Shown here: piece after piece, positions 1 to 64,000 of the stretch | How positions within the stretch are numbered: the first letter of the stretch is position 1 | Layout: the number at the start of each line of letters is the position of its first letter | Assembly (NCBI GenBank): GCA_963739305.1 | Contig: CAVTZU010000010.1 | Span: forward strand, 1-64,000 | DNA length: 64,000 nt | Direction: 5' to 3' | From: Candidatus Bathyarchaeota archaeon | Lineage (GTDB): Archaea > Thermoproteota > Bathyarchaeia > Bathyarchaeales > Bathycorpusculaceae | Notes under the pieces: generated by a model | Database searches by the model: none | What the model was told of the DNA's origin: nothing | What the model saw: only the letters and a program-made list of their open reading frames with translations | Position numbers and translations under genes: made by a program

Positions 1-443
1 ACCACATATCCGAAATTGGAGATCCGACCAACATTTCAGACCATCTGGCCATACTTCGCTCGAGAACCTGTCAACCTCCTAGCACGGCATTCTGCCTCTC
101 GCGACGCGTGCGCCTAGAAGAAATTTGTCGCTGAACTCGAGCTTTTCGCGGTTGTAATGTTCAGAATGTGGCATTCTTAGATTTTTCGCATGCCGACGAG
201 CGCAAGTATCGCGCGCGCTCTTCACTCCTCAAGACTCTCTTGTGAGAGCATTAGATAATTCTTGCATTCTTGACCAAACCAAAACCGCTAGTCAACGATC
301 CTAGACATCACTGTCAAGAAGACAGGAATTAAATTAAACGCCATCCTTAGTTGTACGTAGAGAAAGCGCAATGATCATTTGTTCAAACAGAAAGTGCTCT
401 CAGGAATTACTCTAACGGAGCGTGATTCAATTTGGAGATAAGC

Positions 444-1490
444 ATGAACAGAATGGCGCAGGCATTCAGGATCACGAGCAGCTTTGTTAGATACAAAATA
501 AGATGCCCCAGACCTTTTTTTGTCAGTTATCAAATAACGTTTCGATGCAACCGAAGATGTATGTTCTGTAACGCGTGGAAGCTAAAGACTGACAACGAGT
601 TAGACACAAGGCAAGCAAAGAAGGTTGTGGGTGAACTGGCAGACTCCGGCGTCAGCGTCGTTGGCATCACAGGCGGCGAACCACTAGTCAGGAAAGATCT
701 GGAAGAAATAGCCACATATGCAAAACGGAGAGGAATGGTTGTCGGACTCAATACAAACGGAACGCTGCTTACTCCAAAAAGGGCAAAATCAATATCAACC
801 GCATTTGACGCAGTCTTTGTCTCCTTGGACGGATTTGAAAAAACGCATGACCAGATACGAGGAGAAAAGGGAACGTTCAGGGAAGCCTTTCTTGGACTCA
901 AAAACCTCATTGCTGTAAAGCACGATTGCACCGTTGGCGTCAATTTTGTTCTAAACAACCTGAACTACAAAGAATTCATTCCATTCTGCAAATGGATCAA
1001 AAACCTAGGCGTGCTAGTCACGTTCTTCCCAGTCGGTGGAGAAGACAACTTCATTTCAGACTACTCAGTTCCCCGCAACGAGGTAGATGGTTTTGTCTGT
1101 AATGTTTTGAGAGAAAAGGCAACAAATCCTTTTATTGGACCTTCAGAAAGAACCATCGAACTCGTGCCAAAGTTTGTGAAGGGTGAGATGCCGCATATCT
1201 GCGATGCAGGGCACCTGTACTTAGGTGTCTCTCCCGTTGGCGAACTGCGTATCTGTCCGATTGGACCTGACTCTCCCAATTGGAAAGTGGGCTCGCTTTC
1301 GACTTCTTCCATGAAAGAACTCCTAAGTTCAGATCGTTTCCGTCAAGTTTTGGAAGACAGAAAACATTGTACGTCCTGTCTCGCGGGTTGTACGACGCCC
1401 TATTCACTATTGTTCAGAGGTTCTGTTAGGAATTTGACGAAAGAAGCACTAGATTATTTCAAATCCTTCCTTAACGTTGTTCAGAACTAG
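444..1490 (+). CDS. Radical SAM protein with C-terminal SPASM/twitch-like domain
   Basis: CNRRCMFC (CxxxCxxC), ITGGEPL, LNTNG, C-terminal Cys cluster (CDAG...C...CTSCLAGC); ATG at 444 follows GGAG (ORF track starts at 432). Confidence 0.9.
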   Translation: MNRMAQAFRITSSFVRYKIRCPRPFFVSYQITFRCNRRCMFCNAWKLKTDNELDTRQAKKVVGELADSGVSVVGITGGEPLVRKDLEEIATYAKRRGMVVGLNTNGTLLTPKRAKSISTAFDAVFVSLDGFEKTHDQIRGEKGTFREAFLGLKNLIAVKHDCTVGVNFVLNNLNYKEFIPFCKWIKNLGVLVTFFPVGGEDNFISDYSVPRNEVDGFVCNVLREKATNPFIGPSERTIELVPKFVKGEMPHICDAGHLYLGVSPVGELRICPIGPDSPNWKVGSLSTSSMKELLSSDRFRQVLEDRKHCTSCLAGCTTPYSLLFRGSVRNLTKEALDYFKSFLNVVQN

Positions 1491-1492
1491 TT

Positions 1493-1598
1493 TGGTGCCG
1501 AGGGCCGGGTTTGAACCGGCGACGACTCGGTCTTCAGCTTCGCCCTCACGCTTAATTAGCAATGGGTCGAGCGCTCTCCCAGGCTGAGCTACCTCGGC
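1493..1598 (-). tRNA. tRNA-Phe(GAA) with 29-nt non-canonical intron at 30/31 (intron 1539-1567), CCA encoded
   Basis: Minus strand GCCGAGGTAGCTCAGCCTGGGAGAGCGCTCG[ACCCATTGCTAATTAAGCGTGAGGGCGAA]GCTGAAGACCGAG...GGTTCAAACCCGGCCCTCGGCACCA; bulge-helix-bulge (CG|A bulge, CGCT/GGCG helix, AA|G bulge). Confidence 0.95.
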
Positions 1599-1719
1599 AC
1601 TTTTGGATGACCTCGGATAGTGTTGACCATCCAGAGGTTTATTTGCGTTTTCTCAGGAATATTAGGTTATCTTCTGACAGACGTATTCAAAACCGACTTC
1701 AAGCATTGATTTGACTTCA

Positions 1720-2496
1720 TCAGGCTTCTCTGCAACTTTGAAGGTGAACTCGTGGTGCGCGCGCTTTCCCTCTGCAAGCTTCATATCGTGAATCATACAA
1801 GTGCCCCAATATGTAAAAACAAAAGTAGTTTCTCCACCACACTTTGTAGCTTTTCAACAATCCCCATTGTCTAAGTCTTCGACTGGACTCAAAAACGGGA
1901 GTTGACAAGACCTTTGTCCTTCCATAAGACGATGCTTTCAGCAACATATCCGTTATCTCAAGCATGTGAAGTTTTTCGTTAAACCCTTTTATCTTGCAAA
2001 AGATGTCTTTCCTTATTGCAGTCATATCTCCTCTATTGTAGAACTTCAATAGAAGACTCAGATGAGCGCATAACCTGACGTACAATCCATCTAACACATA
2101 GAACAAGACGGTGGAAAACGTCTTCCGTCGAGATGAAGGTAATACTCGCGAGATTACTGAAACCACTGCAGTGTCTCTGAACTCTTTAGCGACGTCAATG
2201 AGCGAAGACTTCTGCAAAGTTGTGTCTGCATCCATGAAGATCAAGATGCTGCCTCTGGCAAGACTTGCTCCGAAATTTCTTGCCTTAGAAACACCACTGG
2301 GAAGAAATGTGTACACGTTTTTGACGTGTTTCCTTGCCTCTCTGAACGTGTCGTCGGTACTACTGTCTACAACGATTATCTCTGTACTGAACCCGTGTCT
2401 TCCAACTTCGTCGCTTGCTTCAAGTATCTTCCGCAAGGTTCTTCCTACATATTTCCTCTCGTTCCTAGTGGCCAAAATGACCGAAAAGTCTACCAT
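1720..2496 (-). CDS. Glycosyltransferase family 2
   Basis: FSVILATRNE, IIVVDSS, GVSKARNFG, FMDAD motifs. Confidence 0.9.
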   Translation of the reverse strand: MVDFSVILATRNERKYVGRTLRKILEASDEVGRHGFSTEIIVVDSSTDDTFREARKHVKNVYTFLPSGVSKARNFGASLARGSILIFMDADTTLQKSSLIDVAKEFRDTAVVSVISRVLPSSRRKTFSTVLFYVLDGLYVRLCAHLSLLLKFYNRGDMTAIRKDIFCKIKGFNEKLHMLEITDMLLKASSYGRTKVLSTPVFESSRRLRQWGLLKSYKVWWRNYFCFYILGHLYDSRYEACRGKARAPRVHLQSCREA

Positions 2497-2600
2497 TCAA
2501 CCATATCCATAAACTCCATTAAGAAGTAAGGGGCAGTTAATTCCTGTCTTCTTGACTATGATGTCAACGATTATAGACCCACAGTTTGTTTTTCACAAGT

Positions 2601-2622
2601 GTTGTTGTCAACAACTGTTGAC
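2601..2622. promoter_or_regulatory. Overlapping palindromes, candidate operator between divergent GT2 and ArsR-type genes
   Basis: GTTGTTG-T-CAACAAC (2601-2615) overlapping GTCAACA-AC-TGTTGAC (2607-2622). Confidence 0.4.
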
Positions 2623-2694
2623 TACTGGTTCGGTTGTGGTTGAAATGGCAAGGATTAATTACAAGTGGTTTACAGAAGGGTTTCAGGACTTGTA

Positions 2695-3831
2695 ATGGTA
2701 GATTCTGCGGAACTGTTTGAGGCTATCTCGCATCCTGTGCGAATCAAGATTCTCAAAATCCTTGAAAGGCAACCTACCAGCTTTGCTTCCCTGAAGAGAC
2801 AGCTGGAGATTGACAGCAGCGGGAACATCGACTATCATCTCAAGAAACTCGGAGAACTCGTGGCAGTCAGAGGGGATGGGTTGTATGGGTTGACAGACGC
2901 AGGGAAAGAAGCTCTCCTTTCCATTGACGCAGTAGAAACATGGGCGGAGATGGAGAGGCGCAAGGTCAAGATGTTCAGGAAAATGCCCAAGGAGGCGTTT
3001 GTCCTGGGGTTGCTGGAAATCTGCAGCTCGACAGCTTTAATCTTCTGGTTCTTCTTGCCGCAAATGCAGTTGCCTTTTACTAGCGACAGCTTATGGGGAT
3101 ATATCTTTTTTGGAACCCTGTTACTCACAGGCTTCCGTTCTGGCATTGGCATATTCCTCCGTTTGAGATGGAGTTGGACGCTGGTTCTGGCCAAATCAGC
3201 CCTGATCATGTCAATGAGTCTCTTTCTACTGGACTACATATGGAAACCAAGCGCAGTTACACAATCAGGCGATGCGGCGCTTTTGTACTTGGCGTTCGTT
3301 GCTCTAGAAATAGCTACAGTAATCCTGGCAATGACACGTCCCCTGAAGGATTACCTTGGAATAAGCAAGATCAAATTATCCTATCTTGGTGCCTTCGGTA
3401 GTCTACTGTGTATATCCAGCGGAATACTGCTAATTCTTCTTGAAAATGCAGTTCGCTTTCTTCTCCGTCCGAGCGCGCTACAACCACTACCCGACCAAGT
3501 TAGCACAGTTTTCGCCTCTATGTCCGACACATCGATCCTTTGCGGCTTACTCATAATGGTTGGAGGCGTTCTAGTTCTGCTGAGAAGCAGCATCCTGGGT
3601 CCCGCAATCAGCATAATCTTCGGGTTGTTCCCCACTCCACTTTTAGGAATCAAGTCCATCCCTTCCTGGCTTCCACAACAAACCACCTACCACGCTTTCG
3701 ATCTCATTTGGGGAATAGGCCAACCATCATCGTTATTCTTCCTGATCGCCGCAATAATCGACGCTCTACCAATAGTTGGAGGGCTACTTGTTCTCGCGCG
3801 CGCGCGTGCGAAGAATCCGAACATGATCTAG
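2695..3831 (+). CDS. ArsR-type winged HTH fused to multi-pass membrane domain
   Basis: N-term LFEAISHPVRIKIL...SSGNIDYHLKKL...YGLTDAG, then about 8 hydrophobic segments. Confidence 0.85.
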   Translation: MVDSAELFEAISHPVRIKILKILERQPTSFASLKRQLEIDSSGNIDYHLKKLGELVAVRGDGLYGLTDAGKEALLSIDAVETWAEMERRKVKMFRKMPKEAFVLGLLEICSSTALIFWFFLPQMQLPFTSDSLWGYIFFGTLLLTGFRSGIGIFLRLRWSWTLVLAKSALIMSMSLFLLDYIWKPSAVTQSGDAALLYLAFVALEIATVILAMTRPLKDYLGISKIKLSYLGAFGSLLCISSGILLILLENAVRFLLRPSALQPLPDQVSTVFASMSDTSILCGLLIMVGGVLVLLRSSILGPAISIIFGLFPTPLLGIKSIPSWLPQQTTYHAFDLIWGIGQPSSLFFLIAAIIDALPIVGGLLVLARARAKNPNMI

Positions 3832-3892
3832 CGTGCGCGAAAGGGAAATATTTGAATAGCGTCAGTGATTCTCTTTCAACTGGTGTCTGGAA

Positions 3893-4132
3893 TTGAGCGA
3901 GCTCAAAACATTAGTGGCGAAGATTGAGTCCGGTGTCCTGAATGTGCCAGAAGAGGTTAGAGAGATACTTGGTCATGACACGAAACTCATTGTTGGCACG
4001 GCCGCAGTCATCGCGTTTTCAGCAGCCACCTCTTACGCAGACGTACTGAGGAGTCTCGAACTAATACAAGATGACCTGCAGATTCGCATAGAAGATGAAA
4101 AGTCAGAAGGCATCAAAACCAGACGTGTCTAA
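3893..4132 (+). CDS. Small hypothetical protein, AbrB/SpoVT-like N-terminus
   Basis: KIESGVLNVPEEVREILG resembles a swapped-hairpin motif; AT-rich box upstream. Confidence 0.55.
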   Translation: MSELKTLVAKIESGVLNVPEEVREILGHDTKLIVGTAAVIAFSAATSYADVLRSLELIQDDLQIRIEDEKSEGIKTRRV

Positions 4133-4231
4133 GCGAGCGCGCACGACAAGCCCTCTGGACAGTTAAGAAACTGACTTAGAAACAACGTAAAGTACCGTAG
4201 GAGATACAAGTGGAAATGAAGAGCATTCGTT

Positions 4232-4393
4232 TTATGTTGTGCAGTCTTTGTTGTCTTCCTTCGCCTTACATTGTGGACAGAGGTCTGACTTCGGCCTTTT
4301 CGACTGCTTTGTGTAGACGTACATAGGATATTGCGTGCAATTCTTGCACCAGTGCCAGTTGTCATGTTCACTTCCCTTAACATACTCGAGCAT
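4232..4393 (-). CDS. 53-aa Cys/His-rich putative Zn-binding protein (below ORF-track cutoff)
   Basis: Manual translation MLEYVKGSEHDNWHWCKNCTQYPMYVYTKQSKRPKSDLCPQCKAKEDNKDCTT*; two CxxC motifs. Confidence 0.7.
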   Translation of the reverse strand: MLEYVKGSEHDNWHWCKNCTQYPMYVYTKQSKRPKSDLCPQCKAKEDNKDCTT

Positions 4394-4585
4394 TCACGTC
4401 ATCCTAGAGACTATTCTGTGTCAATCCAGCTATTTCTCATTGTCGCCAAGAAAGCCTTAGAGCCGGCACCAATTCGACGTTATCCTAACGCCGAGCGAGA
4501 GCGATCATAGTGCAAATATAAAACCAGAATTATACCCAAAATGAAGAAGAGGGGTTTGCAGGAGAAATCGCCATCTCACGTTGTA

Positions 4586-4600
4586 CTGAGCTACCTCGAC
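4586..4600 (-). repeat. Partial copy of the tRNA-Phe 5' end (att-like remnant)
   Basis: ctgagctacctcgac versus ctgagctacctcggc at 1584-1598 (14/15, same orientation). Confidence 0.5.
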
Positions 4601-4814
4601 ATCAACATCCACAAAAAGTGCGTAGAGCCTTAAAGCTTTCTGAATCAAACTTTAGAAATGGGGTGCCGTCCTCTTGACTTATTGGGAAATTAAGCCAAAG
4701 GAGAAGAGAGAATTGATAAATCTCCGGACTAGCACCCCAAACAAAGGCGCGTGTTTGGCGTAGAAAAGCTTTACGGAACAAAGTTTCTCAAATTGCAAGA
4801 GTGCGACGACAAGT

Positions 4815-4940
4815 TCATAGGAAATGAAACACGGCGTAGCCGACGACTGCGAAAAACAAGAAGAACAGAAACATCAAAACCTTGTCGTCCATTAAGTCGC
4901 TCATACTATTCAGATGTTCGTCGTCGTTCAACGCGTTCAC
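4815..4940 (-). CDS. Possible 41-aa single-pass membrane peptide
   Basis: MNALNDDEHLNSMSDLMDDKVLMFLFFLFFAVVGYAVFHFL*; GAGG upstream of GTG/TTG. Confidence 0.35.
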   Translation of the reverse strand: MNALNDDEHLNSMSDLMDDKVLMFLFFLFFAVVGYAVFHFL

Positions 4941-5038
4941 GCCTCTTTCCACTCACACCCAGCGAAGAAAGACTTTATGAAGGGGAAACATTTATTTCAA
5001 ATCCTAAACCAACTCCCCACCGTTTAGCAAAAATGAAG

Positions 5039-5134
5039 GGGCTCGTAGTCTAGTCGGTAGGACGTCGCCCTCACTCGGCGAATATGCTGGAGGATGCGGC
5101 GAAGATCCCCGGTTCGAGCCCGGGCGGGCCCACC
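5039..5134 (+). tRNA. tRNA-Val(CAC) with 21-nt intron (5075-5095, position 36/37 by BHB geometry)
   Basis: GGGCTCGTAGTCTAGTCGGTAGGACGTCGCCCTCAC[TCGGCGAATATGCTGGAGGAT]GCGGCGAAGATCCCCGGTTCGAGCCCGGGCGGGCCCACC; CCTC/GAGG helix with AC|T and AT|G bulges. Confidence 0.93.
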
Positions 5135-5460
5135 TTTCAAACAAAAAAAAGCATTAATGTAAATTGAGAGGAGAATGGCAGCGGGAGAAAGGAGATGGAC
5201 AAAAGCAGCTCATTCTCCTCTAAGCGCACGCGTACGCTCGTACGAGATATTTATGCAATAACTTGTTATTAAAGTTGACGTTAATCCCCGTCATCTCCAG
5301 GTATTCTTTGTATTCATTAAACGAACGCACAGAAAGTGATGTAAATGAAACTTTTCTCTGCATAACAAGAAGTGTTAGGAAGTTGAGTATTTGCGTTGAA
5401 CGCGTAGACAAAAAGGTTTATTACATATCAAGATTCAAGATACATGAAGCGGTGACAAGG

Positions 5461-5829
5461 GTGCAAATAAACATAGGCTCCTGGAAGCTCAACGAGTACG
5501 ACTCACACGGGCCAGAAACTGAAGATCCAACCTGTGGCGAATGCGGGAAAACATATCACAAACCGATCCTCGCAACCGTCGCAAGCTCTGGAAACGTGCA
5601 CACGTACCAAGCTTGTCCTCACTGCATGACCAAAGTTCATGCTGCAGACCCTCCGAAAAGCGAGGAGATCAAAGCCGCAATCCTCTCAAAACAGCCAGCC
5701 GAAAAAGCACTTCTGCTGGAAGGCAAATGCGGCCACTTCTTCGGGTACTTGAACAAACGCCCGAAAGGGACGTCGGTCCCCGAACGCTGCTTAACCTGCG
5801 AAAAAATGGTAGATTGCCTTTACGGATAG
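5461..5829 (+). CDS. Double zinc-finger small protein
   Basis: CGEC...CPHC plus CGHFFGYL...CLTC...C; BRE/TATA (aaaaaggtttatta ~5410-5423) and GGTGA before GTG 5461; ORF-track start 5263 looks over-extended. Confidence 0.75.
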   Translation: MQINIGSWKLNEYDSHGPETEDPTCGECGKTYHKPILATVASSGNVHTYQACPHCMTKVHAADPPKSEEIKAAILSKQPAEKALLLEGKCGHFFGYLNKRPKGTSVPERCLTCEKMVDCLYG

Positions 5830-6069
5830 TGAATTCCCCGAAAGCTTCCAGAGCCTACCACAAACAGAAAAATCGAAGCTTCCATAGAACAACCCTTTTG
5901 ACTCCAGTCTAAGCATCTTTTTGAGAAAGCGGAAAGAAATTGATTCTTTCAAAAGAAGTGGCAAATAGGAGTCTCCATTAGAGGACAACGATCAACCTCT
6001 GAAGCAAACAAATTCCCGGGATCAAAGTTTCGGGGTCTGTCCGTCATAAGTTCTTCATCTTTATAATCC

Positions 6070-6092
6070 GACTGGGACGGCGACATCATCCC
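6070..6092 (+). repeat. Integrase-associated direct repeat, copy 1 (left arm of a hairpin spanning 6066-6121)
   Basis: GACTGGGACGGCGACATCATCCC; further copies at 8645 and 12640. Confidence 0.85.
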
Positions 6093-6121
6093 CCGTAGAT
6101 AATACAGCATCCCAGTCAGAT

Positions 6122-6996
6122 ATGAACATTGTCAACACAATGCTCTGGATGAAGAAAAACGCATACGAGGAAACCACCATACGCAAAGTAGCCAAACTCC
6201 TCAGACACTTGCAACGAAACTGCAACACCAAAGACCCAGAAACCGTAAAACTCTATATCGCCAAAAAGACCACCAGCAACGGACACAAAGAAAACTTGGT
6301 AGAAGCCTACGCCATTCACCTGAGATCACAGAACTTAACATGGGAACAACCCTTCTACCAAAGATACGACAAGAAACGCAGACCACCCAAAGAAGAACTA
6401 ATCGACTTCTTAATCAACCACGCAAGACTGGAAATGGCACTGAAATTATCCATGACCAAAGACCTAGGCGAAAGACCCATAGAACTCACATGGCTAACAC
6501 TAAAAGACATAGACCTATCAACAGGCATAGTAAGCATCACAGGAGCAAAACACACCGTCGGAAGAGAAGGAAAACTCAAGACCAAGAACCCTAGATCTCT
6601 TAAGAATCTACATCAAAAAGAAGAAACTCAACCCAAACAGCCGACTCTTCAACATGAACTCAGACAGCCTATCCAACAATTACCGACACACACGAAACAG
6701 AATCGCCGAAGAATACGATATGCCCGAACTCAAACAAATCCAACTTTACGACTTCCGACGCTTCAAAGCATCCAAAGCCTACCACCTAACAAATAACTTA
6801 CTCTTGGTCAAACAACTCTTGGGACACAAAACACCCGAAACAAAACAGAACGATACATCAGTCTATTTGACGAAAAAAACATAACATGGATACCTGTGAT
6901 ATGCGAGAACCAAGCCGAAATCAAACAAGCAATCAAAGACGACTGCATCCTGTATGCCAAGCAAAAGGAATAACATACTTCAAAAAACCCGCGTAA
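6122..6996 (+). pseudogene. Tyrosine recombinase/site-specific integrase, interrupted by about 3 frameshifts (~6587, ~6843, ~6951)
   Basis: Joined frames give GERPIEL (R), GAKH (K), YDFRR (HxxR variant), LLGHK, TERYISL (Y), ending ITYFKKPA*; strongly A/C-rich strand. Confidence 0.88.
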
Positions 6997-7509
6997 TGAA
7001 CACCATCTTCTCTTCCCATACTCTTGGAACTATTCTCTCAAGCATGCGGAATTTGATTAAAAACCAAACGCGGATAGAAAATGCAAGCTTTACCAGACAC
7101 ACTCACCAGACGACCTACAATCCGCGTCGCACGTTACAGAACGATACGCCAAAAATTGATATCTCAAGACATAGCACAGCCATGGAAAGAACGAGATCCA
7201 AAGCTAGGAGTGAAAATCAAAAAATAACACTTTGAGGAAGTTATGAGCGAGCATTATCTAGATGTGAGAAAATGCGGATGATCGAGCGCGCCAAGTTGAA
7301 GAAGTAGCATAAGAATACTGGTGAAGCCCAAGCGCGCGCATAACCCAGCAGCCGCGTTGTACACGAGCCAAAGCTACTACAAGAAACAACTTTATCCATA
7401 GTTGATATCTCTTCTATCGAGCGCGCACGCTAAAGGATTGACGAAAAGAGAGAAAAAGCACTCTCAGTTCACGAAAGTCAGTTGTCGAGTGCATATCGTC
7501 TGTGTGGTT

Positions 7510-8184
7510 CTACCTTCCGATGTGACTTATCAGAATTATCGCGTCAAAGATGTCTACGACGCCGTCACCGTTGATGTCAGCGTAGGGGTTCCAATTTGGA
7601 GCGCTTTGAGTACTGCCAAAGGCTTTTGCCAGGATTAGTGCATCGTAAATGTCCACGACACTGTCTCCGTTCAAGTCGCCTATCAGTCTTATCTGAACAC
7701 TCCCGTCCTCACTGTTTGATTGCAGGGTTTGCCCTGAAGGGTCAGCAACTACAAGACTATCTATATGCAAAGAACTCTGACAGTATCTGTTGTACAACTT
7801 GAAAGTCAAATCTAGTATAGTAACTGGCGAGACAGTGCTCATGGGAATACCGAAGGTCACGTTAGTGCTCATGAAACCGTTTCCTGACTGGAAGTACGTA
7901 GGACTAGGCAAGTTTGCATCTGGCAGAAAAGATGCTCCTACTATTGCTATTTGTGTCCCGTTAAAAATTAGTGTCATCTGCACAGAACCGCAATTGCTTA
8001 CGTTTTGAATAGTTATGTTTATGTGAAATCTCATCCCTTGTGAAGGAGAATTGTTCACTGTGCTGGAGGGCTGGACACTTATCAGCGGTGTAAAGGTGAT
8101 AGCAGAGCTTCCATGAACCACCAAGACACTCAGTGCCGCAACAATGACGCAAGTCAACAAGACAGCTTTTTGAATTTTCCTCAT
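7510..8184 (-). CDS. Secreted protein with cohesin-like domain and C-terminal dockerin-like duplicated Ca-binding repeat
   Basis: Signal peptide; beta-rich middle; GDLNGDSVVDIYD...ADINGDGVVDIFD. Confidence 0.85.
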   Translation of the reverse strand: MRKIQKAVLLTCVIVAALSVLVVHGSSAITFTPLISVQPSSTVNNSPSQGMRFHINITIQNVSNCGSVQMTLIFNGTQIAIVGASFLPDANLPSPTYFQSGNGFMSTNVTFGIPMSTVSPVTILDLTFKLYNRYCQSSLHIDSLVVADPSGQTLQSNSEDGSVQIRLIGDLNGDSVVDIYDALILAKAFGSTQSAPNWNPYADINGDGVVDIFDAIILISHIGR

Positions 8185-8538
8185 CGTATCACCCCCTCCT
8201 TTCTCTCGAAGAACAAGGACTAGTTATTGGTCGAATGGACTATTAGCTTTTGTGAAAAAAAGTTCTAGAATCAGTAATGTTGGTTGTAATGTCCTGCGCG
8301 GGCGACTTTACCCCAAAGCACGTGACATTCGACAATTCACCACGCCCATCTCCTCGGAGACATAAGCCTTCCCCTCATTTGAAATTCAAGAGGAAAAGCA
8401 ATCTCCCATCACATACGGAAGCGAAATATGCTCTCTCTGAAAATACTTCGATTAGCTTCCTATTAGTCTCCTTTTCAGAAAGGCATATTGTCTCCTCGTC
8501 AAAATAACGACGAAGAATGAATGGATGTGTGATGAGAG

Positions 8539-8760
8539 ATGATAAACGAAAATACGAAACAAGAAACACAGGGTAAAACGGAGAAAGACACCATCAACCA
8601 AGACAAGAAACAAACACAATCAATAGAATTAGTAAGCCCTAAGGCTGGGACGGCGACATCATCCCCCTACATTGTAGCAGCGTCCCAGACAGATAAAATC
8701 TTTGCGACCACGCGGTACATGCGGAAAGCGCATGCTAAGTGGAAAACTCATCTTCGATGA
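8539..8760 (+). pseudogene. Truncated N-terminal fragment of a second integrase homolog
   Basis: AGTATSSPYIVAASQTDKIFATTRYMRK aligns with the in-frame upstream extension of the 6122 integrase TGTATSSPVDNTASQSDMNIVNTMLWMKK. Confidence 0.6.
8645..8688 (+). repeat. Integrase-associated repeat, copy 2, with inverted arms
   Basis: CTGGGACGGCGACATCATCCCCC...CGTCCCAG; same 44-nt arm-to-arm span as copy 1. Confidence 0.85.
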
Positions 8761-11700
8761 GAATCGTAAGACCCTTTCGACTTTCCTTTTGACGCTCGAT
8801 TCTTTTCTGACATGATCAGCATGATGAGGATGACGATCAATCCGACGCCTAGGGTTAAGGCTATAGACGCAACTGCCCACGTAGGCATCTCTAGACTGTT
8901 CTGCACAGGTACCGTTTGATCGTTGATAGGGGTGTACCAACTGCTCCATCCGCTTGAAAGCCATGTTACGTCAGATGGCCCGACGACGTCGTTTATCGCA
9001 GTCAAATTGTACACGTTGTCTTCAACCTTTGAAATCGTGAATCTCCGGGAGCCCTGTGTGTCGAAGGAGTAGGACTTTTCCCATCTATCGTGCTGAGTCG
9101 ACCACTCCATGGGTTCACTGGAAGTTTGCAATTGCCAACCTTGAGTGCTCTGGTTGAACACATACGTATCTAAGAACAACGTGCCGTTCGGTCCCTTGAG
9201 CAACATGTTGTCGTATTCATAGACCGCTATGAACCAGATTTGTTCGCTGCTTCCAACTGATGCCGTCTGTTGAGACGTCCCCCCTCCGATGATCTTTATT
9301 CTGTCCCATACGCAGGCGACCACGTTGCTCCGGAATTTGGTCAGACCATATTTGCCGTCCATGATGCCTGACGCCGTGAAGTAGTATTTGCCCACTGCAT
9401 CTTTGATCAGTGTGTCGTTGATATAGAGCATGCCTGTGAAAGATGAATTGTCAAACTCGTAGAAGCTGCCATTCCACGTGAGGACAGCTGGAGATCCAAC
9501 GTCAATTCTGTCGTCGGCGACTTTCAGCACTATGTTAACACGATCCCAAATGGTCGTCAAGTTTGAAGCTTTCTGAATGAATGATTTGATGTGATACGTC
9601 TGGCCGTCCTTCACATAGAGAAAATCGACACCGTCGACGCCAAAAGTCTTCTTCACAGGATTCGTTGACGTGAAGTTGAAGTTCGCCCATCCTGTGCTGT
9701 TAACGTCCACTAAGCCTACGTTTGTTACGCTTATCTTCCCAGAAACAGCATCCGTGCAGTTGTGCGCCCATTCAGCGTGGAAGCTGTAGTACTGGGTTAC
9801 GCCCAGGTCGGAGCGTTGTGGCGTCTGCATCGAAGCCAAAGAATCATCGATCGTGATGTCTCTCACCGTGACGCGCACCACTATGAGCCACTGTGGGACC
9901 GATCCATTGGCATTTATCGTGAGCTCGGCCACGTAGAGGTTGGGATCACAACCGCTCATGTTAATGAGCAAGGTGATCACTGTGCTGTTACCCGCACCTA
10001 TCGTGCCATTACTAAGGGTGACCGATTTCAACCAGGCGCCATCTTTGCCGAGACTTGCATTCCACGCCAAAGGTTCTTGTCCGATGTTGAAAAGGGTCAC
10101 GTTGTAACTCGCGGTTTGGCCTCTGTACATGACGCCCATGTCGACGTCGCTTGGGTTGAGGGTTGCCGTACCGTTGCTGACGGACAACTGTGGAAGTCTG
10201 TTGACGAAGCTGCTGCTGTTCTTGACTGCCCAGTTGTTAGCTTTGTCAACCGCTGAGACGTTGAAGAAGAGCGTTGCGTTTCCAGGCTGAGCAGGCATCA
10301 AGGCGGTGTAGTTGTCGTCTGTAATCTTTGTCATGTCCGCTTTCCACACGGTACCGTTGAACAAGTAGGAGAGGACGACCTCGTTCACGCCGCTAGCATT
10401 TGCTGGTTCAGTTACCACTGCCCAAACTAGGATAGTCTGGTTGTTGTCTGGCGGCGAAGGAGCTGACCCCGTTTGTCCGATGGACGGCGGTTTCTTGTCG
10501 CCCACGCTGTAGGGTCCAGCTAGCGGATACTTGGTCGAGTTCAGTTCCACCGCGAATTCAGCGTGCACGCTGACGGTGAAGCTCACCAGCGTGCCGTATG
10601 GCTTCGACGGTATTGTTCCGTTCAGCGTGTCATCCGCGACTGTCATGGTGATGTTCTGATGCTGAGAATCGTAGTCTACCAGGAGGAAAGCCGCTGCGAT
10701 TTTCACTGACCTCAGTACCTTGGCGGTCACTGTCACGTTGGTGTCGTATTCGATGTTGGACACGTTTCCAGGGTTCTGCACAACGCTTTGTATCAAAAAC
10801 AATGGATACCTGTCCCGTGTTTGTGAAGACAAGTTGTACGGTTTGTCGCAGATTCCGTCTGGCAACGCGAGGCCACAAGGAGTACCTTCATTCTGATTGA
10901 CGCCAGAATACACGTCGATGCTGCTGAAGTCGCTCCAATAATTGCCTCCGCCCGTCTTGCTGGTAAGGTTGTAAGGATAACCGTCGTCCCAGGCGTTGGC
11001 ACCTTCGTCGACGGCTTGAGGCCCGTTGCCGTTGTTGATGAACCTGTTCTGATAGACTTTGTCGTCCGAGGTGGCCAAGTGACAGTAGAGTCCCAGTCCA
11101 TTATTTCTTATAGTGTTGTTTCTTACTAGATTGTTTTCACCCGAGGCTACGTTGATGCCGTACTCGAGGCTTGAGCCCACGTAATTATCTTCAATTATAG
11201 AATTGCTACCGTCAAGGAAAATGCCGTCTTGATCGTTCGAGGTGATGGTGTTGTTTGTCACCACGTTGTTCGAACCGGAAATGCGCACTCCGTCCTTGAG
11301 GTTTGCTTGGATGACGTTGCCCGTAACGGTGTTTCCCGAACCGTACACGGTGATTCCGTCTCCGAGCCCGTTGGTCACGTTGTTGTTTGCTACAACGCTG
11401 TTCGCGGCTAGAACGTGAATTCCCGCCCCGTACTGCGTGGAACTGATGGTGAGACTGTAGATCTGAGCCCTGTCAGATGTCACCGTGACTCCGTCTGAAT
11501 AGCTTCCAGAAGCTAGAAAATCAAGGTTTATGACCGTGGTCTGCACGTCTTCTCCGACGAGCCAGATGTTCTTCCAGATTGTGATCTGCTCGAAGTAGGT
11601 TCTCTGTTTGGAGACAAACACAACGTCGCCTGGATTTGCTGCGTTGATTCCTTCTTGTATCGTTGCAAAGTCTCTTGGAATGACTATGCCTTGTCTCACT

Positions 11701-12413
11701 TCGAGGTCATCCAAGTAAACCGTGGGCAAAATCGTTGATCCTGACGTCTCGTTGAGTAATATTCTTTTGATCTGACTGGTTTGTCCAGTGAAAGGCGCGC
11801 CTGTCTCTTCCAAGTGGTCGTCTATATGTATGTCGTAAGTGTTTTGGGGAATATTCATTATCATCTTGATTACATACCATCGATTAGGAATGAATGGACT
11901 CCGCAAAGTAACGAAAGAGTTGGCCTGTCCACGATACCCGATCTCACCGTTCGCAACCATTATGTCCGAACCCTTGAAGTTGCCATCATCAACGTACACA
12001 TCGAAAACCGCGTTGCCGCTGACTGAATCGTTAAGCATTATCGAAAATGAGACTACAAGAGTGCCATTCTGCGGCGTAAAACTCACGTAGGGCCGAGGAG
12101 AATCCGATGTTGCATTGCCTACCAGTTTTGCAGATTTCCCTCCGGCGCCATGAAACGTAGTGTTGTCAATCACAAAACTGCCCGCGCTCGGATTGCTCAC
12201 GGTCCAGTTTTGCGGGACTGCGCCGGTTGTTTCATTGTCGAAGGCTTGAAAGAGAACTGTCCGGTTCGAAGGGGAATTCGGTGAGACTTTTGCAGTTGTC
12301 GCCGAAATCACGCTGGAGGTTGCTGCGGAGACTGTTCCAATAGCGGAGTCGGCTGATACCAACATCAAAGCAACTAGAAAACTAATGAGCAATGTTTTGA
12401 GGCGTGATTTCAA
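8748..12413 (-). CDS. Large cell-surface protein: signal peptide, lectin-like N-domain, parallel beta-helix (NosD/CASH-like) repeats, Ig-like domains, C-terminal TM anchor
   Basis: IPRDFATIQEGINAA, repeated GIxxxGSNNxxxNN, GGGNYWSD, C-terminal hydrophobic helix plus basic tail. Confidence 0.85.
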   Translation of the reverse strand: MKSRLKTLLISFLVALMLVSADSAIGTVSAATSSVISATTAKVSPNSPSNRTVLFQAFDNETTGAVPQNWTVSNPSAGSFVIDNTTFHGAGGKSAKLVGNATSDSPRPYVSFTPQNGTLVVSFSIMLNDSVSGNAVFDVYVDDGNFKGSDIMVANGEIGYRGQANSFVTLRSPFIPNRWYVIKMIMNIPQNTYDIHIDDHLEETGAPFTGQTSQIKRILLNETSGSTILPTVYLDDLEVRQGIVIPRDFATIQEGINAANPGDVVFVSKQRTYFEQITIWKNIWLVGEDVQTTVINLDFLASGSYSDGVTVTSDRAQIYSLTISSTQYGAGIHVLAANSVVANNNVTNGLGDGITVYGSGNTVTGNVIQANLKDGVRISGSNNVVTNNTITSNDQDGIFLDGSNSIIEDNYVGSSLEYGINVASGENNLVRNNTIRNNGLGLYCHLATSDDKVYQNRFINNGNGPQAVDEGANAWDDGYPYNLTSKTGGGNYWSDFSSIDVYSGVNQNEGTPCGLALPDGICDKPYNLSSQTRDRYPLFLIQSVVQNPGNVSNIEYDTNVTVTAKVLRSVKIAAAFLLVDYDSQHQNITMTVADDTLNGTIPSKPYGTLVSFTVSVHAEFAVELNSTKYPLAGPYSVGDKKPPSIGQTGSAPSPPDNNQTILVWAVVTEPANASGVNEVVLSYLFNGTVWKADMTKITDDNYTALMPAQPGNATLFFNVSAVDKANNWAVKNSSSFVNRLPQLSVSNGTATLNPSDVDMGVMYRGQTASYNVTLFNIGQEPLAWNASLGKDGAWLKSVTLSNGTIGAGNSTVITLLINMSGCDPNLYVAELTINANGSVPQWLIVVRVTVRDITIDDSLASMQTPQRSDLGVTQYYSFHAEWAHNCTDAVSGKISVTNVGLVDVNSTGWANFNFTSTNPVKKTFGVDGVDFLYVKDGQTYHIKSFIQKASNLTTIWDRVNIVLKVADDRIDVGSPAVLTWNGSFYEFDNSSFTGMLYINDTLIKDAVGKYYFTASGIMDGKYGLTKFRSNVVACVWDRIKIIGGGTSQQTASVGSSEQIWFIAVYEYDNMLLKGPNGTLFLDTYVFNQSTQGWQLQTSSEPMEWSTQHDRWEKSYSFDTQGSRRFTISKVEDNVYNLTAINDVVGPSDVTWLSSGWSSWYTPINDQTVPVQNSLEMPTWAVASIALTLGVGLIVILIMLIMSEKNRASKGKSKGSYDSHRR

Positions 12414-12639
12414 AACCTATTTTCCTCTATTACCATTCATATTCTATGGTATGTTAAGTTAAGACTTGCGAAATCTTCTTCTAGAAGTATATTCCACTTC
12501 GGAGGCTCGCTTGGGCAGCAAACAATGGAAATTCGCTTCTGGGTGTTTTCTTTGCTTCTTCACCGCAGTGTCTTTGGGGAATGTCAGTTGGGTAGGCGGT
12601 AATTACCGTAGTTTCATACTCAGTTCAAGTCGCGCGCGC

Positions 12640-12662
12640 GACTGGGACGGCAACATCATCCC
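12640..12662 (+). repeat. Integrase-associated repeat, copy 3, overlapping the 16-bp palindrome AGTCGCGCGCGCGACT (12628-12643)
   Basis: GACTGGGACGGCAACATCATCCC, 22/23 identical to copy 1. Confidence 0.85.
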
Positions 12663-12740
12663 ACAAACAAGAGCAACTTCGCCAACTCTAATATTTCGCG
12701 ATGAACCGAACATGGTCTTGACCCGAAACTGTACGAATCC

Positions 12741-13055
12741 TCACGTGTTTTTTCGAAGTCCCTTAATTGTTCCAGATATTCTCAAAACATGAACGGCAAC
12801 CGATTTGCCGCCAATTTTCGTCATCGATGCTAATGCTGTTCGAACCATTTCGAGATTCGTGTGTCCAGCACGCAACACTGCAGATTTCTTTTCACTATCA
12901 AAGCTGATTAAGCTCATACTTACGATGCTGCATCCATGCTCACCATATAGCTTTGCAACGCTGTCCCAGACTGCATCGACAAATTCGTTCGCAGAACACA
13001 TCTCGGCGGAATCAATCGTCAAAGCCAAATAGCGACGCTTCACTTTTTTCAGCAA
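12741..13055 (-). CDS. rnp2: RNase P protein component 2 (Pop5/Rpp14)
   Basis: KRRYLAL...LYGEHG...RISGTIKGL; follows Rpp30; likely TTG start at 13055. Confidence 0.9.
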   Translation of the reverse strand: MLKKVKRRYLALTIDSAEMCSANEFVDAVWDSVAKLYGEHGCSIVSMSLISFDSEKKSAVLRAGHTNLEMVRTALASMTKIGGKSVAVHVLRISGTIKGLRKNT

Positions 13056-13783
13056 TCCTTGCCTCTCCGAATGACCCTTATTCCCGGAGCAACAAATCTC
13101 CAATCCAACTTTCCCCGGTTTCTCGTCACCAACGCGGCGGAGTTCTTGGAAACCGCATCAATCCCAGCCGAGTCACACAACCCCGCCAAAGAGCCCAGAC
13201 ACGCCAGTTCCAACGGTTTCCGCATCAAAAGCTCTTCGGACACTCCGCTTGATGCAACTATTGGAACGTGAAAATCGGTGGCAGTCTCAACTTCTCTCTT
13301 AAGCATCGATAATAGCCTTATTCTAGGCGTTTTCTCCAGAACCAGAAGGGGTTTAAGGTCGATTTCAAGAGATGCCATGCAGTTTGATGCTAACTCGGCT
13401 TCGGCCGCGTCAAAAAACGCCTTCCGAAAATCTGGCTGCGGAAAGTTGAGAAGGTCAACGCGACGATCTTTGGCCGCTTGCCTGGCAACAGCCTTGGAAA
13501 AGCACATCACGGCAACAAGCTCGAAACCGCGCCTAACCTTCCTCAATTCTTTCAATAACTCCTCAGGAGTTCGAGGAACAAGATCTACGCGGGCCGCAAA
13601 GTCCAAGCCGACTTCCGTGCAGATTTCCCTTATCCGCTTGACCTGTTGCTCACTAGTCCGCAATGGAAAAGGCGTCGCAATCAACCCATATCCAAGCGCC
13701 GAAGCCTTCTTGACCAAACGAGTGAACTTCGAAACGTCATCAGTATCTGCACATAGGTGCAAGTCGGCATAAGTTCTTCTCAT
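13049..13783 (-). CDS. rnp3: RNase P protein component 3 (Rpp30)
   Basis: YADLHL, RQAAKDRRVDLL, ASSG...MRKPLEL; ATGA overlap with the upstream gene. Confidence 0.92.
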   Translation of the reverse strand: MRRTYADLHLCADTDDVSKFTRLVKKASALGYGLIATPFPLRTSEQQVKRIREICTEVGLDFAARVDLVPRTPEELLKELRKVRRGFELVAVMCFSKAVARQAAKDRRVDLLNFPQPDFRKAFFDAAEAELASNCMASLEIDLKPLLVLEKTPRIRLLSMLKREVETATDFHVPIVASSGVSEELLMRKPLELACLGSLAGLCDSAGIDAVSKNSAALVTRNRGKLDWRFVAPGIRVIRRGKDC

Positions 13784-14226
13784 GGCAGCAACCCAAATTC
13801 CCTGCAAACACCCACAACTTCATCGGTTCCGTGCTTCTTAAAGTGCACTCGCACATGAATAGGATCAATTGAACCGAGCTTGAGTTCATTGAGATAGGCA
13901 GACTGCTTGTCCAATCGAACGTAAAGATTTCCTTTTTCCACGTGCTCCGTTATCTCGTCAGCCAAGGATTCTTTATCCATAAAGCTCAGGCTCGTGCACA
14001 ACTTTGCGAACACACTCTGAACCAACTTCTTGTCCTTGATCCTTGCCTCAAAAAGAACTATAGGATTGCCATGATGACCCGTTAAATTCGTCTTTTCGAA
14101 AGACACGTTGTCAACGGTTTCATTCGGCAGCACGTTTCGCGCAGCGATCAATACCTTGTCTGGATCCTCCGTTGCATGAGCAAAAACCCTAAGGTCAATG
14201 TAGCCAACTGGAGCCTTGGAAGACAA
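13780..14226 (-). CDS. RNA-binding protein (DUF54/PF01877-type)
   Basis: FAHATEDPDKV, GHHGNPI, YVRLDKQ; likely TTG start at 14226. Confidence 0.88.
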   Translation of the reverse strand: MSSKAPVGYIDLRVFAHATEDPDKVLIAARNVLPNETVDNVSFEKTNLTGHHGNPIVLFEARIKDKKLVQSVFAKLCTSLSFMDKESLADEITEHVEKGNLYVRLDKQSAYLNELKLGSIDPIHVRVHFKKHGTDEVVGVCREFGLLP

Positions 14227-14257
14227 GACCGCATCGCCAAACGTCATTAATGCGGCC

Positions 14258-14500
14258 TTAACCTTTAGACTTTCGCTTCGGTTGCCTTGCCTTGGCTGCC
14301 GCCTTTTTTTCTTCAAGAATGGGCCTAAGTGTCTCGACGTTTTTATCGTGGGCAGTTTTCCTGCGAGGATCAACAGGGATGTGGTACTTCACAGCCTCGG
14401 TTAAGCTCGACCCTGCTTTCTTCAACTCTTCAGGACTGAAGCCCTTGCCCTCAACCTCTTTCCCGTCACTCCTCAGAACCCTGGGCCTCATGGTTCCCAT
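14258..14500 (-). CDS. rpl13e: 50S ribosomal protein L13e (short archaeal form)
   Basis: GKGFSPEELKKAG, IPVDPRRKTAH..NV..L. Confidence 0.92.
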   Translation of the reverse strand: MGTMRPRVLRSDGKEVEGKGFSPEELKKAGSSLTEAVKYHIPVDPRRKTAHDKNVETLRPILEEKKAAAKARQPKRKSKG

Positions 14501-14504
14501 ACGA

Positions 14505-15083
14505 TTACGCCGCTCCTCTGCGAGCTTTTAGGCTTGGTCTGACCTTTTCTGCGCCCCGTCCTCTCGTCCGTAAAGCCCTAACCTTCTTTCCGGCGCTGGT
14601 CATGCTTCTGAAGACTCGACGATGATGCTGCTTTTCGCAGATCCAATTCATGTTCTTATCTGCCTTTATCGAAGGATGCTGAGGGTCGACGAGTATGACT
14701 TCGTACCATTTGGAACTGCCGTCTTCCCCAACCCAGTAAGAGTTCAAAACTTCGAGGTTCGGAAACTTTCGAGCAACCCGTTCCTCACCGATCAACCTGA
14801 TGCTCTTGGCCGGCTTGAATTTCTTCACTCCCATGCGTTTCTGACGTCTTCCAGCCCTGGGCCTAACTTTTCGCATGCCGCTTCTTCTAACGCGCACTCG
14901 CGCCATAACGATGCCTTGCTTCGCCTTATAACCCAGCTTCCTTGCTCTGTCTAAGCGCGTAGGCTTGTCTATCCGGATTATGACTGAATCCTGGCGCCAC
15001 CCAACCATTCTCTGACGGTTGATTTCCTTAACGAAGGATTTCTCCGGCTTCGCCCATGCCTCCGCGATGTATTTATACGCCAT
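14505..15083 (-). CDS. rpl15e: 50S ribosomal protein L15e
   Basis: [41 protein letters not shown]. Confidence 0.98.
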
Positions 15084-15165
15084 TCAATTCACCTTGGTCA
15101 TTAGTTTACGGTTCAGCCTATTCGGCTACATCCCTGCGGACTTCATCCGCCATTAGCTTTGAACT
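15084..15165 (-). promoter_or_regulatory. Structured 5' leader of rpl15e (candidate eL15 autoregulatory leader)
   Basis: Minus strand GCGGA-TGAAG-TCCGC hairpin, then GG-GATGTAGCC-GAATA-GGCTGAA-CC with an asymmetric internal loop. Confidence 0.6.
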
Positions 15166-15201
15166 GTAGCAACGAGCGCCAAAATAAACCTTTCCAGACA
15201 T

Positions 15202-15882
15202 TCACTTGCTTTCAAGCTCCGCTTTCGACACAAGGAAGTACCCGCTTTGCCCCTTCCACACCTTCTCACCTGTCACGATTCTTATCCTCTTTTTGAAGAA
15301 GGATGCGTCAAGAACGAGCGTTTCATACTCGCCACCCTCGCCAACGAGTGAAACTCCATAGAGTCTATTCAACCTGACCAGATCGCTAATGGCGTCAGCA
15401 TCTATTCTCCTGCCGAGCCATTTGTCGCTGAAACCGTGAGCATAAACTCCGATGACTATGGCGTTGAATTTCAACGTTGACATCTCATCAAGAATTTCAA
15501 GTGGGTCTCTGTGCCAAAGAGGAGTTATGGACTTCATGTTCAACTGCATGCAGATGTCCTCAATCTTCGTTTTCTGGTAGTTCGAAGCTATCGCCCCTGA
15601 GACTATCCCGTCAACTTCCAGGCTCTCTATGAAATGTCTAAGGTCGTCAACCTCTTCTTCCTTGATGCCGGACGTTTCGGCCTTGACCACCGGAATGCCC
15701 ACGGCTTCCGAGAAAAGATCAACCAACCGTATGTTGGGATAATGGAACATCCAACTGTCTTCTCTCAAGGGAATCATGGTAGCCAAACAGACTATCTCAT
15801 GCCCATCCTTCAATGCGTGATATAGAGCCAGAGCAGAATCCTTTCCACCTGTGGCAAGAACGGCGACGCGCGTCACAGACAC
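15202..15882 (-). CDS. Diphthine--ammonia ligase / PP-loop ATPase (Dph6-like)
   Basis: TGGKDS, SWMFH, GAIASNYQK, PLW, GEGGEYETLVLD. Confidence 0.92.
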   Translation of the reverse strand: MSVTRVAVLATGGKDSALALYHALKDGHEIVCLATMIPLREDSWMFHYPNIRLVDLFSEAVGIPVVKAETSGIKEEEVDDLRHFIESLEVDGIVSGAIASNYQKTKIEDICMQLNMKSITPLWHRDPLEILDEMSTLKFNAIVIGVYAHGFSDKWLGRRIDADAISDLVRLNRLYGVSLVGEGGEYETLVLDASFFKKRIRIVTGEKVWKGQSGYFLVSKAELESK

Positions 15883-15927
15883 CTCAGAGTGCCTTCAGAA
15901 TCCGAAGAGCTGAAGGAATACGGCAGG

Positions 15928-17304
15928 TCAATGCATGACCTTGGAGGAAGCTTCTTCGAACAGAGCGACTGTCTGCAGACGCCACTTTTCAAAGTCAGTA
16001 GACTTCTTTGGATATCGATTGTAGTGTTCTCTAACGCGGTTCATGTACTTCACGGTCAGACGCAGTTGATTAAGGAAGCCTATTCGCTTCAATCCTCTGA
16101 AGACTCTCTTGCTCGTTTCCGTGATGTTCAAATGAAAATCATCACCTAGACCAGCTTTCAGAACATCATTCTCTGTCAAGAGATGATATCGCATTCCGTA
16201 ATTCAAGTCTTCATCTCGGGATTTGAGAAGCAACATTCGGAAAACGTCAAGCCTGGCTTGCTTTCCACCATAAGTCTCGTTGTACCTGCAACCGTAAGGC
16301 CAAAGCGATGCTTCGCTGAAGTCTCCCTTCTCGACGGCCTCAACGATTGTCTTAGCGGCGAATTGTCCACTCAGCATTGAAGGACCTATTCCGCCGCCAT
16401 GGAGGGGGTTTACGAGGCAGGCTGCGTCGCCTGCAACGATGACGCCGTTTCCGACCATCTTGTCCAAAGGTCTTCGAGTCGGATCGTACCATGCACCTGC
16501 TGTTAGCAGGAGGGAGCCGTCGAAGCGCGGTTTGGTGAGGATATGCTTGTAGAACTGATTTTTCGGGTTTGGAAAATTGTCTCGCATGCAAATTCCCAGT
16601 CCTGCGTTCACTTTGGCTCCACTTTTCGGGAAAATCCATGCATAGCCGCCTGGCGTGGCTTTTTGGTTGAGGTAGATTTCGCAGTAGCTCGTGTCTTCAC
16701 CTTCCTGTCTGAGTTGGCGAATTTCGCGATAACACGCTTCGACGTCATGGTTTGCAATTTCATTCTCAATACCCATCGTGCTCGGCAAATTCTTCCTGAC
16801 GACCCCGACGAAACCGCTCGCGTCAACTGTAACCTTTCCCTGAAACTCTATTTTTTTGCCTGTTTTCAAGTTCTTTGCCGTAACACCAGCCACGAAGCCG
16901 TTCTCAATAATGGGTTTAAGACAGTGCGTTGAATCCAGAAGCTCTGCGCCTTCGTCAACGGCTTTTCTGAGCAACCATTGTCCGAAGAGATGCCTGTTCA
17001 ACAGGTAACCTACGAAATCCTCGTGTTCCACAGTGAAAACCGTGTCCGTGTCGGGAGAAAAAATCTTGATGCCTTCTATTCGTTTTTCAAGTTCGCCGCT
17101 TTGCGGCTTTTCCAGGCCTAGAGTTTTCAGGTGATGCTCTCCGAGCGCATCACCGCAGACTTTTTCTCCTATGTCCTCTGACTTCTTCCTTTCTATTACG
17201 CCGACTCTCAAACCTGCTTCTGCAACCCTCATCGCCGCTAAACATCCTGCTGTTCCGGCGCCCACTACGACCACGTCAAACTTCAAAGAGACATTCTCCT
17301 TCAC
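15928..17304 (-). CDS. Digeranylgeranylglycerophospholipid (geranylgeranyl) reductase
   Basis: DVVVVGAGTAG, KVCGDA, PGGYAWIFPK, GDAA..VNPLHGGGI. Confidence 0.92.
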   Translation of the reverse strand: MKENVSLKFDVVVVGAGTAGCLAAMRVAEAGLRVGVIERKKSEDIGEKVCGDALGEHHLKTLGLEKPQSGELEKRIEGIKIFSPDTDTVFTVEHEDFVGYLLNRHLFGQWLLRKAVDEGAELLDSTHCLKPIIENGFVAGVTAKNLKTGKKIEFQGKVTVDASGFVGVVRKNLPSTMGIENEIANHDVEACYREIRQLRQEGEDTSYCEIYLNQKATPGGYAWIFPKSGAKVNAGLGICMRDNFPNPKNQFYKHILTKPRFDGSLLLTAGAWYDPTRRPLDKMVGNGVIVAGDAACLVNPLHGGGIGPSMLSGQFAAKTIVEAVEKGDFSEASLWPYGCRYNETYGGKQARLDVFRMLLLKSRDEDLNYGMRYHLLTENDVLKAGLGDDFHLNITETSKRVFRGLKRIGFLNQLRLTVKYMNRVREHYNRYPKKSTDFEKWRLQTVALFEEASSKVMH

Positions 17305-17611
17305 AGGGATCGTGCGTTTTGTTATATTTCGTCGCGGTCAACGCATATAAATTGTGAGTAAGTCTGTTCACACTAGGTGTAAGCTGCTCCATGATCTATT
17401 GGGGTGAAAAAACATCATTAATGTTTCTTTAGAATAATTGAAAACTCGATCGATAGGCGCTTATGTCGATTTGCGACCCGTTCGCGAAAATCTTTTCAAT
17501 TAAACTGTTCACTTATCTTAAATATTGATCACTGATTCATAATGGTTAATTATATTCTGAGCCAACGAAGGAAAACAACAATGATTCGTTGAATAAGGAT
17601 GTGTAAAGAAA

Positions 17612-17860
17612 ATGATGAAAAAAACAGAAGCCAAAAAGGCCATGGCATACGTCATCGATTTAACGCAGATTGAGGGTGACGGAGCTTTTTCCTGTCCCAA
17701 ATGCGGAACGGTCATTTCCCCCGATGATGAATCAAACAGCAACTACGAGATCGTGAACACTAAAGTGAAGAATGATCAACTCGCAGAACTGCTTGTCATG
17801 TGCAAGAAGTGCCAGACCACGATTAAACTAACTGGATTCATGCCTCAACCTGAAGCTTAG
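17612..17860 (+). CDS. Small zinc-ribbon protein
   Basis: IDLTQIEGDGAFSCPKCG..ISPDD...CKKC; start may be the ATG at 17642. Confidence 0.8.
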   Translation: MMKKTEAKKAMAYVIDLTQIEGDGAFSCPKCGTVISPDDESNSNYEIVNTKVKNDQLAELLVMCKKCQTTIKLTGFMPQPEA

Positions 17861-17881
17861 AAACGGTTTTTGACAAGCAAC

Positions 17882-18106
17882 CTACTTTTCTCGTTCAAGC
17901 CTTCTGCTTATCGACACGAAAACAACCCACAACGCGACGCTATAGAGAACTCCGTTGAAAAACGCGCTTACGTACGTGGTGTACTTGACTGCAGTTCCGC
18001 CCATCAATGCACACAGTATGTTTCCGGGGAACATTGGTGATGGTATCAACAGGGAGGCACCTGTGAACAAGACGAAAAAGACTAACAGGATTATTGTTCC
18101 CTTCAT
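17882..18106 (-). CDS. Small two-TM membrane protein
   Basis: Two hydrophobic helices around PSPMFPG. Confidence 0.7.
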   Translation of the reverse strand: MKGTIILLVFFVLFTGASLLIPSPMFPGNILCALMGGTAVKYTTYVSAFFNGVLYSVALWVVFVSISRRLEREK

Positions 18107-18235
18107 TATATTAGCCTCTTAGCTGCACTGGCTTGTTTTCATTGGTTCTCGTCGCACAAGTGTCTAGCATCGCAAGATTTAATAAACGTTCTTGTACGGC
18201 TGTCCAACCCAAATACACTTGGCAACCCGAGGTTC

Positions 18236-18247
18236 TAGCGCGCGCTA
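18236..18247. repeat. Perfect palindrome TAGCGCGCGCTA, copy A
   Basis: Identical copy at 18651-18662. Confidence 0.85.
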
Positions 18248-18290
18248 ATTTTTTATCCTGACGAATCCTTATCGTTAACGGGGTTGCGTC

Positions 18291-18653
18291 TTGTCTGGGG
18301 ATGCATGGGTGGCTTATTTGCATGAGCTGATCGAGCAGGCAGAGATGAATAAGAAAGCCGGAATCCTGGTGTTCGCTTGTGGAGTCGTTGCTATTGTGCT
18401 GAGTCTCATTTTGGTGGAAACAAGCGTATCGATTTTTGCGTTCTATTCGTTCGGTGTTGGGTTTCCTCTGTTTGTCTTGGGAATCGCAGAAACTGTATAC
18501 TGGACTCGGAAGTACAATCGTTTCGTGGAACAGTTGAAAGGACTTCCATCCAGCAAGATCTCTGCGTGCCCCAGATGTGGCAAACAGATACTGCAGGGAG
18601 ACTTCATGTTTTGCCCTTTTTGCGGTTCTCCTCTAGCTCCTCTTACACCATAG
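18291..18653 (+). CDS. Two-TM membrane protein with C-terminal zinc ribbon
   Basis: Two TM helices, CPRCG...FCPFCG. Confidence 0.8.
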   Translation: MSGDAWVAYLHELIEQAEMNKKAGILVFACGVVAIVLSLILVETSVSIFAFYSFGVGFPLFVLGIAETVYWTRKYNRFVEQLKGLPSSKISACPRCGKQILQGDFMFCPFCGSPLAPLTP

Positions 18654-18662
18654 CGCGCGCTA
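18651..18662. repeat. Perfect palindrome TAGCGCGCGCTA, copy B; supplies the TAG stop of both convergent genes
   Basis: TAG at 18651-18653 (+) and CTA at 18660-18662 (- strand TAG). Confidence 0.85.
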
Positions 18663-19784
18663 GAGACCGAGAAAACTCAGCAGCTGAAGCACCCAGGACC
18701 ACACGAAAGAGCACAGGATGAAAATCACAACTATACCGATCGCCAAAAGTTTCCGCCCAGTTGAAAGTTTCGAAACGTCATCGAGAGGTCCGGGATGCCT
18801 GAACATCGACATGAAAACCACCAGGAAAGCCATAGGCCAGAAGCCTGAAATAATCAGCAACAAGACCGACAAGAAAGCCAAAACCATCCTTGCTCTATCC
18901 CCAAAAAGCGACCTGGAAATGTGACCCCCGTCAAGCATAGAAGCAGGCAATATATTGAGCATCGTGACGATCATCCCGACCCAGCCTGCAAAAGCAACAG
19001 GGTGCAGTAGAATATAGTGGTCGGCGGGAACCCTTAGCAGAAAGATGGCCAGTAGATCAAAGATAAGTGGCGACGGAAGACCAGTAATATTCGACGTCAT
19101 TGGGTAAGTCGGAGAGAACATTAGGCCGACTACCGTCGCTATTAACGCAAGTATGAATCCTACTATTGGACCGCTTGAGCCGATGTCAAACAGCGAATCC
19201 TTGTTAGGCGGAAGAGACTTCTGCATAATCACCGCGCCAAACGTTCCGAACCCCAACAAGTCACCTATCGGCGGTGGGCCTGGAATGAAGTAAGGCGGCG
19301 TCGCATCGATGCCGTTTCTGTTAGCAGTAAGCTTGTGACCCATCTCGTGAGCCCCCAGCACAGTCATTATCGCAACCGTAAACGCTGCAGCTCCGATGAA
19401 CGGACTGGCCATCAACCCCCTGTCAACAAAATCTGCAGAAAGTACGTAGCCGGTGAGAAAAGTTGTTCCGATTGTTGCGAAAAACAACGCCCAATTCACC
19501 AATATATTGCTCGGCTTCACCGGAGGCTTGGGGACAACTCTCAAGACGACTCGATGATCCACCCTGCGCAAGAGAGCGATCAGATTCGTTTCTTCCAATT
19601 CCTTCAATAACCTCAGAAAAGCCTGTTTCGTTTCCTGCGGCTGCCTCAAATAAAACGTTGGAATTCCTTGCTCCAACGCAGCTTCTTCTGTCTGAAACTG
19701 GGAAGACACGATTTGAGAAATCCTCACGAATTCGGCTTCCTGAAAGAAAGGCGCTTGAACTCTTTCGTCCGATGTTTCTGCCAT
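18660..19784 (-). CDS. Site-2 protease (M50 family)
   Basis: HEMGH, PYFIP, GTFGAVI, SGP, NILPASMLDGGH. Confidence 0.95.
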   Translation of the reverse strand: MAETSDERVQAPFFQEAEFVRISQIVSSQFQTEEAALEQGIPTFYLRQPQETKQAFLRLLKELEETNLIALLRRVDHRVVLRVVPKPPVKPSNILVNWALFFATIGTTFLTGYVLSADFVDRGLMASPFIGAAAFTVAIMTVLGAHEMGHKLTANRNGIDATPPYFIPGPPPIGDLLGFGTFGAVIMQKSLPPNKDSLFDIGSSGPIVGFILALIATVVGLMFSPTYPMTSNITGLPSPLIFDLLAIFLLRVPADHYILLHPVAFAGWVGMIVTMLNILPASMLDGGHISRSLFGDRARMVLAFLSVLLLIISGFWPMAFLVVFMSMFRHPGPLDDVSKLSTGRKLLAIGIVVIFILCSFVWSWVLQLLSFLGL

Positions 19785-19999
19785 TGTGCTTTTGGCCCCA
19801 GTTTTGATGCGTTAGCAGAGTGTTCAGCCAATAGAAAAGGCTATTGGAACTGTCTTCGATCCGTGAAAGGCCGCCCGCCGACAACAGTCTTCTGCGTGTG
19901 GCGAATTCTGACATCTTCAACTGACTGCGTGGAAATCATCGAAAGAATTATAAAAAGAGGACAAGCTTACTCATTACTGATCTTGGCAGTTGAAAACGG

Positions 20000-21148
20000 A
20001 TGAATTTCACGCTTGCATGCGACATCATGATGGACCTAGAAGGGTCCATTCGTCCGGCAATTTACCTGGCTGACGAGCTGAATGCGAGAGGACACGACGT
20101 TTCCATAATATCTCCTATGATGTCAAATGATGTCGAAGAACAGCTCAAGACAGCGGGCATGACACCCATCAACTTGCACGCGAAGCTAGCTGCCAAGAGC
20201 TTCGGCCTTTCTATGTTATGGTTTGAAACCTGGTCACGTGAAGCTTTCCTAAGACTGAATTCCAGACACGCAGTCAACGCTTCTTCACTGACCTTGAATT
20301 TCTCACAAGTGATCGCGATTCCTTGCGCAGTATGGTACTTGCAAGGGCCGCCATCAATAGCGTTGGAAGACATGAATAGAGAACTCTCACCTAAGTTCAA
20401 AATTGCTTACAAGGTCTTGAAGCCGTTCATAGAATACGCTGACGGTAAACTTGTCAGACGGATGGGTAACGTCTCATTATCGGTCATTGCCAACTCAAAA
20501 TTCTGCGCGTCGATGTACGCTGGCTTCGGCATCAGAGTCTCTGACGTTGTTTATCCTCCGATAAACTGCCAGCAGTTTTGTCCAGCAACCTCAAAACCAT
20601 CTGCGGACTACGTATTCACGTATTTTGGAAAAGAAACAGAATTCTCGGTCGTAAAACACATAGCAGATAGTGGTATCAAGATCAAAGCTTTCGGTTCGAA
20701 GACACCTTACATCGAGAAAAATCTAATGAGAAACCCCAACATCGAATTTCTGGGAAGAGTTACCACGAGTGAGCTGGTAGATCTCTATTCGAACGCACTT
20801 TTCACACTGTTCCCATTCACCCACGAGCCTTTTGGTTATATACCTTTGGAAAGCATGGCTTGTGGAACGCCAGTTCTCACTTACGGTGTCCAAGGTCCGA
20901 GCGAATGCGTAATTGACGGATATACAGGCTGGCTCGCACGCTCGGAAAAAGAAATTGAAAACAAGGCCACTACGTACTGGAAGGATGGATTCAATTCTTC
21001 GATGCGGCGTAGCTGCGTGAGAGAAGCAACAAAGTACGATCGTAGATATTATACGGCCAAGTGGTTGAAGATTCTCGAAGAACCAAGTAATGACCCGCAA
21101 CTCGTGTGTCCAAGCGCAAACGTTCAAACTGTAGCAGTATCCGAATAG
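20000..21148 (+). CDS. Glycosyltransferase family 4
   Basis: IANSKF, VYPPI, HEPFGYIPLESMACGTPV. Confidence 0.92.
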   Translation: MNFTLACDIMMDLEGSIRPAIYLADELNARGHDVSIISPMMSNDVEEQLKTAGMTPINLHAKLAAKSFGLSMLWFETWSREAFLRLNSRHAVNASSLTLNFSQVIAIPCAVWYLQGPPSIALEDMNRELSPKFKIAYKVLKPFIEYADGKLVRRMGNVSLSVIANSKFCASMYAGFGIRVSDVVYPPINCQQFCPATSKPSADYVFTYFGKETEFSVVKHIADSGIKIKAFGSKTPYIEKNLMRNPNIEFLGRVTTSELVDLYSNALFTLFPFTHEPFGYIPLESMACGTPVLTYGVQGPSECVIDGYTGWLARSEKEIENKATTYWKDGFNSSMRRSCVREATKYDRRYYTAKWLKILEEPSNDPQLVCPSANVQTVAVSE

Positions 21149-21194
21149 AATATTAGCATATTATTCCGCATTGAATATTCTAGGAAGATGAATT

Positions 21195-23133
21195 ATGACG
21201 AGCCGTGGACCCAAAGTGCGTCTCAAGGAATTCCTTCACAATCGGGGTTCACGCTTGAGAACACTGACGAAGTACGAGAGAATATTGATCGTTGCGATAC
21301 TTGTTTACATTGTCGTTCTTTCAACGATAACGTCTATCAAGTTCTACTGTTTCAGAACCCAAACTTTTGACTTTGGAATCTTCGTCCAGATCTCATGGCA
21401 GACGTTGAACGGAAACTTCATGTTTACTCAACCCAGAGCAGGGATCAACCAGCCCACCAGTTTTCTGGGCGTACACGTGTCACCTTTCCTCTTAATAGTG
21501 ATTTTCCTGTATGCACTTGTCAGAAGCCCCTACACGTTGCTCGTGATTCAGACAGCTGCTTTTGGATTCACTGCGCTCTTCATCTACAAACTCGGAAAAA
21601 AGATTATCGGAAAGGAGAAGATCGCGTTGCTTTTTGCAGTCGGTTTTCTACTCTACCCGGGGACTCTGTGGCCAAATTGGTATGACTTTCATCTCGAGGC
21701 TTTCGTACCTCTTTTTTCAGCAATGATTTTCTATTACTACTTTTCCAACAACAAAGTCGGAGTAGTTTTATCGATGATTCTATTGCTGTCAACCTTCGAA
21801 AGAGCCGTGTTCATAGTGGCTCTCTTTCTTTTCTACATTGCCGCAAGGGAAATCTACTTGAAGAAGAAAAAGGAAGACACGAAGTTCTTTTCCAGATGGA
21901 TGATTCTGACGCTGCTGATCGTTGGTGTCATCTGTGCAGCTTATTTCCTATGGTCCGAAAATCTGATGAACAGTGTTTGGCCTGAAAGAGGACTTTTCCA
22001 GCCACTGAATATCTTCGGTCAGGTGACTTACAATGATATGCTTCTCAAAATAGCGTACGTAGCTCTACTAACGGCGCCCCTAGCCTTCTTGTCTTTTGAT
22101 TCACCGTTGGAACTCTTGCCTGCGGTTCCATATCTGTTTTTGGCGATGGTTTCAGACTATCAGCCCTATTTCACCATTCCATGGCAGTATCCAGCGCTAA
22201 TCTCCGTTCCATTCTTTGTTTCGGCGATTTTCGGATGGAAACATCAAGAAAGAAAGGGTCTTTGGAAGAAAATGGTCGCGCTTATGCTTGTATGCGTTGT
22301 TCTGTTTAGTCCTGGATCTCCATTCATGTCGCTTTTCAGTTCGAACTGGACTGTTCCAGTACCGACGTTGGAATATCAACTTAGACATCAGGCTCTTGCA
22401 AGCGTCGCTGGAACTGCTAGTGTGTTGGCTCAGGAGAACATCTTTCCCAACATAGCTGAACGAAAAGTGGCTTATACTCTTTGGCCAAACAATAGTGCAC
22501 CGCCTGACTATATCATTGTAGATGTTTTGGACACACTTTTCTACCGCGAGCCTGGAGGAAATCCAACGCAAGAAGCGTTGCTGACGTTCACACAACAGAA
22601 CGCGTACGGCATAGTAGAAATCGTGAACGGCTTCATCATATTGAAGAAAGACTACAATGGACCGAGAGAAGTCTTGATGCCTCTGCAAATATCTCTTGAA
22701 CCTACACAGTTAAGAAAGCCAGTAGTGTCTTTCGAAGACACTTTCACCGAGACCCACTTCCACATATCAGACTCGGTGGGAATCGAAGGAGATCACATCG
22801 TCATAGGCAAAAACACAACTGGAGACGCTTGGTGGGGTCCGTACATCACTGTTCCACCTGGAAAGTACCGGGTTGAAGTGGACTATACGATAAACGACAA
22901 TGTTTCAGGACCATTTCTTGATTTGACCGCTTGCTACCGTAGTTCTCCTCAAAGCGTAACGGTCTTCGCCAAGAAAACGGTTCTGGGAAGTGAGATCGCT
23001 GCTGGTCAGAAGGGCGTTGCGGTTATGGATTTTGAGCTCGAAGAACTGGGTGCCATCACTCGAAATTGTGGGCACGAGTTACGGGAAAGCAGACGTCAGT
23101 GTCTACTCAGTGAAGTTTGAGGAAATCGATTGA
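21195..23133 (+). CDS. DUF2079-like multi-pass membrane protein (putative GT-C); probable frameshift ~23041 near the C-terminus
   Basis: FDFGIFVQ, GVHVSP, YDFH, WQY; ORF track ends 23120, but the +1 frame continues KNWVPSLEIVG...FEEID* to 23133, overlapping the next TTG. Confidence 0.8.
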
Positions 23134-23996
23134 GAGTTCTGGTTTTTATTCCGAGTTACAATGACACTGAGACGGCGCTTAATATTGCTAAACAATTCCT
23201 TGATGAAGAGGGTGTGAGTGGAGTTCTATTAGTTGACGATAGCGACGATTCGAAATGTGTTGAAATCGCTCGGCAGATCAGGAACGAGAATATAGAAGTC
23301 ATTTCCAGAGTCCGAGCTGGAAAATGGTCCGCTTGGAAACTCGCCTTGACACGTGCAAAAGAGTATGACGGACTGATAGAAGTCGACTCAGACGTCGAAA
23401 TCAGAGATCCTGCTCTTGTCATTTCAAGCCTAAAAAGCCACGATTTAGTGACTGCGTATCAGGAAATCGTGTTGCCCGATAAAGGTCTAGGCAAAGCGGT
23501 GGGAAAAGCCTACCAGAAAATGCATCAAGATCTCAAAGCAATGAGAAGATTCAACATGGGAGGTCAAGTCATCGGTTTGTCGAACAAAGCTGTGTCAACA
23601 CTGCTGCACTACAAGTTTTTCGAAGAACCTGTGTTGGCGGACGATCACGTTATTGGCCTGGCTGGCCGGGTCTTGGGACTGAGATGTACGACGATAGATT
23701 GCGGACTAGAGATAGGTATACCTTCGACAATTAGTGATTGGATTAGCTACAGATCGAGGCATCGCGGGGCGATCAATTGGGCGGAAAGATACGTGGCATC
23801 AAAAACTGGTAAAGCAGAGGAGACTGCTGACGCTTCCCGAGCGGACTATGCGTTTGCTCTGCGATATTTCATTAAGGACTTCTTGAAGTCTCTCAACGTC
23901 GGCGGCCTACCGCTACTCGCTCTCTTCGCCATAGCCTCTATTCTGCCTCTTGAAAACCAAACGGAATGGTCCCGGCTCAAAAGCGAAAAAACCTAG
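23130..23996 (+). CDS. Glycosyltransferase family 2
   Basis: VFIPSYND, LLVDDSDD, GKWSAW, VDSD, ADD, RSRH. Confidence 0.85.
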   Translation: MRVLVFIPSYNDTETALNIAKQFLDEEGVSGVLLVDDSDDSKCVEIARQIRNENIEVISRVRAGKWSAWKLALTRAKEYDGLIEVDSDVEIRDPALVISSLKSHDLVTAYQEIVLPDKGLGKAVGKAYQKMHQDLKAMRRFNMGGQVIGLSNKAVSTLLHYKFFEEPVLADDHVIGLAGRVLGLRCTTIDCGLEIGIPSTISDWISYRSRHRGAINWAERYVASKTGKAEETADASRADYAFALRYFIKDFLKSLNVGGLPLLALFAIASILPLENQTEWSRLKSEKT

Positions 23997-24093
23997 TTTG
24001 AACCACGCAATTGGAAAGAGAATATTAACTTCCACCAACTATCTGATGGACTCAGTTTGGGAATGCTTGACTGGGATCGTGTGGTGGATCGGT

Positions 24094-25188
24094 TTGAAAA
24101 TCACTTTTATAACAGATCCTCTCGTGACCACCGCAGGGGCAGTCAGGCCGAGTTTACTGCTCGCAAAAGAATTCGCTAAGAATGGGTATGAAGTGACGTT
24201 TGCCGCGCCCCAAATAGATCAGGAAATTGAAAAGATACTGCGGAAACAGGGATTTGGTCGCAGACGTGTTGGCTCAGACTTCTCCTTTATTCCGTCCATT
24301 CCGACTTTTGATGCATGGGCACGACAATTGATACGACAGAAGACCATCAAGAGAATAAGTGACGCAGAGTTGGTGGTCAACACCTCTTCATGCATCATCA
24401 CACCTGCAAACGCATACTATGCTCAAGGCCCCATGACGCAAGCCCTCAGAGACATTTCACGCAACATGCCAGCGCATTACCGGTGTGTCTACAAGCTATT
24501 TGCTCGCCCTTTCAATGTGCTGGAAAATCGACTTGTCAAAAAGTTCAAAAACTCTTCCAGAGTCTTCGTAGCCAATTCTGCATTCTGCGCATCGATGTAT
24601 GAAAATTTAGACGTGTCTGTCGACATCGTTATTTATCCTCCTCTCGACTGTACATTGTTCAGACCATCAACCGAGAAGCCTTCGGCGGATTATGTTCTGA
24701 CCCATCTTGGGATTTACGGCAAAGAAGGAGATTTCCGAATCGTCAAAGCCATTGCTGACGCTGGTGTTCAGGTGAAAGTGTTTGGAAGAACAGCCTTCAC
24801 CCCCGGTTTCTTGAGAAACCACAAGAATCTGGATTTTCTTGGAAGGGTTTCTGATCGTGAACTCGTGGAATTGTACTCAAATGCTTTGTACACTTTGTTC
24901 GCTTTCAGCCATGAACCATTCGGATACATTCCGATAGAGAGCAACGCATGCGGGACACCAGTTGTCACTTATGACAAGCAAGGTCCCTGTGAAACTGTAG
25001 TCAACATGAAAACGGGATGGCAGGAACACACAGATCAGCAACTGGTGCGCCGAGCTCTGAATCTGTGGAAGAACAAGTATCCATCGCGTTTGCGAACTGA
25101 ATGCAGGAACAGAGCACTGACGTTTGACGCGTCAAAAATAGCGAAGAAGTGGTTCACGTTGCTAAACGAGCAAAAGATAAGCGAATGA
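24094..25188 (+). CDS. Glycosyltransferase family 4 (paralog of 20000..21148)
   Basis: VANSAFCASMY, HEPFGYIPIESNACGTPV; likely TTG start at 24094 (ORF track 23950). Confidence 0.9.
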   Translation: MKITFITDPLVTTAGAVRPSLLLAKEFAKNGYEVTFAAPQIDQEIEKILRKQGFGRRRVGSDFSFIPSIPTFDAWARQLIRQKTIKRISDAELVVNTSSCIITPANAYYAQGPMTQALRDISRNMPAHYRCVYKLFARPFNVLENRLVKKFKNSSRVFVANSAFCASMYENLDVSVDIVIYPPLDCTLFRPSTEKPSADYVLTHLGIYGKEGDFRIVKAIADAGVQVKVFGRTAFTPGFLRNHKNLDFLGRVSDRELVELYSNALYTLFAFSHEPFGYIPIESNACGTPVVTYDKQGPCETVVNMKTGWQEHTDQQLVRRALNLWKNKYPSRLRTECRNRALTFDASKIAKKWFTLLNEQKISE

Positions 25189-25218
25189 AGCAAAAGTGGC
25201 TAAACGGAGCTCCTTGAA

Positions 25219-25230
25219 TCGCGCGCGCGA
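25219..25230. repeat. Perfect palindrome TCGCGCGCGCGA between convergent genes
   Basis: Seen directly; member of the dispersed (CG)n family. Confidence 0.7.
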
Positions 25231-25307
25231 ATCTCCATGATTTTGTCGTTACTTGTTTTCAAGTCAAAAACCTCTCTCCCCACGCTCTCCAAAAACGGAG
25301 AAGGTAA

Positions 25308-26465
25308 TTACAGAAACTCGGAATATAACAGATGATATTTTTTTGCCACGATCTGCCAAGAGAAGCGTTCCAGGATCGTTTCCCTCGCTCTTTCACCCAT
25401 TCTTCGTCGAGCATTTTCATCATTTGCAAGCAGAAGAATTTTTTCAGCAAGCGCTTTCGCATTGCCTGGAGGGACGAGCATGCCATTAATACCGTTTTGG
25501 ATGATTTCGGTTGGTCCTCCTATTTTGCTCGCAATCACGGGCTTGGAACATGCCATCGCTTCGATCAATCCCTTTCCAAGTGGTTCTCCCAGAGACGGGA
25601 AGCAGAAAATGTCACAGTTTTGATACTGTTTCGGCATGTCCGCGTAAGGTATGACTCCCAGAAAAACGACGTCTTTCTCTATGCCCAGTTTTTGTGCCAG
25701 GGAAACAAGTTCTTGTTTTTGTGCGCCTTCCCCAGCTATCTTCAGCTTGATTTTTAAACCGAGTTTTTCAGCCTCAGCCACAGCCTCAACCAAACAAGCA
25801 ACACCCTTCAGCGGATATAACCAACCTGCATATAGTAACGAGAGTTGGTCCTGCTTTCGATCCTGCTGCCCTGGTCTGAACACTTCAGCGTCAATTCCGA
25901 AAGGGATTACTGATATCTTTTCCTGACCAATCAGTTTTGAATAAAGGCCTTTAACTTGGTTGCTTATGGCGATTATCCTATCGCATTTCTGAATCGTTTT
26001 CTTGTGCAGTCTCGATGTCAGAGGCACCAATACCTTCTCATTCAACGGCCGCTCAAAGTAATGTGAAGAAAGCGGCCCAAAAACAAAAGGTTGTCTGAAA
26101 TAGCCTCCCATCATAGCCAATGGACTGAAGGTGTAATTGAACACTGCTGGAAGCATGTGATGTATAATATCGATTTTTTCCGTCCTCAGAATTTTCCTGG
26201 CCGTGATGAATCCTCTTGTCAGAAACTCGGTGTGAAAAATGTATTTGTATAGACCGGGGCTGGTCGGTGACAGTTTGAACGTGCCAACTTGATGGAATTC
26301 AACGTTGTCTAATTCTTCCTGTATTCGGATGTACGGGGACAATGCGATAAACTCGTACCCATACTTCGACAGATGCTTGAACAGATTGTAGCAGTGAGTG
26401 CCTTCGCTCGTCAGAAGATAGTCCGATAGAATGTAGGATGCCGAGGATACCAGAATCTTCGCCAT
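25308..26465 (-). CDS. Glycosyltransferase family 4
   Basis: KGV, EPLGKGLIEAMACSKPVI, FSW; start MAKILV. Confidence 0.92.
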   Translation of the reverse strand: MAKILVSSASYILSDYLLTSEGTHCYNLFKHLSKYGYEFIALSPYIRIQEELDNVEFHQVGTFKLSPTSPGLYKYIFHTEFLTRGFITARKILRTEKIDIIHHMLPAVFNYTFSPLAMMGGYFRQPFVFGPLSSHYFERPLNEKVLVPLTSRLHKKTIQKCDRIIAISNQVKGLYSKLIGQEKISVIPFGIDAEVFRPGQQDRKQDQLSLLYAGWLYPLKGVACLVEAVAEAEKLGLKIKLKIAGEGAQKQELVSLAQKLGIEKDVVFLGVIPYADMPKQYQNCDIFCFPSLGEPLGKGLIEAMACSKPVIASKIGGPTEIIQNGINGMLVPPGNAKALAEKILLLANDENARRRMGERARETILERFSWQIVAKKYHLLYSEFL

Positions 26466-26668
26466 GCTGCCCGCCACTACTTGAATGGAGGCGAGCATTT
26501 AGGCCTTATGTGTCTGCAAAACAGTCACAAGCACCTGATCTATACTAGACACCATCCACCCGCTGATGAAAATTGTCAAAGATGTTTCAAGAGATGGACA
26601 ATCTAAGCTGGAGGGACAAAATTCAGCTTCTTGCAGGTCAATGGAGAATGAAAGGGAAGGTGGTCAAC

Positions 26669-28135
26669 TCAGGAAGCGATCTGCTTTTCTTCAGACCGTC
26701 GCAAGAGGATTCTTGACTTTTTTGCTACAAGGATCATCACCGCGATAATGAGTGCGAGCATGACTCCGATCAGAACTTCAAGGTTGTTCAGTGTTTCATT
26801 TAGCTCATTCTGCTGCGTAGCCAATGCACTGTATTTACTCAACAGGCTCGTGAAGTCGGATTCAAGTGCCTCATACTGGAGTTTTAGATCGCTATACCTG
26901 AATTGCAGATCTGTGAGATTCGAAGTGAATGAGTTGCAGTTCATCTGTAAAACATTGTACGTGTTCTGTAGTTGGGTGAAGCTCAAGTTAAGCGCGTTAT
27001 ATTGGCGCGTTAGATCAACATGGTAGGCTTGCAAGGATGCATAGTTCGAGTTCAAAGTGTCAAATCTCGAGCTCAGTGAGGTGAAGTTGCTACTTAGAAT
27101 GTCGAAGCTTGCCTGAAGATCGTTGTAACTGGACTGCAGAGAAGTGTAGTTTTCCTGAAGAACTTGATAATCAAAGAAATACTGTTGATAAAGGGAACTC
27201 AACGTTGTGTACTCATATGTCTTTGTAAATGGTGACAGTTCACTTGTTCCATCTGTGATGTGGGGTTCGATTTCTGATCTCTCGTGGTATTCGTTCCAGC
27301 TGTAAATCGCAATGATGCTGACATTTCCTCCTTGTTTGAGTGCCCATGTCCACTGCCTGTCATACAAGCCTTCAGAATAGTTGCCATCAAAGGTGCTGTT
27401 TCGACCTATGTGACTGTCATCGTATCTCGGTTCTATGCAGGTGAAACCGTCTTTCGATAGCTTGGGAAGAGTGATGGGATAGTCTTCGGCATCTACGCTG
27501 GAGGGTCTCCAAGCATACCAGTCAACGTAGTCGTGTTGACCTATGATTCGCGACGTGAACCTGCTGTCGTTTCCTATTTTGTTCCTGCTTTCTGAGGTAT
27601 TTGTCATATCGGAATTCCACCAACAGACTAGGGGTCTGCCGTTTAGCTCGAAGAATTCACTCTCATATCGCAGAGCATAGTTATCATATATGTAATCGTA
27701 GATTGCTGTGAAATCATAGATTCCACTTTGATTGAAGTCCTCAACCATCAAAGTGATTTTGATCGGCGAATTTGTCTCGTTGATCAGGTCTAAGACCATT
27801 CGTGTGGCAGTGTCTGCAAATTGATATCCTTGCAGTGTATCCGATCCCCACCATGAAATGATGAGGAAGTCGACGCCGAGTTCTTCAAACCATTTCAGGT
27901 GTTGTTTGATTATGCTGGGATCAGACGAATTGTAGAAACCAAGGAGGGGTGTGTCGACCACGGTCCAGCCGAGAGAACTGTTCCAGTGTCCATTTCCTAA
28001 GCCGCCTTCGTACCAAACATAGTAGAACAGTCCGACTTTGACCTTCGAAGCAGAACAGTAACTTGCTTTGACCGAAACAAGACCAGTAGCGATTATCAAT
28101 ATGAAAACAACAATAAGTGAATGTCTCTTGTTCAT
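26669..28135 (-). CDS. Secreted GH99-like glycoside hydrolase with coiled-coil stalk and C-terminal TM anchor
   Basis: FYYVWY, PLLGFYNSSD, IISWWG, YSWNEYHERSEIEP; about 140 aa of heptads; TM plus basic tail. Confidence 0.8.
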   Translation of the reverse strand: MNKRHSLIVVFILIIATGLVSVKASYCSASKVKVGLFYYVWYEGGLGNGHWNSSLGWTVVDTPLLGFYNSSDPSIIKQHLKWFEELGVDFLIISWWGSDTLQGYQFADTATRMVLDLINETNSPIKITLMVEDFNQSGIYDFTAIYDYIYDNYALRYESEFFELNGRPLVCWWNSDMTNTSESRNKIGNDSRFTSRIIGQHDYVDWYAWRPSSVDAEDYPITLPKLSKDGFTCIEPRYDDSHIGRNSTFDGNYSEGLYDRQWTWALKQGGNVSIIAIYSWNEYHERSEIEPHITDGTSELSPFTKTYEYTTLSSLYQQYFFDYQVLQENYTSLQSSYNDLQASFDILSSNFTSLSSRFDTLNSNYASLQAYHVDLTRQYNALNLSFTQLQNTYNVLQMNCNSFTSNLTDLQFRYSDLKLQYEALESDFTSLLSKYSALATQQNELNETLNNLEVLIGVMLALIIAVMILVAKKSRILLRRSEEKQIAS

Positions 28136-28263
28136 ACTAGATCAATCATCGTTGTTACCTTCAGTTTTTATGGCTTCCGCAAAGCCTTCACATGCGATAC
28201 TCTTGAGACAGTTCGACCATTCGATCAAAATATTTAATTGTGAAACGCTAAGGTGTATAACCT

Positions 28264-29028
28264 GTGTCGGTGCCACTGAAAGAAATCCGAGATTACTATG
28301 AAGAAGAAGCGTTGGTTCTTGCCAATCATCAGAAGATGATGTACTTTGCAGATCCATGGAACGATTATTGGCATTTGACACGTTTGCGTGAAATAATGAA
28401 GATAGTCAGCAAAACCTCTTTTGAGAGTTTTCTTGACGTCGGATGTGCTGAGGGTTTTTACCTTAAACTATTGTCAAAGAATTCCAGAACAAGATCGTCG
28501 GGATCAGGATTGGATCTTGCCAAGAACTATTTGTTGAAAGCTAAAGTTGCGTCCTCCAGGACCTTGTTGGTCCAAGGTGACGCGAGCCAGTTACCTTTCA
28601 AGAAGGATGCCTTTGATCTTGTGTTATGTTCTGAGGTTCTCGAGCACGTTCCGAATCCAAAGGATGTTTTCAAAGAACTGGTGCGTGTCAGCCGCAGATA
28701 CATAGTGGTGACTTTAGCAGGTGAAAACCTGTTTCATTTTGTCATGAGAAAGTTTGGACTAGTCAGGACTCCAAACCCATATAGCGAAGCGGGTCACGGA
28801 CATATCAATGAAGATAGATTATCTCAAACGGTTATCCCTTGGTCCTTGGAGATTGGATGCAAATGCTTGAATACTCTGACGACAAGTTACTTTCCAGCTC
28901 ATTTCCTCAGAAGCCATCGAGTGCCTAGTTCTTTCGTTTCTCTGATTAGACTTGGAGACAAAATCATTAGTAAAATTCCCGTTTTATCGGAGTTCGGAGC
29001 AACCCAAATAGCATTTCTGGTAAAATAA
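28264..29028 (+). CDS. Class I SAM-dependent methyltransferase
   Basis: FLDVGCAEG, GDASQLPF..DAFDLVLCSEVLEH. Confidence 0.92.
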   Translation: MSVPLKEIRDYYEEEALVLANHQKMMYFADPWNDYWHLTRLREIMKIVSKTSFESFLDVGCAEGFYLKLLSKNSRTRSSGSGLDLAKNYLLKAKVASSRTLLVQGDASQLPFKKDAFDLVLCSEVLEHVPNPKDVFKELVRVSRRYIVVTLAGENLFHFVMRKFGLVRTPNPYSEAGHGHINEDRLSQTVIPWSLEIGCKCLNTLTTSYFPAHFLRSHRVPSSFVSLIRLGDKIISKIPVLSEFGATQIAFLVK

Positions 29029-29245
29029 AAGCCATAACCCGAATTGACACCCGATTAAACTTCATCAAAATCCATCAGCTCCAAGTAAATGAGCAAAGCG
29101 GCTCTCTTGTTTTTACGATTGGAAAGAGGATTGTAAAAAGAGGATCTCCTCAGTCAGATCGTCTCGCGCGGGCTGAAATGTCTTCATGAGCGTAATCTTA
29201 TAAACGCCCCGAACATATGCCTATTTCAATCGCCTAGAGGAAAAG

Positions 29246-32200
29246 ATGCACTTGAACGAATTTCGTCCCTTGCATGACGCGATAAGCAGCAAGCGTGTAC
29301 ATACTGCTGTTAACCTTACCATCATTTTTCTTGTTGCAACCGTAATCTTCCGTAACTGGATATTTTCGCCAGAATGGCCGGCAGGAGGCGATATCATGGG
29401 ATTCATATCGAGAGAATATCTGTACGGCAGAAGCTTAAGGTGGCTGTTTGTTTGGCGTCCCAACTCTTTCGGTTATGCAGAAGGAATAAATCTCATGGAC
29501 TTCTTCTACATGATTCTACGTTTTGTCGCAGGAAACGCAGTCACCACGGCGAAGGCTTTTGCCTTTTCAACTTTCATTCTGGCCGGATTCTCAATGTATG
29601 CCTTTGGCTACAACTACAGCAAAAAAAACCTAGCTGCATTGGCTGGTTCACTTATCTACATACTGAATCCCGTTTATCTCAGCCAGTTGACTGAAGCGCA
29701 TCTTGACATAATGTTCAGTTACGCACTGATACCATTGATTTTTCTGTTCTTGGACAAAGCATTGGAAACAGGAAAAACTAAACTGGCGATCGTCGCAGGG
29801 GTTCTTATTTCAATAATGGTCTGGGGTTTTCTACCACAGACAGCCGTGATTTACGGCAGTTTTCTGCTGTTATTCGTCATTATCAAGGTCCTACCGCTGC
29901 ATGGTTTTGAGTTATCATTCAAAAACAGCAAAAGGTACACAAAGCAGATACTAATCATTGGACTTGTCGTTATACCTTTATCAGCTTCCATGTGGGTCCC
30001 TTTTGTGTTCAGCGTCAGAGCCCCGTACCTGTCGCCTATTTTCACCCGGGGGACGCTGGAAGACACATACACATATGGATACAAAACGTTTGCAGATGCG
30101 TTTACCTTGCAGGCCAAAGAGACTGGCGGGTACAGCACCCTCATTGACATCACAAAAGACGTCGGTTTTCCACTCCTTCCGGTTTCAACCATTCTCCTGC
30201 TTGTTTTCGCAGCGGCCTACTTGGTCGCACTGATCTTCGAATTTAATCGCTACACTCTGTTCTTCGGCCTATCTGCTCTGATCTCGATTCTTATATCTAT
30301 GGGACCATATTCTCCCTTCAACTACTCGTTTTTCTGGGCATGGTTCAATGTTCCATACTTCACATCCTTCCGAGCGATCTCAAGGTGGGCATTGATGACG
30401 ACATTTGCGACGTCTTTCTTCGTCAGCTCCTCGGTGAGCATCGTGACTGGGTATGTAGCACGAGTCGTCAGCAGAGCTACGAAGGAGCCTAGCGATAACG
30501 AACCTAAGATGCCTCAGGAAAGAGATCAGATTTCATCAATCAAACTAGCCAAGATTGCAGGGTCGGCTAGAAAGCTATTCTATTACTTAGCCATCCTCTT
30601 CCTAATCGGAATTTTCCTCAGCGGTTTCCTATCAACGTCGTACCTTTTCAGCAGTGGACTTCAGACGTACACTCCTCCGAGCCAGTATCTTGAACCGTAC
30701 CAGTATTTGCAAGGAATCCCAGGAGACTACAAAATAGTCACCGTGGGCAGAAGCCCAGGAGACTGGGATTCAGCCTCAACCGTGAACATGGATTTTGCAG
30801 GGACTGCAATGCTGACTCCTGTTGGCTGGACCCACGATATAGGATATGAAAGCGCATTCATCACAGACAAACCTGCCTTGCAGGACGGAGGCTTGTCAGG
30901 ACCGTCGACGGATTTCGTCAGTTACCTCCGTTATTATCTGGCTAGATATAATTTGACTCGCGACATGCTAAAAGTACTCGGAGGCTACAATTACAAATAC
31001 GTAGTCATTCCATCATACGCCATTGACGATGTGCGAAATTTCATCTTATCACAACATGGAGGTGAGACGGTATACAGCAGCAACGGCTCGGTTATTCTGG
31101 AAAATTCGTTCTATACCCCCAGATTGTTCGCGCCAACACAAGTAGATCTGGTCTTTGGTGGTCCCGAAACACTGTTTTCTTTGTGCGGAATAGATTCTTT
31201 CAGACTGAATGAAACGAGTTTGATTTCAGCGTATCAGGGATCTAATGGTTCAGACGCTTTGGAGAATTACCTGAAAGATTGCAGACTCGTTGTCCTTTCC
31301 GATGCTGATCTGCCAGATCTTCTATTCCGGCCTTCTTCTGGCGTTTCAATGATCTACGCAGGTGACTACGGTGTCGCAAGTTATAACACAAGTGAGTACT
31401 GGGTGAAAAACACTGGGTGGACCTATTCCGGGCAGGCTGTGCTAGGTGGGAGAGTTCTTACAACTGACGGACCTAACGTACAGAATATACCTTTTGAAGT
31501 AGGTTCTGACGGTAACTATGAGGTATATCTCAGGGTGGCTTTCGCGCCAGGCAGAGGAAAGATGCTAATATCGATCGATAGCCTTCCGATTGCTGAAATT
31601 ACACCGAATGCTGATTTCTGGGTGGGCCTCCAATGGATGAACTTGACCTCGGATTTGCATCTGCAAGCAGGTCATCACATTGTTACCTTGTCTAATGACG
31701 GTTCAGGGTCCAACGACGTTGACGCCATTGCCATTGTTGAGAAATCCAAGCTCGACAGTCTGCAAGAAGACTTACTTGGCCTTTTCCAACCCTATGATGG
31801 TAGCATCGTCTACATGATCGAAGCGGAAAAAGCATTCTCTCAGACGTTACCTCCTAAATGGTCTGTAGGGCCATATCCTGGGGAGGGATACATAGTCCAT
31901 ATGAATGGGGGCATGAACATCGCTCCCCTGGGTCAGGCCTCAGCAACCTCGTTTGAAGGTACTCTGGAACCGAAATACGCGATTGATGATGTGCCAAACT
32001 CTAGATGGGCGTCTTTACTGGGAATGCCTCAATGGCTACAAGTTACATGGCCCACCACAGAAGAGTTGAGAGGTGTAACGATTAATTTTGAAAACGCCTA
32101 TGCGCGAGGCTATCAGGTACAAACATGGAACGGAAGTAGTTGGATAGATCAGGCGATAATTGAAAACAACACGATGCTGCAGCGCACACATAACTTTGCA

Positions 32201-32959
32201 CAGCCAGTCATGACTGACAAACTTCGCATTTTAGTAACGGCTGCACCTGCGTACAACATGGTCAGCATCTACGAGCTGGAGGCATTCTCCACGAGCAACT
32301 TGACCTCCTCAAAGATCTTCGTGCCAAAAGAAGGAGTCTACAACTTCACAGCCAGGCTAGCATCAGACACAGACACGAATGGAACTTTCTATCTGAAAGT
32401 AGACAGCAAACTCTTTTCGATTACTATCCCACCATCAAACACAAGCGAATTCTATTGGAACGATGTGTGCTCCACATTTCTCAACGTCGGAGAACACACG
32501 ATAGGAATCGGAACTACGAGCAAATTAGCACTCGACAAACTGGCAATCTACCTACCTGAAAACGGCACGCACTCACTTGATGAACTCTTCGAACCGAATT
32601 CTCCACCGTCAACGGTTCAGTTCGAAGAAATAAACCCATGCTCGTACACTGCTCACATAAGTAGCACACAACCATTCCTGCTAACATTTTCTGAGTCATA
32701 CCATCCGATGTGGAAAGCCTATGTCGATGGCCAAGAGATATCGCCGATCCAGACGAATTTTGTGGTAAACGGGTACTACATCAACAAGACAGGGAGCTTT
32801 GAAGTCGAGCTGTACTTCGTTGGCCAGACGTACGCGGAAATCGGACTTGCAATCTCCGGGTCAACTGCCATTTTTGTTGCAGTTATGGCATTTGTGAAGT
32901 ATGGCCCATATGAAAAACTCAGACAGAAAATTCGAAGAACAATCGCCAAACTTCACTGA
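29246..32959 (+). CDS. Large multi-pass membrane protein (GT-C/YfhO-like) with extracellular carbohydrate-binding and discoidin (F5/8C)-like modules
   Basis: About 11 N-terminal TMs (GGD, FRAISRW), AID...SRWAS...QWLQV discoidin motif, FSESYHPMWKAY, C-terminal TM. Confidence 0.8.
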   Translation: MHLNEFRPLHDAISSKRVHTAVNLTIIFLVATVIFRNWIFSPEWPAGGDIMGFISREYLYGRSLRWLFVWRPNSFGYAEGINLMDFFYMILRFVAGNAVTTAKAFAFSTFILAGFSMYAFGYNYSKKNLAALAGSLIYILNPVYLSQLTEAHLDIMFSYALIPLIFLFLDKALETGKTKLAIVAGVLISIMVWGFLPQTAVIYGSFLLLFVIIKVLPLHGFELSFKNSKRYTKQILIIGLVVIPLSASMWVPFVFSVRAPYLSPIFTRGTLEDTYTYGYKTFADAFTLQAKETGGYSTLIDITKDVGFPLLPVSTILLLVFAAAYLVALIFEFNRYTLFFGLSALISILISMGPYSPFNYSFFWAWFNVPYFTSFRAISRWALMTTFATSFFVSSSVSIVTGYVARVVSRATKEPSDNEPKMPQERDQISSIKLAKIAGSARKLFYYLAILFLIGIFLSGFLSTSYLFSSGLQTYTPPSQYLEPYQYLQGIPGDYKIVTVGRSPGDWDSASTVNMDFAGTAMLTPVGWTHDIGYESAFITDKPALQDGGLSGPSTDFVSYLRYYLARYNLTRDMLKVLGGYNYKYVVIPSYAIDDVRNFILSQHGGETVYSSNGSVILENSFYTPRLFAPTQVDLVFGGPETLFSLCGIDSFRLNETSLISAYQGSNGSDALENYLKDCRLVVLSDADLPDLLFRPSSGVSMIYAGDYGVASYNTSEYWVKNTGWTYSGQAVLGGRVLTTDGPNVQNIPFEVGSDGNYEVYLRVAFAPGRGKMLISIDSLPIAEITPNADFWVGLQWMNLTSDLHLQAGHHIVTLSNDGSGSNDVDAIAIVEKSKLDSLQEDLLGLFQPYDGSIVYMIEAEKAFSQTLPPKWSVGPYPGEGYIVHMNGGMNIAPLGQASATSFEGTLEPKYAIDDVPNSRWASLLGMPQWLQVTWPTTEELRGVTINFENAYARGYQVQTWNGSSWIDQAIIENNTMLQRTHNFAQPVMTDKLRILVTAAPAYNMVSIYELEAFSTSNLTSSKIFVPKEGVYNFTARLASDTDTNGTFYLKVDSKLFSITIPPSNTSEFYWNDVCSTFLNVGEHTIGIGTTSKLALDKLAIYLPENGTHSLDELFEPNSPPSTVQFEEINPCSYTAHISSTQPFLLTFSESYHPMWKAYVDGQEISPIQTNFVVNGYYINKTGSFEVELYFVGQTYAEIGLAISGSTAIFVAVMAFVKYGPYEKLRQKIRRTIAKLH

Positions 32960-33072
32960 AGAATTATTATAGGAAGTGCAGAATAAACCCCAGTCGAGAC
33001 GTAACTAATCTTTTAAACCCCCAAGACATAATAAAACACGAAAATCAAAAACCAGAATTCGGAGCAGGGTTA

Positions 33073-33876
33073 ATGCCTAGCATAGAAGAGCTGTCAGATG
33101 CACGAACAGGTGTAATAGTCGAATCCGCGGTCAGAAATGCTGCTCCACCTGTGACTAAGATTCAAACAGAGCTCAAGTCTGCGTTGCAGGCATCGATCAT
33201 TGTTCCAGTCTACAACGAGGAAGACATAATCTCAAAGAATTTGCTTTGTCTTTCAAGATATCTGGGATCCGACTACGAGCTTATCGTCTGCGACGACGCA
33301 AGCACTGACAGCACCTACGACGTTCTAACAAACTTGACCGCTCAGAATCCAAACATACGCTTGTTGGGGCTCGACAAGAGAATAGGCAAAGGCGGAACCA
33401 TAAAGAAAGCTGTCGAAATAGCAAACAGCGATGTCATAGTGTACCTTGATGCAGATCTGTCGGCAAGTCTTGATGATTTACCACGGTTGATGGAGTTGGC
33501 TTCAAAAAGGGACGCGCTTGTCATCAGCAAGAGAACGATGAAAGGAAGGCTAACACAGGGAGTTCTGAGATTGACGCTGAGCATTGGATACAATCTGTTG
33601 GCCAGACTTATTTTCAGAACAGGTATAGGAGATCATCAATGCGGCTTCAAAGCCATGAAAAAGAAAGTTGCGGAACAGCTGATCGCCAACACTTCAAATG
33701 ATGGATTTGTGTTTGATACAGAGCTTATTGTAAGGGCCAAGAAATCAGGCATCCCTGTGGAAGAGGTCCAAATTGAGTGGGCTGAAAGAAGACCAAAAAA
33801 AGCTAACACCAAATGGTTAAGAACATCTATTGAAATGATGAAAGATCTGATAGTTTTGAAAGAAAACCTACCGTAG
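33073..33876 (+). CDS. GT2 polyprenol/dolichol-phosphate glycosyltransferase
   Basis: IIVPVYNEE, DDASTD, GKGG, DADL, DHQCGFKA, FDTEL. Confidence 0.92.
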   Translation: MPSIEELSDARTGVIVESAVRNAAPPVTKIQTELKSALQASIIVPVYNEEDIISKNLLCLSRYLGSDYELIVCDDASTDSTYDVLTNLTAQNPNIRLLGLDKRIGKGGTIKKAVEIANSDVIVYLDADLSASLDDLPRLMELASKRDALVISKRTMKGRLTQGVLRLTLSIGYNLLARLIFRTGIGDHQCGFKAMKKKVAEQLIANTSNDGFVFDTELIVRAKKSGIPVEEVQIEWAERRPKKANTKWLRTSIEMMKDLIVLKENLP

Positions 33877-33903
33877 AGATCCAGAAGGCGAACGGAACCG
33901 CCG

Positions 33904-35085
33904 ATGTCGAAAGTGATAATTCGAAGATTTCGAGAAGGCGACGAACAAGAAACCCTTCGCTTCCTGAAAACTGTTTTCGGAGGATGGCATTCTCTTAGGC
34001 AATGGAATTGGAAATTCAGAGAAGTTGAAAAAGCTGAAGGACACAAGTCAATTATCTGGGTCATGGAAGCTGACGGCAAGATAGTGGGACATCTGGCTGC
34101 TATTCCAATGAAGCTCAGGGTTGGCCTAGAAATCTTTCCCGTGTGCCAATTGGTTGATGGAGCATCAAACCCTGAGTACAGACACAAAGGGTTGTACAAA
34201 GATCTTTTTGACAAGCTTTTGAATGACGCGATTGCAGAGGGCTTTGCTGTGACTTTCGGGTTTCCCAACATATTCTTCTATCGTCTTTGTGAACGACAGG
34301 GAAACTTTCACACAATATGTCAAATAAGAAAAATGTTTAAGGTACTTAGTTTTTACAACGCTGTCAATACTCTGCAGATAGAGCTCGTCTCTAACAATTC
34401 TGAACGAGGTGGCAGCGACTCTCCTTTGAAAGAGATCCTTGTTGCGCAGAGAGGAAAAGCATTCTCAATTTTCTTGGACCTGATTCGGAAAATTCTGAGG
34501 TCGACACTCACGTCCATTCGCGAACATGGAAAACCCATGAACAAAGCCGAGCTGAAAAAGATCGAGCCACAGAACCTCGGTGCAGAACTTAGCGCGGCTT
34601 GGATCGATTTTTCTCCGCATTATAGGTTTGCTTTTGAAAGAGATCCGCAGTTTCTGCGTTGGCGCTATAGCAGCCCAGAAGCCAAATACACGGCCTTCGT
34701 TGCAAAGAAAGGAAAGTCTGTTCGCGGTTACGTCGCCATCGGCATTGAAGAGAAGAGCGTCACTTTAGGCAGACTGAAGTTCAGCGGTCTCAGAGCCGGT
34801 TACATCGTAGATCTGGTTGCTGAAGCGGATTTGATCGTCCCTTTGATTTTCGCTGCAGAAGAGGAACTCAAGAAACAAGGAGCCTGCTTTGCAGAGTGCT
34901 GGGCAACTGATGAGAAGAGTCCATTCTTCAGAACATTGCAAACAAGACGGTACTATCAGCTCCCAGACCAATTGTACAGAGTATATTTCGTCGCAAAAGT
35001 CGATTCACCACGATTAAAGACCAGCATAGCTCCTGAATACAGCAATGAGATTCTGGCGTCTTTAGGAGACAGTGACATTGTCTGA
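33904..35085 (+). CDS. GNAT-family N-acetyltransferase
   Basis: IVGHLA, PEYRHKGL, FGFPN, FLRWRY. Confidence 0.85.
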   Translation: MSKVIIRRFREGDEQETLRFLKTVFGGWHSLRQWNWKFREVEKAEGHKSIIWVMEADGKIVGHLAAIPMKLRVGLEIFPVCQLVDGASNPEYRHKGLYKDLFDKLLNDAIAEGFAVTFGFPNIFFYRLCERQGNFHTICQIRKMFKVLSFYNAVNTLQIELVSNNSERGGSDSPLKEILVAQRGKAFSIFLDLIRKILRSTLTSIREHGKPMNKAELKKIEPQNLGAELSAAWIDFSPHYRFAFERDPQFLRWRYSSPEAKYTAFVAKKGKSVRGYVAIGIEEKSVTLGRLKFSGLRAGYIVDLVAEADLIVPLIFAAEEELKKQGACFAECWATDEKSPFFRTLQTRRYYQLPDQLYRVYFVAKVDSPRLKTSIAPEYSNEILASLGDSDIV

Positions 35086-35926
35086 GCATCAGACGCTAAT
35101 CTTTCTCAGTGTGGACGATTTTTTTCTGAGAAATGAGTGGGCTGGCGATGTTCCTGTTGTTTCTTCAAAGGAAATCAAACCGGAACAGGATTTCCGAATC
35201 TTGGATTTGTTCGAGGATTTTGATGTTAGCGCGACTTTTTTCATACCCGGGATAATAGCTGAACTGTTTCCCGAAAGAGTTCGGGACGTTGCGAATAGAG
35301 GCTTTGAAGTGGCTGCTCACGGATATAGACACGAGAACTTAACGTTCTTGGAAGAAGCTGATCGCAGACAGCTCATAATGAGATCTGTCAAAATGTTGGA
35401 AAAATGTATTAACAAAAATGTTTTGGGTTGGAGGTCTCCAGGGCTTCATATCGACGACGGTCTCTATCGAGTACTGAAAGAGACTCATGTTGAGTGGTGC
35501 AGCAACGTTGAACTGCCGTTGAGTTTGAAGCATGTCCCGTTCATGTTCAAAGGGAAAACTGAATTGCCGATCTCGTCAATTGATCTGAAGTTATACGGAA
35601 GCGGTTTGTCTCCCGCAAGAGTTTGTGATAAGTGGTTGGCGAGTTTGCAGAAAGGACACGGAGTCCTCACGTTAGTGCTTCATCCTTGGGTTGAATTAGA
35701 CGAGCTAGAAAGGTTCAATGGCTTAAGACTTTTCCTGGAGAAAGCCGTTACTATGGAGAAGGTCAAGTTCTGTTCGGGTTCAGAAATCTACGACGGCTTT
35801 GTTTTGCGGGGAAGTTCAGTTTACGGCACTTTTCTTTCGTCGGTTTCAAACCTGTGGAAGCGTTTTTCGAGAAGAGCCCAGCGTCCTATTCTAAGAGCGC
35901 AGAAATTGCTGCATACGCAGTCTTGA
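35072..35926 (+). CDS. Polysaccharide deacetylase (CE4)
   Basis: SVDD, ATFFIPG, EVAAHGYRH, GWRSPG, LHPW. Confidence 0.9.
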   Translation: MTLSEHQTLIFLSVDDFFLRNEWAGDVPVVSSKEIKPEQDFRILDLFEDFDVSATFFIPGIIAELFPERVRDVANRGFEVAAHGYRHENLTFLEEADRRQLIMRSVKMLEKCINKNVLGWRSPGLHIDDGLYRVLKETHVEWCSNVELPLSLKHVPFMFKGKTELPISSIDLKLYGSGLSPARVCDKWLASLQKGHGVLTLVLHPWVELDELERFNGLRLFLEKAVTMEKVKFCSGSEIYDGFVLRGSSVYGTFLSSVSNLWKRFSRRAQRPILRAQKLLHTQS

Positions 35927-35984
35927 CAAGAAACGCGTCGGCTTTTGCTCTAAAGCTTTAAAAACGTATGTTTGAATAAGGGAA

Positions 35985-37202
35985 GTGAAAGGTGTAGATC
36001 GGGTGCCTATTGGCATATTGTACAGTCATTTCACTGAACGCGGTGGTGCAGAGAACGTTATTTTGAAACAGGTGGACATGCTTCACCATGAGGGATACGA
36101 TGTCAAATGCTACTTCGCATTCGTGGACAAGACATTGGTGAAGCCTGCTTCAAACCCGCACTGCTATGTTGACGAGTATTTCGGCAGCGGCCTCATTCGC
36201 TCCAAGACGTTGAGAATATTGCTGTCACTTCCTTTAGCACCAGTCACGATGAAGAAGCTGGCGGAAGCTGACGCCTTGATATGTCACGGTTATGGACCAG
36301 GACCGTGGATTGGTTATGTGCAGAAGAAGCTCAGAGGCGTCAAATACATCAGCTATATTCATTTCCTTCCGAGAATGTTCTATTTGAGTCCGGAAGAGAA
36401 GCGACTGTGGCGTTTTGATAGCACAAGAAACACCGTCTACCTTCTTGGCAAAGCCACAGAGCCTCTAGTGAAAAAGATAGACCAGTTAGGCGTCAAAAAC
36501 TCAGATGCGGTGTTGGCGAATAGCAGTTATACTCGACGCCGGGTAAAAGAGGTCTATGATGTTGATGCGAAGGTTTGCTATCCCCCAGTGGACACGGATA
36601 CATTTAGGAAGCTCGCCGAGAAAGAGATTCAGCCATTGCGTCAGAACCTAGGCTGGCCAATCATCTTTTCTTCGGGGAGAATCGTTGCGGTCAAACATTG
36701 GGACTGGCTGATTAGAGCCCTTGTGCACGTCAAGAAGGCTTTTCCGTCAGTCACTCTCGCGATTTCAGGTGAAGTGTCGAGAGGAAGCGAGGATTACGTA
36801 AATGAGCTCTTTGCGCTGGCCTCTGATCTTGGCGTGAAAGACAACGTGAAATTTTTGGGTTTCAAACCTACCGACGAACTTGTGAAACTGTACAACGTTG
36901 CGGATGTCTACGCTTATCCGACACCTATGGAAGATTTTGGATTGGGCCCCGTTGAAGCGATGGCCTGTGGAACTCCGGTTGTCGTGTGGGATGATGGAGG
37001 AGGACCTTGTGAAACGACGATTACGGGATTCTCAGGTTTTAGGGCTCGACCCTACGATTTTGTGGATTTTGCAGAGAAAGCCATGAAGGCGTTTGATGTT
37101 GACAAGAATGCGGTTGGTGACCGTTTGCACGGTTATGTCAAAGACAGGTTTTCAGATGAAAATCACTTGAAAACTCTGATTGGCACGCTGAAAGAGTTGT
37201 AG
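35985..37202 (+). CDS. Glycosyltransferase family 4
   Basis: GGAENV, ANS, YPPVD, EDFGLGPVEAMACGTPVV. Confidence 0.93.
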   Translation: MKGVDRVPIGILYSHFTERGGAENVILKQVDMLHHEGYDVKCYFAFVDKTLVKPASNPHCYVDEYFGSGLIRSKTLRILLSLPLAPVTMKKLAEADALICHGYGPGPWIGYVQKKLRGVKYISYIHFLPRMFYLSPEEKRLWRFDSTRNTVYLLGKATEPLVKKIDQLGVKNSDAVLANSSYTRRRVKEVYDVDAKVCYPPVDTDTFRKLAEKEIQPLRQNLGWPIIFSSGRIVAVKHWDWLIRALVHVKKAFPSVTLAISGEVSRGSEDYVNELFALASDLGVKDNVKFLGFKPTDELVKLYNVADVYAYPTPMEDFGLGPVEAMACGTPVVVWDDGGGPCETTITGFSGFRARPYDFVDFAEKAMKAFDVDKNAVGDRLHGYVKDRFSDENHLKTLIGTLKEL

Positions 37203-37237
37203 TCGAATCTGCGCCGATTTTGCGAGAAGGATAGAGT

Positions 37238-38449
37238 TTGAGGATTTTTGCGGTCTTCTTCCATCCCCGCGCAGACTTCACTGCAGTTGGCGGAGCAGAA
37301 AAAAGGTTCCTTCGAGTTTTGAAAGTCTGGGATAGAAAGGGGGTAGCTGTCACTGTCGTTGAATCGAGCCCTACACTTGTTTCAGCCTGCTGCCCTTCTT
37401 TTGAAACGAGGGAGATAGCCAGTCCGGTATCTGCATATGGAAAAGGGTTGTACTCTATTTACCTTGAATGGGTTTTGTGGGTTGTGAAGGCATGCATTCG
37501 GTCCCCGAGCATTTTGAGGGAAAAAAAGCAGGACATCATTCTTTCTCCGAACAACACTCTTCCAAACCTAATTGTAGCCTATTTTGTTCACGTTTTGTCG
37601 AGACTGCCGCTGGTTGTGACAGTTCATCATTTCGATTTTCCCAATGCTGGTGAGAAAGCGAATCTCGCTTCAGCGTATCGCATTTACCGACATGCCGGAT
37701 TTGGAAACATTATTGCTCTAGTCAAAGCGCTGACGTTTTCGATTATGCTGGCACTTGTCAAAAGAGCAGACATGCTAATCACAGTTTCCAATTACACAGC
37801 TAGATTTCTCCTGAAAAACGACATCCCCAAAGATAAGATAAGCGTAAGTGGAAACGGCATCGATACTGATCTGATTGAGCAATCCAAGGCGGAAAAGAAA
37901 GTCTATGAAGGCATTTTCGTCGGCAGGATTTCCAGAGACAAGGGAGTCTTTGATCTCGTTCAGATATGGAAACTGGTAGTTGCTGATGAGCCTGACTTCA
38001 AGCTTCTGGTGGTCGGGAAGGGACCTGACATGGCGAAGTTGGAAGAATTGATCCAAGATAGCGGTCTGTCTTCCAACATAATCTTGAAAGGAAGCTGTAC
38101 CGACATGAATCTTTTTGCCCTTATGAAAGCTAGCAAGGTGTTCTTGTTTCCAAGCAGATTTGAGGGCTGGGGACTCGCGGTCGGTGAAGCACTTGCATGT
38201 GGATTGCCTGTTGTGTGCTATGATGTCCCAGCACTCCGCGAAATCTTTGGAAATTGCAAAAGCGTGTGCTTTGTCGCCTCAAATGATACTGCTGGCTTTG
38301 CAAGGTTTTGCGAGGACATCCTTCTCCGAGACGACCTCGAAAAACTTGGGGCAGTTTCTGAAGAATATGTCAGACGATTTGACTGGAGCAACGTGGCTGT
38401 GATTGATCTGCAGCTTATAGAGAAGTTGGTCCACCAACGCCAATCGTAA
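37238..38449 (+). CDS. Glycosyltransferase family 4
   Basis: GGAEKR, GRI..DKG, EGWGLAVGEALACGLPVV. Confidence 0.93.
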   Translation: MRIFAVFFHPRADFTAVGGAEKRFLRVLKVWDRKGVAVTVVESSPTLVSACCPSFETREIASPVSAYGKGLYSIYLEWVLWVVKACIRSPSILREKKQDIILSPNNTLPNLIVAYFVHVLSRLPLVVTVHHFDFPNAGEKANLASAYRIYRHAGFGNIIALVKALTFSIMLALVKRADMLITVSNYTARFLLKNDIPKDKISVSGNGIDTDLIEQSKAEKKVYEGIFVGRISRDKGVFDLVQIWKLVVADEPDFKLLVVGKGPDMAKLEELIQDSGLSSNIILKGSCTDMNLFALMKASKVFLFPSRFEGWGLAVGEALACGLPVVCYDVPALREIFGNCKSVCFVASNDTAGFARFCEDILLRDDLEKLGAVSEEYVRRFDWSNVAVIDLQLIEKLVHQRQS

Positions 38450-38519
38450 CTCGGAAATACTTCGATATTTGGCCGACACACAACGACTTTGATAACTAAA
38501 TCGCAAGAACTTTGATTTG

Positions 38520-38550
38520 AAAAATGGGAAAAAGAAAGAAGGGGGTTGTT
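38520..38550 (-). terminator. Pyrimidine/U-rich archaeal terminator after the S-layer-like gene
   Basis: Minus strand CCCCCTTCTTTCTTTTTCCCATTTTT directly after the reconstructed stop at 38553. Confidence 0.6.
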
Positions 38551-38552
38551 GT

Positions 38553-41291
38553 TTATGGGTCGACGTGTATCGCTGGATATTTGTCGGTTACCCAAACTGG
38601 AAATTCTGGCCAGCCTGGGAACGGTACCATTTGCAGCGGTGTTATGGTTCCGTCCGTCGATTTCCGGCCTCATGAAGATATCCTTGGTAGTTGTATTCGC
38701 TGATAGTGCCTAAAGCTTCCATGATCGTTACGAAGCAGTAGTCTGTTGGGTGCAGTGTGTAGTTGAATTGGAGCACCAAAGTTGTCACACCCTCTGGCAT
38801 GTTTTCCCATGATGCCAGGTCTAATACGTCGCTGTGTTGCAGTGCCCAGCATGTGTAGTACGTGTCTTGACCCGTGTATCCGTAGACGACAAGGAAGGTT
38901 GTTCCGTTAAGGTCTTGGAACGTCGATATCATACCGTAACCTACTGTCTCTACGCCACCTACCATTGTTGGTACGTATGTGTTCTTGCTCCAGCATGACG
39001 TCGAATATATGACGCTTCCCGGTGCGCCTGAGCCTGTCCATCCTCCTAGCGTAGCAAATGCATCTGTGAAGTCATTGGTATATTCTGTCACTGCGTTTGC
39101 GACTGGACCTCCGACGGTGATTATGTTGCTGCTGGATATTGGTAAGCCTTGCATCTCGTCTCCCGTGTTAATGTTGACGTGGCATGACCAGTCGTCTTTG
39201 AATCCTAGTCTGCCCAAGTTGAAGGCGACGTTTGCGTCTCTATATCCTGTGCGGGCAGGAAGCAACGTTGGTCTCTGTGCACTCAACACTGATGGCGCGT
39301 TGGGTCCGTACGTTGTGTCTTGCATGTCAAGTCCACTGTTTCTCAGTGTGGCGCCCGTATACCATGTGACATAAGTGCTTACCATTGCTGATCCGGCGGA
39401 GTCGATTGCCGCTGAGTCTCTGCCTACTACTAGCCATTCCCATGCTCCGTCATTCCATGATTCTTCATAGTAGTTAGTTGAGAACAGTATCTTCACTTCA
39501 GAATTTGCTGAAGGAGCATCATAGAACTGGACGTATACGGCTCCTCCTTCGTCGTAATCAAGGAAGTAGTCTGTGTCGCGTATCTGCAACGTGTTGTTGA
39601 TCAGCACTCTTTCAGCAAAGGTGTCATATCCGTACCAATCGTTGTAAACGAAGTCTTGATAGTACACGTACGGCCAGGCCAAGCCATTATCGTTTTGGTA
39701 TGGTCTGTCCGGGTACTGGTCTGAATACTTCAAGTAGAAGACGTCATTATCTCCGTCAGCTGCGTATTTGTCCACCCATCTTGTCGTATCCTTATACATC
39801 ATGTCGCTAAGGTCCCATGGACGGAATACACTAGTCAGCTGATACATAACTTCACTGTCAGGTGTGTTTAAGTGGCTGCCGATGCCCATTACGTTTGCGT
39901 CGTCACCGTTGTTCAAGTCTGTTACACCGTACACCGCGATTGCCCTGAATTCTTTGTCAGACGTAATACTGCCATAGATATTGTGTTCAGGCGTCAGCAC
40001 GAAGTCCCATTCTCCGACGGTGAGCGGTGCCAAGAACGGCTCAACGAGGTTGAATGCGTCTGTGCTGTGCGAATCAATTGCGCTCAATGGTCTGTACCAA
40101 AGGTCTTCTCTGCCACCGCCTGCGTCTGCTGACCAGTCACTCAGTGCCGGCCAGTAGGCTGCGTAGGCGACGTATTTCAGGTCATTCGAGATCATCTGTG
40201 CCATAATCGTAGGTGCCACTGCTGGAAGGTGCACTTCCATAGAGGTTGACAGGTACGTCAAGCGTCACATTGCCAGTTACCATGATAGATATTCCTGGTG
40301 GAAGCGTCGGACAAACTGTGTACATGTTATTGTAATCAGTGTAGGTGCCTTCATCGTTGGCTGTTGTGTAGAAGTGAACGTAGCTTGAGTAGGGATCGGT
40401 GTTGGGATATGATGCTGCACCTAAGTCCCATTCTTCTCTGTCGCTCAATTGGCAGAGGAATCCGCTTGCGATGCTAGCGTTATTGTTTTTATTTGTCTGG
40501 TACACCCATAACGGAGAAATCTCGTACTTCGGGTGCGAAACTGCTTTGACATCTTTGAAGACAATGACTTGTTTGCTAACCTTGTCGAACTCTATTGTCA
40601 AAATGAAATTCACCAATGCTAACGATGGAGTGCCTGTGTTCTCATTGATGTCCCATATGTGGTTCGTGAGCACTGCGATGAATTTCCTCGGTCCATCGTA
40701 AAGGACCTGTATTGGATCTGTGATCACTGTTCCGTTTGTCTTCCTACCACCATTTAGCAGTGTTGTTCCTGTGACTACACCTGCAGGACTGATTTCGTAA
40801 CCTGGGTACCTGAAGCTTTCTTGCCACTCGTATGTGCAAGAATATGGAGCTTTGATGTACAGCCACGGTCCACCGTAGCTTGCCAGGTCGCCGAACATCG
40901 CTGCAGCCCAAACCGTTGTCAGTCCATTGAGCGAGTTGTTGTACGTAATACTCAGCATCCAACCATTGATCCACACGTTCTTCGGTAGAAAGTCTGGAAT
41001 AGTAGTCGGACCGGCTGGTTCTGCCCATGGATCGCGTGCACCGGCGTATTCAATTCCTACGTTTGTATTGTTGTCTATCAGTTCACCGAACTTGGAAAGC
41101 CCGATACTCAGGCTCTGTGCCTGATAGGGGTATAGCGAGTATGAGTCTGTTCCAAGAACTCCAGTTTCCGTCATGTACCAACTTGTAGGATCTGGTGAAA
41201 GTGCGTATGCTTTTTGTACCATCATTATTGGTCCAAAGAATGATATTACCATTATTGCTGTAGCTAATATTGCAATTAGAGATTTTTTCAT
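38553..41291 (-). CDS. Large secreted S-layer-like/major envelope protein, split by frameshifts (ORFs 40182..41291 and 38642..40261 plus a C-terminal tail)
   Basis: Signal peptide; frames join at ~40204 (GTYD-AQMISND); NIITVGGPVAN and VYGYTGQDT resemble S-layer C-terminal motifs; another frame gives ...DKYPAIHVDP* at 38553, followed by a terminator. Confidence 0.7.
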
Positions 41292-41623
41292 TTTTATTCC
41301 TCATTTAAATATGGTCTTTCTATAGTTTGTTAGCCTCAGATTTAAAAGGTTTTCCATTACATAAAAAAGAACGTAAACGAGCAAAATTCAAAAACAGACT
41401 GCGATTTGAAACACGTAGAGCCTAAACTTAAAGATTTCGGCGAAAAAAGTGCGGCATCCCTCGCAGGCTTGTCGGAACGCGTTAGAAACTGTCTGAAAAA
41501 AAGGACGATGATTCAAGAACTGTAAACGTCAAAACGGATAATCACCATTGCGGCTTTCGACAGAAAAACGATTTTGCAGTTTGGACGACAAACATATTAC
41601 TGCCCACATGGCTGTTTCTCTTT

Positions 41624-42271
41624 TTGATACGCATGAAGACACGGTCATTCGAGGTCGGCTCGTTCTCCACAAACTGCTACGTCGTAGGCTGCGCGGAAAC
41701 AAAGGAAGCAGTCATCATCGACCCAGGCTTCGACTCGGGAAGTGAGGCAGAAAGCATCATCAAATACATAGAAGAAAACTATTCAAAGTTGAAAACCATC
41801 GTCAACACCCACGGGCATCCTGACCACACGTGTGGAAATGGGCTGATCAAGAACAGGTTCAACGCGTCCATTGCAATTCACAAGGATGACGCCTATTTGA
41901 TTGGAACCTTGGGAAAACGTCTTGCAGAAGCTTTCAATCTGACAAACCATTCGCCACCAGCAGACATCTTGTTGGACGACGGAAACAATGTAGAGTTTGG
42001 AAACGAAAAACTCGAGGTAATCCACACGCCCGGACACAGTCCCGGAAGCATTTCACTCTTGGGAAAGAACGTAATATTCACAGGTGACACGCTATTCGCA
42101 AGCTCAATTGGGAGAACAGATTTTCCAGAAAGCTCAGAAAAGGAAATGCAAGTTTCGCTGAAAAGGTTGAAGAATCTGCCCGACAATCTAACTGTATATC
42201 CTGGGCATGGACCAGCAACAGTGCTTGGGAAGGAAAAACGCGATAACCCTTTCCTCAAAGGACTCCTTTGA
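41624..42271 (+). CDS. MBL-fold metallo-hydrolase (glyoxalase II-like)
   Basis: THGHPDH, HTPGHSPG, FTGDTLF, GRTD, PGHG. Confidence 0.95.
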   Translation: MIRMKTRSFEVGSFSTNCYVVGCAETKEAVIIDPGFDSGSEAESIIKYIEENYSKLKTIVNTHGHPDHTCGNGLIKNRFNASIAIHKDDAYLIGTLGKRLAEAFNLTNHSPPADILLDDGNNVEFGNEKLEVIHTPGHSPGSISLLGKNVIFTGDTLFASSIGRTDFPESSEKEMQVSLKRLKNLPDNLTVYPGHGPATVLGKEKRDNPFLKGLL

Positions 42272-43028
42272 AGAGATCCTCCCTACCTGAGATCAACAGC
42301 TCTTTGATGCCACTTTTTTCAACAGAGCTTACCGAACTGTCCAGCCCTCTGATAATCACGACTGGAGTACCTTCAGCACCTTGCCCCATGAGCAGCTCCG
42401 CGGCTGCTGCTATCTCATCGACAACCGCCACATTTTTCACTTTCAAAACGTTCCCGAAAAGATCCTTTCTTCCACGATAATCCCTGAACAGGCCCAAACC
42501 AGCAACACCGATTGCATAATTCACCTGCCCTCGCCTGAACGGACGACTGTACGTGTCACAAATAACAACTGCCACTTTCTTCCCTGTGAGCCTCCGCATT
42601 TCAACTCGACACTCTTCCGCAGACCTATCGGGGTTTTCAGGCAGCATCGCATAGTTCAAGGCGCCTTTGATGTTGGACTTGTCAATCCCGGCGTTGATAG
42701 AAACCAAACCCCGCTTGTCCTGAACTATCAAGATACCACGAGAAGCCTTCAAGACTTTTCTTGTTTCCTTCAGAACAAGTTCCAAAAACCTTGCATCTTT
42801 TCCGGTAACTTTCGCAAGTCTCTTTGCCTTTCGTGATGGAACAACATCCTTCAATCTCAGAACTCTCATCTCGGCCTTCGAAACAATCTTCTGCGCGATT
42901 ACGATTACATCACGATCTTGAAGGCTAAGACCGTTCCTCTTTGATACATTGACGATTGTTTCTGCGACGTTGTCTCCTGCTTTGATCATAGGAAAGCCTT
43001 CCAGGCCATACGCGACAAAGCTCTGCAA
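42255..43028 (-). CDS. cofE: Coenzyme F420-0:L-glutamate ligase
   Basis: QKIVSKAE, NAGIDKSN, DTYSRPFRRG, DEIAAAAELLMGQ. Confidence 0.93.
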   Translation of the reverse strand: MQSFVAYGLEGFPMIKAGDNVAETIVNVSKRNGLSLQDRDVIVIAQKIVSKAEMRVLRLKDVVPSRKAKRLAKVTGKDARFLELVLKETRKVLKASRGILIVQDKRGLVSINAGIDKSNIKGALNYAMLPENPDRSAEECRVEMRRLTGKKVAVVICDTYSRPFRRGQVNYAIGVAGLGLFRDYRGRKDLFGNVLKVKNVAVVDEIAAAAELLMGQGAEGTPVVIIRGLDSSVSSVEKSGIKELLISGREDLFKGVL

Positions 43029-43282
43029 CGATTTCCCTCTCTTGATTCACATCTTAATTCTTCAGCTCGTTAAATCTCTTATCCGCCGGGATTTGGAAGA
43101 AAACGGCTCTCGGTTCAAAAAGCTTATTATATAGTAAGATACAATATACACTCCTAGGGCAGTGAAGCCAGCGCAACCAGAGTTTCCGAAGATTGCAAAG
43201 TTTGATTCTGAATTCATAATGCTTAAGCACGTTCAACCCAGAGGGATAAACCAAACTCAATTCAAAAATGGGACGTTCGATT

Positions 43283-46237
43283 ATGAAAAAACAACTCGTC
43301 TTGATTATCATCTTACTTACCATCTTCATCAGTTCTCTAGGCGTCGGTTATAGAAATCTCCCATTGGCCCACGCGACATACGTTGAGGGAACAATTACCC
43401 AAGACACGATCTGGACCCTCGTCGACAGCCCATTCATATTGTCAAACAACGTTATCGTTAGCCCGACGGCAACGTTAACGATTGAACCTGGCGTTCAGGT
43501 AAGGTTCGGAGGGGAATTTTCAATGATAATCAACGGACAGATCATCGCAAATGGAACAGATGATAAGACGATCCTCTTCACTACAAACGATCCAACTCAG
43601 AGTATGTTTTGGAATACGATAACGATTACGGGTTCTCGACAATCCCTGTTCTCTAACTGCATAGTCGAATTTGCTTCAAACGGAACCACGTTGGAGGGCG
43701 GTAACGTCAACATTCAGAAAAGCACTTTCAGAAACAACCTTAACAACGGAATTGCCGTCCGCAGCGGCACGATTGCGATACAAGACAGCAACCTCGTCGA
43801 CAACATGGGAAACGCGATAACCATAGATGGCAACGGCCAAGTTGACGTACGTTCAAACACCATTCAATCAAACAAGAAGGGAGTATTCTTGTCAAGTCAA
43901 GCATCAGGCGCCATATTGGTTTTTCAAAACAATATTTCTAACAACACAGAAGTCGGAGTGGCACTTGAGACAAACACTTTCGCCAATACTGTTATCACAG
44001 AAAACAATGTTTTCTCCAACGGATTTGGGTTCAGCATCACGGCCAACTCCAGCACTTACCTAACTCGCAACTACGTTGCAAACAACACAATTGGATTCTA
44101 CTACGCAGGAAAAGGCAATCATCTCGTGGATTTCAACGACATCTTCGATAATGGAGTCGGCATGGACGCAGAGTCAAGCCAAGGAGGCATGCCATTCGTG
44201 AACGCGGCACATAACTTCTGGGGTGACAGAACCGGACCAGAACATGATTCGTTGAGTCCATATGCAAAGGGCAACTCAGTGGTGAGCAACGGAACGAACA
44301 TCGACTTTCTCCCATTCTTGACACACCCATTTGATTACAGCAATAATCCGCCTACCGCAGTCTTGTGGACCGACAAGCTTCTAGTCGCACCTCACCAAAC
44401 CATCACGTTCGTAGGAACAGAGTCACAGGATGATGGAAGCGTCTGGCAATACCTTTTTGACTTCAATGACAGCGTAACCAGCGGTTGGACGACTCTGTCG
44501 CTCTTTAACCACACTTACTCATCACCAGGAACCTACACGGCTAGCCTACTGGTTCAGGACGACGCTGGAAGCAGCAGTTCACTAGTCTCCACAACGATAA
44601 ACGTCCAAGACCTCATCCCTCTGCAAACCACGGTCTACCTCGCTGATTCCACTATTCCATTCAACGGAAGAACAAACGTTACAGCGTTCGTTTCAACTGC
44701 AGGAGGCCCCCTAGCGAATGCGCAAGTCACAATGCTCTCAGTAAGAGGCGGAACTTTCGAGCCGCAGACAGGCGTGACAGATCAGAACGGCTATTTCACC
44801 ACCACATTCACGGCACCGAACGTGACGCAGGCCACGGACGTGAGAATAATCGCCAGAGCATCGATGACGGGTTATGCCGATGGATCCGACTATCAGTACA
44901 TCAAAGTATTGCCGCCGCTCGAAATCCAAATATTGCCAACAGAAACTGCGATCTGGTCTGAAGGTACGACCACGGTGAACATAAGAGTCACCGACCCCTT
45001 GGGAGAACCAATTGCAAACGCTAGCCTATCGTTGTCTTGCACGAACGGCAGTCTGTCGGCTACCGCTACAAACACGGACTCGCTTGGCACGGCGACCTTC
45101 AACTACACGGCCCCCTTCACTATGAGCCAGATGAATGTGACGTTAACGGTCACAGCAACTAAGAGTGAATTTGCGGACACACAAACAGAAACATATCTTC
45201 TCATAAACCCGAAAACGATGGTTCTCGAAATCACCGCCACGCCAAACCCAGTGTTCTCAGATGACGCCACAACCATTGCCGTTCACGCTACTTTCGACTC
45301 AACCCCAGTCTCAAACGCAACCATAACTGTGGCTTCCGATCAAGGAGGCAACTTCTCTCAAACGACCTTGCTAACGGACACCGCAGGCTTCGCAAGGTTC
45401 GCCTACACGACCCCTCTGACTTCAGCGTCAGACGGAATCAACGCTACAATAACGGCGACAGCTGTGAAAGCTGGTTTCTTGGACGCCCAAAATCAATTCA
45501 TACTAACAGTGAAACCAAAAGAGATGTCACTTGACATACTTCCTTCATCGAACACAACCTATTCCGGCGCACTCCTAAACGTCACAGTCAGCGTAACTTA
45601 CAACATGACATCAGTGAGGGACGCGATCGTCTCAATCGCAGCATCGAACGGAACCTTCTCCCCGACTACTATGATAACCGACCAGAACGGAGATGCCACT
45701 TTCAACTTCACTGCACCCCAAGTGGACACATCCTCGAACGTGACTTTCTCGCTGACTGCAACAAAAGATGGATATCTTGAAGCTACGACTCAGTTCGAGT
45801 TCACTGTTAATCCAAGAACCTTTGCCCTCCAAATAACCCCGGCAGCCATAAACTCAGGACAGGATGAGCCTATCACTCTGCACGTAACTTGCAACGAAGA
45901 TAGAAGCTTTGTAGAGGCGGCGCTGGTCACAATCTCATACGCGGGCCACAAGCCCTTGTCCAACGTGACAGACGTCAACGGATTATGCACGTTCGTCATA
46001 AATGTTCCACAAACGCCGGAAAATCAAGTTAACATCACTGTGACCGCCAGCAGAAGTGGTTACCAATCGAAACAGGTGACTATGCAATTGAACGCTCTGC
46101 CTAGCGAAGGTGGTCTACCGTGGTTAACCATACTTCTCTTGGTGATTCCGATAGTGATCGTCGCAGTGATTGCGGTGCTCATCAAGATGAAAGTGATCGT
46201 TGTTTCCAGCAAAGATGACGAAACAGGGTCCGAGTAA
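43283..46237 (+). CDS. Cell-surface adhesin: beta-helix, PKD and tandem Ig-like (Big-1/invasin-type) repeats, C-terminal TM
   Basis: WTLVDSPF...LTIEPGV, HTYSSPGTY, repeated TDxNGxxTFxFTAP, C-terminal TM. Confidence 0.88.
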   Translation: MKKQLVLIIILLTIFISSLGVGYRNLPLAHATYVEGTITQDTIWTLVDSPFILSNNVIVSPTATLTIEPGVQVRFGGEFSMIINGQIIANGTDDKTILFTTNDPTQSMFWNTITITGSRQSLFSNCIVEFASNGTTLEGGNVNIQKSTFRNNLNNGIAVRSGTIAIQDSNLVDNMGNAITIDGNGQVDVRSNTIQSNKKGVFLSSQASGAILVFQNNISNNTEVGVALETNTFANTVITENNVFSNGFGFSITANSSTYLTRNYVANNTIGFYYAGKGNHLVDFNDIFDNGVGMDAESSQGGMPFVNAAHNFWGDRTGPEHDSLSPYAKGNSVVSNGTNIDFLPFLTHPFDYSNNPPTAVLWTDKLLVAPHQTITFVGTESQDDGSVWQYLFDFNDSVTSGWTTLSLFNHTYSSPGTYTASLLVQDDAGSSSSLVSTTINVQDLIPLQTTVYLADSTIPFNGRTNVTAFVSTAGGPLANAQVTMLSVRGGTFEPQTGVTDQNGYFTTTFTAPNVTQATDVRIIARASMTGYADGSDYQYIKVLPPLEIQILPTETAIWSEGTTTVNIRVTDPLGEPIANASLSLSCTNGSLSATATNTDSLGTATFNYTAPFTMSQMNVTLTVTATKSEFADTQTETYLLINPKTMVLEITATPNPVFSDDATTIAVHATFDSTPVSNATITVASDQGGNFSQTTLLTDTAGFARFAYTTPLTSASDGINATITATAVKAGFLDAQNQFILTVKPKEMSLDILPSSNTTYSGALLNVTVSVTYNMTSVRDAIVSIAASNGTFSPTTMITDQNGDATFNFTAPQVDTSSNVTFSLTATKDGYLEATTQFEFTVNPRTFALQITPAAINSGQDEPITLHVTCNEDRSFVEAALVTISYAGHKPLSNVTDVNGLCTFVINVPQTPENQVNITVTASRSGYQSKQVTMQLNALPSEGGLPWLTILLLVIPIVIVAVIAVLIKMKVIVVSSKDDETGSE

Positions 46238-46304
46238 GGTCTCGTGAGACGTAATATTTAATAGACTCCGTACATATCAACATTAATGGAACAGGAGAAC
46301 AACA

Positions 46305-47933
46305 ATGACACAGTTGAGGCTCAAAGGAAAACTTGCAAAGCTCAAAACGGTAAAGGTAAGATTCAAGTTTGGAAAGAAAGAGAAAGCCGTAGTCCCCCCT
46401 CCACCGCCAAAGCCCTTGCCCAGAGGATTCAAAGTTGTCGAGAAATATCCGTTGTACGAACCCTTCGCCCACGTAGCCATTGCACAAAGCCCCAAAACGG
46501 GAGAGCATAAGTACATTCTAGACGAACTGCAGCTGGACCCTCTTGAGAGAAGCGTGTACCACAGAATTCTGGAGATATTGTTGGCCGAAATAGAATCGCC
46601 AAAGGAGGAAATACTTGACCCTAGAAGATTCTTTGCCGATGAAGCAAAGAAAATCGTCGACAAATACAGAATCAGTCTCGGCTGGCTGCCAGACGTATCA
46701 TGGTACAAAATCCTATATCACGCCGAAAGAGACTTGGTCGGATTCGGTCAGATCGACCCATTAATGCGAGACCCGAACATCGAAGATATTTCTTGTGACG
46801 GTGTAACCAGACCCGTCTACATATGGCACAGAAATTTCGAAAGTATAGAAACAAACATCGAATTCGGGACAGACGAGGAACTTGACAACATGGTTGTTAA
46901 GCTTGTGCACATGGCGGGAAAGCACGTGAGCTCAGCTTTTCCGATCGTCGACGCCTCGTTACCCGGAAAACACAGGCTTGCAGTCTGTTACAGACGTGAA
47001 ATCACTCCCTTCGGCACCGCCTTCACGATCAGAAAATTCAGAGAGGACCCATATTCAATAATCGACCTGATCAACATAGGAACTTTTTCTGAAGAAATGG
47101 CAGCCTATTTCTGGCAATGTCTAGAGCATCGAGCTTCTATCATGGTTCTAGGAGGCACAGCTGCAGGAAAAACCACTGCACTGAACGCTCTTGCGTGCCT
47201 AATCAGACCCGGAAGCAAGATCATCACGATTGAAGAGACAGCAGAACTCAACTTGCCGCATGACAACTGGGTTTCGCTTATCGCAAGACAGAGTTACGGC
47301 TTGGGCGGAGATAGCACTGGTGAAGTCCCACTGTTCGACTTGGTCAAAACCTCCATGAGACATCGCCCTGACATACTAATAGTAGGTGAGGTTAGGGGTC
47401 AAGAAGCGTACGTACTCTTCCAAGCTTTGGCCACAGGTCACGGCGGCATGTGCACCATGCACGCTGAAAACCTAGATTCAGCAATCAAGCGTTTAACTCA
47501 AAAACCGATGGACATCTCACCCGCTTATGTTCCATTGATGAACATCGTCCTATCGATACAAAGAGTTCACCTCATCAAGAACAACGAGAGAAAAGCATAC
47601 AGACGAGTGATGAACGTTAACGAAATCGCAGATTATGAAGATTACAGAAACGTTTTCAAATGGAATCCAGCCAAAGATGAACAAATCCTCACGTTTGACA
47701 AAAGCGTCATGCTCTCAGGGATCTCTGAAAAACTTGGAACAAGCAAAAAAGACCTGCTTGCCGAAATCGACAGACGAAAGACCGTGCTCCACTGGATGCG
47801 GGAACACAACATAAGAAGCTACAAGGACGTAGCCGCGATTATCGCAGAATACTCCGCAAGACCCAAACAAATCTACGAAAAAGTTCTCGCAGGAGAAGAG
47901 GTCAAAACATATGCAGTTTCTAGAGACTCTTGA
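46305..47933 (+). CDS. Type IV pilus assembly ATPase (PilB/AapE/TadA family)
   Basis: DPNIEDISC, GGTAAGKTT, IEETAEL, RPDILIVGEVRG, TGH, TMHA. Confidence 0.95.
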   Translation: MTQLRLKGKLAKLKTVKVRFKFGKKEKAVVPPPPPKPLPRGFKVVEKYPLYEPFAHVAIAQSPKTGEHKYILDELQLDPLERSVYHRILEILLAEIESPKEEILDPRRFFADEAKKIVDKYRISLGWLPDVSWYKILYHAERDLVGFGQIDPLMRDPNIEDISCDGVTRPVYIWHRNFESIETNIEFGTDEELDNMVVKLVHMAGKHVSSAFPIVDASLPGKHRLAVCYRREITPFGTAFTIRKFREDPYSIIDLINIGTFSEEMAAYFWQCLEHRASIMVLGGTAAGKTTALNALACLIRPGSKIITIEETAELNLPHDNWVSLIARQSYGLGGDSTGEVPLFDLVKTSMRHRPDILIVGEVRGQEAYVLFQALATGHGGMCTMHAENLDSAIKRLTQKPMDISPAYVPLMNIVLSIQRVHLIKNNERKAYRRVMNVNEIADYEDYRNVFKWNPAKDEQILTFDKSVMLSGISEKLGTSKKDLLAEIDRRKTVLHWMREHNIRSYKDVAAIIAEYSARPKQIYEKVLAGEEVKTYAVSRDS

Positions 47934-49584
47934 AGCTTGGTCCTTCCGCATCTTCGGAAAGGCAGCACCATCGTTTCTAAAGAACGTCTTTGAATTCAAA
48001 GGCTACCTTGAACGCGCAAGGATCAAGATCTACGCAGAAACCTACGTATCACTGATGCTTTTCGCAGCGGTCCTAACGATACCCATATCTGCAATTGCGA
48101 TTGCGATTATACTTCTCACAGGCTTCATTCCACTAGTATTCTTGATACCCATGCCGCTCTTCGTAATGATCGGGTTTCTCCTTGTTCCAATGTCCAGGGC
48201 CGGCGAAAGAGCATCCAACTTAGAACGAGAGATGCCATTTGCAGCGGCGTACATCAGCGTCATGGCTTCCGGAGGAATAGCCCCGTACACCAGTTTCAAA
48301 CGACTCTCTGAGGTCGACCTGCTACCGGTCATGAAAAACGAAGCAAGGGAAATCATAAAAGACGTCGAAATCTTCGGCATCGACCCACTGACAGCGATTG
48401 AACAGGCAGCAAAGAAAAACCCCCTGGACATCTTCAAAGACTTCCTCTCAGGATACGCGTCTACCGTGATAATCGGCGGAGACATAGGGCACTTCTTAGA
48501 AAGAAAGGCTGAGGACATTTTCAAAGCTCGCGCCATGCGTGTCAAAGCGGCAGCCGAGAGGCTTGGAATGCTCTTGGAGACTTTCATAATAGTCAACGTC
48601 ATGATGTCACTTGTTTTCTACATAATGTTCAGCGTTGAAAACATAGGTGTAAGCGGAAGCGGGGGCGGATCCACGTCAATGATACTTATGTACACGTATC
48701 TTCTAAGTCCGCTTCTCTCGGTGGTCTTCGTCTACCTTGCGCACAGCATGCAGCCAAAAACACCTTTAACGGACATGCGTCCTTACAAATTGTTTGCCGT
48801 AAGCGCCGCAATCGGCCTAGTACTGTTCGTTCTCCTTTACATCGTTAGAATCCTCGGATCACTCGTGGATCCTCCTTTGGCTCTGACCATAGCTCTGTTC
48901 GTCGCCACTGCACCGCCAGCGATATTGTACCAAAGACTCTCAACCTACAGAACACAGACTGAAGAAGGAATAAACAGTTTCCTCAGAGACTTGACCGAAG
49001 TCAGAAAGACTGGTTTGTCGCCCGAAAAATGCATCGAAAGTCTTTCACACCGCGAATACGGAGTCTTCACTAAAGAACTGCGCAAGATAAGCTCAGAGAT
49101 TTCCTGGGGAATCCCAGTCAGAAAGGTAATTATGGATTTCCTAAAAAGGACAAAAAGCTGGATGACACAGATCGTAATGTTCCTGCTGGTCGAAACTGTC
49201 GATGTCGGTGGCGGCACTATCGCAATGATTGAATCGTTGGCAGGCTTCAACAACCTTACTCAAGAGGTTGAAAAAGAGAAGAAAGCTTCAGTACGTCCCT
49301 ACATCATCATGCCCTACTTCGCATCTCTGCTTCTGGTAGCAACCACAACGATGATGCTAGGATTCACGACCAGCACCTTCGGCATCGGCAGCGCAACCCC
49401 AAAGAACATGGACGAAGTAAAAGATGTGTTCAATACTTCAACGATTTTCTACAGCTTTATGATTGGCATAGTGGCGGGTAAGATCAGCGAAGAATCCATC
49501 GCCGCAGGCTTCAAACATGCTTCAATTCTAGTGTTGATGTCGTTCTTGGCTATTAAACTGGTCCCAATGTTCCTACACATCTAA
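47911..49584 (+). CDS. Type IV pilus membrane platform protein (PilC/AapF/TadC, two T2SSF domains)
   Basis: LEREMPFA, FGIDPL, FLRDL, multiple TMs, IVAGKISE...GFKH. Confidence 0.93.
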   Translation: MQFLETLEAWSFRIFGKAAPSFLKNVFEFKGYLERARIKIYAETYVSLMLFAAVLTIPISAIAIAIILLTGFIPLVFLIPMPLFVMIGFLLVPMSRAGERASNLEREMPFAAAYISVMASGGIAPYTSFKRLSEVDLLPVMKNEAREIIKDVEIFGIDPLTAIEQAAKKNPLDIFKDFLSGYASTVIIGGDIGHFLERKAEDIFKARAMRVKAAAERLGMLLETFIIVNVMMSLVFYIMFSVENIGVSGSGGGSTSMILMYTYLLSPLLSVVFVYLAHSMQPKTPLTDMRPYKLFAVSAAIGLVLFVLLYIVRILGSLVDPPLALTIALFVATAPPAILYQRLSTYRTQTEEGINSFLRDLTEVRKTGLSPEKCIESLSHREYGVFTKELRKISSEISWGIPVRKVIMDFLKRTKSWMTQIVMFLLVETVDVGGGTIAMIESLAGFNNLTQEVEKEKKASVRPYIIMPYFASLLLVATTTMMLGFTTSTFGIGSATPKNMDEVKDVFNTSTIFYSFMIGIVAGKISEESIAAGFKHASILVLMSFLAIKLVPMFLHI

Positions 49585-49596
49585 CAGGGAGCAAAA

Positions 49597-50439
49597 ATGA
49601 AAGCTGGCAGACATATAACAAGGAACTTACGAAAAGACAGGAGAGCCATTAGTCCAGCCATCTCTACGGTCATACTCACAAGCGCCGTCATAGTCATGAT
49701 TTTGGTGACGGTGACATTCGCAAACAATTACCTTTCGCAACGCATTGCGGAGAACGAATTCAGTGCTATGAAGCAATTCATGCAAACAATCGGACTTCAA
49801 CTTGACGACGTGGCTTGGACGATTGGACGCACTCAAACGGTGCGCTATGCAAGCACGTATGGACAAGTGAACTTTGAATCACCGGCCCTAAACTACACGG
49901 TCTACGTCGATAATGTGGTAGTCGCCAACTTCAGCACAGGCGTGCTTCTCTTCAACATGCCAATGAGCAGATACAACCTTGGCAGCGGGTACACAGAACG
50001 GATATTCCCGGCAAGTCAATCTTTTCTGCAGCAGGGAACTTCGGCGCCTGTTGACCAGATTTTCATTATCGAAATCGTGCCAATGAAAGACGGAAACTAC
50101 ATCAGAATCGTGATGGCTCCCTCAATAAGAATGCTGAACTCGACGATAACGAGTAAAGGAACAACCCAGAATTACTACAATTTCTATCTCCCAATCCTTG
50201 AGCTAGGAAGCGCTCCACGTGTGTCTCAAACTGTTACGCTTGAAGGAATAACTCTCAACGCAAAGACAAAGGGAGTTGGAACCGCAGTCAAAGTGACTGT
50301 GGACTTTCCGATAGGTAACTTGGGGTTTGACAATTCATTCTTCAATTTCGCTCATCTTGAGGAAGACGTCAGTGTCCCAAGTGGATCGATTCTGCAGTTT
50401 TACACGAGTGAGGTGAGACTGTCCCTAGGATTGGCCTGA
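49597..50439 (+). CDS. Minor pilin with class III signal peptide
   Basis: RKDRRA|ISPAISTVILTSAVIVM. Confidence 0.85.
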   Translation: MKAGRHITRNLRKDRRAISPAISTVILTSAVIVMILVTVTFANNYLSQRIAENEFSAMKQFMQTIGLQLDDVAWTIGRTQTVRYASTYGQVNFESPALNYTVYVDNVVVANFSTGVLLFNMPMSRYNLGSGYTERIFPASQSFLQQGTSAPVDQIFIIEIVPMKDGNYIRIVMAPSIRMLNSTITSKGTTQNYYNFYLPILELGSAPRVSQTVTLEGITLNAKTKGVGTAVKVTVDFPIGNLGFDNSFFNFAHLEEDVSVPSGSILQFYTSEVRLSLGLA

Positions 50440-50460
50440 GGGACTGAGGAGGAAAATTGA

Positions 50461-50946
50461 ATGCCCCACATAACCATCGAGTACATGATCATGATTCCGA
50501 TGCTGATAATGCAGATTTTCCTTTTTCCACTGACTGCTAGCTTGATAATGAACACGTGGGTTGATTCGCGCAGAACCCTCGCGCTGCAAGACGTAGCAGG
50601 ACATCTGGCCAGCACAATGCAACAGTTGTACTTCTCACTTAATCACGCAAGCATTCCTGTGGGAAAGGCCTCCTACGCTCCGGGGCTCCCACCTCTGATT
50701 GAAGACTACAGTTACGTTGCAAGCGGAACGTTGCGGCCAGTTTCAGGCCCTGGGCCAGACTTCACCAAAGTCATAGATCTAGTAGTTTCGCTTTCTGGGA
50801 CAAAAAACTCTGTTACGACAGCTGTGGTACTTGGACCAAACTTGGTCTGGCAGCCATCTCTTTTCCTAAGCAACTCCACTCGTGCAAGCGTCACTGCTGA
50901 GAAGACGATGAACGGAAACGTAGTCAACTATAACCTTGAGGTTTGA
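50461..50946 (+). CDS. Pilin-like protein lacking a basic leader
   Basis: MPHITIEY plus hydrophobic helix; operon context. Confidence 0.75.
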   Translation: MPHITIEYMIMIPMLIMQIFLFPLTASLIMNTWVDSRRTLALQDVAGHLASTMQQLYFSLNHASIPVGKASYAPGLPPLIEDYSYVASGTLRPVSGPGPDFTKVIDLVVSLSGTKNSVTTAVVLGPNLVWQPSLFLSNSTRASVTAEKTMNGNVVNYNLEV

Positions 50947-50965
50947 TTCATAACGGGGATGAAGA

Positions 50966-52195
50966 ATGGCAGCATCAACAATTGACCACATGGTCGCCCT
51001 AACAGTTTTCCTAGGAGCGCTGTTGCTCTTCATAACGCTATTCAACCAGACGATACAGACAGCGGTTTTGTATCAACAACACAAAATCATCGCATCGAAA
51101 TGCACAGATTTGCTGGACAATGTTCTTCTCAGCCCTGGGTATCCGACCTATTGGGGATCGAGCAACTCCACACCCACCAGCTTCGGACTTCAGGACCCGG
51201 AGTTCACACAGTACCGGGTCAGCCCTTTCTCCCTGATGCGTCTGAATTCGCTTACAGGTTCGCCGATATACTATCCAAAGACTGGCCAGACCTACAGTAA
51301 CATAACAATGGGGTTTGGCAACTTCTTGTTCGTCCCTTACAGTGAAGTAATCAATTATTCAACCGTTTCAATGCTGCTTGGAACCAATAACACATACGGT
51401 TTTCAGATGAACCTAGTCCCAATAGTTAACGTGTCAATCTCGGAGAGACAGTCTTCAAACCCCTTGATCGTCAGCGTAAACGTCACTGGAAAAGGCTTCC
51501 CGCTCATGAATGCCAACCTTACCTACTGTTTCCTAACCGTCTCATTACAAGGCGGTGGAAGCTATCCATCATACACTCCGTCCTACGGGAGCGCATACAC
51601 AGACGAAAAAGGCACGGCGTTTCTATCGTTCCCCACAGTCACGGATCCCAACACTTCGTACGGTTTGATAGTCTATGCCCACATCAGCGGCCTAACAGGC
51701 ATAGGATACAGCCAACGGGTCTCATCAGACCAGCAGTACGTTATTCCGTTGATAGAAGATTTCAATGCAAGAACCGTCATCCTCGCGCACAGCTACGACG
51801 TGCATTATCTCGGACCTCCAGAAGCGGAAATATCGTACAACGCAACTTTCGTTTTGCTGACCGAAGACTTCACGCTCCGTGAAATGCCGATCGATAACTC
51901 CACGGGCAAAATCGGCAAGGTCAACTACGGTAACGGACAACCTTACGATGAGGTCACGATACCGACAGACAACCCGGGAATTCTAGTGATCAGCTATAGA
52001 AAAAGCGCCAATGAAGGAGGCATAATACTCATGCCATGGGGTGTAAGCGCGATGGCGTTCCAAGTAACATTTGGAGCAGATATGAACGGGAAAGAATGGG
52101 TATCTACAGACATACGTGAAGTCACAGTCAACAACGTCGCCTATCAAGCAAGCCTCGCCGTGTGGGATCTAAAGGGTTACCAGGTGAAAGGCTAA
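50966..52195 (+). CDS. Pilin-like protein
   Basis: MAASTIDH plus hydrophobic helix; SPGYPTYW...FGL motif; operon context. Confidence 0.78.
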   Translation: MAASTIDHMVALTVFLGALLLFITLFNQTIQTAVLYQQHKIIASKCTDLLDNVLLSPGYPTYWGSSNSTPTSFGLQDPEFTQYRVSPFSLMRLNSLTGSPIYYPKTGQTYSNITMGFGNFLFVPYSEVINYSTVSMLLGTNNTYGFQMNLVPIVNVSISERQSSNPLIVSVNVTGKGFPLMNANLTYCFLTVSLQGGGSYPSYTPSYGSAYTDEKGTAFLSFPTVTDPNTSYGLIVYAHISGLTGIGYSQRVSSDQQYVIPLIEDFNARTVILAHSYDVHYLGPPEAEISYNATFVLLTEDFTLREMPIDNSTGKIGKVNYGNGQPYDEVTIPTDNPGILVISYRKSANEGGIILMPWGVSAMAFQVTFGADMNGKEWVSTDIREVTVNNVAYQASLAVWDLKGYQVKG

Positions 52196-52196
52196 C

Positions 52197-53498
52197 ATGA
52201 TGCGAACAGTAGAAATCTTGCTTGTAATCATAATCATAACGGGAGCTTTCCTAATCTCCAGCTTTTTCGCAGTTCTACCATCACCCCGACAAGTATCACC
52301 AATAAACCTTCAAAGACTTGCGTTAACAACGCTGCAGACATTAGATGTTGACCATGACCTCAGCAACACGGTTTTCAAACTCTCAAACGATTCATCTTGG
52401 AACGACCTCCAAATCGCGCTTTCAGCAACTCTTCCGCCAAACATAGTCTACAATCTGACCGTCTACGAAGTGCAAACAGGAACAACCCAGCTCTTCAACA
52501 TGACCAACTCGCTCTCAAACGCCGCAAGTCTCGGATTAAGCACAGGTTCCTCCTCATACCTCATCGCTTCTTCAAACGTGACCTTCAACTTCACTCCAGA
52601 AAAAGTCGGCGAACACGGAGGAGGAGGAACTTTGTACATTCTGAACTGCAGCGACGCTTACGGATGGTGGATAACCGGATACACTGCTCAAAAACTTGCA
52701 CAAGACCTCTACAACTTCCTTTCCCCGTACTTCCAAGCAACAATAATGGTGCAGAACACGACCCAACTGGGAATGATTCTAAACGGAACGGCAATATCGT
52801 CAGATCCAAATGAAATCGTACAAAACGCCGTAATCATAGATACTTGCGGAGAAGCAGTGCCAATACCTTCAGGATACTACGCGACTCAAGGGTCTCAAGA
52901 TTCCTATGCAAAGTACTGCTACATTCTTGGACAAAGAACTAGGCAATACAACTGGACTTGGTCGAGCATAGTGGGCTACCCCTTGTACTACGTGAGCAAC
53001 ACAGGTTTGTTCCCCAGCGACCAAAACACATGGGGCATCTACGGTATGAAACTCGTAGCAGCAGCAGGACTAAATGCATTCCTAGAGGGCCTCGACAACC
53101 AACCATACGTTTATAACGGAAACTGGATAACGGGGTCAATAGCTGGAAGTGTCTATCTCTCTTCTGAGGCCCAATACTACTGCAACTACTACGGCATCTA
53201 CCCTTCGTACTATCAGTCTTCAAGCCGTGCACTGCCAACGTCTATCCTCACAACATATCATCTGAACGTTCCAACCTACATCTTTGACCCATCGGGAGGC
53301 TATGTAGCGGGAGCTGTTTACGCGAATGTTAATTCAGGTGCTCTGATGGCGTTGGGGCTAACACGAAGCCCTGACATCAGAATAACAGCGCTTGGCCTTC
53401 TCCAGCACTTTAAGCCCAGACTTTATCGCTCCGACTACAGCGCGGTAGCGACTTCAAAACTGGTTGTTCTCCAGTTAGGACAGATGGGAGGAACCTAG
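52197..53498 (+). CDS. Pilin-like protein
   Basis: MMRTVEILLVIIII plus hydrophobic helix; operon context. Confidence 0.78.
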   Translation: MMRTVEILLVIIIITGAFLISSFFAVLPSPRQVSPINLQRLALTTLQTLDVDHDLSNTVFKLSNDSSWNDLQIALSATLPPNIVYNLTVYEVQTGTTQLFNMTNSLSNAASLGLSTGSSSYLIASSNVTFNFTPEKVGEHGGGGTLYILNCSDAYGWWITGYTAQKLAQDLYNFLSPYFQATIMVQNTTQLGMILNGTAISSDPNEIVQNAVIIDTCGEAVPIPSGYYATQGSQDSYAKYCYILGQRTRQYNWTWSSIVGYPLYYVSNTGLFPSDQNTWGIYGMKLVAAAGLNAFLEGLDNQPYVYNGNWITGSIAGSVYLSSEAQYYCNYYGIYPSYYQSSSRALPTSILTTYHLNVPTYIFDPSGGYVAGAVYANVNSGALMALGLTRSPDIRITALGLLQHFKPRLYRSDYSAVATSKLVVLQLGQMGGT

Positions 53499-53499
53499 C

Positions 53500-56274
53500 A
53501 TGAACAACCGCGGACAATTCTCAATCATTGCCGCTCTGCTTGTAGCAGTGGTGCTCATAGCAACTGTCGTGGCCACGTACTCGAGTATCCGCAACAGCAC
53601 ACTTCCCGAGCAACCCCCTATCCAGAGCGCCATAGACGAAACCAACTTAGCCGTGAAAGAGATCTTAGGTTTCACAGTTGGTTACTACGATTCGATTCTG
53701 AAGAGTACGGGAAACCAAACGTATGCACAGCAACTTGCTATAAACTATCTTGAAGGCGGACTAGAGTACACCGCAAACACACACCCAGATTGGGGAACAT
53801 CATTTAACGTTACAAACTCTCAGTTATTGACAGTCTGGTATTCAAGCGCCAGCTTTAGTTCCGGCAACCTCACAGTTAACTACAACCTGACAGGCCTCGG
53901 AATATACGGCATAACATACAACACCTTTTGCAGCCTGCAGGTGCAGGTTTTGCCGACCGTAAACGATGAAGCTTACGTCAGCGTCACGATGGACGGAAGT
54001 GAGCCCCTCGTGAACCTCGGTGGAAACAACTTCAACTTCTACCGCTACGAAACTGCCAGCTACGATTGGAACCTGATCAACCCAACCGGCAATCTCCTAT
54101 CGTATTCCAACGGAACTTATCAGATTGACATACCATCAGGGGTAGACGTCAACTCTTACCTGGTTCAAGTTGAGGATCAGAGAGGAATAATGGTTGTGGC
54201 ATCCTCTTTCAACACCTACACCTGCAGCTTGACATGGACCGCTCCTTCGAACATCACTGTGACACCGACACAGCATTATGTGGACAACAATAGTTCAGAC
54301 GTTGATTCTTCCCCCAACATAGGCATCCAAAGCAACTTCACGGCAATGCAAAGTGGACCAAACGGAGTAACGGACACGTTAACAGAAGGCATCACAACTG
54401 CAGCGGTTCCAGAGACATGGGTTTCACCGTTCCAATACGAAGGAAGTGGATGGTCAAACGCACCCTATGCTTATGACAAGAACAATCTCACAGCAGCTTC
54501 GGAATCGATCAGTAAGAACAAGTGGAGTGATTATCTGATCTTAGACACAAGCGCAGTGAGTTGCCACAAGATTAGTTATATAATTAACTGGGACCCGCAA
54601 ATCGATGAAATTCAGGTTTCAATCTACAACGGTGCATGGATAAATGTGTATGACGGCAACGGCGCTGGAATGAACAACGTGTGGACGAATCAGAGTTTCT
54701 CTGAAACCTCAGTGACAAAGATGGAATTCCGTTTCCATAACGGTGACAAAAGCGATGCTCATAACGCATATGTCTATGAAGCCCAATTCCTTCAAAGCGC
54801 TACACCCCAAAACTGTCGGTTGGACATAGAGGCCCAATGGACAAATGTCAACCTCACACAACCGAATCAATGGTTGTGCATTTACGGAGGAACAATGTCC
54901 GCAGAGGACATCAGAGTAGACGTGAGAAATGGTTCAACCTGGATAAACCTGTTCACCGACCTGGTCAGCGGATGGAACAACATCTCAGTCTCACAATACG
55001 TAAATTCCCCGACATTTACGATAAGATTCAAAGACGGCACTCAGACCTCAGACCCTGTTCAAGACAGTTGGCAGATAGACGCCGCGCTCCTCCAATCCGG
55101 AACAGCGACAATGGCGAGCGCTGGAACCAGCGACACTATCGTTGCTGAGCTGCTGCAGAACGGGGCAATACGATGGCTTGGACAAAACCTACAGCTCACC
55201 GTGCAGGCCAAACCTATTCCGCCGATACCGGTGAAATCGATCCACGTGAACGAAACCATAGCTAACATAACCTCTGAGGTGCCATTCCAAATTGAAGACT
55301 GGGCTTCGGCGTATACAATACCAATGGGGCTCACGAACAATGCGAGCGTTTTCAGTGGGACAAACATGATTGTCTTCCTCGCCAATTCAAATGTTCAACA
55401 AGTCACGATTTGGTGGAATGGAAGCGACACAGCTATTCAGACACCTAACGCATATACGGACAAATACTTCACCGGCGACAATATCGCTAACGGTTTCTTG
55501 ACGAATGGCATTCTCAGCCTAAGCATAGATGGTTCTTTCAGAGTTACATCAACACAAAACAGTGCGACTGCTACAGCAACGTTTATGCGAATCAATGGGC
55601 AAGCCAGCACGTACGGATCAATTCCGACTTACTCAATCTACCACGGCATAGTCAGGGACATCGTCCATCAAGAAGCAGAATGGAGCAACGGAGCACCCAA
55701 CTGTCCAAACCTGTACGCACACATAGTCTTGACGTTACCCGCAAACGCAACCTACTACACGTACCAGCTAAGACTGATGTTCGAAAACTCACCGCAGACC
55801 AGAAGCATAACAGATCTCTGTCCCTTAAGTCTAGCAACCTCTATAGGAGGACCTGAAACAGAGGATGGAGTCTTGGCTGGGAACCCGAACCCATCGAACT
55901 CAACAGGCTTGTACTACAATCAATCCGCGTCTAATTGGGCACACCACTGGAGCCAATTCATCCAAGGAACAAAGGGCGCGGGAATCATGTTCACAGACAA
56001 CGCCAATCAAGAACTCTATGTCTTTGATAACATCGCCGGCAACTCGACGGGAGCAATCAAAGTTTCTAACTCCTCGAGCAACGTGATTGAACTTCAACCT
56101 GTGTCGAATCTGAAATCGGCCAGCTTCACTTATCCGTTGGACGTAATTTGGTACGGTGCAGTAGCAACGTTTGACGGGAAAACTCCGATTTATGAACAGG
56201 TAAGTGGCGTCAGCACAGGCTTGTGGTTGCTTGTCGAGTATCCGCCAACGGTTACGATTACAACAGGAAACTAG
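53500..56274 (+). CDS. Large (924 aa) pilin-like adhesin with class III signal peptide
   Basis: MNNRG|QFSIIAALLVAVVLI; long beta-rich extracellular region. Confidence 0.82.
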   Translation: MNNRGQFSIIAALLVAVVLIATVVATYSSIRNSTLPEQPPIQSAIDETNLAVKEILGFTVGYYDSILKSTGNQTYAQQLAINYLEGGLEYTANTHPDWGTSFNVTNSQLLTVWYSSASFSSGNLTVNYNLTGLGIYGITYNTFCSLQVQVLPTVNDEAYVSVTMDGSEPLVNLGGNNFNFYRYETASYDWNLINPTGNLLSYSNGTYQIDIPSGVDVNSYLVQVEDQRGIMVVASSFNTYTCSLTWTAPSNITVTPTQHYVDNNSSDVDSSPNIGIQSNFTAMQSGPNGVTDTLTEGITTAAVPETWVSPFQYEGSGWSNAPYAYDKNNLTAASESISKNKWSDYLILDTSAVSCHKISYIINWDPQIDEIQVSIYNGAWINVYDGNGAGMNNVWTNQSFSETSVTKMEFRFHNGDKSDAHNAYVYEAQFLQSATPQNCRLDIEAQWTNVNLTQPNQWLCIYGGTMSAEDIRVDVRNGSTWINLFTDLVSGWNNISVSQYVNSPTFTIRFKDGTQTSDPVQDSWQIDAALLQSGTATMASAGTSDTIVAELLQNGAIRWLGQNLQLTVQAKPIPPIPVKSIHVNETIANITSEVPFQIEDWASAYTIPMGLTNNASVFSGTNMIVFLANSNVQQVTIWWNGSDTAIQTPNAYTDKYFTGDNIANGFLTNGILSLSIDGSFRVTSTQNSATATATFMRINGQASTYGSIPTYSIYHGIVRDIVHQEAEWSNGAPNCPNLYAHIVLTLPANATYYTYQLRLMFENSPQTRSITDLCPLSLATSIGGPETEDGVLAGNPNPSNSTGLYYNQSASNWAHHWSQFIQGTKGAGIMFTDNANQELYVFDNIAGNSTGAIKVSNSSSNVIELQPVSNLKSASFTYPLDVIWYGAVATFDGKTPIYEQVSGVSTGLWLLVEYPPTVTITTGN

Positions 56275-56390
56275 TTGGTGCCCAACATGGTTGAATTGAT
56301 TGCTCAGGTTACTTATGATCTGAATTTCAGGTTCACACAGGTTAAATATACAATCGCAAGATTTCATAGACAAAAGAAAGGTGAGAATAC

Positions 56391-56828
56391 TTGATAACCA
56401 AAACGGGAAAATCAAGAAAGGCCATATCCCCAATACTCGCAACTCTCTTATTGGTCGTCATAGCCGTTGCTGCAATCGTCGTGACCTATGCTTGGATTAT
56501 GACTTATATGAACAACGCCGGGCAACAGGCAGGCGTCATGCTCTACAAAGCAAACGTGAACTTCTACAACGCTAGCGGCACCAAGAGAATCGACGTTGAC
56601 ATAGGCAACTCAGGAACCTCAGACACCACGCTAACGAAATTCTACATCGGACTCTCGACCTCGAATCTCGAGAACCAGACAATTGCCCCTCAATCACTCG
56701 TGCACGGCGGAACAGCAACGATAACGATTGACTATAACTGGACAACAGGAACGACATACTACTTCAAAGTGATTTCCGACAAAGGACAGACAATCGATTG
56801 GCCACAACAAGCACCGTCTACAGCATAG
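56391..56828 (+). CDS. Probable major type IV pilin
   Basis: SRKA|ISPILATLLLVVIAVAAIVVTYAW; own upstream TATA-like box; GTTYYFKV. Confidence 0.9.
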   Translation: MITKTGKSRKAISPILATLLLVVIAVAAIVVTYAWIMTYMNNAGQQAGVMLYKANVNFYNASGTKRIDVDIGNSGTSDTTLTKFYIGLSTSNLENQTIAPQSLVHGGTATITIDYNWTTGTTYYFKVISDKGQTIDWPQQAPSTA

Positions 56829-56850
56829 CGACATGATTCAAAGTATCGAA

Positions 56851-56867
56851 GGCTTCGGATGGAAGCC
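56851..56867 (+). terminator. Short hairpin after the major pilin (terminator or stability element)
   Basis: GGCTTC-GGATG-GAAGCC. Confidence 0.35.
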
Positions 56868-56937
56868 AACCTTCATCTTCTGAAAGAAGTCAAAAACTAA
56901 ATAAACAAACAGTGACTCACGCATAGCATCTTGAAAG

Positions 56938-57753
56938 GTGCCCGGTTTGCTATCTTTCGACGCTGCAAGAACTGGCCTAGTCGTTCTTTTTTTCCTGTAC
57001 TCTGCGTGGAGCGACTACAAATCTCGCGAAGTCAGCGACAAAGTCTGGATAGTTCTCGCCCCGCTTTCGTTAGGGCTAACACTCGCAGAGTTCACTTTGT
57101 ACGAACCATCCCAACTTGTCTCCTATGGCATATGCTTCGGGTTGACTTCAGTTTTTGCAATTATCCTCTTCTACACGGGAGGATTCGGAGGAGCAGACGC
57201 CAAAGCTCTCATGTGCCTCGCGTTAGCTTTGCCCTTCTACCCTGAACAACTCCTCACTCCCGTGGCGGGCCCACCTTCGCCGATTTCAACGAGCTTTTTC
57301 CCAATAACGGTCTTCAGCAACTCCGTGCTTTTCGCAGCCTTCAGCGCCGTTGCATTGCTCGGCTACAACGTGATTCAGCGCATGAAAACAAAAGAACCAT
57401 TCTTTGAAGGAGATCTCGGAAGCGAATCTCTCGGAAAGAAAATCACCGTCATGATAACAGGCTACAAAGCTTCATACCTTAAGCTGAAGGAAAAATGGCA
57501 CATTTACCCGATGGAAGACGTGGAAGAAACCTCAGATAAAGCGTTCAAAAGAAAACTGGTTATCCTTCCAAGGGATGAAGGCCGAGAGAAAATAGTGGAA
57601 AGACTAGGCACGGCTATGAGCGCGGGCATAATCAAAGACAAAGTTTGGGCAACTCCAGGCTTGCCGATGCTAATATTCGTGACTGCGGGACTAATCGTCG
57701 CCCTGTTTTTCGGAGACATCGTCTGGATCTGTGTACGTCTCCTTCTCAGGTGA
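56938..57753 (+). CDS. Prepilin/preflagellin peptidase (A24, FlaK/PibD family)
   Basis: SDYKSREV, GGADAK, VWATPGLPML. Confidence 0.93.
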   Translation: MPGLLSFDAARTGLVVLFFLYSAWSDYKSREVSDKVWIVLAPLSLGLTLAEFTLYEPSQLVSYGICFGLTSVFAIILFYTGGFGGADAKALMCLALALPFYPEQLLTPVAGPPSPISTSFFPITVFSNSVLFAAFSAVALLGYNVIQRMKTKEPFFEGDLGSESLGKKITVMITGYKASYLKLKEKWHIYPMEDVEETSDKAFKRKLVILPRDEGREKIVERLGTAMSAGIIKDKVWATPGLPMLIFVTAGLIVALFFGDIVWICVRLLLR

Positions 57754-57822
57754 AGTCGCCTACTTTTTAAAGGTGCAAATCCTTGATCAATAAGCAACTC
57801 ACTGCAGAAACGATGTGAAAAA

Positions 57823-59179
57823 TTGCCTAAACTCTTCGGAAGCTCAGGAGTTCGCGGTCTGGTAAACGTGGACCTCACCCCAACTTTCGCATCGCGAATA
57901 GGCGCAGCAATCGCGACACAATCTAAAGCCAAGAGAGCGCTGGTGGCGCGGGACACGAGAACCTCAGGTCTCATGCTTGAAAACGCTTTGACCTCAGGGC
58001 TGATGGCAAGCGGAGTAGAATGTGACTCACATGGGAATAGTCCCGACTCCCGTGCTAGCTTTTATGACGAGAAAAATGAACGCAGACGTAGGCGTAATGA
58101 TCACTGCTTCACACAATCCGCCGCGGTACAACGGAATCAAAATCTTCAACTCGGACGGCATGTCGTACACAGAAAAGGATGAGAAAAAAATTGAAAGAAC
58201 CCTCACTCGCAGACGATTTAGTCTTGCAGACTGGCAGAACATCGGCGAAACCAAACGATCAGAAGACTCGCTGGCCTACCTAGAGGAGATAGAACGAGCT
58301 GTCAAACTCTACCGAAAATGGAACATAGTTGTTGATCCAGGTTGCGGAGCCACTTTTGATATTGCGCCAAGACTTCTTAAGAACTTGGGCTGCAGAGTGA
58401 TTCCACTCAACGCTCAACCAGACGGTTTCTTTCCGGCCAGAAGTCCCGAGCCTAATGAACACTCCCTGAAATCACTTGCCGCGACGGTTGAAACTATCGG
58501 TGCAGACCTGGGCATTGCTTACGACGGAGACGGGGATCGAGTGGCGTTCATAGATGAAAAAGGCAGGGTCGTAGACTTCGATCGTGTCTTAGCGGCGTAC
58601 GCGGCCTATGTAGCCAAAAAAAACGACGGTGGACTCGTAGTGACAAATGTGGAGGCCTCAATGTGCATAGAGAAAATGGTGCAGCGACACGGCGCGAAGG
58701 TGATGAGAACGAAAGTTGGAGACGTGTATTTGTCAGAAGCAATGAAAAAGAACAATGCAATTTTTGGAGGAGAACCCTGCGGAGCCTGGATACATCCACA
58801 ATTCCATTATTGCCCAGACGGCATTCTATCTTCAGCCCTGCTTCTCAAAGCTCTTGAAGACGAAAACAGAAAACTGACAGAGATGATCGCGGAGACACCA
58901 AAATACCAGACCTTGAGAAGAAACGTAGCTTGCCCAAATGAAGCAAAGTACGAGATTGTAAAGAGTTTCAGTGAAAACTTTAGGAACGTTTTTCCACATG
59001 CGAACACTGTTTCAAAGGTTGACGGCATTCGAATATCGTTTGAAGACGGATGGATTCTAATCAGGGCATCCGGAACAGAACCTTTGGTCAGACTTACAGT
59101 TGAGGGTGAATCGTTAAAAACAGCAAAGAACATAATGAAAAAGGGTCTAATGCTAATCAAGAAATCGCTGGAAAAGTGA
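57823..59179 (+). CDS. glmM: Phosphoglucosamine mutase / phosphohexomutase, one frameshift ~58020
   Basis: LFGSSGVRG, RDTRTSG in the first frame; PTP, TASHNP, DGDGDR, GGE, RASGTEP in the second. Confidence 0.88.
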
Positions 59180-59185
59180 AATGAA

Positions 59186-60454
59186 TTGAAAGCAGCAGTT
59201 CTCGCCGCCGGAGAGGGAGTACGACTCCAACCACTAACAGCGACCAGGCCAAAACACCTGATCAAGGTCGGTGGAAAACCAATACTTGAACACTGCCTCA
59301 ACACGTTGAAAGCTGCCGGAGTGAAGGAAGTTGTCATCGTTGTCAACTACATGGCAGACTCGATACGAACGTATTTTGGCGATGGAAAAAAGTACGGTAT
59401 TGAGATCCAGTACGTTGAACAGAAAGGCGTGCTGGGAACAGGCAACGCTGTGAGTGTTGTTGAACCCTTCATGCCAAAGGACTTTGTCGTCGTCAACGGA
59501 GACATGCTTTTCGATGCGGAAGCCGTGAAAACGGTCATTGAATCGCATCAGAAGGAGACGCCGTCCGCCACTCTTGCCGTTGTTCCCGTCGAAAAACCAG
59601 AAAACTACGGCATCGTCGAGCTTGATGGTAACAAGGTGAAGAGAATAGTTGAGAAACCCCTGCCCAACCAGGCCCCAACCAACCTTGCAAACGCAGGCAT
59701 CTACGTGTTTTCCCCAGAAATCTTTGGGAAGATTAACCAGACATCACCGTCATCCAGGGGTGAATGGGAAATACCGGATGCACTGACGCTTCTGATTGGC
59801 GAAAACAGACTGGTGACAGCCGTCAAGCTCGATTCCAAACAGTGGCTTGACATAGGAAGACCGTGGGACTTGCTTGAGGCAAATCGATGGGTGCTGACCA
59901 GAATCAGGCACCGAATAAGCGGGTTAATTGAAAACGGAGCACACCTGCTTGGACCAGTGACCGTTGCAGAGACGGCAAAAGTGCGCTCAGGAGCTTACGT
60001 TGAAGGCCCAGCCTACATTGATGAAGAAAGCGACATCGGCCCGAACTGCTACGTTCGCCCTTACACGAGTATCGGAAGAAAAGTCAGGATTGGAAACGCC
60101 TGCGAAATCAAGAACAGCATAGTTATGGATAATTGCCACATCGGTCATCTTTCCTACGTTGGCGACAGCATAATCGGGGAAAATTGCAACTTCGGAGCAG
60201 GCACCATAACGGCCAACTACAGGCTTGATGCCAAAGAAGTCAAGATGATGATCAAAGACAAAGTGGTAGAGACTGGAAGAAAAAAACTCGGCGTCATAAT
60301 GGGTGACGGCGTCAAGACTGGAATCAATGCACTTTTCATGCCTGGCGTCAAAGTCGGAAATGACAGTTGGATAGGCCCGAATGTCTTGGTTCAACGAGAC
60401 TTGCCACGCAAAAGTGTTGTTCTGCTGAAGCAAGACTTGAAGCAAGAAATCTGA
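59186..60454 (+). CDS. glmU: Bifunctional sugar-1-phosphate nucleotidylyltransferase/acetyltransferase
   Basis: LAAGEGVRL.PLT..RPK, hexapeptide repeats, HLSYVGDS. Confidence 0.92.
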   Translation: MKAAVLAAGEGVRLQPLTATRPKHLIKVGGKPILEHCLNTLKAAGVKEVVIVVNYMADSIRTYFGDGKKYGIEIQYVEQKGVLGTGNAVSVVEPFMPKDFVVVNGDMLFDAEAVKTVIESHQKETPSATLAVVPVEKPENYGIVELDGNKVKRIVEKPLPNQAPTNLANAGIYVFSPEIFGKINQTSPSSRGEWEIPDALTLLIGENRLVTAVKLDSKQWLDIGRPWDLLEANRWVLTRIRHRISGLIENGAHLLGPVTVAETAKVRSGAYVEGPAYIDEESDIGPNCYVRPYTSIGRKVRIGNACEIKNSIVMDNCHIGHLSYVGDSIIGENCNFGAGTITANYRLDAKEVKMMIKDKVVETGRKKLGVIMGDGVKTGINALFMPGVKVGNDSWIGPNVLVQRDLPRKSVVLLKQDLKQEI

Positions 60455-60522
60455 GTTGTTGTGGAAATCTTCCGAAAACGATAAAAAGTCAGGACGCTGT
60501 TTCATTTGCAAGACGAAGGCCT

Positions 60523-61023
60523 ATGAAAGAAGAAAAAATGACGAAGCTCATACGGGAGCTGCTTCGGGATTCGAGAAGAAGCGACAGAGAGCTTGCAAGA
60601 GCAATTGGGGCTTCTCAACCAACCGTGACAAGAAACAGGAAACTGCTTGCTAACTACATCAGAAGTTACACGATTGTGCCCGAATTCGAAAAAGTTGGTT
60701 ATGAAATCTTTGCCATCACTTTTGCTAAGGCTAAGACATACGAACGAGGGAAGGTTGATCAGAAACTGAATGTAGCAACGAAATGGGTTATGAACCACCC
60801 GAACATCTTCTTCGCTTCTGATGGAGAAGGTCTTGGGAAGGACGCGGTCATCGTTTCCGTCCATAAAAACTATTCCAAATATGCGGATTTCATGAGGGAT
60901 TACACGGTGACCTTCGCAGACTTCATAACCGACGTTCAATCGTTCGTGGTCAGCCTGAAAACAGGAATAGTGATGAAACCGTTTGACATCAAGTACATTG
61001 CTGAAGACGTAGAGATCACCTGA
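60523..61023 (+). CDS. Lrp/AsnC-family transcriptional regulator
   Basis: LLRDSRRSDRELARAIGASQPTVTR...YTIVP.FEKVGY; start MKEEK. Confidence 0.9.
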   Translation: MKEEKMTKLIRELLRDSRRSDRELARAIGASQPTVTRNRKLLANYIRSYTIVPEFEKVGYEIFAITFAKAKTYERGKVDQKLNVATKWVMNHPNIFFASDGEGLGKDAVIVSVHKNYSKYADFMRDYTVTFADFITDVQSFVVSLKTGIVMKPFDIKYIAEDVEIT

Positions 61024-61101
61024 GCCACTTCAGAATTGCTGCTCCCTTAAAGTCCTAAATAGTTGTTTTGCTGATTCATAATCAGAAATGGAGGTTTCGA
61101 A

Positions 61102-61530
61102 GTGTCAGTGGCTCAAAGGAAATACTTCACAGAAATATCAGCACTAGCAGACAAGAACGTCAACGTCGTTACTTCGAATGGCAAAAGGTTCAGAGGCGTT
61201 TTGATCGGTATTAATCCCGACAATTTGAGCTTGTGCCTTTCAGATGCCAAGGACGAGGAAGGAAAAGTCATGCATAGGATTTTCCTCAACGGAAGCACTG
61301 TGACCCAAATATTCACAGTTGAAAAGCCTTTCGACCTGAAGGCATTAGCTGAACGCCTTGAAAAGGTGTTTCCAACAATGGTCAGGCTTTATGACGACAA
61401 AGGCTTCATTTGGGTAATGGATAAAGTCAAAATTACCGAAAAAGGCGTCGTCGAAGGCTCGGGTCCCGCAGCTGAACGAGTGCAAAAAGTCTACGAACAA
61501 TTCATGGGTGAAGTCAAGGGCAAGACCTAA
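61102..61530 (+). CDS. Sm-like RNA-binding protein, SmAP3 type
   Basis: Sm1/Sm2 (GKRFRGVL.G...LSLCL.DA...IFLNG) plus C-terminal domain GVVEGSGPAAERV. Confidence 0.9.
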   Translation: MSVAQRKYFTEISALADKNVNVVTSNGKRFRGVLIGINPDNLSLCLSDAKDEEGKVMHRIFLNGSTVTQIFTVEKPFDLKALAERLEKVFPTMVRLYDDKGFIWVMDKVKITEKGVVEGSGPAAERVQKVYEQFMGEVKGKT

Positions 61531-62279
61531 ATAAACCAACGAAACTGCTGTTCTTCCCTCTTCTTTTCTTCTCCGACATTCCTTATCAGGCCGAAAGACT
61601 CCAAAATCTTCTTGGTTTCTTCCGCAGCCAAATTCAACCTTGACAGGTCGGTGTCAACGTTTACCGACTTTTTCAGAACCGACAGCGCTGCCCGAGTCGC
61701 TTCCACATCGGGATAAGTTCCCAAAGTGTCCACAAGTAAAGAGAAACTCTTCATTCCCCTAAGCCTCGCCAACCCGACCATGATTCCTGCTATTCCAAAG
61801 ACCTGCCCAACCATTATCTTCGTCCCCAATTCCAACAGCTTCTGGAGAGTTTCATGGTCAGAAGCTGCACAGTAGACCTGAGGGGGGGTCTTGACTTCCT
61901 CCTGCCTGAAACCGCCCAAGGTTATGACGTGCTTGCACTCCAGGTCTCTTGCGATGTCCAGAACGCGACCGCAAAGTTCGTACTGTCCTCCCGTGGTCAG
62001 AGCCTGGGTGTTTCCGTACCATATGACTATATCGCGTTCACCTTTTTTGTCGATGCCATAGTAGAGCTCGTTTATCGGTGAGAGAGTTCTTCCCCCTGCG
62101 GTCGTGACTGCCAAATCTTGAAAAGCCGAAGAATGAATCTCGGCGAAACGCGTGGCCTGAAACTCATTTATTAGATGAAGAGCTGCAATATTGGCCACAA
62201 ACCCTATGCCTGGTAAACCCTCGATTAACAACGGGTTCTTGAGCTTGGGCTTTTCAAACATCTCGACCAGGCAAACCAT
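61527..62279 (-). CDS. PAC2-family proteasome assembly chaperone
   Basis: LIEGLPGIGFVANIAA.HL, GNTQ, ITLGG, G..G. Confidence 0.92.
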   Translation of the reverse strand: MVCLVEMFEKPKLKNPLLIEGLPGIGFVANIAALHLINEFQATRFAEIHSSAFQDLAVTTAGGRTLSPINELYYGIDKKGERDIVIWYGNTQALTTGGQYELCGRVLDIARDLECKHVITLGGFRQEEVKTPPQVYCAASDHETLQKLLELGTKIMVGQVFGIAGIMVGLARLRGMKSFSLLVDTLGTYPDVEATRAALSVLKKSVNVDTDLSRLNLAAEETKKILESFGLIRNVGEEKKREEQQFRWFI

Positions 62280-62365
62280 TTGACCGATTTCCTTTTTGCG
62301 GGTGAACGTAGTAGATAAAAAAAACGATGGTATAAGTGTGTTTTGATGGGCGAGAAGAACGGTGA

Positions 62366-64000
62366 CTACCTGAGAGTCACGAGTTTCAGTTTCTCGAGGT
62401 CTCGTAAGATCTTCAGTGCATGTTCAGGGTTAGTCTCGCTGTACTCGGCTGAAACGGCTTTCATGATCTCGTACAAGCTTCGTTTTCCGTCCATGAAATT
62501 CAGAATCTCCGGCGCTTTCTTGTCGAATTCTCTGTCTTTTTCCTCGATCTCGAGGTACCATTCGAATTCTTTTTCCCCGAGCCCTTTCCTCACAACGTCA
62601 AAGCTAAGCGTTCCCTTGAACAGTCTTCGGGGAACTATCTTCTTCAAGTCGCCGCTTTCAGGTTCTTTCGTTTTAAGGGGCAACTGCAATTTCAGAGCTT
62701 TGGCAAAGTAATCCTGTACTTCATGGATTCTGGCAATTTCGCTTGCCCCCATTTTCCTAATGTCCTCACAGTAGGCGTTTAGAAGAGCGTTCAGTTCTGG
62801 GTTTTCCCCCAATCTCTTCACCGATTTGACAGCCTGTTGTTCCCGCCAGACTATGTGTTCAAGCTTGTCTTTGTAACGCTGCCCTATTCTGACTACGTCT
62901 ATGGCCAGTTCCTCCGGTTTTGTTTTGGCCGCCCTTTCCTTGGTCTTGCCAATCTCTTGAACGGCTTCTCGCCTTGCATCTTGAATTCGTGACATCCCTT
63001 TAGAAGCAACCTGAGCTGCGAGGACAAGAGCCTCCTCAGCACCAGCGTTCGCAAGCGTCAACATTGCGACCGTCGCAATCCAGCCAACACGCTTCAGACT
63101 GTTCTCACTTACCTTATCGATTGTGTCCATGCTCGTATGATAGAACAAGTCAGGCCACTGCAGTAACATTACACAAGGGATACCTATCGTTGAATCGGTA
63201 AATTCCGCGTGGTCACTTCCCCCGCTGAACGACCCAGTCGCGTAACGAAACGTCGTGGTCGAACCGAAAGCCGAAGGCGTATCGAATTCCCTCACTGAAT
63301 TCTCCATGAGGCCGAAGACAAAATCGTTCAGAAACGATGGCAGCGAGTCGGGAGTGCGATCGAGGTTAAGCGTCGACTTGCAGAGTTCCTGGTTTTGACC
63401 GACCATGTCAAGGTTAATGCCAGCGATCATTCTCGACGGGAGATCTTCATGCCGGTGCAGATAAACGATTGAACCAAACGTCTCGGGAACCCAAAGGAAG
63501 CGGATGGTCCGCTTTGGTCGTTTAACCTTGCCCTTCGCGATCAAAGTACTGATTGTCCTGGCAATCTCCAAGAGGAGGCCACTGCCTGATGCGTTGTCAT
63601 TTGCGCTAGGCTTTGGGTGACAAAGGTGAGCAATCAGAAATACCTCCTCTCTTTTCTTCGAAGTGCCGGGGATCGTGGCCGTCACGACATCGAGCTTTCC
63701 CGAAAAAAGTTTCGCGTCAACCTTTGCGTTCAACTTGACTGGCTTACCGCTTTTGAGTAGTGCTCGAAGCTGGTTTCCTTGTCTCTTGCTGAGTGAAAAA
63801 CCGAACTTGACTTTTGGCAGTTCTTCCGCTGATGGCCAGATAGACTGATATGCATGTGCGTCGGGTATGTCTATGCTCTCTCTGACACCTGGCATTTCAA
63901 ACGTTATTGTGTCGGTTATTACGCCTGCCGCTCCGCGCTTGTAGACGGCTTCTTCATGAACACGTTTTGCCCTGCCTGTCGCCAAAACAAGCTTGCCCTT
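62366..64000 (-). CDS. M28/DUF4910 aminopeptidase-like protein, 5' truncated by the window edge
   Basis: AHLCHPKPSANDNASG, VPETFG, NLDMVG, GGSDH, YHTSMDT, C-terminal wHTH; frame open to 64000. Confidence 0.9.
   Translation of the reverse strand, partial: KGKLVLATGRAKRVHEEAVYKRGAAGVITDTITFEMPGVRESIDIPDAHAYQSIWPSAEELPKVKFGFSLSKRQGNQLRALLKSGKPVKLNAKVDAKLFSGKLDVVTATIPGTSKKREEVFLIAHLCHPKPSANDNASGSGLLLEIARTISTLIAKGKVKRPKRTIRFLWVPETFGSIVYLHRHEDLPSRMIAGINLDMVGQNQELCKSTLNLDRTPDSLPSFLNDFVFGLMENSVREFDTPSAFGSTTTFRYATGSFSGGSDHAEFTDSTIGIPCVMLLQWPDLFYHTSMDTIDKVSENSLKRVGWIATVAMLTLANAGAEEALVLAAQVASKGMSRIQDARREAVQEIGKTKERAAKTKPEELAIDVVRIGQRYKDKLEHIVWREQQAVKSVKRLGENPELNALLNAYCEDIRKMGASEIARIHEVQDYFAKALKLQLPLKTKEPESGDLKKIVPRRLFKGTLSFDVVRKGLGEKEFEWYLEIEEKDREFDKKAPEILNFMDGKRSLYEIMKAVSAEYSETNPEHALKILRDLEKLKLVTLR

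Follow-up and report, generated by a model that had tools for sequence, protein, structure and literature searches.

The window, a stretch of 64,000 nucleotides from a soil/peat Bathyarchaeia MAG (assembly G000), contains exactly eight maximal alternating C/G runs of at least 8 nt, and these are the same eight that an earlier sequence-only reading of this DNA had reported as exceeding chance. There are nine exact GCGCGCGC matches at these eight loci. When the window was shuffled 100 times with dinucleotide counts preserved, the mean was 0.58, the largest count was 4 and 0/100 reached 9. The runs, their degenerate versions and the associated features are as follows, with a strand given where one is assigned.

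106-113: one-mismatch copy (a transition)
210-218: motif copy CGCGCGCGC, upstream of the radical-SAM gene at 432-1490
1757-1764: motif copy within the final ~15 codons of the GT2 ORF at 1720-2496 (minus strand)
3795-3806: 12-nt run, the longest of the window, in the final ~12 codons of the HTH ORF at 2665-3831
3831-3838: one-mismatch copy that begins on the final base of the TAG stop of ORF 2665-3831
4133-4144: degenerate copy immediately 3' of the stop of ORF 3893-4132
5224-5231: one-mismatch copy downstream of the tRNA at 5039-5132
7284-7291: one-mismatch copy
7332-7339: motif copy in a convergent spacer; both neighboring genes are without an ortholog in G001, a closed genome of the same genus
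7419-7430: degenerate copy
12631-12640: motif copy bordering a conserved gene block (12.7-19.8 kb)
18238-18245: motif copy TAGCGCGCGCTA, one end of a cassette
18246-18652, plus strand: body of the inserted cassette, 0.4 kb with one gene, flanked by two motif copies
18342-18653, plus strand: cassette gene, coding for a small membrane protein that bears a zinc ribbon at its C terminus
18653-18660: motif copy at the other cassette end, abutting the TAG stop of the M50 peptidase gene at 18660-19784 (minus strand)
25220-25229: motif copy in a convergent spacer among glycosyltransferase-cluster genes
29166-29173: one-mismatch copy upstream of the gene at 29246-32959
43268-64000: motif-free contrast block, collinear with G001 genes #1919 down to #1903

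All seven of the degenerate copies that had been listed are present as one-mismatch or degenerate versions of the motif. When one mismatch is allowed the window has 36 matches relative to 15.1 expected, a count reached by 1/100 shuffles. Taken alone, the degenerate copies in the window thus exceed chance only weakly. Two of the eight runs (1757-1764 and 3795-3806) are located within the final ~12-15 codons of called ORFs and the rest are intergenic. Overlap with stop codons, as had been claimed, is observed for two TAG stops. Specifically, ORF 2665-3831 ends with TAG followed by CGTGCGC, and the motif at 18653 begins with the G of the TAG stop of the cassette ORF, called at 18291-18653. There is no exact run past position 25229, in agreement with the reported lack of copies from ~30 kb to the window end. 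If the loci were evenly spread, the probability of finding 8/8 within the first 25.2 kb would be 0.0006; this crowding occurs because the region from 43 to 64 kb is a block that is collinear with the congener. Overall the window is typical of its assembly, with 8 loci as compared with 9.7 per 64 kb assembly-wide.

These runs are not random. The whole G000 assembly contains 351 alternating C/G runs of at least 8 nt (~14-fold over expectation), a count in which MAG redundancy includes 24 runs twice (327 left); the C2/C3 and C7/C31 segment pairs are likewise counted twice. An excess over a Markov background is likewise evident genome-wide, with 359 GCGCGCGC sites relative to ~25 expected under models of order 0-3. 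The unit is a phased 8-mer, GCGCGCGC, with the consensus TA-GCGCGCGC-TA, where maximal runs of 8 nt start with G in 177 cases and with C in 24. Run lengths are distributed non-monotonically (6 nt, 398; 7 nt, 150; 8 nt, ~201-202; 9 nt, 96; 10 nt, 48; at least 11 nt, 5) with a peak at exactly 8 nt and a ceiling of ~10 nt, and therefore the motif is not a microsatellite. Position frequencies at 355 sites show that conservation extends no more than 2 nt to either side of the 8-nt core, and 23 array copies in G001 are also without an extended consensus. A-core-T is the commonest flank arrangement followed by TA-core-TA; TA is the most frequent flank on both sides, preceding the core in ~45% of copies and bracketing it in 29/177 exact 8-nt runs, while position -3 is G in just 22%. 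One-mismatch variants are enriched 2-fold and central transition variants occur 38 times relative to 7.5 expected.

Within the class Bathyarchaeia the motif is patchy, occurring in some families at ~1 copy per 5-7 kb and absent from others, independently of GC content. For example, G001 contains 455 runs and G099, a genome from a different, distant family with 39% GC, has 84 runs in 400 kb (1 per 4.8 kb). The motif is seen in independent assemblies, including two single-contig genomes, and a flipped variant, TCGCGCGCGA, is found in another family. Some longer runs of up to 14 nt, which look microsatellite-like, occur in the genome G018. A search of open-access papers and bioRxiv returned nothing relevant, which does not contradict the claim that the family is undescribed.

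We located the runs relative to genes called with our own crude caller (80% coding), by which 311/351 runs in G000 are intergenic and 40/351 lie in called genes, as compared with intergenic fractions of ~20% for random positions and ~28% for 3,946 other G/C-only 8-mers. The same is true in G001 (421/455 intergenic, 34/455 in called genes) and in G099 (79/84 intergenic). The sequence-only reading had described the runs as mostly intergenic or in last codons, and the intergenic placement holds beyond the window. Motif density is 1.01 per kb in convergent spacers, 0.65 in divergent spacers and 0.59 in tandem spacers, with 83/140 tandem-spacer copies being closer to the upstream stop, a mild 3'-end bias. 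The most frequent position is overlapping or directly after a stop codon, and the motif is kept out of the 40 nt that precede start codons, and its distance to starts is not fixed. In a few places the motif abuts a TAAAGTTTTATCC promoter-like element. Single-copy spacers dominate (194/237 motif-bearing spacers). No T-run was found 3' of the motif (T frequency 0.25-0.34 at +10 to +27), and the density noted above for divergent spacers, where no gene has its 3' end, also goes against the earlier suggestion that the motif is a terminator.

The motif is depleted between conserved neighbors. Using reciprocal best hits as orthologs between G000 and G001, spacers of conserved adjacency carry the motif in 7/743 (G000) and 16/743 (G001) cases versus 232/1426 and 310/1502 of the other spacers (Fisher 6e-36 and 8e-40), a comparison in which the conserved-adjacent spacers are partly operon-internal and for which length strata and a divergent-pair test control in part. 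Specifically, among spacers of at least 100 nt the conserved and other counts are 7/190 versus 201/883 (G000) and 15/201 versus 285/944 (G001), and where divergent genes are 100-300 nt apart the counts become 0/53 versus 24/142 (p=0.0004). Spacers at rearrangements and accessory genes carry the motif in 14-24% of cases, and in an array at 845-870 kb of G001 the motif lies between nearly all genes, which alternate in strand. The proposed association with accessory-gene boundaries and synteny breaks is thus upheld genome-wide against a closed congener, as well as at the single junctions described below. There is no positional conservation, with the motif present in both species at 2/21 orthologous spacers that have it in either. 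Two motif gains at conserved spacers are point substitutions and not insertions.

The motif also coincides with the ends of recently shared segments. G000 and G001 have 128 common segments at 80% identity or more, relative to a genome background of ~70-75%, and 107/128 of these are in non-syntenic contexts. Segment ends fall within 12 nt of a motif in 34/256 and 41/256 cases (13-16%), as compared with 2.0% and 2.8% of random intergenic positions and 3.6% and 2.5% of accessory-gene 3' ends; they fall 0-2 nt from a motif in 25/256 and 35/256 cases, and ~85% of the ends have no motif. Examples include a 518-nt segment with 98% identity between the species that is motif-bounded in both, and a 1.4-kb segment with 96% identity whose end is the motif in both.

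Ends of insertions and deletions show the same coincidence at the base level. The window cassette is missing from the same spacer in eight related loci (L210, L001, L002, L003, L199, L200, L201 and L203), of which L210 has 90% nucleotide identity to the window at this locus. The empty site in L210 reads ..ctcTAGaac.. and is without the motif, whereas the filled site has a motif at both insert ends and reads TAG-CGCGCGCTA ... TAGCGCGCGC-TAG, with perfect 9-10 bp inverted ends and a duplicated TA/CTAG. Two relatives (L002 and L007) have a motif ~35 nt past the end of this same 12.7-19.8 kb block. Comparing C2 and C3 reveals a 4.2-kb insert between two copies where the empty site keeps one copy, and in C13 versus C17 two copies bracket different cassettes. 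The TA duplication is not seen at the C2/C3 and C15 junctions, and no single simple reaction fits both the window/L210 pair, with its motif-free empty site, and the C2/C3 pair, with its one-motif empty site. Small sequence families, among them a ~100-nt unit with a copy at each end, have the motif as their precise start in 3-4 places. Members of the zinc-ribbon gene family are found beside motifs in both G000 and G001, but in conserved spacers that are not the same in the two genomes. In several members a BRE/TATA-like box follows an exact or degenerate motif copy at a distance of 8-35 nt. Cassette cargo is heterogeneous and protein-coding, without a transposase and without internal sequence common to the family. 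Several close-relative indels use other joints, namely tRNA att sites, a 9-nt direct repeat and a second repeat family.

We also searched for an enzyme that might act at the motif. Y1_Tnp/RAYT (PF01797) was found in 0/21 genomes, with 6/14 reference genomes positive as a control, and the IS630 and Harbinger transposase domains DDE_3 and DDE_Tnp_4 were each found in 0/21. DDE_Tnp_1 genes are present and no motif was found at their ends. A C5 methylase (PF00145) had no match in G000 or G001 and was present in 2/21 genomes. Tyrosine recombinase genes (PF00589) lie in or near motif-dense arrays. The array-adjacent recombinase was rejected as the motif enzyme since it is missing in 4/5 distant motif-rich genomes and has a 45% identity copy in a motif-poor genome, and thus does not co-vary with the motif. 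The presence of Ku does not track the motif either.

Overall, we give about even chances to the reading that the runs are one dispersed palindrome that marks joints of cassette insertion, deletion, replacement and inter-genome exchange, be it as site or as scar. We infer that the motif causes joining as its site, rather than being the scar that joining produces, and that some factor acts in trans. The recombination or insertion site favored by the sequence-only reading fits the junction data, although the motif could be a joining product rather than a substrate. Copies are identical on both strands, and we therefore propose that any two copies could be joined, either by a site-specific enzyme or by short-homology end-joining following a break at the motif. 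An incoming cassette would bring or gain one copy per end, loss between two copies would leave a solo copy, and solo copies would decay via transitions, persisting only where they are harmless, outside of coding sequence and the ~40 nt upstream of starts. A wider version, which we put forward tentatively, is that several Bathyarchaeia lineages may undergo genome-wide cassette exchange in which the only cis requirement is an 8-12 bp TA-GCGCGCGC-TA (flipped to TCGCGCGCGA in another family) and the enzyme falls outside of recognised transposase and integrase families, in effect a distributed integron with a minimal site.

Several other explanations were weighed against this reading of the motif as a joint mark. 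In one of them, the cassettes would be non-autonomous and transposon-like, with the motif as their terminal inverted repeat, and an unrecognised transposase would cut and paste them in trans with TA/CTAG duplication; solo copies would be excision footprints or collapsed ends. The inverted ends and duplication in the window/L210 comparison, TA as the commonest flank on both sides, the small families that start at the motif and the zinc-ribbon genes in differing spacers all argue for this. We nevertheless regard it as rather unlikely given that the genomes yielded no transposase of a TA- or CTAG-targeting family (0/21 for DDE_3 and for DDE_Tnp_4), that DDE_Tnp_1 ends are motif-free, that the cargo is heterogeneous and transposase-free, that single-copy spacers prevail and that the C2/C3 and C15 junctions are without a TA duplication. 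A transposase would, moreover, normally need a much longer binding site than a conserved end of 8-12 bp. A perfect palindrome of 12 bp has the form typical of sites bound by HTH dimers, and the motif may instead be a putative protein-binding site (operator, silencer or insulator) of accessory or mobilome-derived genes that moves along with modules, as the copies upstream of BRE/TATA-like boxes, those abutting TAAAGTTTTATCC and the avoidance of the 40 nt ahead of starts would suggest. This is doubtful, as the motif is densest in convergent spacers, which have no promoters, is most common at or after stops with no fixed distance to starts, and has many transition-decayed copies. Homology that stops 0-2 nt from the motif is likewise unexpected for a passive passenger.

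Alternating CG is the classic Z-DNA former, and both the mild 3'-end bias and the density in convergent spacers would fit a putative Z-DNA-forming supercoil sink or a termination/3'-end signal between transcription units. We consider this improbable since there is no T-tract, the motif is frequent in divergent spacers, and the conserved divergent spacers of 100-300 nt (none with a motif) and conserved spacers of at least 100 nt (7/190) rarely carry it though these also part transcription units. Length is moreover held at 8-10 nt, and longer CG runs flip to Z-DNA more easily. Finally, the two copies that arose or decayed through simple substitutions in conserved spacers and the microsatellite-like runs of G018 are what a by-product of composition, of slippage (a CG microsatellite) or of assembly would produce. 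That origin is highly improbable and is already contradicted by the Markov enrichment, the non-monotonic lengths, the G-start phase, the recurrence at 39% GC and the independent, in two cases single-contig, assemblies.

Bathyarchaeia are among the most abundant uncultured archaea of sediments, peat and soil, and to our knowledge the mechanisms of gene gain and shuffling in them are largely unknown. The distribution of the motif at points of gene gain, loss and swapping suggests an undescribed gene-shuffling route, and a junction mark of this kind would allow gene gain, loss and exchange between species to be counted directly in metagenomes. If cassette exchange does occur, then any gene between two copies could move within and between species. 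Should the site be sufficient for joining, few known natural recombination sites would be as small, and it might serve as a tool in archaeal genetics; should the motif be a scar, it would point to unusual repair or joining chemistry. The motif is family-restricted and GC-independent, and any trans-acting factor is therefore searchable by phylogenetic profiling.

Among known systems, HIP1 (GCGATCGC) of cyanobacteria is spread over coding and non-coding DNA, overlaps the methylated CGATCG and is linked to a cytosine-C5 methyltransferase. Like HIP1, the motif is an 8-bp GC-rich perfect palindrome that is lineage-restricted and many-fold over Markov expectation, whereas, unlike HIP1 as we understand it, the motif is 89-93% intergenic, is tied to gene-content boundaries and is not accompanied by a C5 methylase gene in G000 or G001. 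It differs from a (CG)n microsatellite by having no smooth length decay and a strong G-start phase, and from an intrinsic or oligo-T terminator by having no downstream T-run and not being confined to gene 3' ends. Intergenic copies are shared with MITEs (Stowaway/Tc1-mariner/IS630-type, with TA target duplication), and MITE-like short perfect inverted ends with a TA/CTAG duplication occur in one clean insertion and are not seen at the C2/C3 or C15 junctions. The varied protein-coding cargo, the lack of family-wide internal sequence, the predominance of solo copies and the absence of a matching DDE_3 or DDE_Tnp_4 transposase from 21 genomes are unlike MITEs. Integron attC sites are long, structured sites that fold as single strands and that IntI recombines at attI; integrons of this kind include archaeal ones (PMC9668308). 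As with integron cassettes, single genes with accessory cargo are separated by a recurring palindromic site in arrays. In contrast to attC, conservation stops at +-2 nt with no attC-like structure, as judged from position conservation. Cassettes also point both ways rather than being co-oriented, copies are scattered chromosome-wide, and the motif and the nearby tyrosine recombinase do not co-vary. Bacterial REPs are imperfect stem-loops of 20-40 bp that carry a GTAG or CGTC tag and in most cases come with a RAYT gene (PMC3733652). Here the REP-like character that had been proposed holds for the distribution, as the motif, like REP/REPIN elements (RAYT, Y1 HUH), is a high-copy, extragenic, lineage-restricted GC-rich palindrome that is frequent near gene 3' ends, is tied to genome plasticity and exceeds the >100 extragenic copies per genome used for REP/REPIN (351/327 in G000, 455 in G001). 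It does not hold for the structure, in that conservation spans only 8-12 bp with no loop and no 20-40 nt stem-loop, nor for the conserved GTAG/CGTC tag, the RAYT gene (0/21 genomes) or the host, which is archaeal. The motif thus resembles a REP in its distribution but is not a REP.

The window has exactly eight alternating C/G runs that are maximal and at least 8 nt long (210-218, 1757-1764, 3795-3806, 7332-7339, 12631-12640, 18238-18245, 18653-18660 and 25220-25229), as the sequence-only reading had described, and none follows 25229, in line with its remark that the runs cease by ~30 kb. The excess over chance that it had estimated also holds, with nine exact copies of the core GCGCGCGC at these eight loci versus 0.58 expected from dinucleotide-preserving shuffles (n=100), none of which reached nine. 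Sequence checks showed that the stop-codon overlaps it had pointed out are real. Its degenerate copies do exist as one-mismatch versions, but as a class they exceed chance only weakly here (36 versus 15.1 expected, with 1 of 100 shuffles reaching 36). All window motifs lie inside the variable first 30 kb, and the 43-64 kb portion is motif-free and collinear with G001, a closed genome from the same genus. An Rfam scan of the window returned nothing at the motifs, its sole matches being the following, which indicate an archaeal source:

1496-1598 (-), intron-containing tRNA gene
5039-5132 (+), intron-containing tRNA gene
15105-15150 (-), eL15 ribosomal-protein leader

The window (contig C10, 1-64000) is typical of its source assembly (G000; 2.32 Mb, 36 contigs, 47% GC), as the whole assembly likewise carries 9.7 runs of at least 8 nt per 64 kb, 351 in total. 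The genome-wide count against a Markov background that had been proposed gave 359 sites of GCGCGCGC versus ~25 expected under orders 0-3. Around 85 kb of contig ends nearly duplicate other contigs at 95-99% identity, which indicates mixed strains in the bin (listed contamination, 7.8%), and 327 runs remain when these ends are dropped. Maximal runs number 398 at 6 nt, 150 at 7 nt, 201 at 8 nt, 96 at 9 nt, 48 at 10 nt and 5 at 11 nt or more, a length distribution that does not fit a microsatellite. Phase is also strongly biased, with 177 of the 8-nt runs starting with G versus 24 with C. In about half of the copies an A precedes and a T follows the core, with T and A next outward, giving TA-GCGCGCGC-TA, a palindrome of 12 nt, as the complete consensus; no conservation was found beyond it in position frequencies from G000 or in 23 array copies from G001. 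One-mismatch variants in intergenic DNA reach twice expectation, and central transition variants are in excess (38 versus 7.5 expected), indicating that copies decay. All-against-all BLAST of the 200-nt flanks on either side yielded mostly contig redundancy and small sub-families, with no common element, and a longer shared repeat around the motif was rejected. A conserved unit of ~100 nt between two motif copies was seen in 3-4 places (C10:98279-98392, C18:139686, C23:118906 and C35:39244 of G000), perhaps a miniature element or the gene for a small RNA.

With respect to genes, 311 of the 351 runs in G000 are intergenic according to a home-made, crude gene set (2,205 genes, 80% coding), compared with ~20% of random positions and ~28% of 3,946 other G/C-only 8-mers. 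Motif density per kb of spacer is 1.01 between convergent, 0.65 between divergent and 0.59 between tandem genes. Measured by distance to stop codons, another check that had been suggested, copies are densest within the first 10 nt after the stop, and they keep out of the 40 nt that precede start codons. Among single offsets, the one seen most often has the G of a TAG stop belonging to the motif as well (G000, 10 of 351 runs; G001, 13 of 455).

We compared G000 with G001 through 1,368 reciprocal best hits (home-made orthology, median 74% identity); this is the one pair compared in depth, and relatives are non-independent samples. The suspected association with synteny breakpoints in relatives is borne out, with the motif enriched at breaks and accessory genes and depleted between conserved neighbors.

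Table. Motif occurrence by spacer class and at the ends of shared segments (G000; G001)
Spacers whose orthologs are adjacent in the other genome: 7/743; 16/743
Rearrangement breaks, core/accessory boundaries and accessory/accessory pairs: 14-21%; 19-24%
Conserved adjacency, spacer of at least 100 nt: 7/190; 15/201
Other spacers of at least 100 nt: 201/883; 285/944
Shared-segment ends (256 per genome) within 12 nt of a motif: 34 (25 at 0-2 nt); 41 (35 at 0-2 nt)
Control, random intergenic positions within 12 nt: 2.0%; 2.8%
Control, accessory-gene 3' ends within 12 nt: 3.6%; 2.5%
Control, gene 5' ends within 12 nt: 1% or less in both genomes

Expressed as density, conserved versus other spacers contain 0.17 versus 0.76 motifs per kb in G000 and 0.25 versus 1.01 in G001, and the contrast persists inside spacer-length strata. 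Among divergent pairs with 100-300-nt spacers, the motif is present in 0 of 53 conserved versus 24 of 142 other spacers (p=0.0004); divergent pairs cannot be operon-internal. Where an orthologous spacer has a motif in either species (n=21), it is present in both in two cases, and of the two spacers it tends to be the longer that has the motif. For most spacers, the divergence between G000 and G001 (74% protein identity) is too great for an alignment to place junctions.

Nucleotide divergence between G000 and G001 is ~25-30%, yet they have in common 128 segments, each of at least 150 nt, with 80-98% identity, 107 of which are in non-syntenic context. The ends of these segments lie at the motif far more often than the control positions do (Table), and at least one end is at a motif in 53 of the 128 segments overall and in 31 of the 51 with at least 88% identity, a few segments being counted twice through redundancy in the assembly (C2/C3, C7/C31). 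Specifically, a 518-nt segment that is 98% identical, and whose cargo is two tiny lysine-rich ORFs, has the motif at both sides in both genomes with unrelated flanks, and a 1.4-kb gene segment with 96% identity terminates at the motif in both. Motif-bounded cassettes with very small lysine/glutamate-rich ORFs (~30-45 aa) include C15:111401-111914 of G000, which equals 858684-859200 of G001, as well as C11:77597 and C13:75500 of G000; each of these ORFs has its own promoter-like box, and identity between the two species is 98%, compared with 74% for orthologs.

Single junctions could be read in several places. In the window, the relevant feature is:

18246-18652 (+), cassette with one small zinc-ribbon membrane gene, between motif copies at 18238-18245 and 18653-18660

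This insert, ~410 nt in all, is missing from the metagenome contig L210 (90% identity to the window), where the empty site reads ctcTAGaac without a motif, and from seven more related loci. When filled, the site becomes TAG-CGCGCGCTA...TAGCGCGCGC-TAG, in which the ends form an inverted pair of 9-10 bp and TA or CTAG is duplicated. Of the strain variants C2 and C3 inside the assembly, C2 contains cohesin/dockerin and solute-binding genes on 4.2 kb with a motif copy at each end, and C3 has one copy at this place. The window case and this one point to different junction geometries. C13 and C17 hold different cassettes between two copies, NosD-like genes versus a STAND ATPase. Homologues of the window's cassette gene occupy other conserved spacers of G001 and of G004, a further genome, with exact or degenerate motifs alongside, and in arrays at 845-870 kb of G001 and 110-116 kb of C15 of G000 almost all genes, which lie on both strands, are separated by the motif. 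When window positions 5300-25299 were compared with short Logan contigs from four DNA runs, no clear joint at the motif appeared among the matches listed; a contig from DNA run X1 covers 18154-18887 with the cassette present. A joint of 6065 to 12640 in read-derived contigs ends at the motif; it is weak and involves a high-depth repeat.

Nearby in the window are two further regions:

6122-6796 (+), ORF with no Pfam match, matching residues 7-139 of a tyrosine recombinase, its N-terminal half, at 32% identity
19850-42340, ~22 kb, glycosyltransferase/DUF2079/GH99 cluster and large surface proteins

At 5967-6633 the metagenome contig depth exceeds the neighboring level 3-10-fold, suggesting a mobile gene in multiple copies. 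The second region looks like a surface-glycan island; its bordering genes are neighbors in the related locus L200 and in G001 (#1926 and #1921-1922), and L210, partly comparable here, has ~4.4 kb of unmatched sequence.

Other indels have other joints, namely tRNA-att integrations, a 9-nt direct repeat and a second repeat built on TAAAGTTTTATCC. The latter is a dispersed, hairpin-like element (G-rich arm, core TAAAGTTTTATCC, C-rich arm) that resembles a BRE/TATA promoter, with 28 copies of the core, outside the window (e.g. C2:12130, C8:6361, C8:9055 and C30:1999 of G000), the nearest on the window's contig being at C10:113053/114227. Direct repeats of it border a 2.7-kb indel (C8 versus C30) and a 0.6-kb indel (C2 versus C3). 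In the related loci L002 (16635-20171) and L219 (15315-19823), inserts of 3.5-4.5 kb lie between repeated tRNA 3' ends, as classical integrase-type elements that occupy this neighborhood independently of the CG motif. In a third such locus, L003, a motif copy adjoins or lies inside that tRNA region.

Within the genus, each of 10 genomes has numerous copies (29-464). Counts are 5 and 14 in two other genera of the family and 0-6 in eight other families of the order, except for one with 53. G001 (2,346,764 bp) has 455 runs, 421 of them intergenic, with the same length cap and flanks as G000. Counts of the 10-mer AGCGCGCGCT in 121 genomes from across the class are high in several unrelated families (e.g. 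131, 119, 106 and 94 copies, with 0-5 copies of the reversed control in those genomes) and stand at 0-4 in most others. The reversed word TCGCGCGCGA is favored over AGCGCGCGCT in a few genomes of one other family (15:2 in G080, 13:2 in G094, 14:9 in G130 and, at most, 26:9 in G133), which may be an opposite-phase variant of the same system. G099, from a distant family, with 39% GC and proteins ~43% identical to those of G001, has 84 runs in its first 400 kb, 79 of them intergenic, and repeats the TA flanks and G-start phase. From the 121-genome counts and G099 we conclude that the motif family is patchy across the class, independent of base composition.

The reading we favor, to which we give an even chance, is that the runs are a short palindromic junction element, a site of cassette gain, loss, replacement and exchange. 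Cassettes would be gained, lost, replaced and exchanged at motif copies, and copies would afterwards decay neutrally where tolerated. As to the motif's part in joining, a dedicated enzyme might act on it, end-joining might use it as a short universal homology, it might be the inverted end of cassettes mobilized in trans, or joining itself might produce it. The third of these, taken as a transposon-end explanation in its own right, is unlikely; the window cassette has inverted ends and a duplicated TA or CTAG, the C2/C3 junction lacks such a duplication, and no mobility genes were found among motif-bounded cargo. A regulatory site that travels with mobile modules is a rather poorer candidate, set beside the dense placement just after stop codons.

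A structural or terminator role, the latter raised by the sequence-only reading, would suit the position after stops and the higher density in convergent spacers, but no T-run follows the motif and divergent spacers contain it at 0.65 per kb, and we regard such a role as very improbable. That the motif is a by-product is scarcely credible given the excess over Markov expectation, the length distribution and G-start phase, and the motif's presence at 39% GC. The candidate factors that were compared with the motif all proved negative or uncorrelated. Phage_integrase members in general are numerous in motif-poor genomes too, a tyrosine recombinase beside the arrays does not co-vary with the motif, and the DDE_Tnp_1 genes have no motif at their ends. 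A Ku homologue is encoded at C32:50991-51527 of G000 (PF02735, E=5e-43), and Ku, present in 17 of 121 sampled Bathyarchaeia genomes, has a distribution unrelated to the motif.

Literature searches covering open-access papers and bioRxiv turned up no description of such a motif family, and the main text of the archaeal integron paper (PMC9668308) does not contain the word Bathyarchae. The motif differs from REP/REPIN sequences in having no stem-loop and no GTAG tag, and a RAYT gene, searched with the Y1_Tnp profile, is present in 0 of 21 genomes. A standard MITE does not fit, as the copies share no body and neither DDE_3 nor DDE_Tnp_4 transposases were found in 21 genomes. Relative to HIP1-like elements, the distribution differs and no C5 methylase gene was found in G000 or G001. 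Finally, relative to attC sites, the motif is without their extended structure and bounds cassettes of mixed orientation.

Follow-up and report, generated by a model that had tools for sequence, protein, structure and literature searches.

tRNA genes are the described targets of archaeal integrases, with integration into protein-coding genes or intergenic DNA being less common. In SSV-type integrases, attP lies within the integrase ORF, antiparallel to a small stable-RNA gene (PMC8371274, PMC7253208). The first of these papers, a review, assigns PF16795 to the suicidal integrases known so far and traces them to one origin (PMC8371274). A 2021 review of archaeal tyrosine recombinases nowhere mentions sRNA or snoRNA, and among papers containing both 'box sRNA' and 'integrase', judged by their titles and abstracts, no description of archaeal integration into an sRNA gene was found.

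Here, we analyse a 64,000-nt stretch of DNA from a member of the Bathyarchaeia (the window; all coordinates are positions within it). It carries an insert made up of two elements in tandem, both decayed, that belong to a tyrosine-integrase family of Bathyarchaeia. Three repeats mark this insert, and we explain them as att sites from two successive site-specific integrations into the 5′ end (21–23 nt) of a C/D-box sRNA gene, a reading to which we assign a probability of about 0.85. As in SSV-type systems (type I; SSV1/SSV2, pTN3, pT26-2), int appears split into Int(N) and Int(C), the target gene is rebuilt uninterrupted, and tandem and decayed copies build up at the site. The differences are considerable, however. 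The target is a C/D-box sRNA gene rather than a tRNA gene, the split removes only 7–36 residues, and att lies outside the ORF in 23 of 67 members. The protein family differs as well: all 16 members tested match PF00589 (best E 2.6e-15), whereas none of the 16 matches PF16795, even at E <= 10. The features of the locus, with the ground for each, are as follows.

5263–5829, + strand: host flanking gene encoding a 188-aa Cys-rich protein; conserved neighbour on the sRNA 3′ side
6032–6094, − strand: predicted C/D-box sRNA gene, full-length 63 nt; conservation, box layout and weak Rfam matches
6072–6092, + strand: core copy 1, read as attL of element A; junction of sRNA body and IntC
6093–6970, + strand: IntC of element A, tyrosine-recombinase catalytic part; three-frame translations, conserved internal ATG at 6122
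7510–8184, − strand: element A cargo, 224-aa protein with C-terminal dockerin domain; PF00404, E 1.3e-11
8539–8644, + strand: putative IntN of element A, ATG-started 35-codon N-terminal piece; in frame into the core
8645–8665, + strand: core copy 2, read as a hybrid site, attR of element A fused to attL of element B
8666–8757, + strand: remnant (92 nt) of element B IntC, first ~30 codons (PYIVAASQTDKIFATTRYMRK...); aligns with the codons downstream of copy 1
8748–12413, − strand: element B cargo, 1221-aa beta-helix/NosD and Ig-like surface-type protein; Pfam Beta_helix, NosD, Ig-like
12628–12643, no strand: CG-rich perfect 16-bp palindrome AGTCGCGCGCGCGACT; abuts copy 3, where other elements have the arm TTACTTTGCCCTAAGG
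12642–12662, + strand: core copy 3, read as attR of element B; orphaned 5′ 21–24 nt of the sRNA, on the native promoter flank
12663–12740, − strand: native upstream flank of the sRNA; TATA-like box TAATATTT at 12689–12696, 27–34 nt from the core
12741–13103, − strand: Pop5 (RNase P protein subunit); PF01900, E 1.5e-20, synteny in relatives
13049–13807, − strand: Rpp30 (RNase P protein subunit); PF01876, E 8.3e-26, synteny in relatives

The 21-mer CTGGGACGGCRACATCATCCC occurs in direct orientation on the + strand at 6072–6092, 8645–8665 and 12642–12662, its variable base being G in the first two copies and A in the third. These three are the only matches, with up to 2 mismatches, in the 2,317,032-base genome; a reversed control pattern gave 0, and 0 of 100 shuffles contained any match. 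An earlier, sequence-only reading had reported the three copies and called for the genome-wide search, and its description of their settings holds in each case. Copy 1 lies in frame (GTATSSP...), 30 nt 5′ of the integrase ATG at 6122; copy 2 lies in an integrase N-terminal fragment, within an ATG-started ORF of 73 codons (8539–8760); and copy 3 abuts the palindrome, with no similarity to IntN or the arm on its inner flank. The sole tRNA in the window, tRNA-Val (5039–5134), is unrelated to the repeat. That reading did not recognize that the repeat belongs to a conserved host C/D-box sRNA gene, running on the opposite strand, and forms its 5′ end. It had proposed a non-tRNA att site inside the 5′ region of the integrase, and in this it was correct.

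Read on the − strand, the repeat is the first 21–23 nt of the 63-nt gene, comprising 5′ stem, C box and D′ guide. The 5′ half consists of GGGGG, C box AUGAUGU, the 12-nt D′ guide CGCCGUCCCAGU, D′ box CGGA and a spacer; the 3′ half consists of C′ box AUGAAGA, the 12-nt D guide ACUUAUGACGGA, D box CAGA and CCCC. The block 6032–6094 is kept at 77–98% identity in 37 of 60 related genomes, spanning several families. Since the repeat is thus a conserved host sRNA 5′ end on the opposite strand, the three copies are read as ordinary attL, hybrid and attR sites of site-specific integration.

Comparison of empty and occupied sites supports this reading. In unoccupied genomes, the sRNA lies 50–230 nt downstream of Rpp30-Pop5. 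In twenty genomes, a single fetched locus contained both Pop5 and the sRNA; ten of these are empty (50–230 nt gap) and ten are occupied, with inserts of 0.74–9.9 kb. In the window, an insert of 6.6 kb separates the sRNA body from its native promoter. On the other side, a homologue of the 188-aa protein gene, whose product has no Pfam match, lies beside the sRNA in 21 fetched loci of relatives (tblastn). In genome G008, the element (8.1 kb) has a core at either end, and the sequence of its outer flank corresponds to the empty site of G001. In metagenome contig X2, the copy-3 flank follows the sRNA without the intervening 6574 nt, and X1 has a similar joint. Of the junctions that the sequence-only reading had suggested looking for, the empty-site joints are present in metagenome contigs. 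A free circular attP form was not seen, and unsplit junctions were seen in tandem arrays only, with two exceptions, L063 and L089, in which the ORF upstream is either missing or not in phase.

The course of events may be envisaged as follows. Integration would split int, leaving a short IntN at one end and the catalytic IntC at the other, and would separate the sRNA body from its native promoter. A complete sRNA would be rebuilt from the element-borne 5′ part, with its first 21–23 nt then derived from the element, and would probably be served by an element-borne TATA-like box 27–31 nt upstream. Element B probably arrived first and element A later, into the sRNA-proximal site. Both elements would then have decayed, each retaining one intact surface-protein gene. 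The tandem accretion envisaged in the sequence-only reading is seen here as two elements with different surface-protein genes.

Two single-base length changes in A runs disrupt the reading frame of the element A integrase: one extra A near 6586, and an A4 in place of A5 near 6830. These frameshifts could be assembly errors, since both are changes in homopolymer length; there are related contigs that lack one base at 6578–6586. Searched separately, the pieces of the window's integrase matched no Pfam family, because the frame is broken; IntC is nonetheless 61–63% identical to P0001, an intact 290-aa homologue that matches PF00589. IntN is homologous to that of the G008 element (ETQGKTE..INQD..QTQS..L.SPKA), and its DNA is common to L012, L061, L065, L082 and L088. 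The cargo gene had been taken for a cohesin/dockerin gene. The dockerin part stands, whereas no cohesin domain was detected in the product at E <= 0.01. A homologue occurs in one other element only, L088, and the cargo DNA is unique among 120 loci with the same exception. For element B, the IntC remnant also aligns with remnants situated directly at the sRNA in G005, G027 and G003. Its cargo, already recognized as a 1221-aa beta-helix surface protein, has that assignment confirmed by the Pfam matches and has homologues inside or beside elements in L085, G011 and G008. Both cargo genes, dockerin and beta-helix, are antisense to the integrase.

The same core and the same kind of integrase recur well beyond this genome. 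Of 80 metagenomic loci of this integrase family, 67 show the core 44–158 nt 5′ of the integrase, on its strand; the remaining 13 lack the necessary flank. The remainder of the sRNA lies upstream of the core in 63 of the 65 loci with >= 50 nt of flank, and 17 loci contain two or three cores, always in direct orientation. Among integrase matches in 61 genomes, those with >= 46% identity adjoin a core (6/6), and those with <= 41% lie elsewhere. The integrase alignment has invariant R118, K143, Y209-x-x-R212, H235 and Y244, and the nearest solved structure is XerA (4a8e, E 1.3e-3); the SSV1 integrase chains 4dks and 3vcf reach only E 0.31. Elements of the family range from 2.4 to 9.5 kb; besides a tyrosine integrase they contain orphan ORFs, cargo that varies and, in many cases, a putative Rep. 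Among 21 element sequences, 19 have their own integrase and 11 a Rep-like gene (putative HUH-type rolling-circle Rep). The co-occurrence of repeat and integrase that the sequence-only reading asked to be tested is observed, and cargo differs between elements. The core is identical in nucleotides across the 67 loci, with variable flanking codons; together with the variable cargo and the empty-site joints, this means that the DNA-level role first suggested for the repeat stands.

Whether integration really splits the integrase gene is less certain. In 44 of the 67 loci, the core is inside the integrase ORF, with the GTATSSP frame open and in phase over 15–33 codons, and integration therefore splits the gene. 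In keeping with this, at distal sites an RBS-like stretch and an ATG precede a short N-peptide whose frame continues into the core as GTATSSP, an arrangement found in the window, G008, G031, G016, G028 and several metagenome elements. On the other hand, the att site may be functionally upstream, with translation starting from an internal Met (MNIVNVMLWM...), such that the integrated integrase is whole and the 'IntN' ORF is a mere DNA-level attP arm or an upstream ORF. Most members do have the internal Met, and in 290-aa forms the PF00589 match extends across the entire catalytic domain. The other 23 of the 67 loci have a stop or frameshift between core and integrase, and the integrase there has its own RBS-like stretch and ATG; the arm TTACTTTGCCCTAAGG is kept in these loci too. 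IntN is variable in length, from 7 to about 36 residues. The arm 'coding' LLCPKA is likewise kept in elements where it cannot belong to Int. Because of this and the conserved internal Met, translation of IntN stays putative. Against an unsplit gene, besides the in-phase frame in 44 of 67 loci, some members lack a Met at that position (FFNIVN, NINIAN), the distal-site ATG, which shares the phase of the core, follows GGAGG/GGGAGA-like stretches, and the integrated IntC has only the antisense sRNA gene upstream, with no evident promoter. On balance we regard an unsplit integrase as unlikely, though it is the most serious of the alternatives. If the main reading holds, split and unsplit layouts coexist in the family at 58–84% protein identity.

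The nature of the target gene also deserves scrutiny. We infer that the conserved host gene at 6032–6094 is a C/D-box sRNA that would be expressed and act as an rRNA-methylation guide. A 29-copy alignment shows two guide spacers of exactly 12 nt and invariant GGGG/CCCC ends. The C box, canonically RUGAUGA, is AUGAUG in 27 of 29 aligned copies, the D′ box is CUGA in 19, CGGA in 6 and CCGA in 4, and the C′ box reads (A)UGA(A/G)GA. The plan is that of archaeal C/D sRNAs, with internal D′/C′ boxes, spacers of ~12 nt and a length of 63 nt, within 50–70 nt. As in yeast snR67 and the archaeal sRNAs sR60 and sR5, C, D′, C′ and D boxes enclose two guides. The D′ guide and its CGGA box align with the snR67 guide for Gm2619, which corresponds to E. 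coli Gm2251 (PMC11121408). In this genome, the D′ guide can pair over 10 bp, one of them G-U, with the LSU P-loop CUGGGGCGGC, and the N+5 rule points to the second G of the P-loop GGGG, at LSU position 2375, equivalent to E. coli G2251. The P-loop G at this position is universally methylated. The predicted D-guide site, which we take to be near LSU helix 93 rather than at yeast U2724, differs from the second target of the yeast RNA.

Alternatively, the 63-nt block could be some other conserved cis element 3′ of Pop5, a terminator or regulatory sequence, that serves as attB. Among sequencing runs recorded as RNA, none was found to contain the locus, and the structured Rfam matches, although confined to C/D-box families, all fall below the gathering scores (snR67, 22.5 versus 55 bits; SNORD43, 23.6 versus 45; sR60, 10.9 versus 50; sR5, 9.9 versus 40). 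Of 28 copies, 27 have a D box that reads CAGA rather than the canonical CUGA, and guide–target pairing is not significant on its own: of 500 shuffled guides, 48 score as well as the D′ guide and 23–43 as well as the D guide. Against this alternative, box order, spacers, ends and length all fit the archaeal plan; the D-guide segment differs between lineages with the boxes constant; the D′ guide aligns with that of snR67 and places N+5 on the universally methylated G; and a TATA-like box lies 27–31 nt upstream. We consider a cis element quite improbable.

The elements' attP copies the sRNA 5′ stem, C box and D′ guide, and in the window-type element it lies within integrase codons ~10–45, antisense to the sRNA. 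A dyad inside it, CTGGGACG / GCGACAT / CATCCCCC, resembles a pair of recombinase-binding arms flanking an overlap of 7 bp; cleavage would presumably occur at positions within the core. Host flanks (n=10, empty sites) and element flanks (n=59) share an A/T peak at positions 27–31 beyond the core. The attP flanks appear to imitate host flanks, suggesting promoter mimicry by an element-borne promoter. The closest analogue is the pTN3-like mode, in which an element enters a tRNA gene in its 5′ half. There, too, att covers the 5′ part of the RNA gene, and the rebuilt gene must therefore be transcribed from element DNA; the elements here keep a TATA-like box at the host-flank distance. RNA class and integrase family differ, and the promoter role here is deduced from sequence position only. 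A broader parallel exists in bacteria, where, as Williams reportedly described in 2002, prophages and islands integrate into tmRNA and small-RNA genes. In both cases, a conserved small non-coding RNA gene acts as attB and is restored by element sequence. In contrast to the bacterial cases, the target here is archaeal and a methylation guide RNA, it is hit at its 5′ end, and att is inside the integrase ORF.

The sequence-only reading also raised an integron-like platform, in which a resident integrase captures and reorders surface-protein cassettes. Three direct sites do separate two surface-protein genes, both antisense to the integrase, and related elements differ in cargo. The integrase is not resident, however. 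It is absent from the 10 empty sites, among 20 compared, and comes with each element; bounded units elsewhere have their own integrase (19/21) and in 11 of 21 cases a Rep-like gene. Unlike in integrons, there is no stationary integrase, each unit has an integrase or a remnant, and the repeats are identical host gene ends, copies of the sRNA 5′ end rather than attC-like structured sites. The integrase in the window is, moreover, frameshifted. Cassette shuffling is accordingly set aside as very improbable, in favour of self-contained elements. Still harder to credit is that copies 2 and 3 arose as duplicates of the integrase 5′ end that have since decayed and have no att role. Copy 2 does precede ~90 nt of diverged integrase-like coding sequence, but neither flank of copy 3 resembles an integrase, and beyond this copy come the native promoter flank of the sRNA and Pop5. 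Repeat identity stops exactly at the sRNA 5′ segment, structures with the same two ends are found at 17 metagenome loci and in 4 genomes of relatives, and the comparisons of empty with occupied sites refute this alternative.

A wider picture can be drawn, more tentatively. A large Bathyarchaeia family of small, probably rolling-circle elements may have independently evolved a self-splitting integrase outside the SSV/pTN3/pT26-2 superfamily, switching at least 5 times between att inside the ORF and att upstream. Its attP would be a captured promoter plus the 5′ part of a C/D-box sRNA guiding the universally conserved 2′-O-methylation of the P-loop, and after insertion the host's only guide copy would depend for its transcription on element DNA within the coding region of the integrase. 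Taken jointly, we put these propositions at somewhat short of an even chance. If they are true, methylation guide RNA genes would form a new class of integration target, and expression of a core ribosome-maturation factor would be tied to a mobile element. If the main reading holds, these guide RNAs would be a third class of stable-RNA target. The sRNA would then offer a simple route to Bathyarchaeia mobile elements missed by tRNA-based pipelines, and the coexistence of split and unsplit layouts would make the origin of the self-destroying integrase layout directly testable. The locus would, finally, be a recurrent entry point for surface-protein genes (dockerin, beta-helix) in these archaea.

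Two decayed integrative elements, A and B, lie in tandem at this locus, bounded by three copies of a 21-nt core. Matches to the core pattern, CTGGGACGGCRACATCATCCC, lie on the plus strand at 6072, 8645 and 12642, just where the sequence-only reading had placed three direct repeats. The pattern gave no match in 100 shuffles, and a search of the whole genome (2.32 Mb, 36 contigs, up to two mismatches) returned the window's three copies only. Copies 1 and 2 are identical, and copy 3 differs by one base (A for G). The settings described for them from sequence also stand. Copy 1, read as GTATSSP, is in frame with the integrase ATG at 6122 and 30 nt upstream of it; copy 2 sits in an integrase N-terminal fragment, and the codons that follow it, PYIVAASQTDKIFATTRYMRK, are a diverged version of copy 1's VDNTASQSDMNIVNTMLWMKK; copy 3 is abutted by a 16-bp CG palindrome at the boundary with the RNase P protein genes Pop5 and Rpp30. 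The window's integrase frame is broken twice, each time by a single-base change in a run of A. With IntN and IntC denoting the N-terminal piece and the catalytic part of the split integrase, the order of features is as follows.

5263-5829: host gene, 188-aa protein
6032-6094, minus strand: predicted C/D-box sRNA gene, containing core 1
after core 1: IntC-A, frameshifted
after IntC-A, minus strand: dockerin gene
8539-8644: IntN-A, just before core 2
8645, plus strand: core 2, within the ATG-started ORF 8539-8760
directly after core 2: IntC-B remnant, 92 nt
after the IntC-B remnant, minus strand: beta-helix gene
12628-12643: perfect 16-bp palindrome AGTCGCGCGCGCGACT, fused to core copy 3
12642, plus strand: core 3, then the native promoter flank, Pop5 and Rpp30

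The palindrome at 12628-12643 occupies the place of an arm, TTACTTTGCCCTAAGG, in other elements. The 188-aa protein has CxxC...CxxC motifs and no Pfam match, and as convergent neighbour of the sRNA it is kept across the family and order. Also nearby is a tRNA-Val(CAC) gene (5039-5134), unrelated to the repeat; at 96 nt, it probably contains an intron. tRNA-Val(CAC) is a frequent archaeal integration target (review PMC8371274), and in the window it is the nearby sRNA that serves as the integration site.

Reverse-complemented, the core equals the 5'-terminal 21 nt of the sRNA gene. Rfam, scanned permissively, has weak C/D-box snoRNA matches that overlap copy 1 on the minus strand. Read from 6094 to 6032, that strand is GGGGG - AUGAUGU - CGCCGUCCCAGU - CGGA - UUAUAAAG - AUGAAGA - ACUUAUGACGGA - CAGA - CCCC: C box, 12-nt guide, D' box, spacer, C' box, second 12-nt guide and D-like box, between complementary ends. 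In a BLAST search with window 5950-6110, the 63-nt block (query 83-145) was found in 37 of 60 relatives, spanning several families of the order, at 77-98% identity (E <= 1.6e-7). An alignment of 29 copies shows the C box AUGAUG in 27, a D' box of CUGA (19), CGGA (6) or CCGA (4), two spacers of 12 nt and an invariant D' guide, nGCCGUCCCAG; the D box is CAGA in 27 of 28. In more distant metagenome lineages the first guide is fixed and the second differs. The second (D) guide varies by lineage in L052, L054, L057, L085, L109, L113 and L126 (antisense ggggtctgtccatctcaattcttcatc, for example), metagenomic loci in which the C box and P-loop guide are identical. Turnover is under way in one guide, and the half that serves as att site is frozen. 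Rfam aligns the sRNA's GUCGCCGUCCCAGU-CGGA opposite GUUGUCGCCCCAAG-CGGA of snR67, which guides yeast Gm2619, equivalent to Gm2251 in E. coli numbering (PMC11121408). The D' guide can form 10 bp (one G-U) with GCUGGGGCGGCA in the P-loop context of the genome's own LSU rRNA, and the fifth-nucleotide rule points to the second G of that sequence. A target in the SSU decoding centre, suggested by an alignment to SNORD43, was rejected, as only 6 bp pair. In a first rRNA scan, allowing Watson-Crick and G-U pairs, shuffled guides often equalled the real score. In a stricter guide-target test, shuffled guides scored as well in 48, 43 and 23 of 500 cases; the first figure is that of the P-loop guide, whose pairing is therefore weak on its own. 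Because of this result, and because all Rfam scores fall below gathering thresholds, we assign the gene to the C/D-box sRNAs with good but not complete confidence. The LSU P-loop as its target is a reasoned prediction.

Comparison of 20 genomes that have Pop5 and the sRNA on one fetched locus shows the site in two states. In ten (G001, G002, G014, G015, G017, G018, G024, G029, G035 and G042) it is empty: a gap of 50-230 nt separates Pop5 from the sRNA, which is downstream, on Pop5's strand, and followed by the convergent 188-aa gene. In the other ten (the window, G003, G004, G005, G008, G013, G027, G028, G031 and G036), 0.74-9.9 kb intervenes between Pop5 and the sRNA, with integrase genes or remnants on the sRNA side in at least nine of them, the uncertain case being G036. 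G008, of the same genus as the window, has one 8.1-kb element between two cores, and the flank past the core nearer Pop5 is matched, at the empty site of G001, by what lies upstream of the sRNA. A tblastn hint of an IntC remnant beyond that core was rejected on the strength of the same match. The occupied form is also covered by Logan contigs of peat metagenomes, some of which have the sRNA directly joined to the copy-3 flank. This empty-site joint runs from 6065 to 12640 in X2 (6574 nt skipped) and from 6094 to 12689 in X1 (with 26 variant flank letters between). With sides of only 23 nt, these joints are evidence of strain polymorphism at most, not of excision. No clear circle joint was present among the Logan-contig matches listed. 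None of the sequencing runs listed for the locus is an RNA data set.

The integrases at this site form a family of their own. Intact homologues in G008 (290 aa) and G016 (281 aa) match PF00589 at 1.9e-10 and 2.6e-15, and a database search gave 427 relatives at E <= 1e-5; those that have a name in their source go by that of Bathyarchaeia integrases. Across 61 genomes, six matches have at least 46% identity to the G008 integrase, and all six (G000, the window's genome, with G008, G011, G016, G028 and G031) adjoin the sRNA core. Paralogues at or below 41% identity are located elsewhere. The window's genome alone has at least ten further superfamily paralogues or fragments, at 21-32% identity, on contigs C13, C15, C24, C25, C26, C27, C29 and C9, some clustered (C15:3567-5835); these presumably use other att sites. 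Among the best 80 of 249 confirmed metagenome loci, the core lies 44-158 nt upstream of the conserved domain, on the same strand as the integrase, in 67; in the remaining 13 the upstream sequence is too short. The antisense sRNA body lies just upstream of the core in 63 of the 65 loci with at least 50 nt of flank. In L063 and L089 no remainder of the sRNA precedes the integrase-proximal core; both resemble tandem or recombinant junctions, and we rejected them as free episomal forms. Two or three cores, in direct orientation throughout, are found in 17 metagenome loci, where they bound elements of 2.4-9.5 kb; terminal repeats are absent from all metagenome contigs with two cores. A scan of a viral contig set with the intact integrase gave no relative.

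The core contains a dyad, CTGGGACG / GCGACAT / CATCCCCC, whose form suggests a 7-bp overlap with a binding arm on either side, and the one variable base of the core sits in the GCGACAT spacer. Beyond the core on the integrase side, elements carry TCCC(AG) at about 16-21 and an A/T box at 27-31. The A/T box stands at the same distance in the ten empty-site host flanks (for example, host TTAAAAGGGATTTC versus element CTAAAAGGGCTTTGG). The 5' end of the sRNA is within the att site, so that integration separates the body of the gene from the promoter native to it. A replacement promoter would be supplied by the element, from the antisense strand of the integrase 5' region. Integration of pTN3-type elements into tRNA 5' halves is a comparable situation (PMC8371274). 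As to order, topology alone is insufficient. Remnants of B type lie directly at the sRNA in G005, G027 and G003, and this, together with the identity of cores 1 and 2 and the difference of core 3, suggests that B was the first to arrive and that A came later, at the sRNA-proximal site.

Is the integrase gene split by its att site? In 44 of 67 loci (type A, the window included) the GTATSSP frame is open and in phase into the integrase; in the other 23 (type B) a stop or frame change intervenes. A type-B clade of about 14 members has its own GGTGA/AGGA-like stretch and ATG (MNQKIVQELLKQLQ...) some 72 nt past the core. At the distal sites of bounded elements, a GGAGG/GGGAGA-like stretch and ATG open a short peptide, M.EEK....LL(C/S)PKA, of 7-36 residues, which enters the core in the GTATSSP frame in the window, G008, G031, G016, G028 and several metagenome elements. 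Together with the open frame of type A, these peptides give an SSV-type layout. The alternative is that the arm acts as DNA and is not translated from the putative start at the IntN ATG. In its favour, the LLCPKA-'coding' arm is also kept in type B, so its conservation is at least partly at the DNA level; we regard this alternative as rather unlikely. Returning to the split gene, a quick IQ-TREE tree implies at least five switches between split and unsplit layouts. Decay may account for some of these, and type A copies that have decayed may be among the 'type B' rows. In the type-B loci L115, L122, L127, L128 and L119 a single in-frame stop, TGA as read by eye, parts the core ORF from the integrase ATG (...RALVKER*KMNQ...); L124 has a Gly codon in its place and one continuous ORF. 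Database proteins of 321-348 aa were rejected as unsplit integrases: their extra N-termini are antisense-translated sRNA body (GSVRHKFFI), and they owe their length to gene calls that run through attL.

What the elements carry is variable. An integrase is present in 19 of 21 bounded element sequences, a Cys-rich Rep-like protein of 325-368 aa in 11, and a protein of about 110 aa in five. The Cys-rich protein (L012:6833-7849 in G008, with homologues in L054, L061, L062, L065, L084, L085, L088, L090, L113 and L126) has the motifs VEHIV.SVP, W.PHFH.LGF and GGTAWYQLNH, in which inspection of the alignment by eye identified HUH-like (HFH) and Tyr motifs. Pfam and PHROGs gave no match to it, its ESM Atlas neighbours belong to Rep_1 or IS91-type families, and its AlphaFold model is poor (mean pLDDT 50). 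Its identity as an HUH rolling-circle initiator is a lead only, and it may represent a Rep family of rolling-circle type, so far undescribed, in Bathyarchaeia elements. Elements A and B have kept no Rep-like gene. The gene taken from sequence for a cohesin/dockerin gene does encode a dockerin domain, but a cohesin domain was not found; it has one homologue, in L088. Relatives of the beta-helix gene occur in L085, in G011 and beside G008's site. In DNA sequence, element A shares only its integrase and IntN region with other loci. Metagenome contigs pile up over 8214-8760, with a summed depth of 229 in X1 versus about 25 for neighbouring cargo, and in place of the roughly 100-bp segment 8374-8479 the contigs differ from one another in sequence. 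The region, upstream of IntN, is conserved but modular and is possibly the integrase promoter or an origin. In the G016 element (at least 9 kb), a 297-aa ORF (L014:7061-7954) has weak PHROG major head matches (E 1.8e-6 and 6.6e-5). Some members of the family may be small proviruses or satellites that bear a capsid.

Mechanistically this is classical: a tyrosine recombinase integrates the element into a gene for a stable RNA, here combined with an SSV-type att site inside the integrase gene. Type A members resemble SSV-type integrases in their layout, with the gene split at att. They differ in three respects. The family is PF00589-only, with a PF16795 match in none of 16 members, whereas known suicidal integrases are tied to PF16795 and a single origin (PMC8371274); SSV1 integrase chains score E 0.31; and the conserved arm persists in unsplit members. 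No C/D-box sRNA gene turned up as att site in the literature searched, with the proviso that the spelling 'C/D' is possibly missed by text matching. Full-text searches pairing box sRNA with integrases, integration or mobile elements yielded unrelated papers only, sRNA and snoRNA have no occurrences in review PMC8371274, and two papers on Bathyarchaeia viruses and proviruses mention no such target. The main text of PMC7253208 has tRNA targets only, and that of PMC6563490 tRNA, intergenic and protein-gene targets; the supplementary integration-site tables of both might hold RNA targets other than tRNA. What is new is the target class, a C/D-box sRNA gene; the integrase lineage that shows the split layout; and the presence of split and unsplit layouts within one family. 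The integron-like system first envisaged gives way to two decayed integrative elements, and its other components, an att site within the integrase 5' region and tandem accretion, are retained: the locus is a tandem pair of such elements in a previously unrecognised kind of target.
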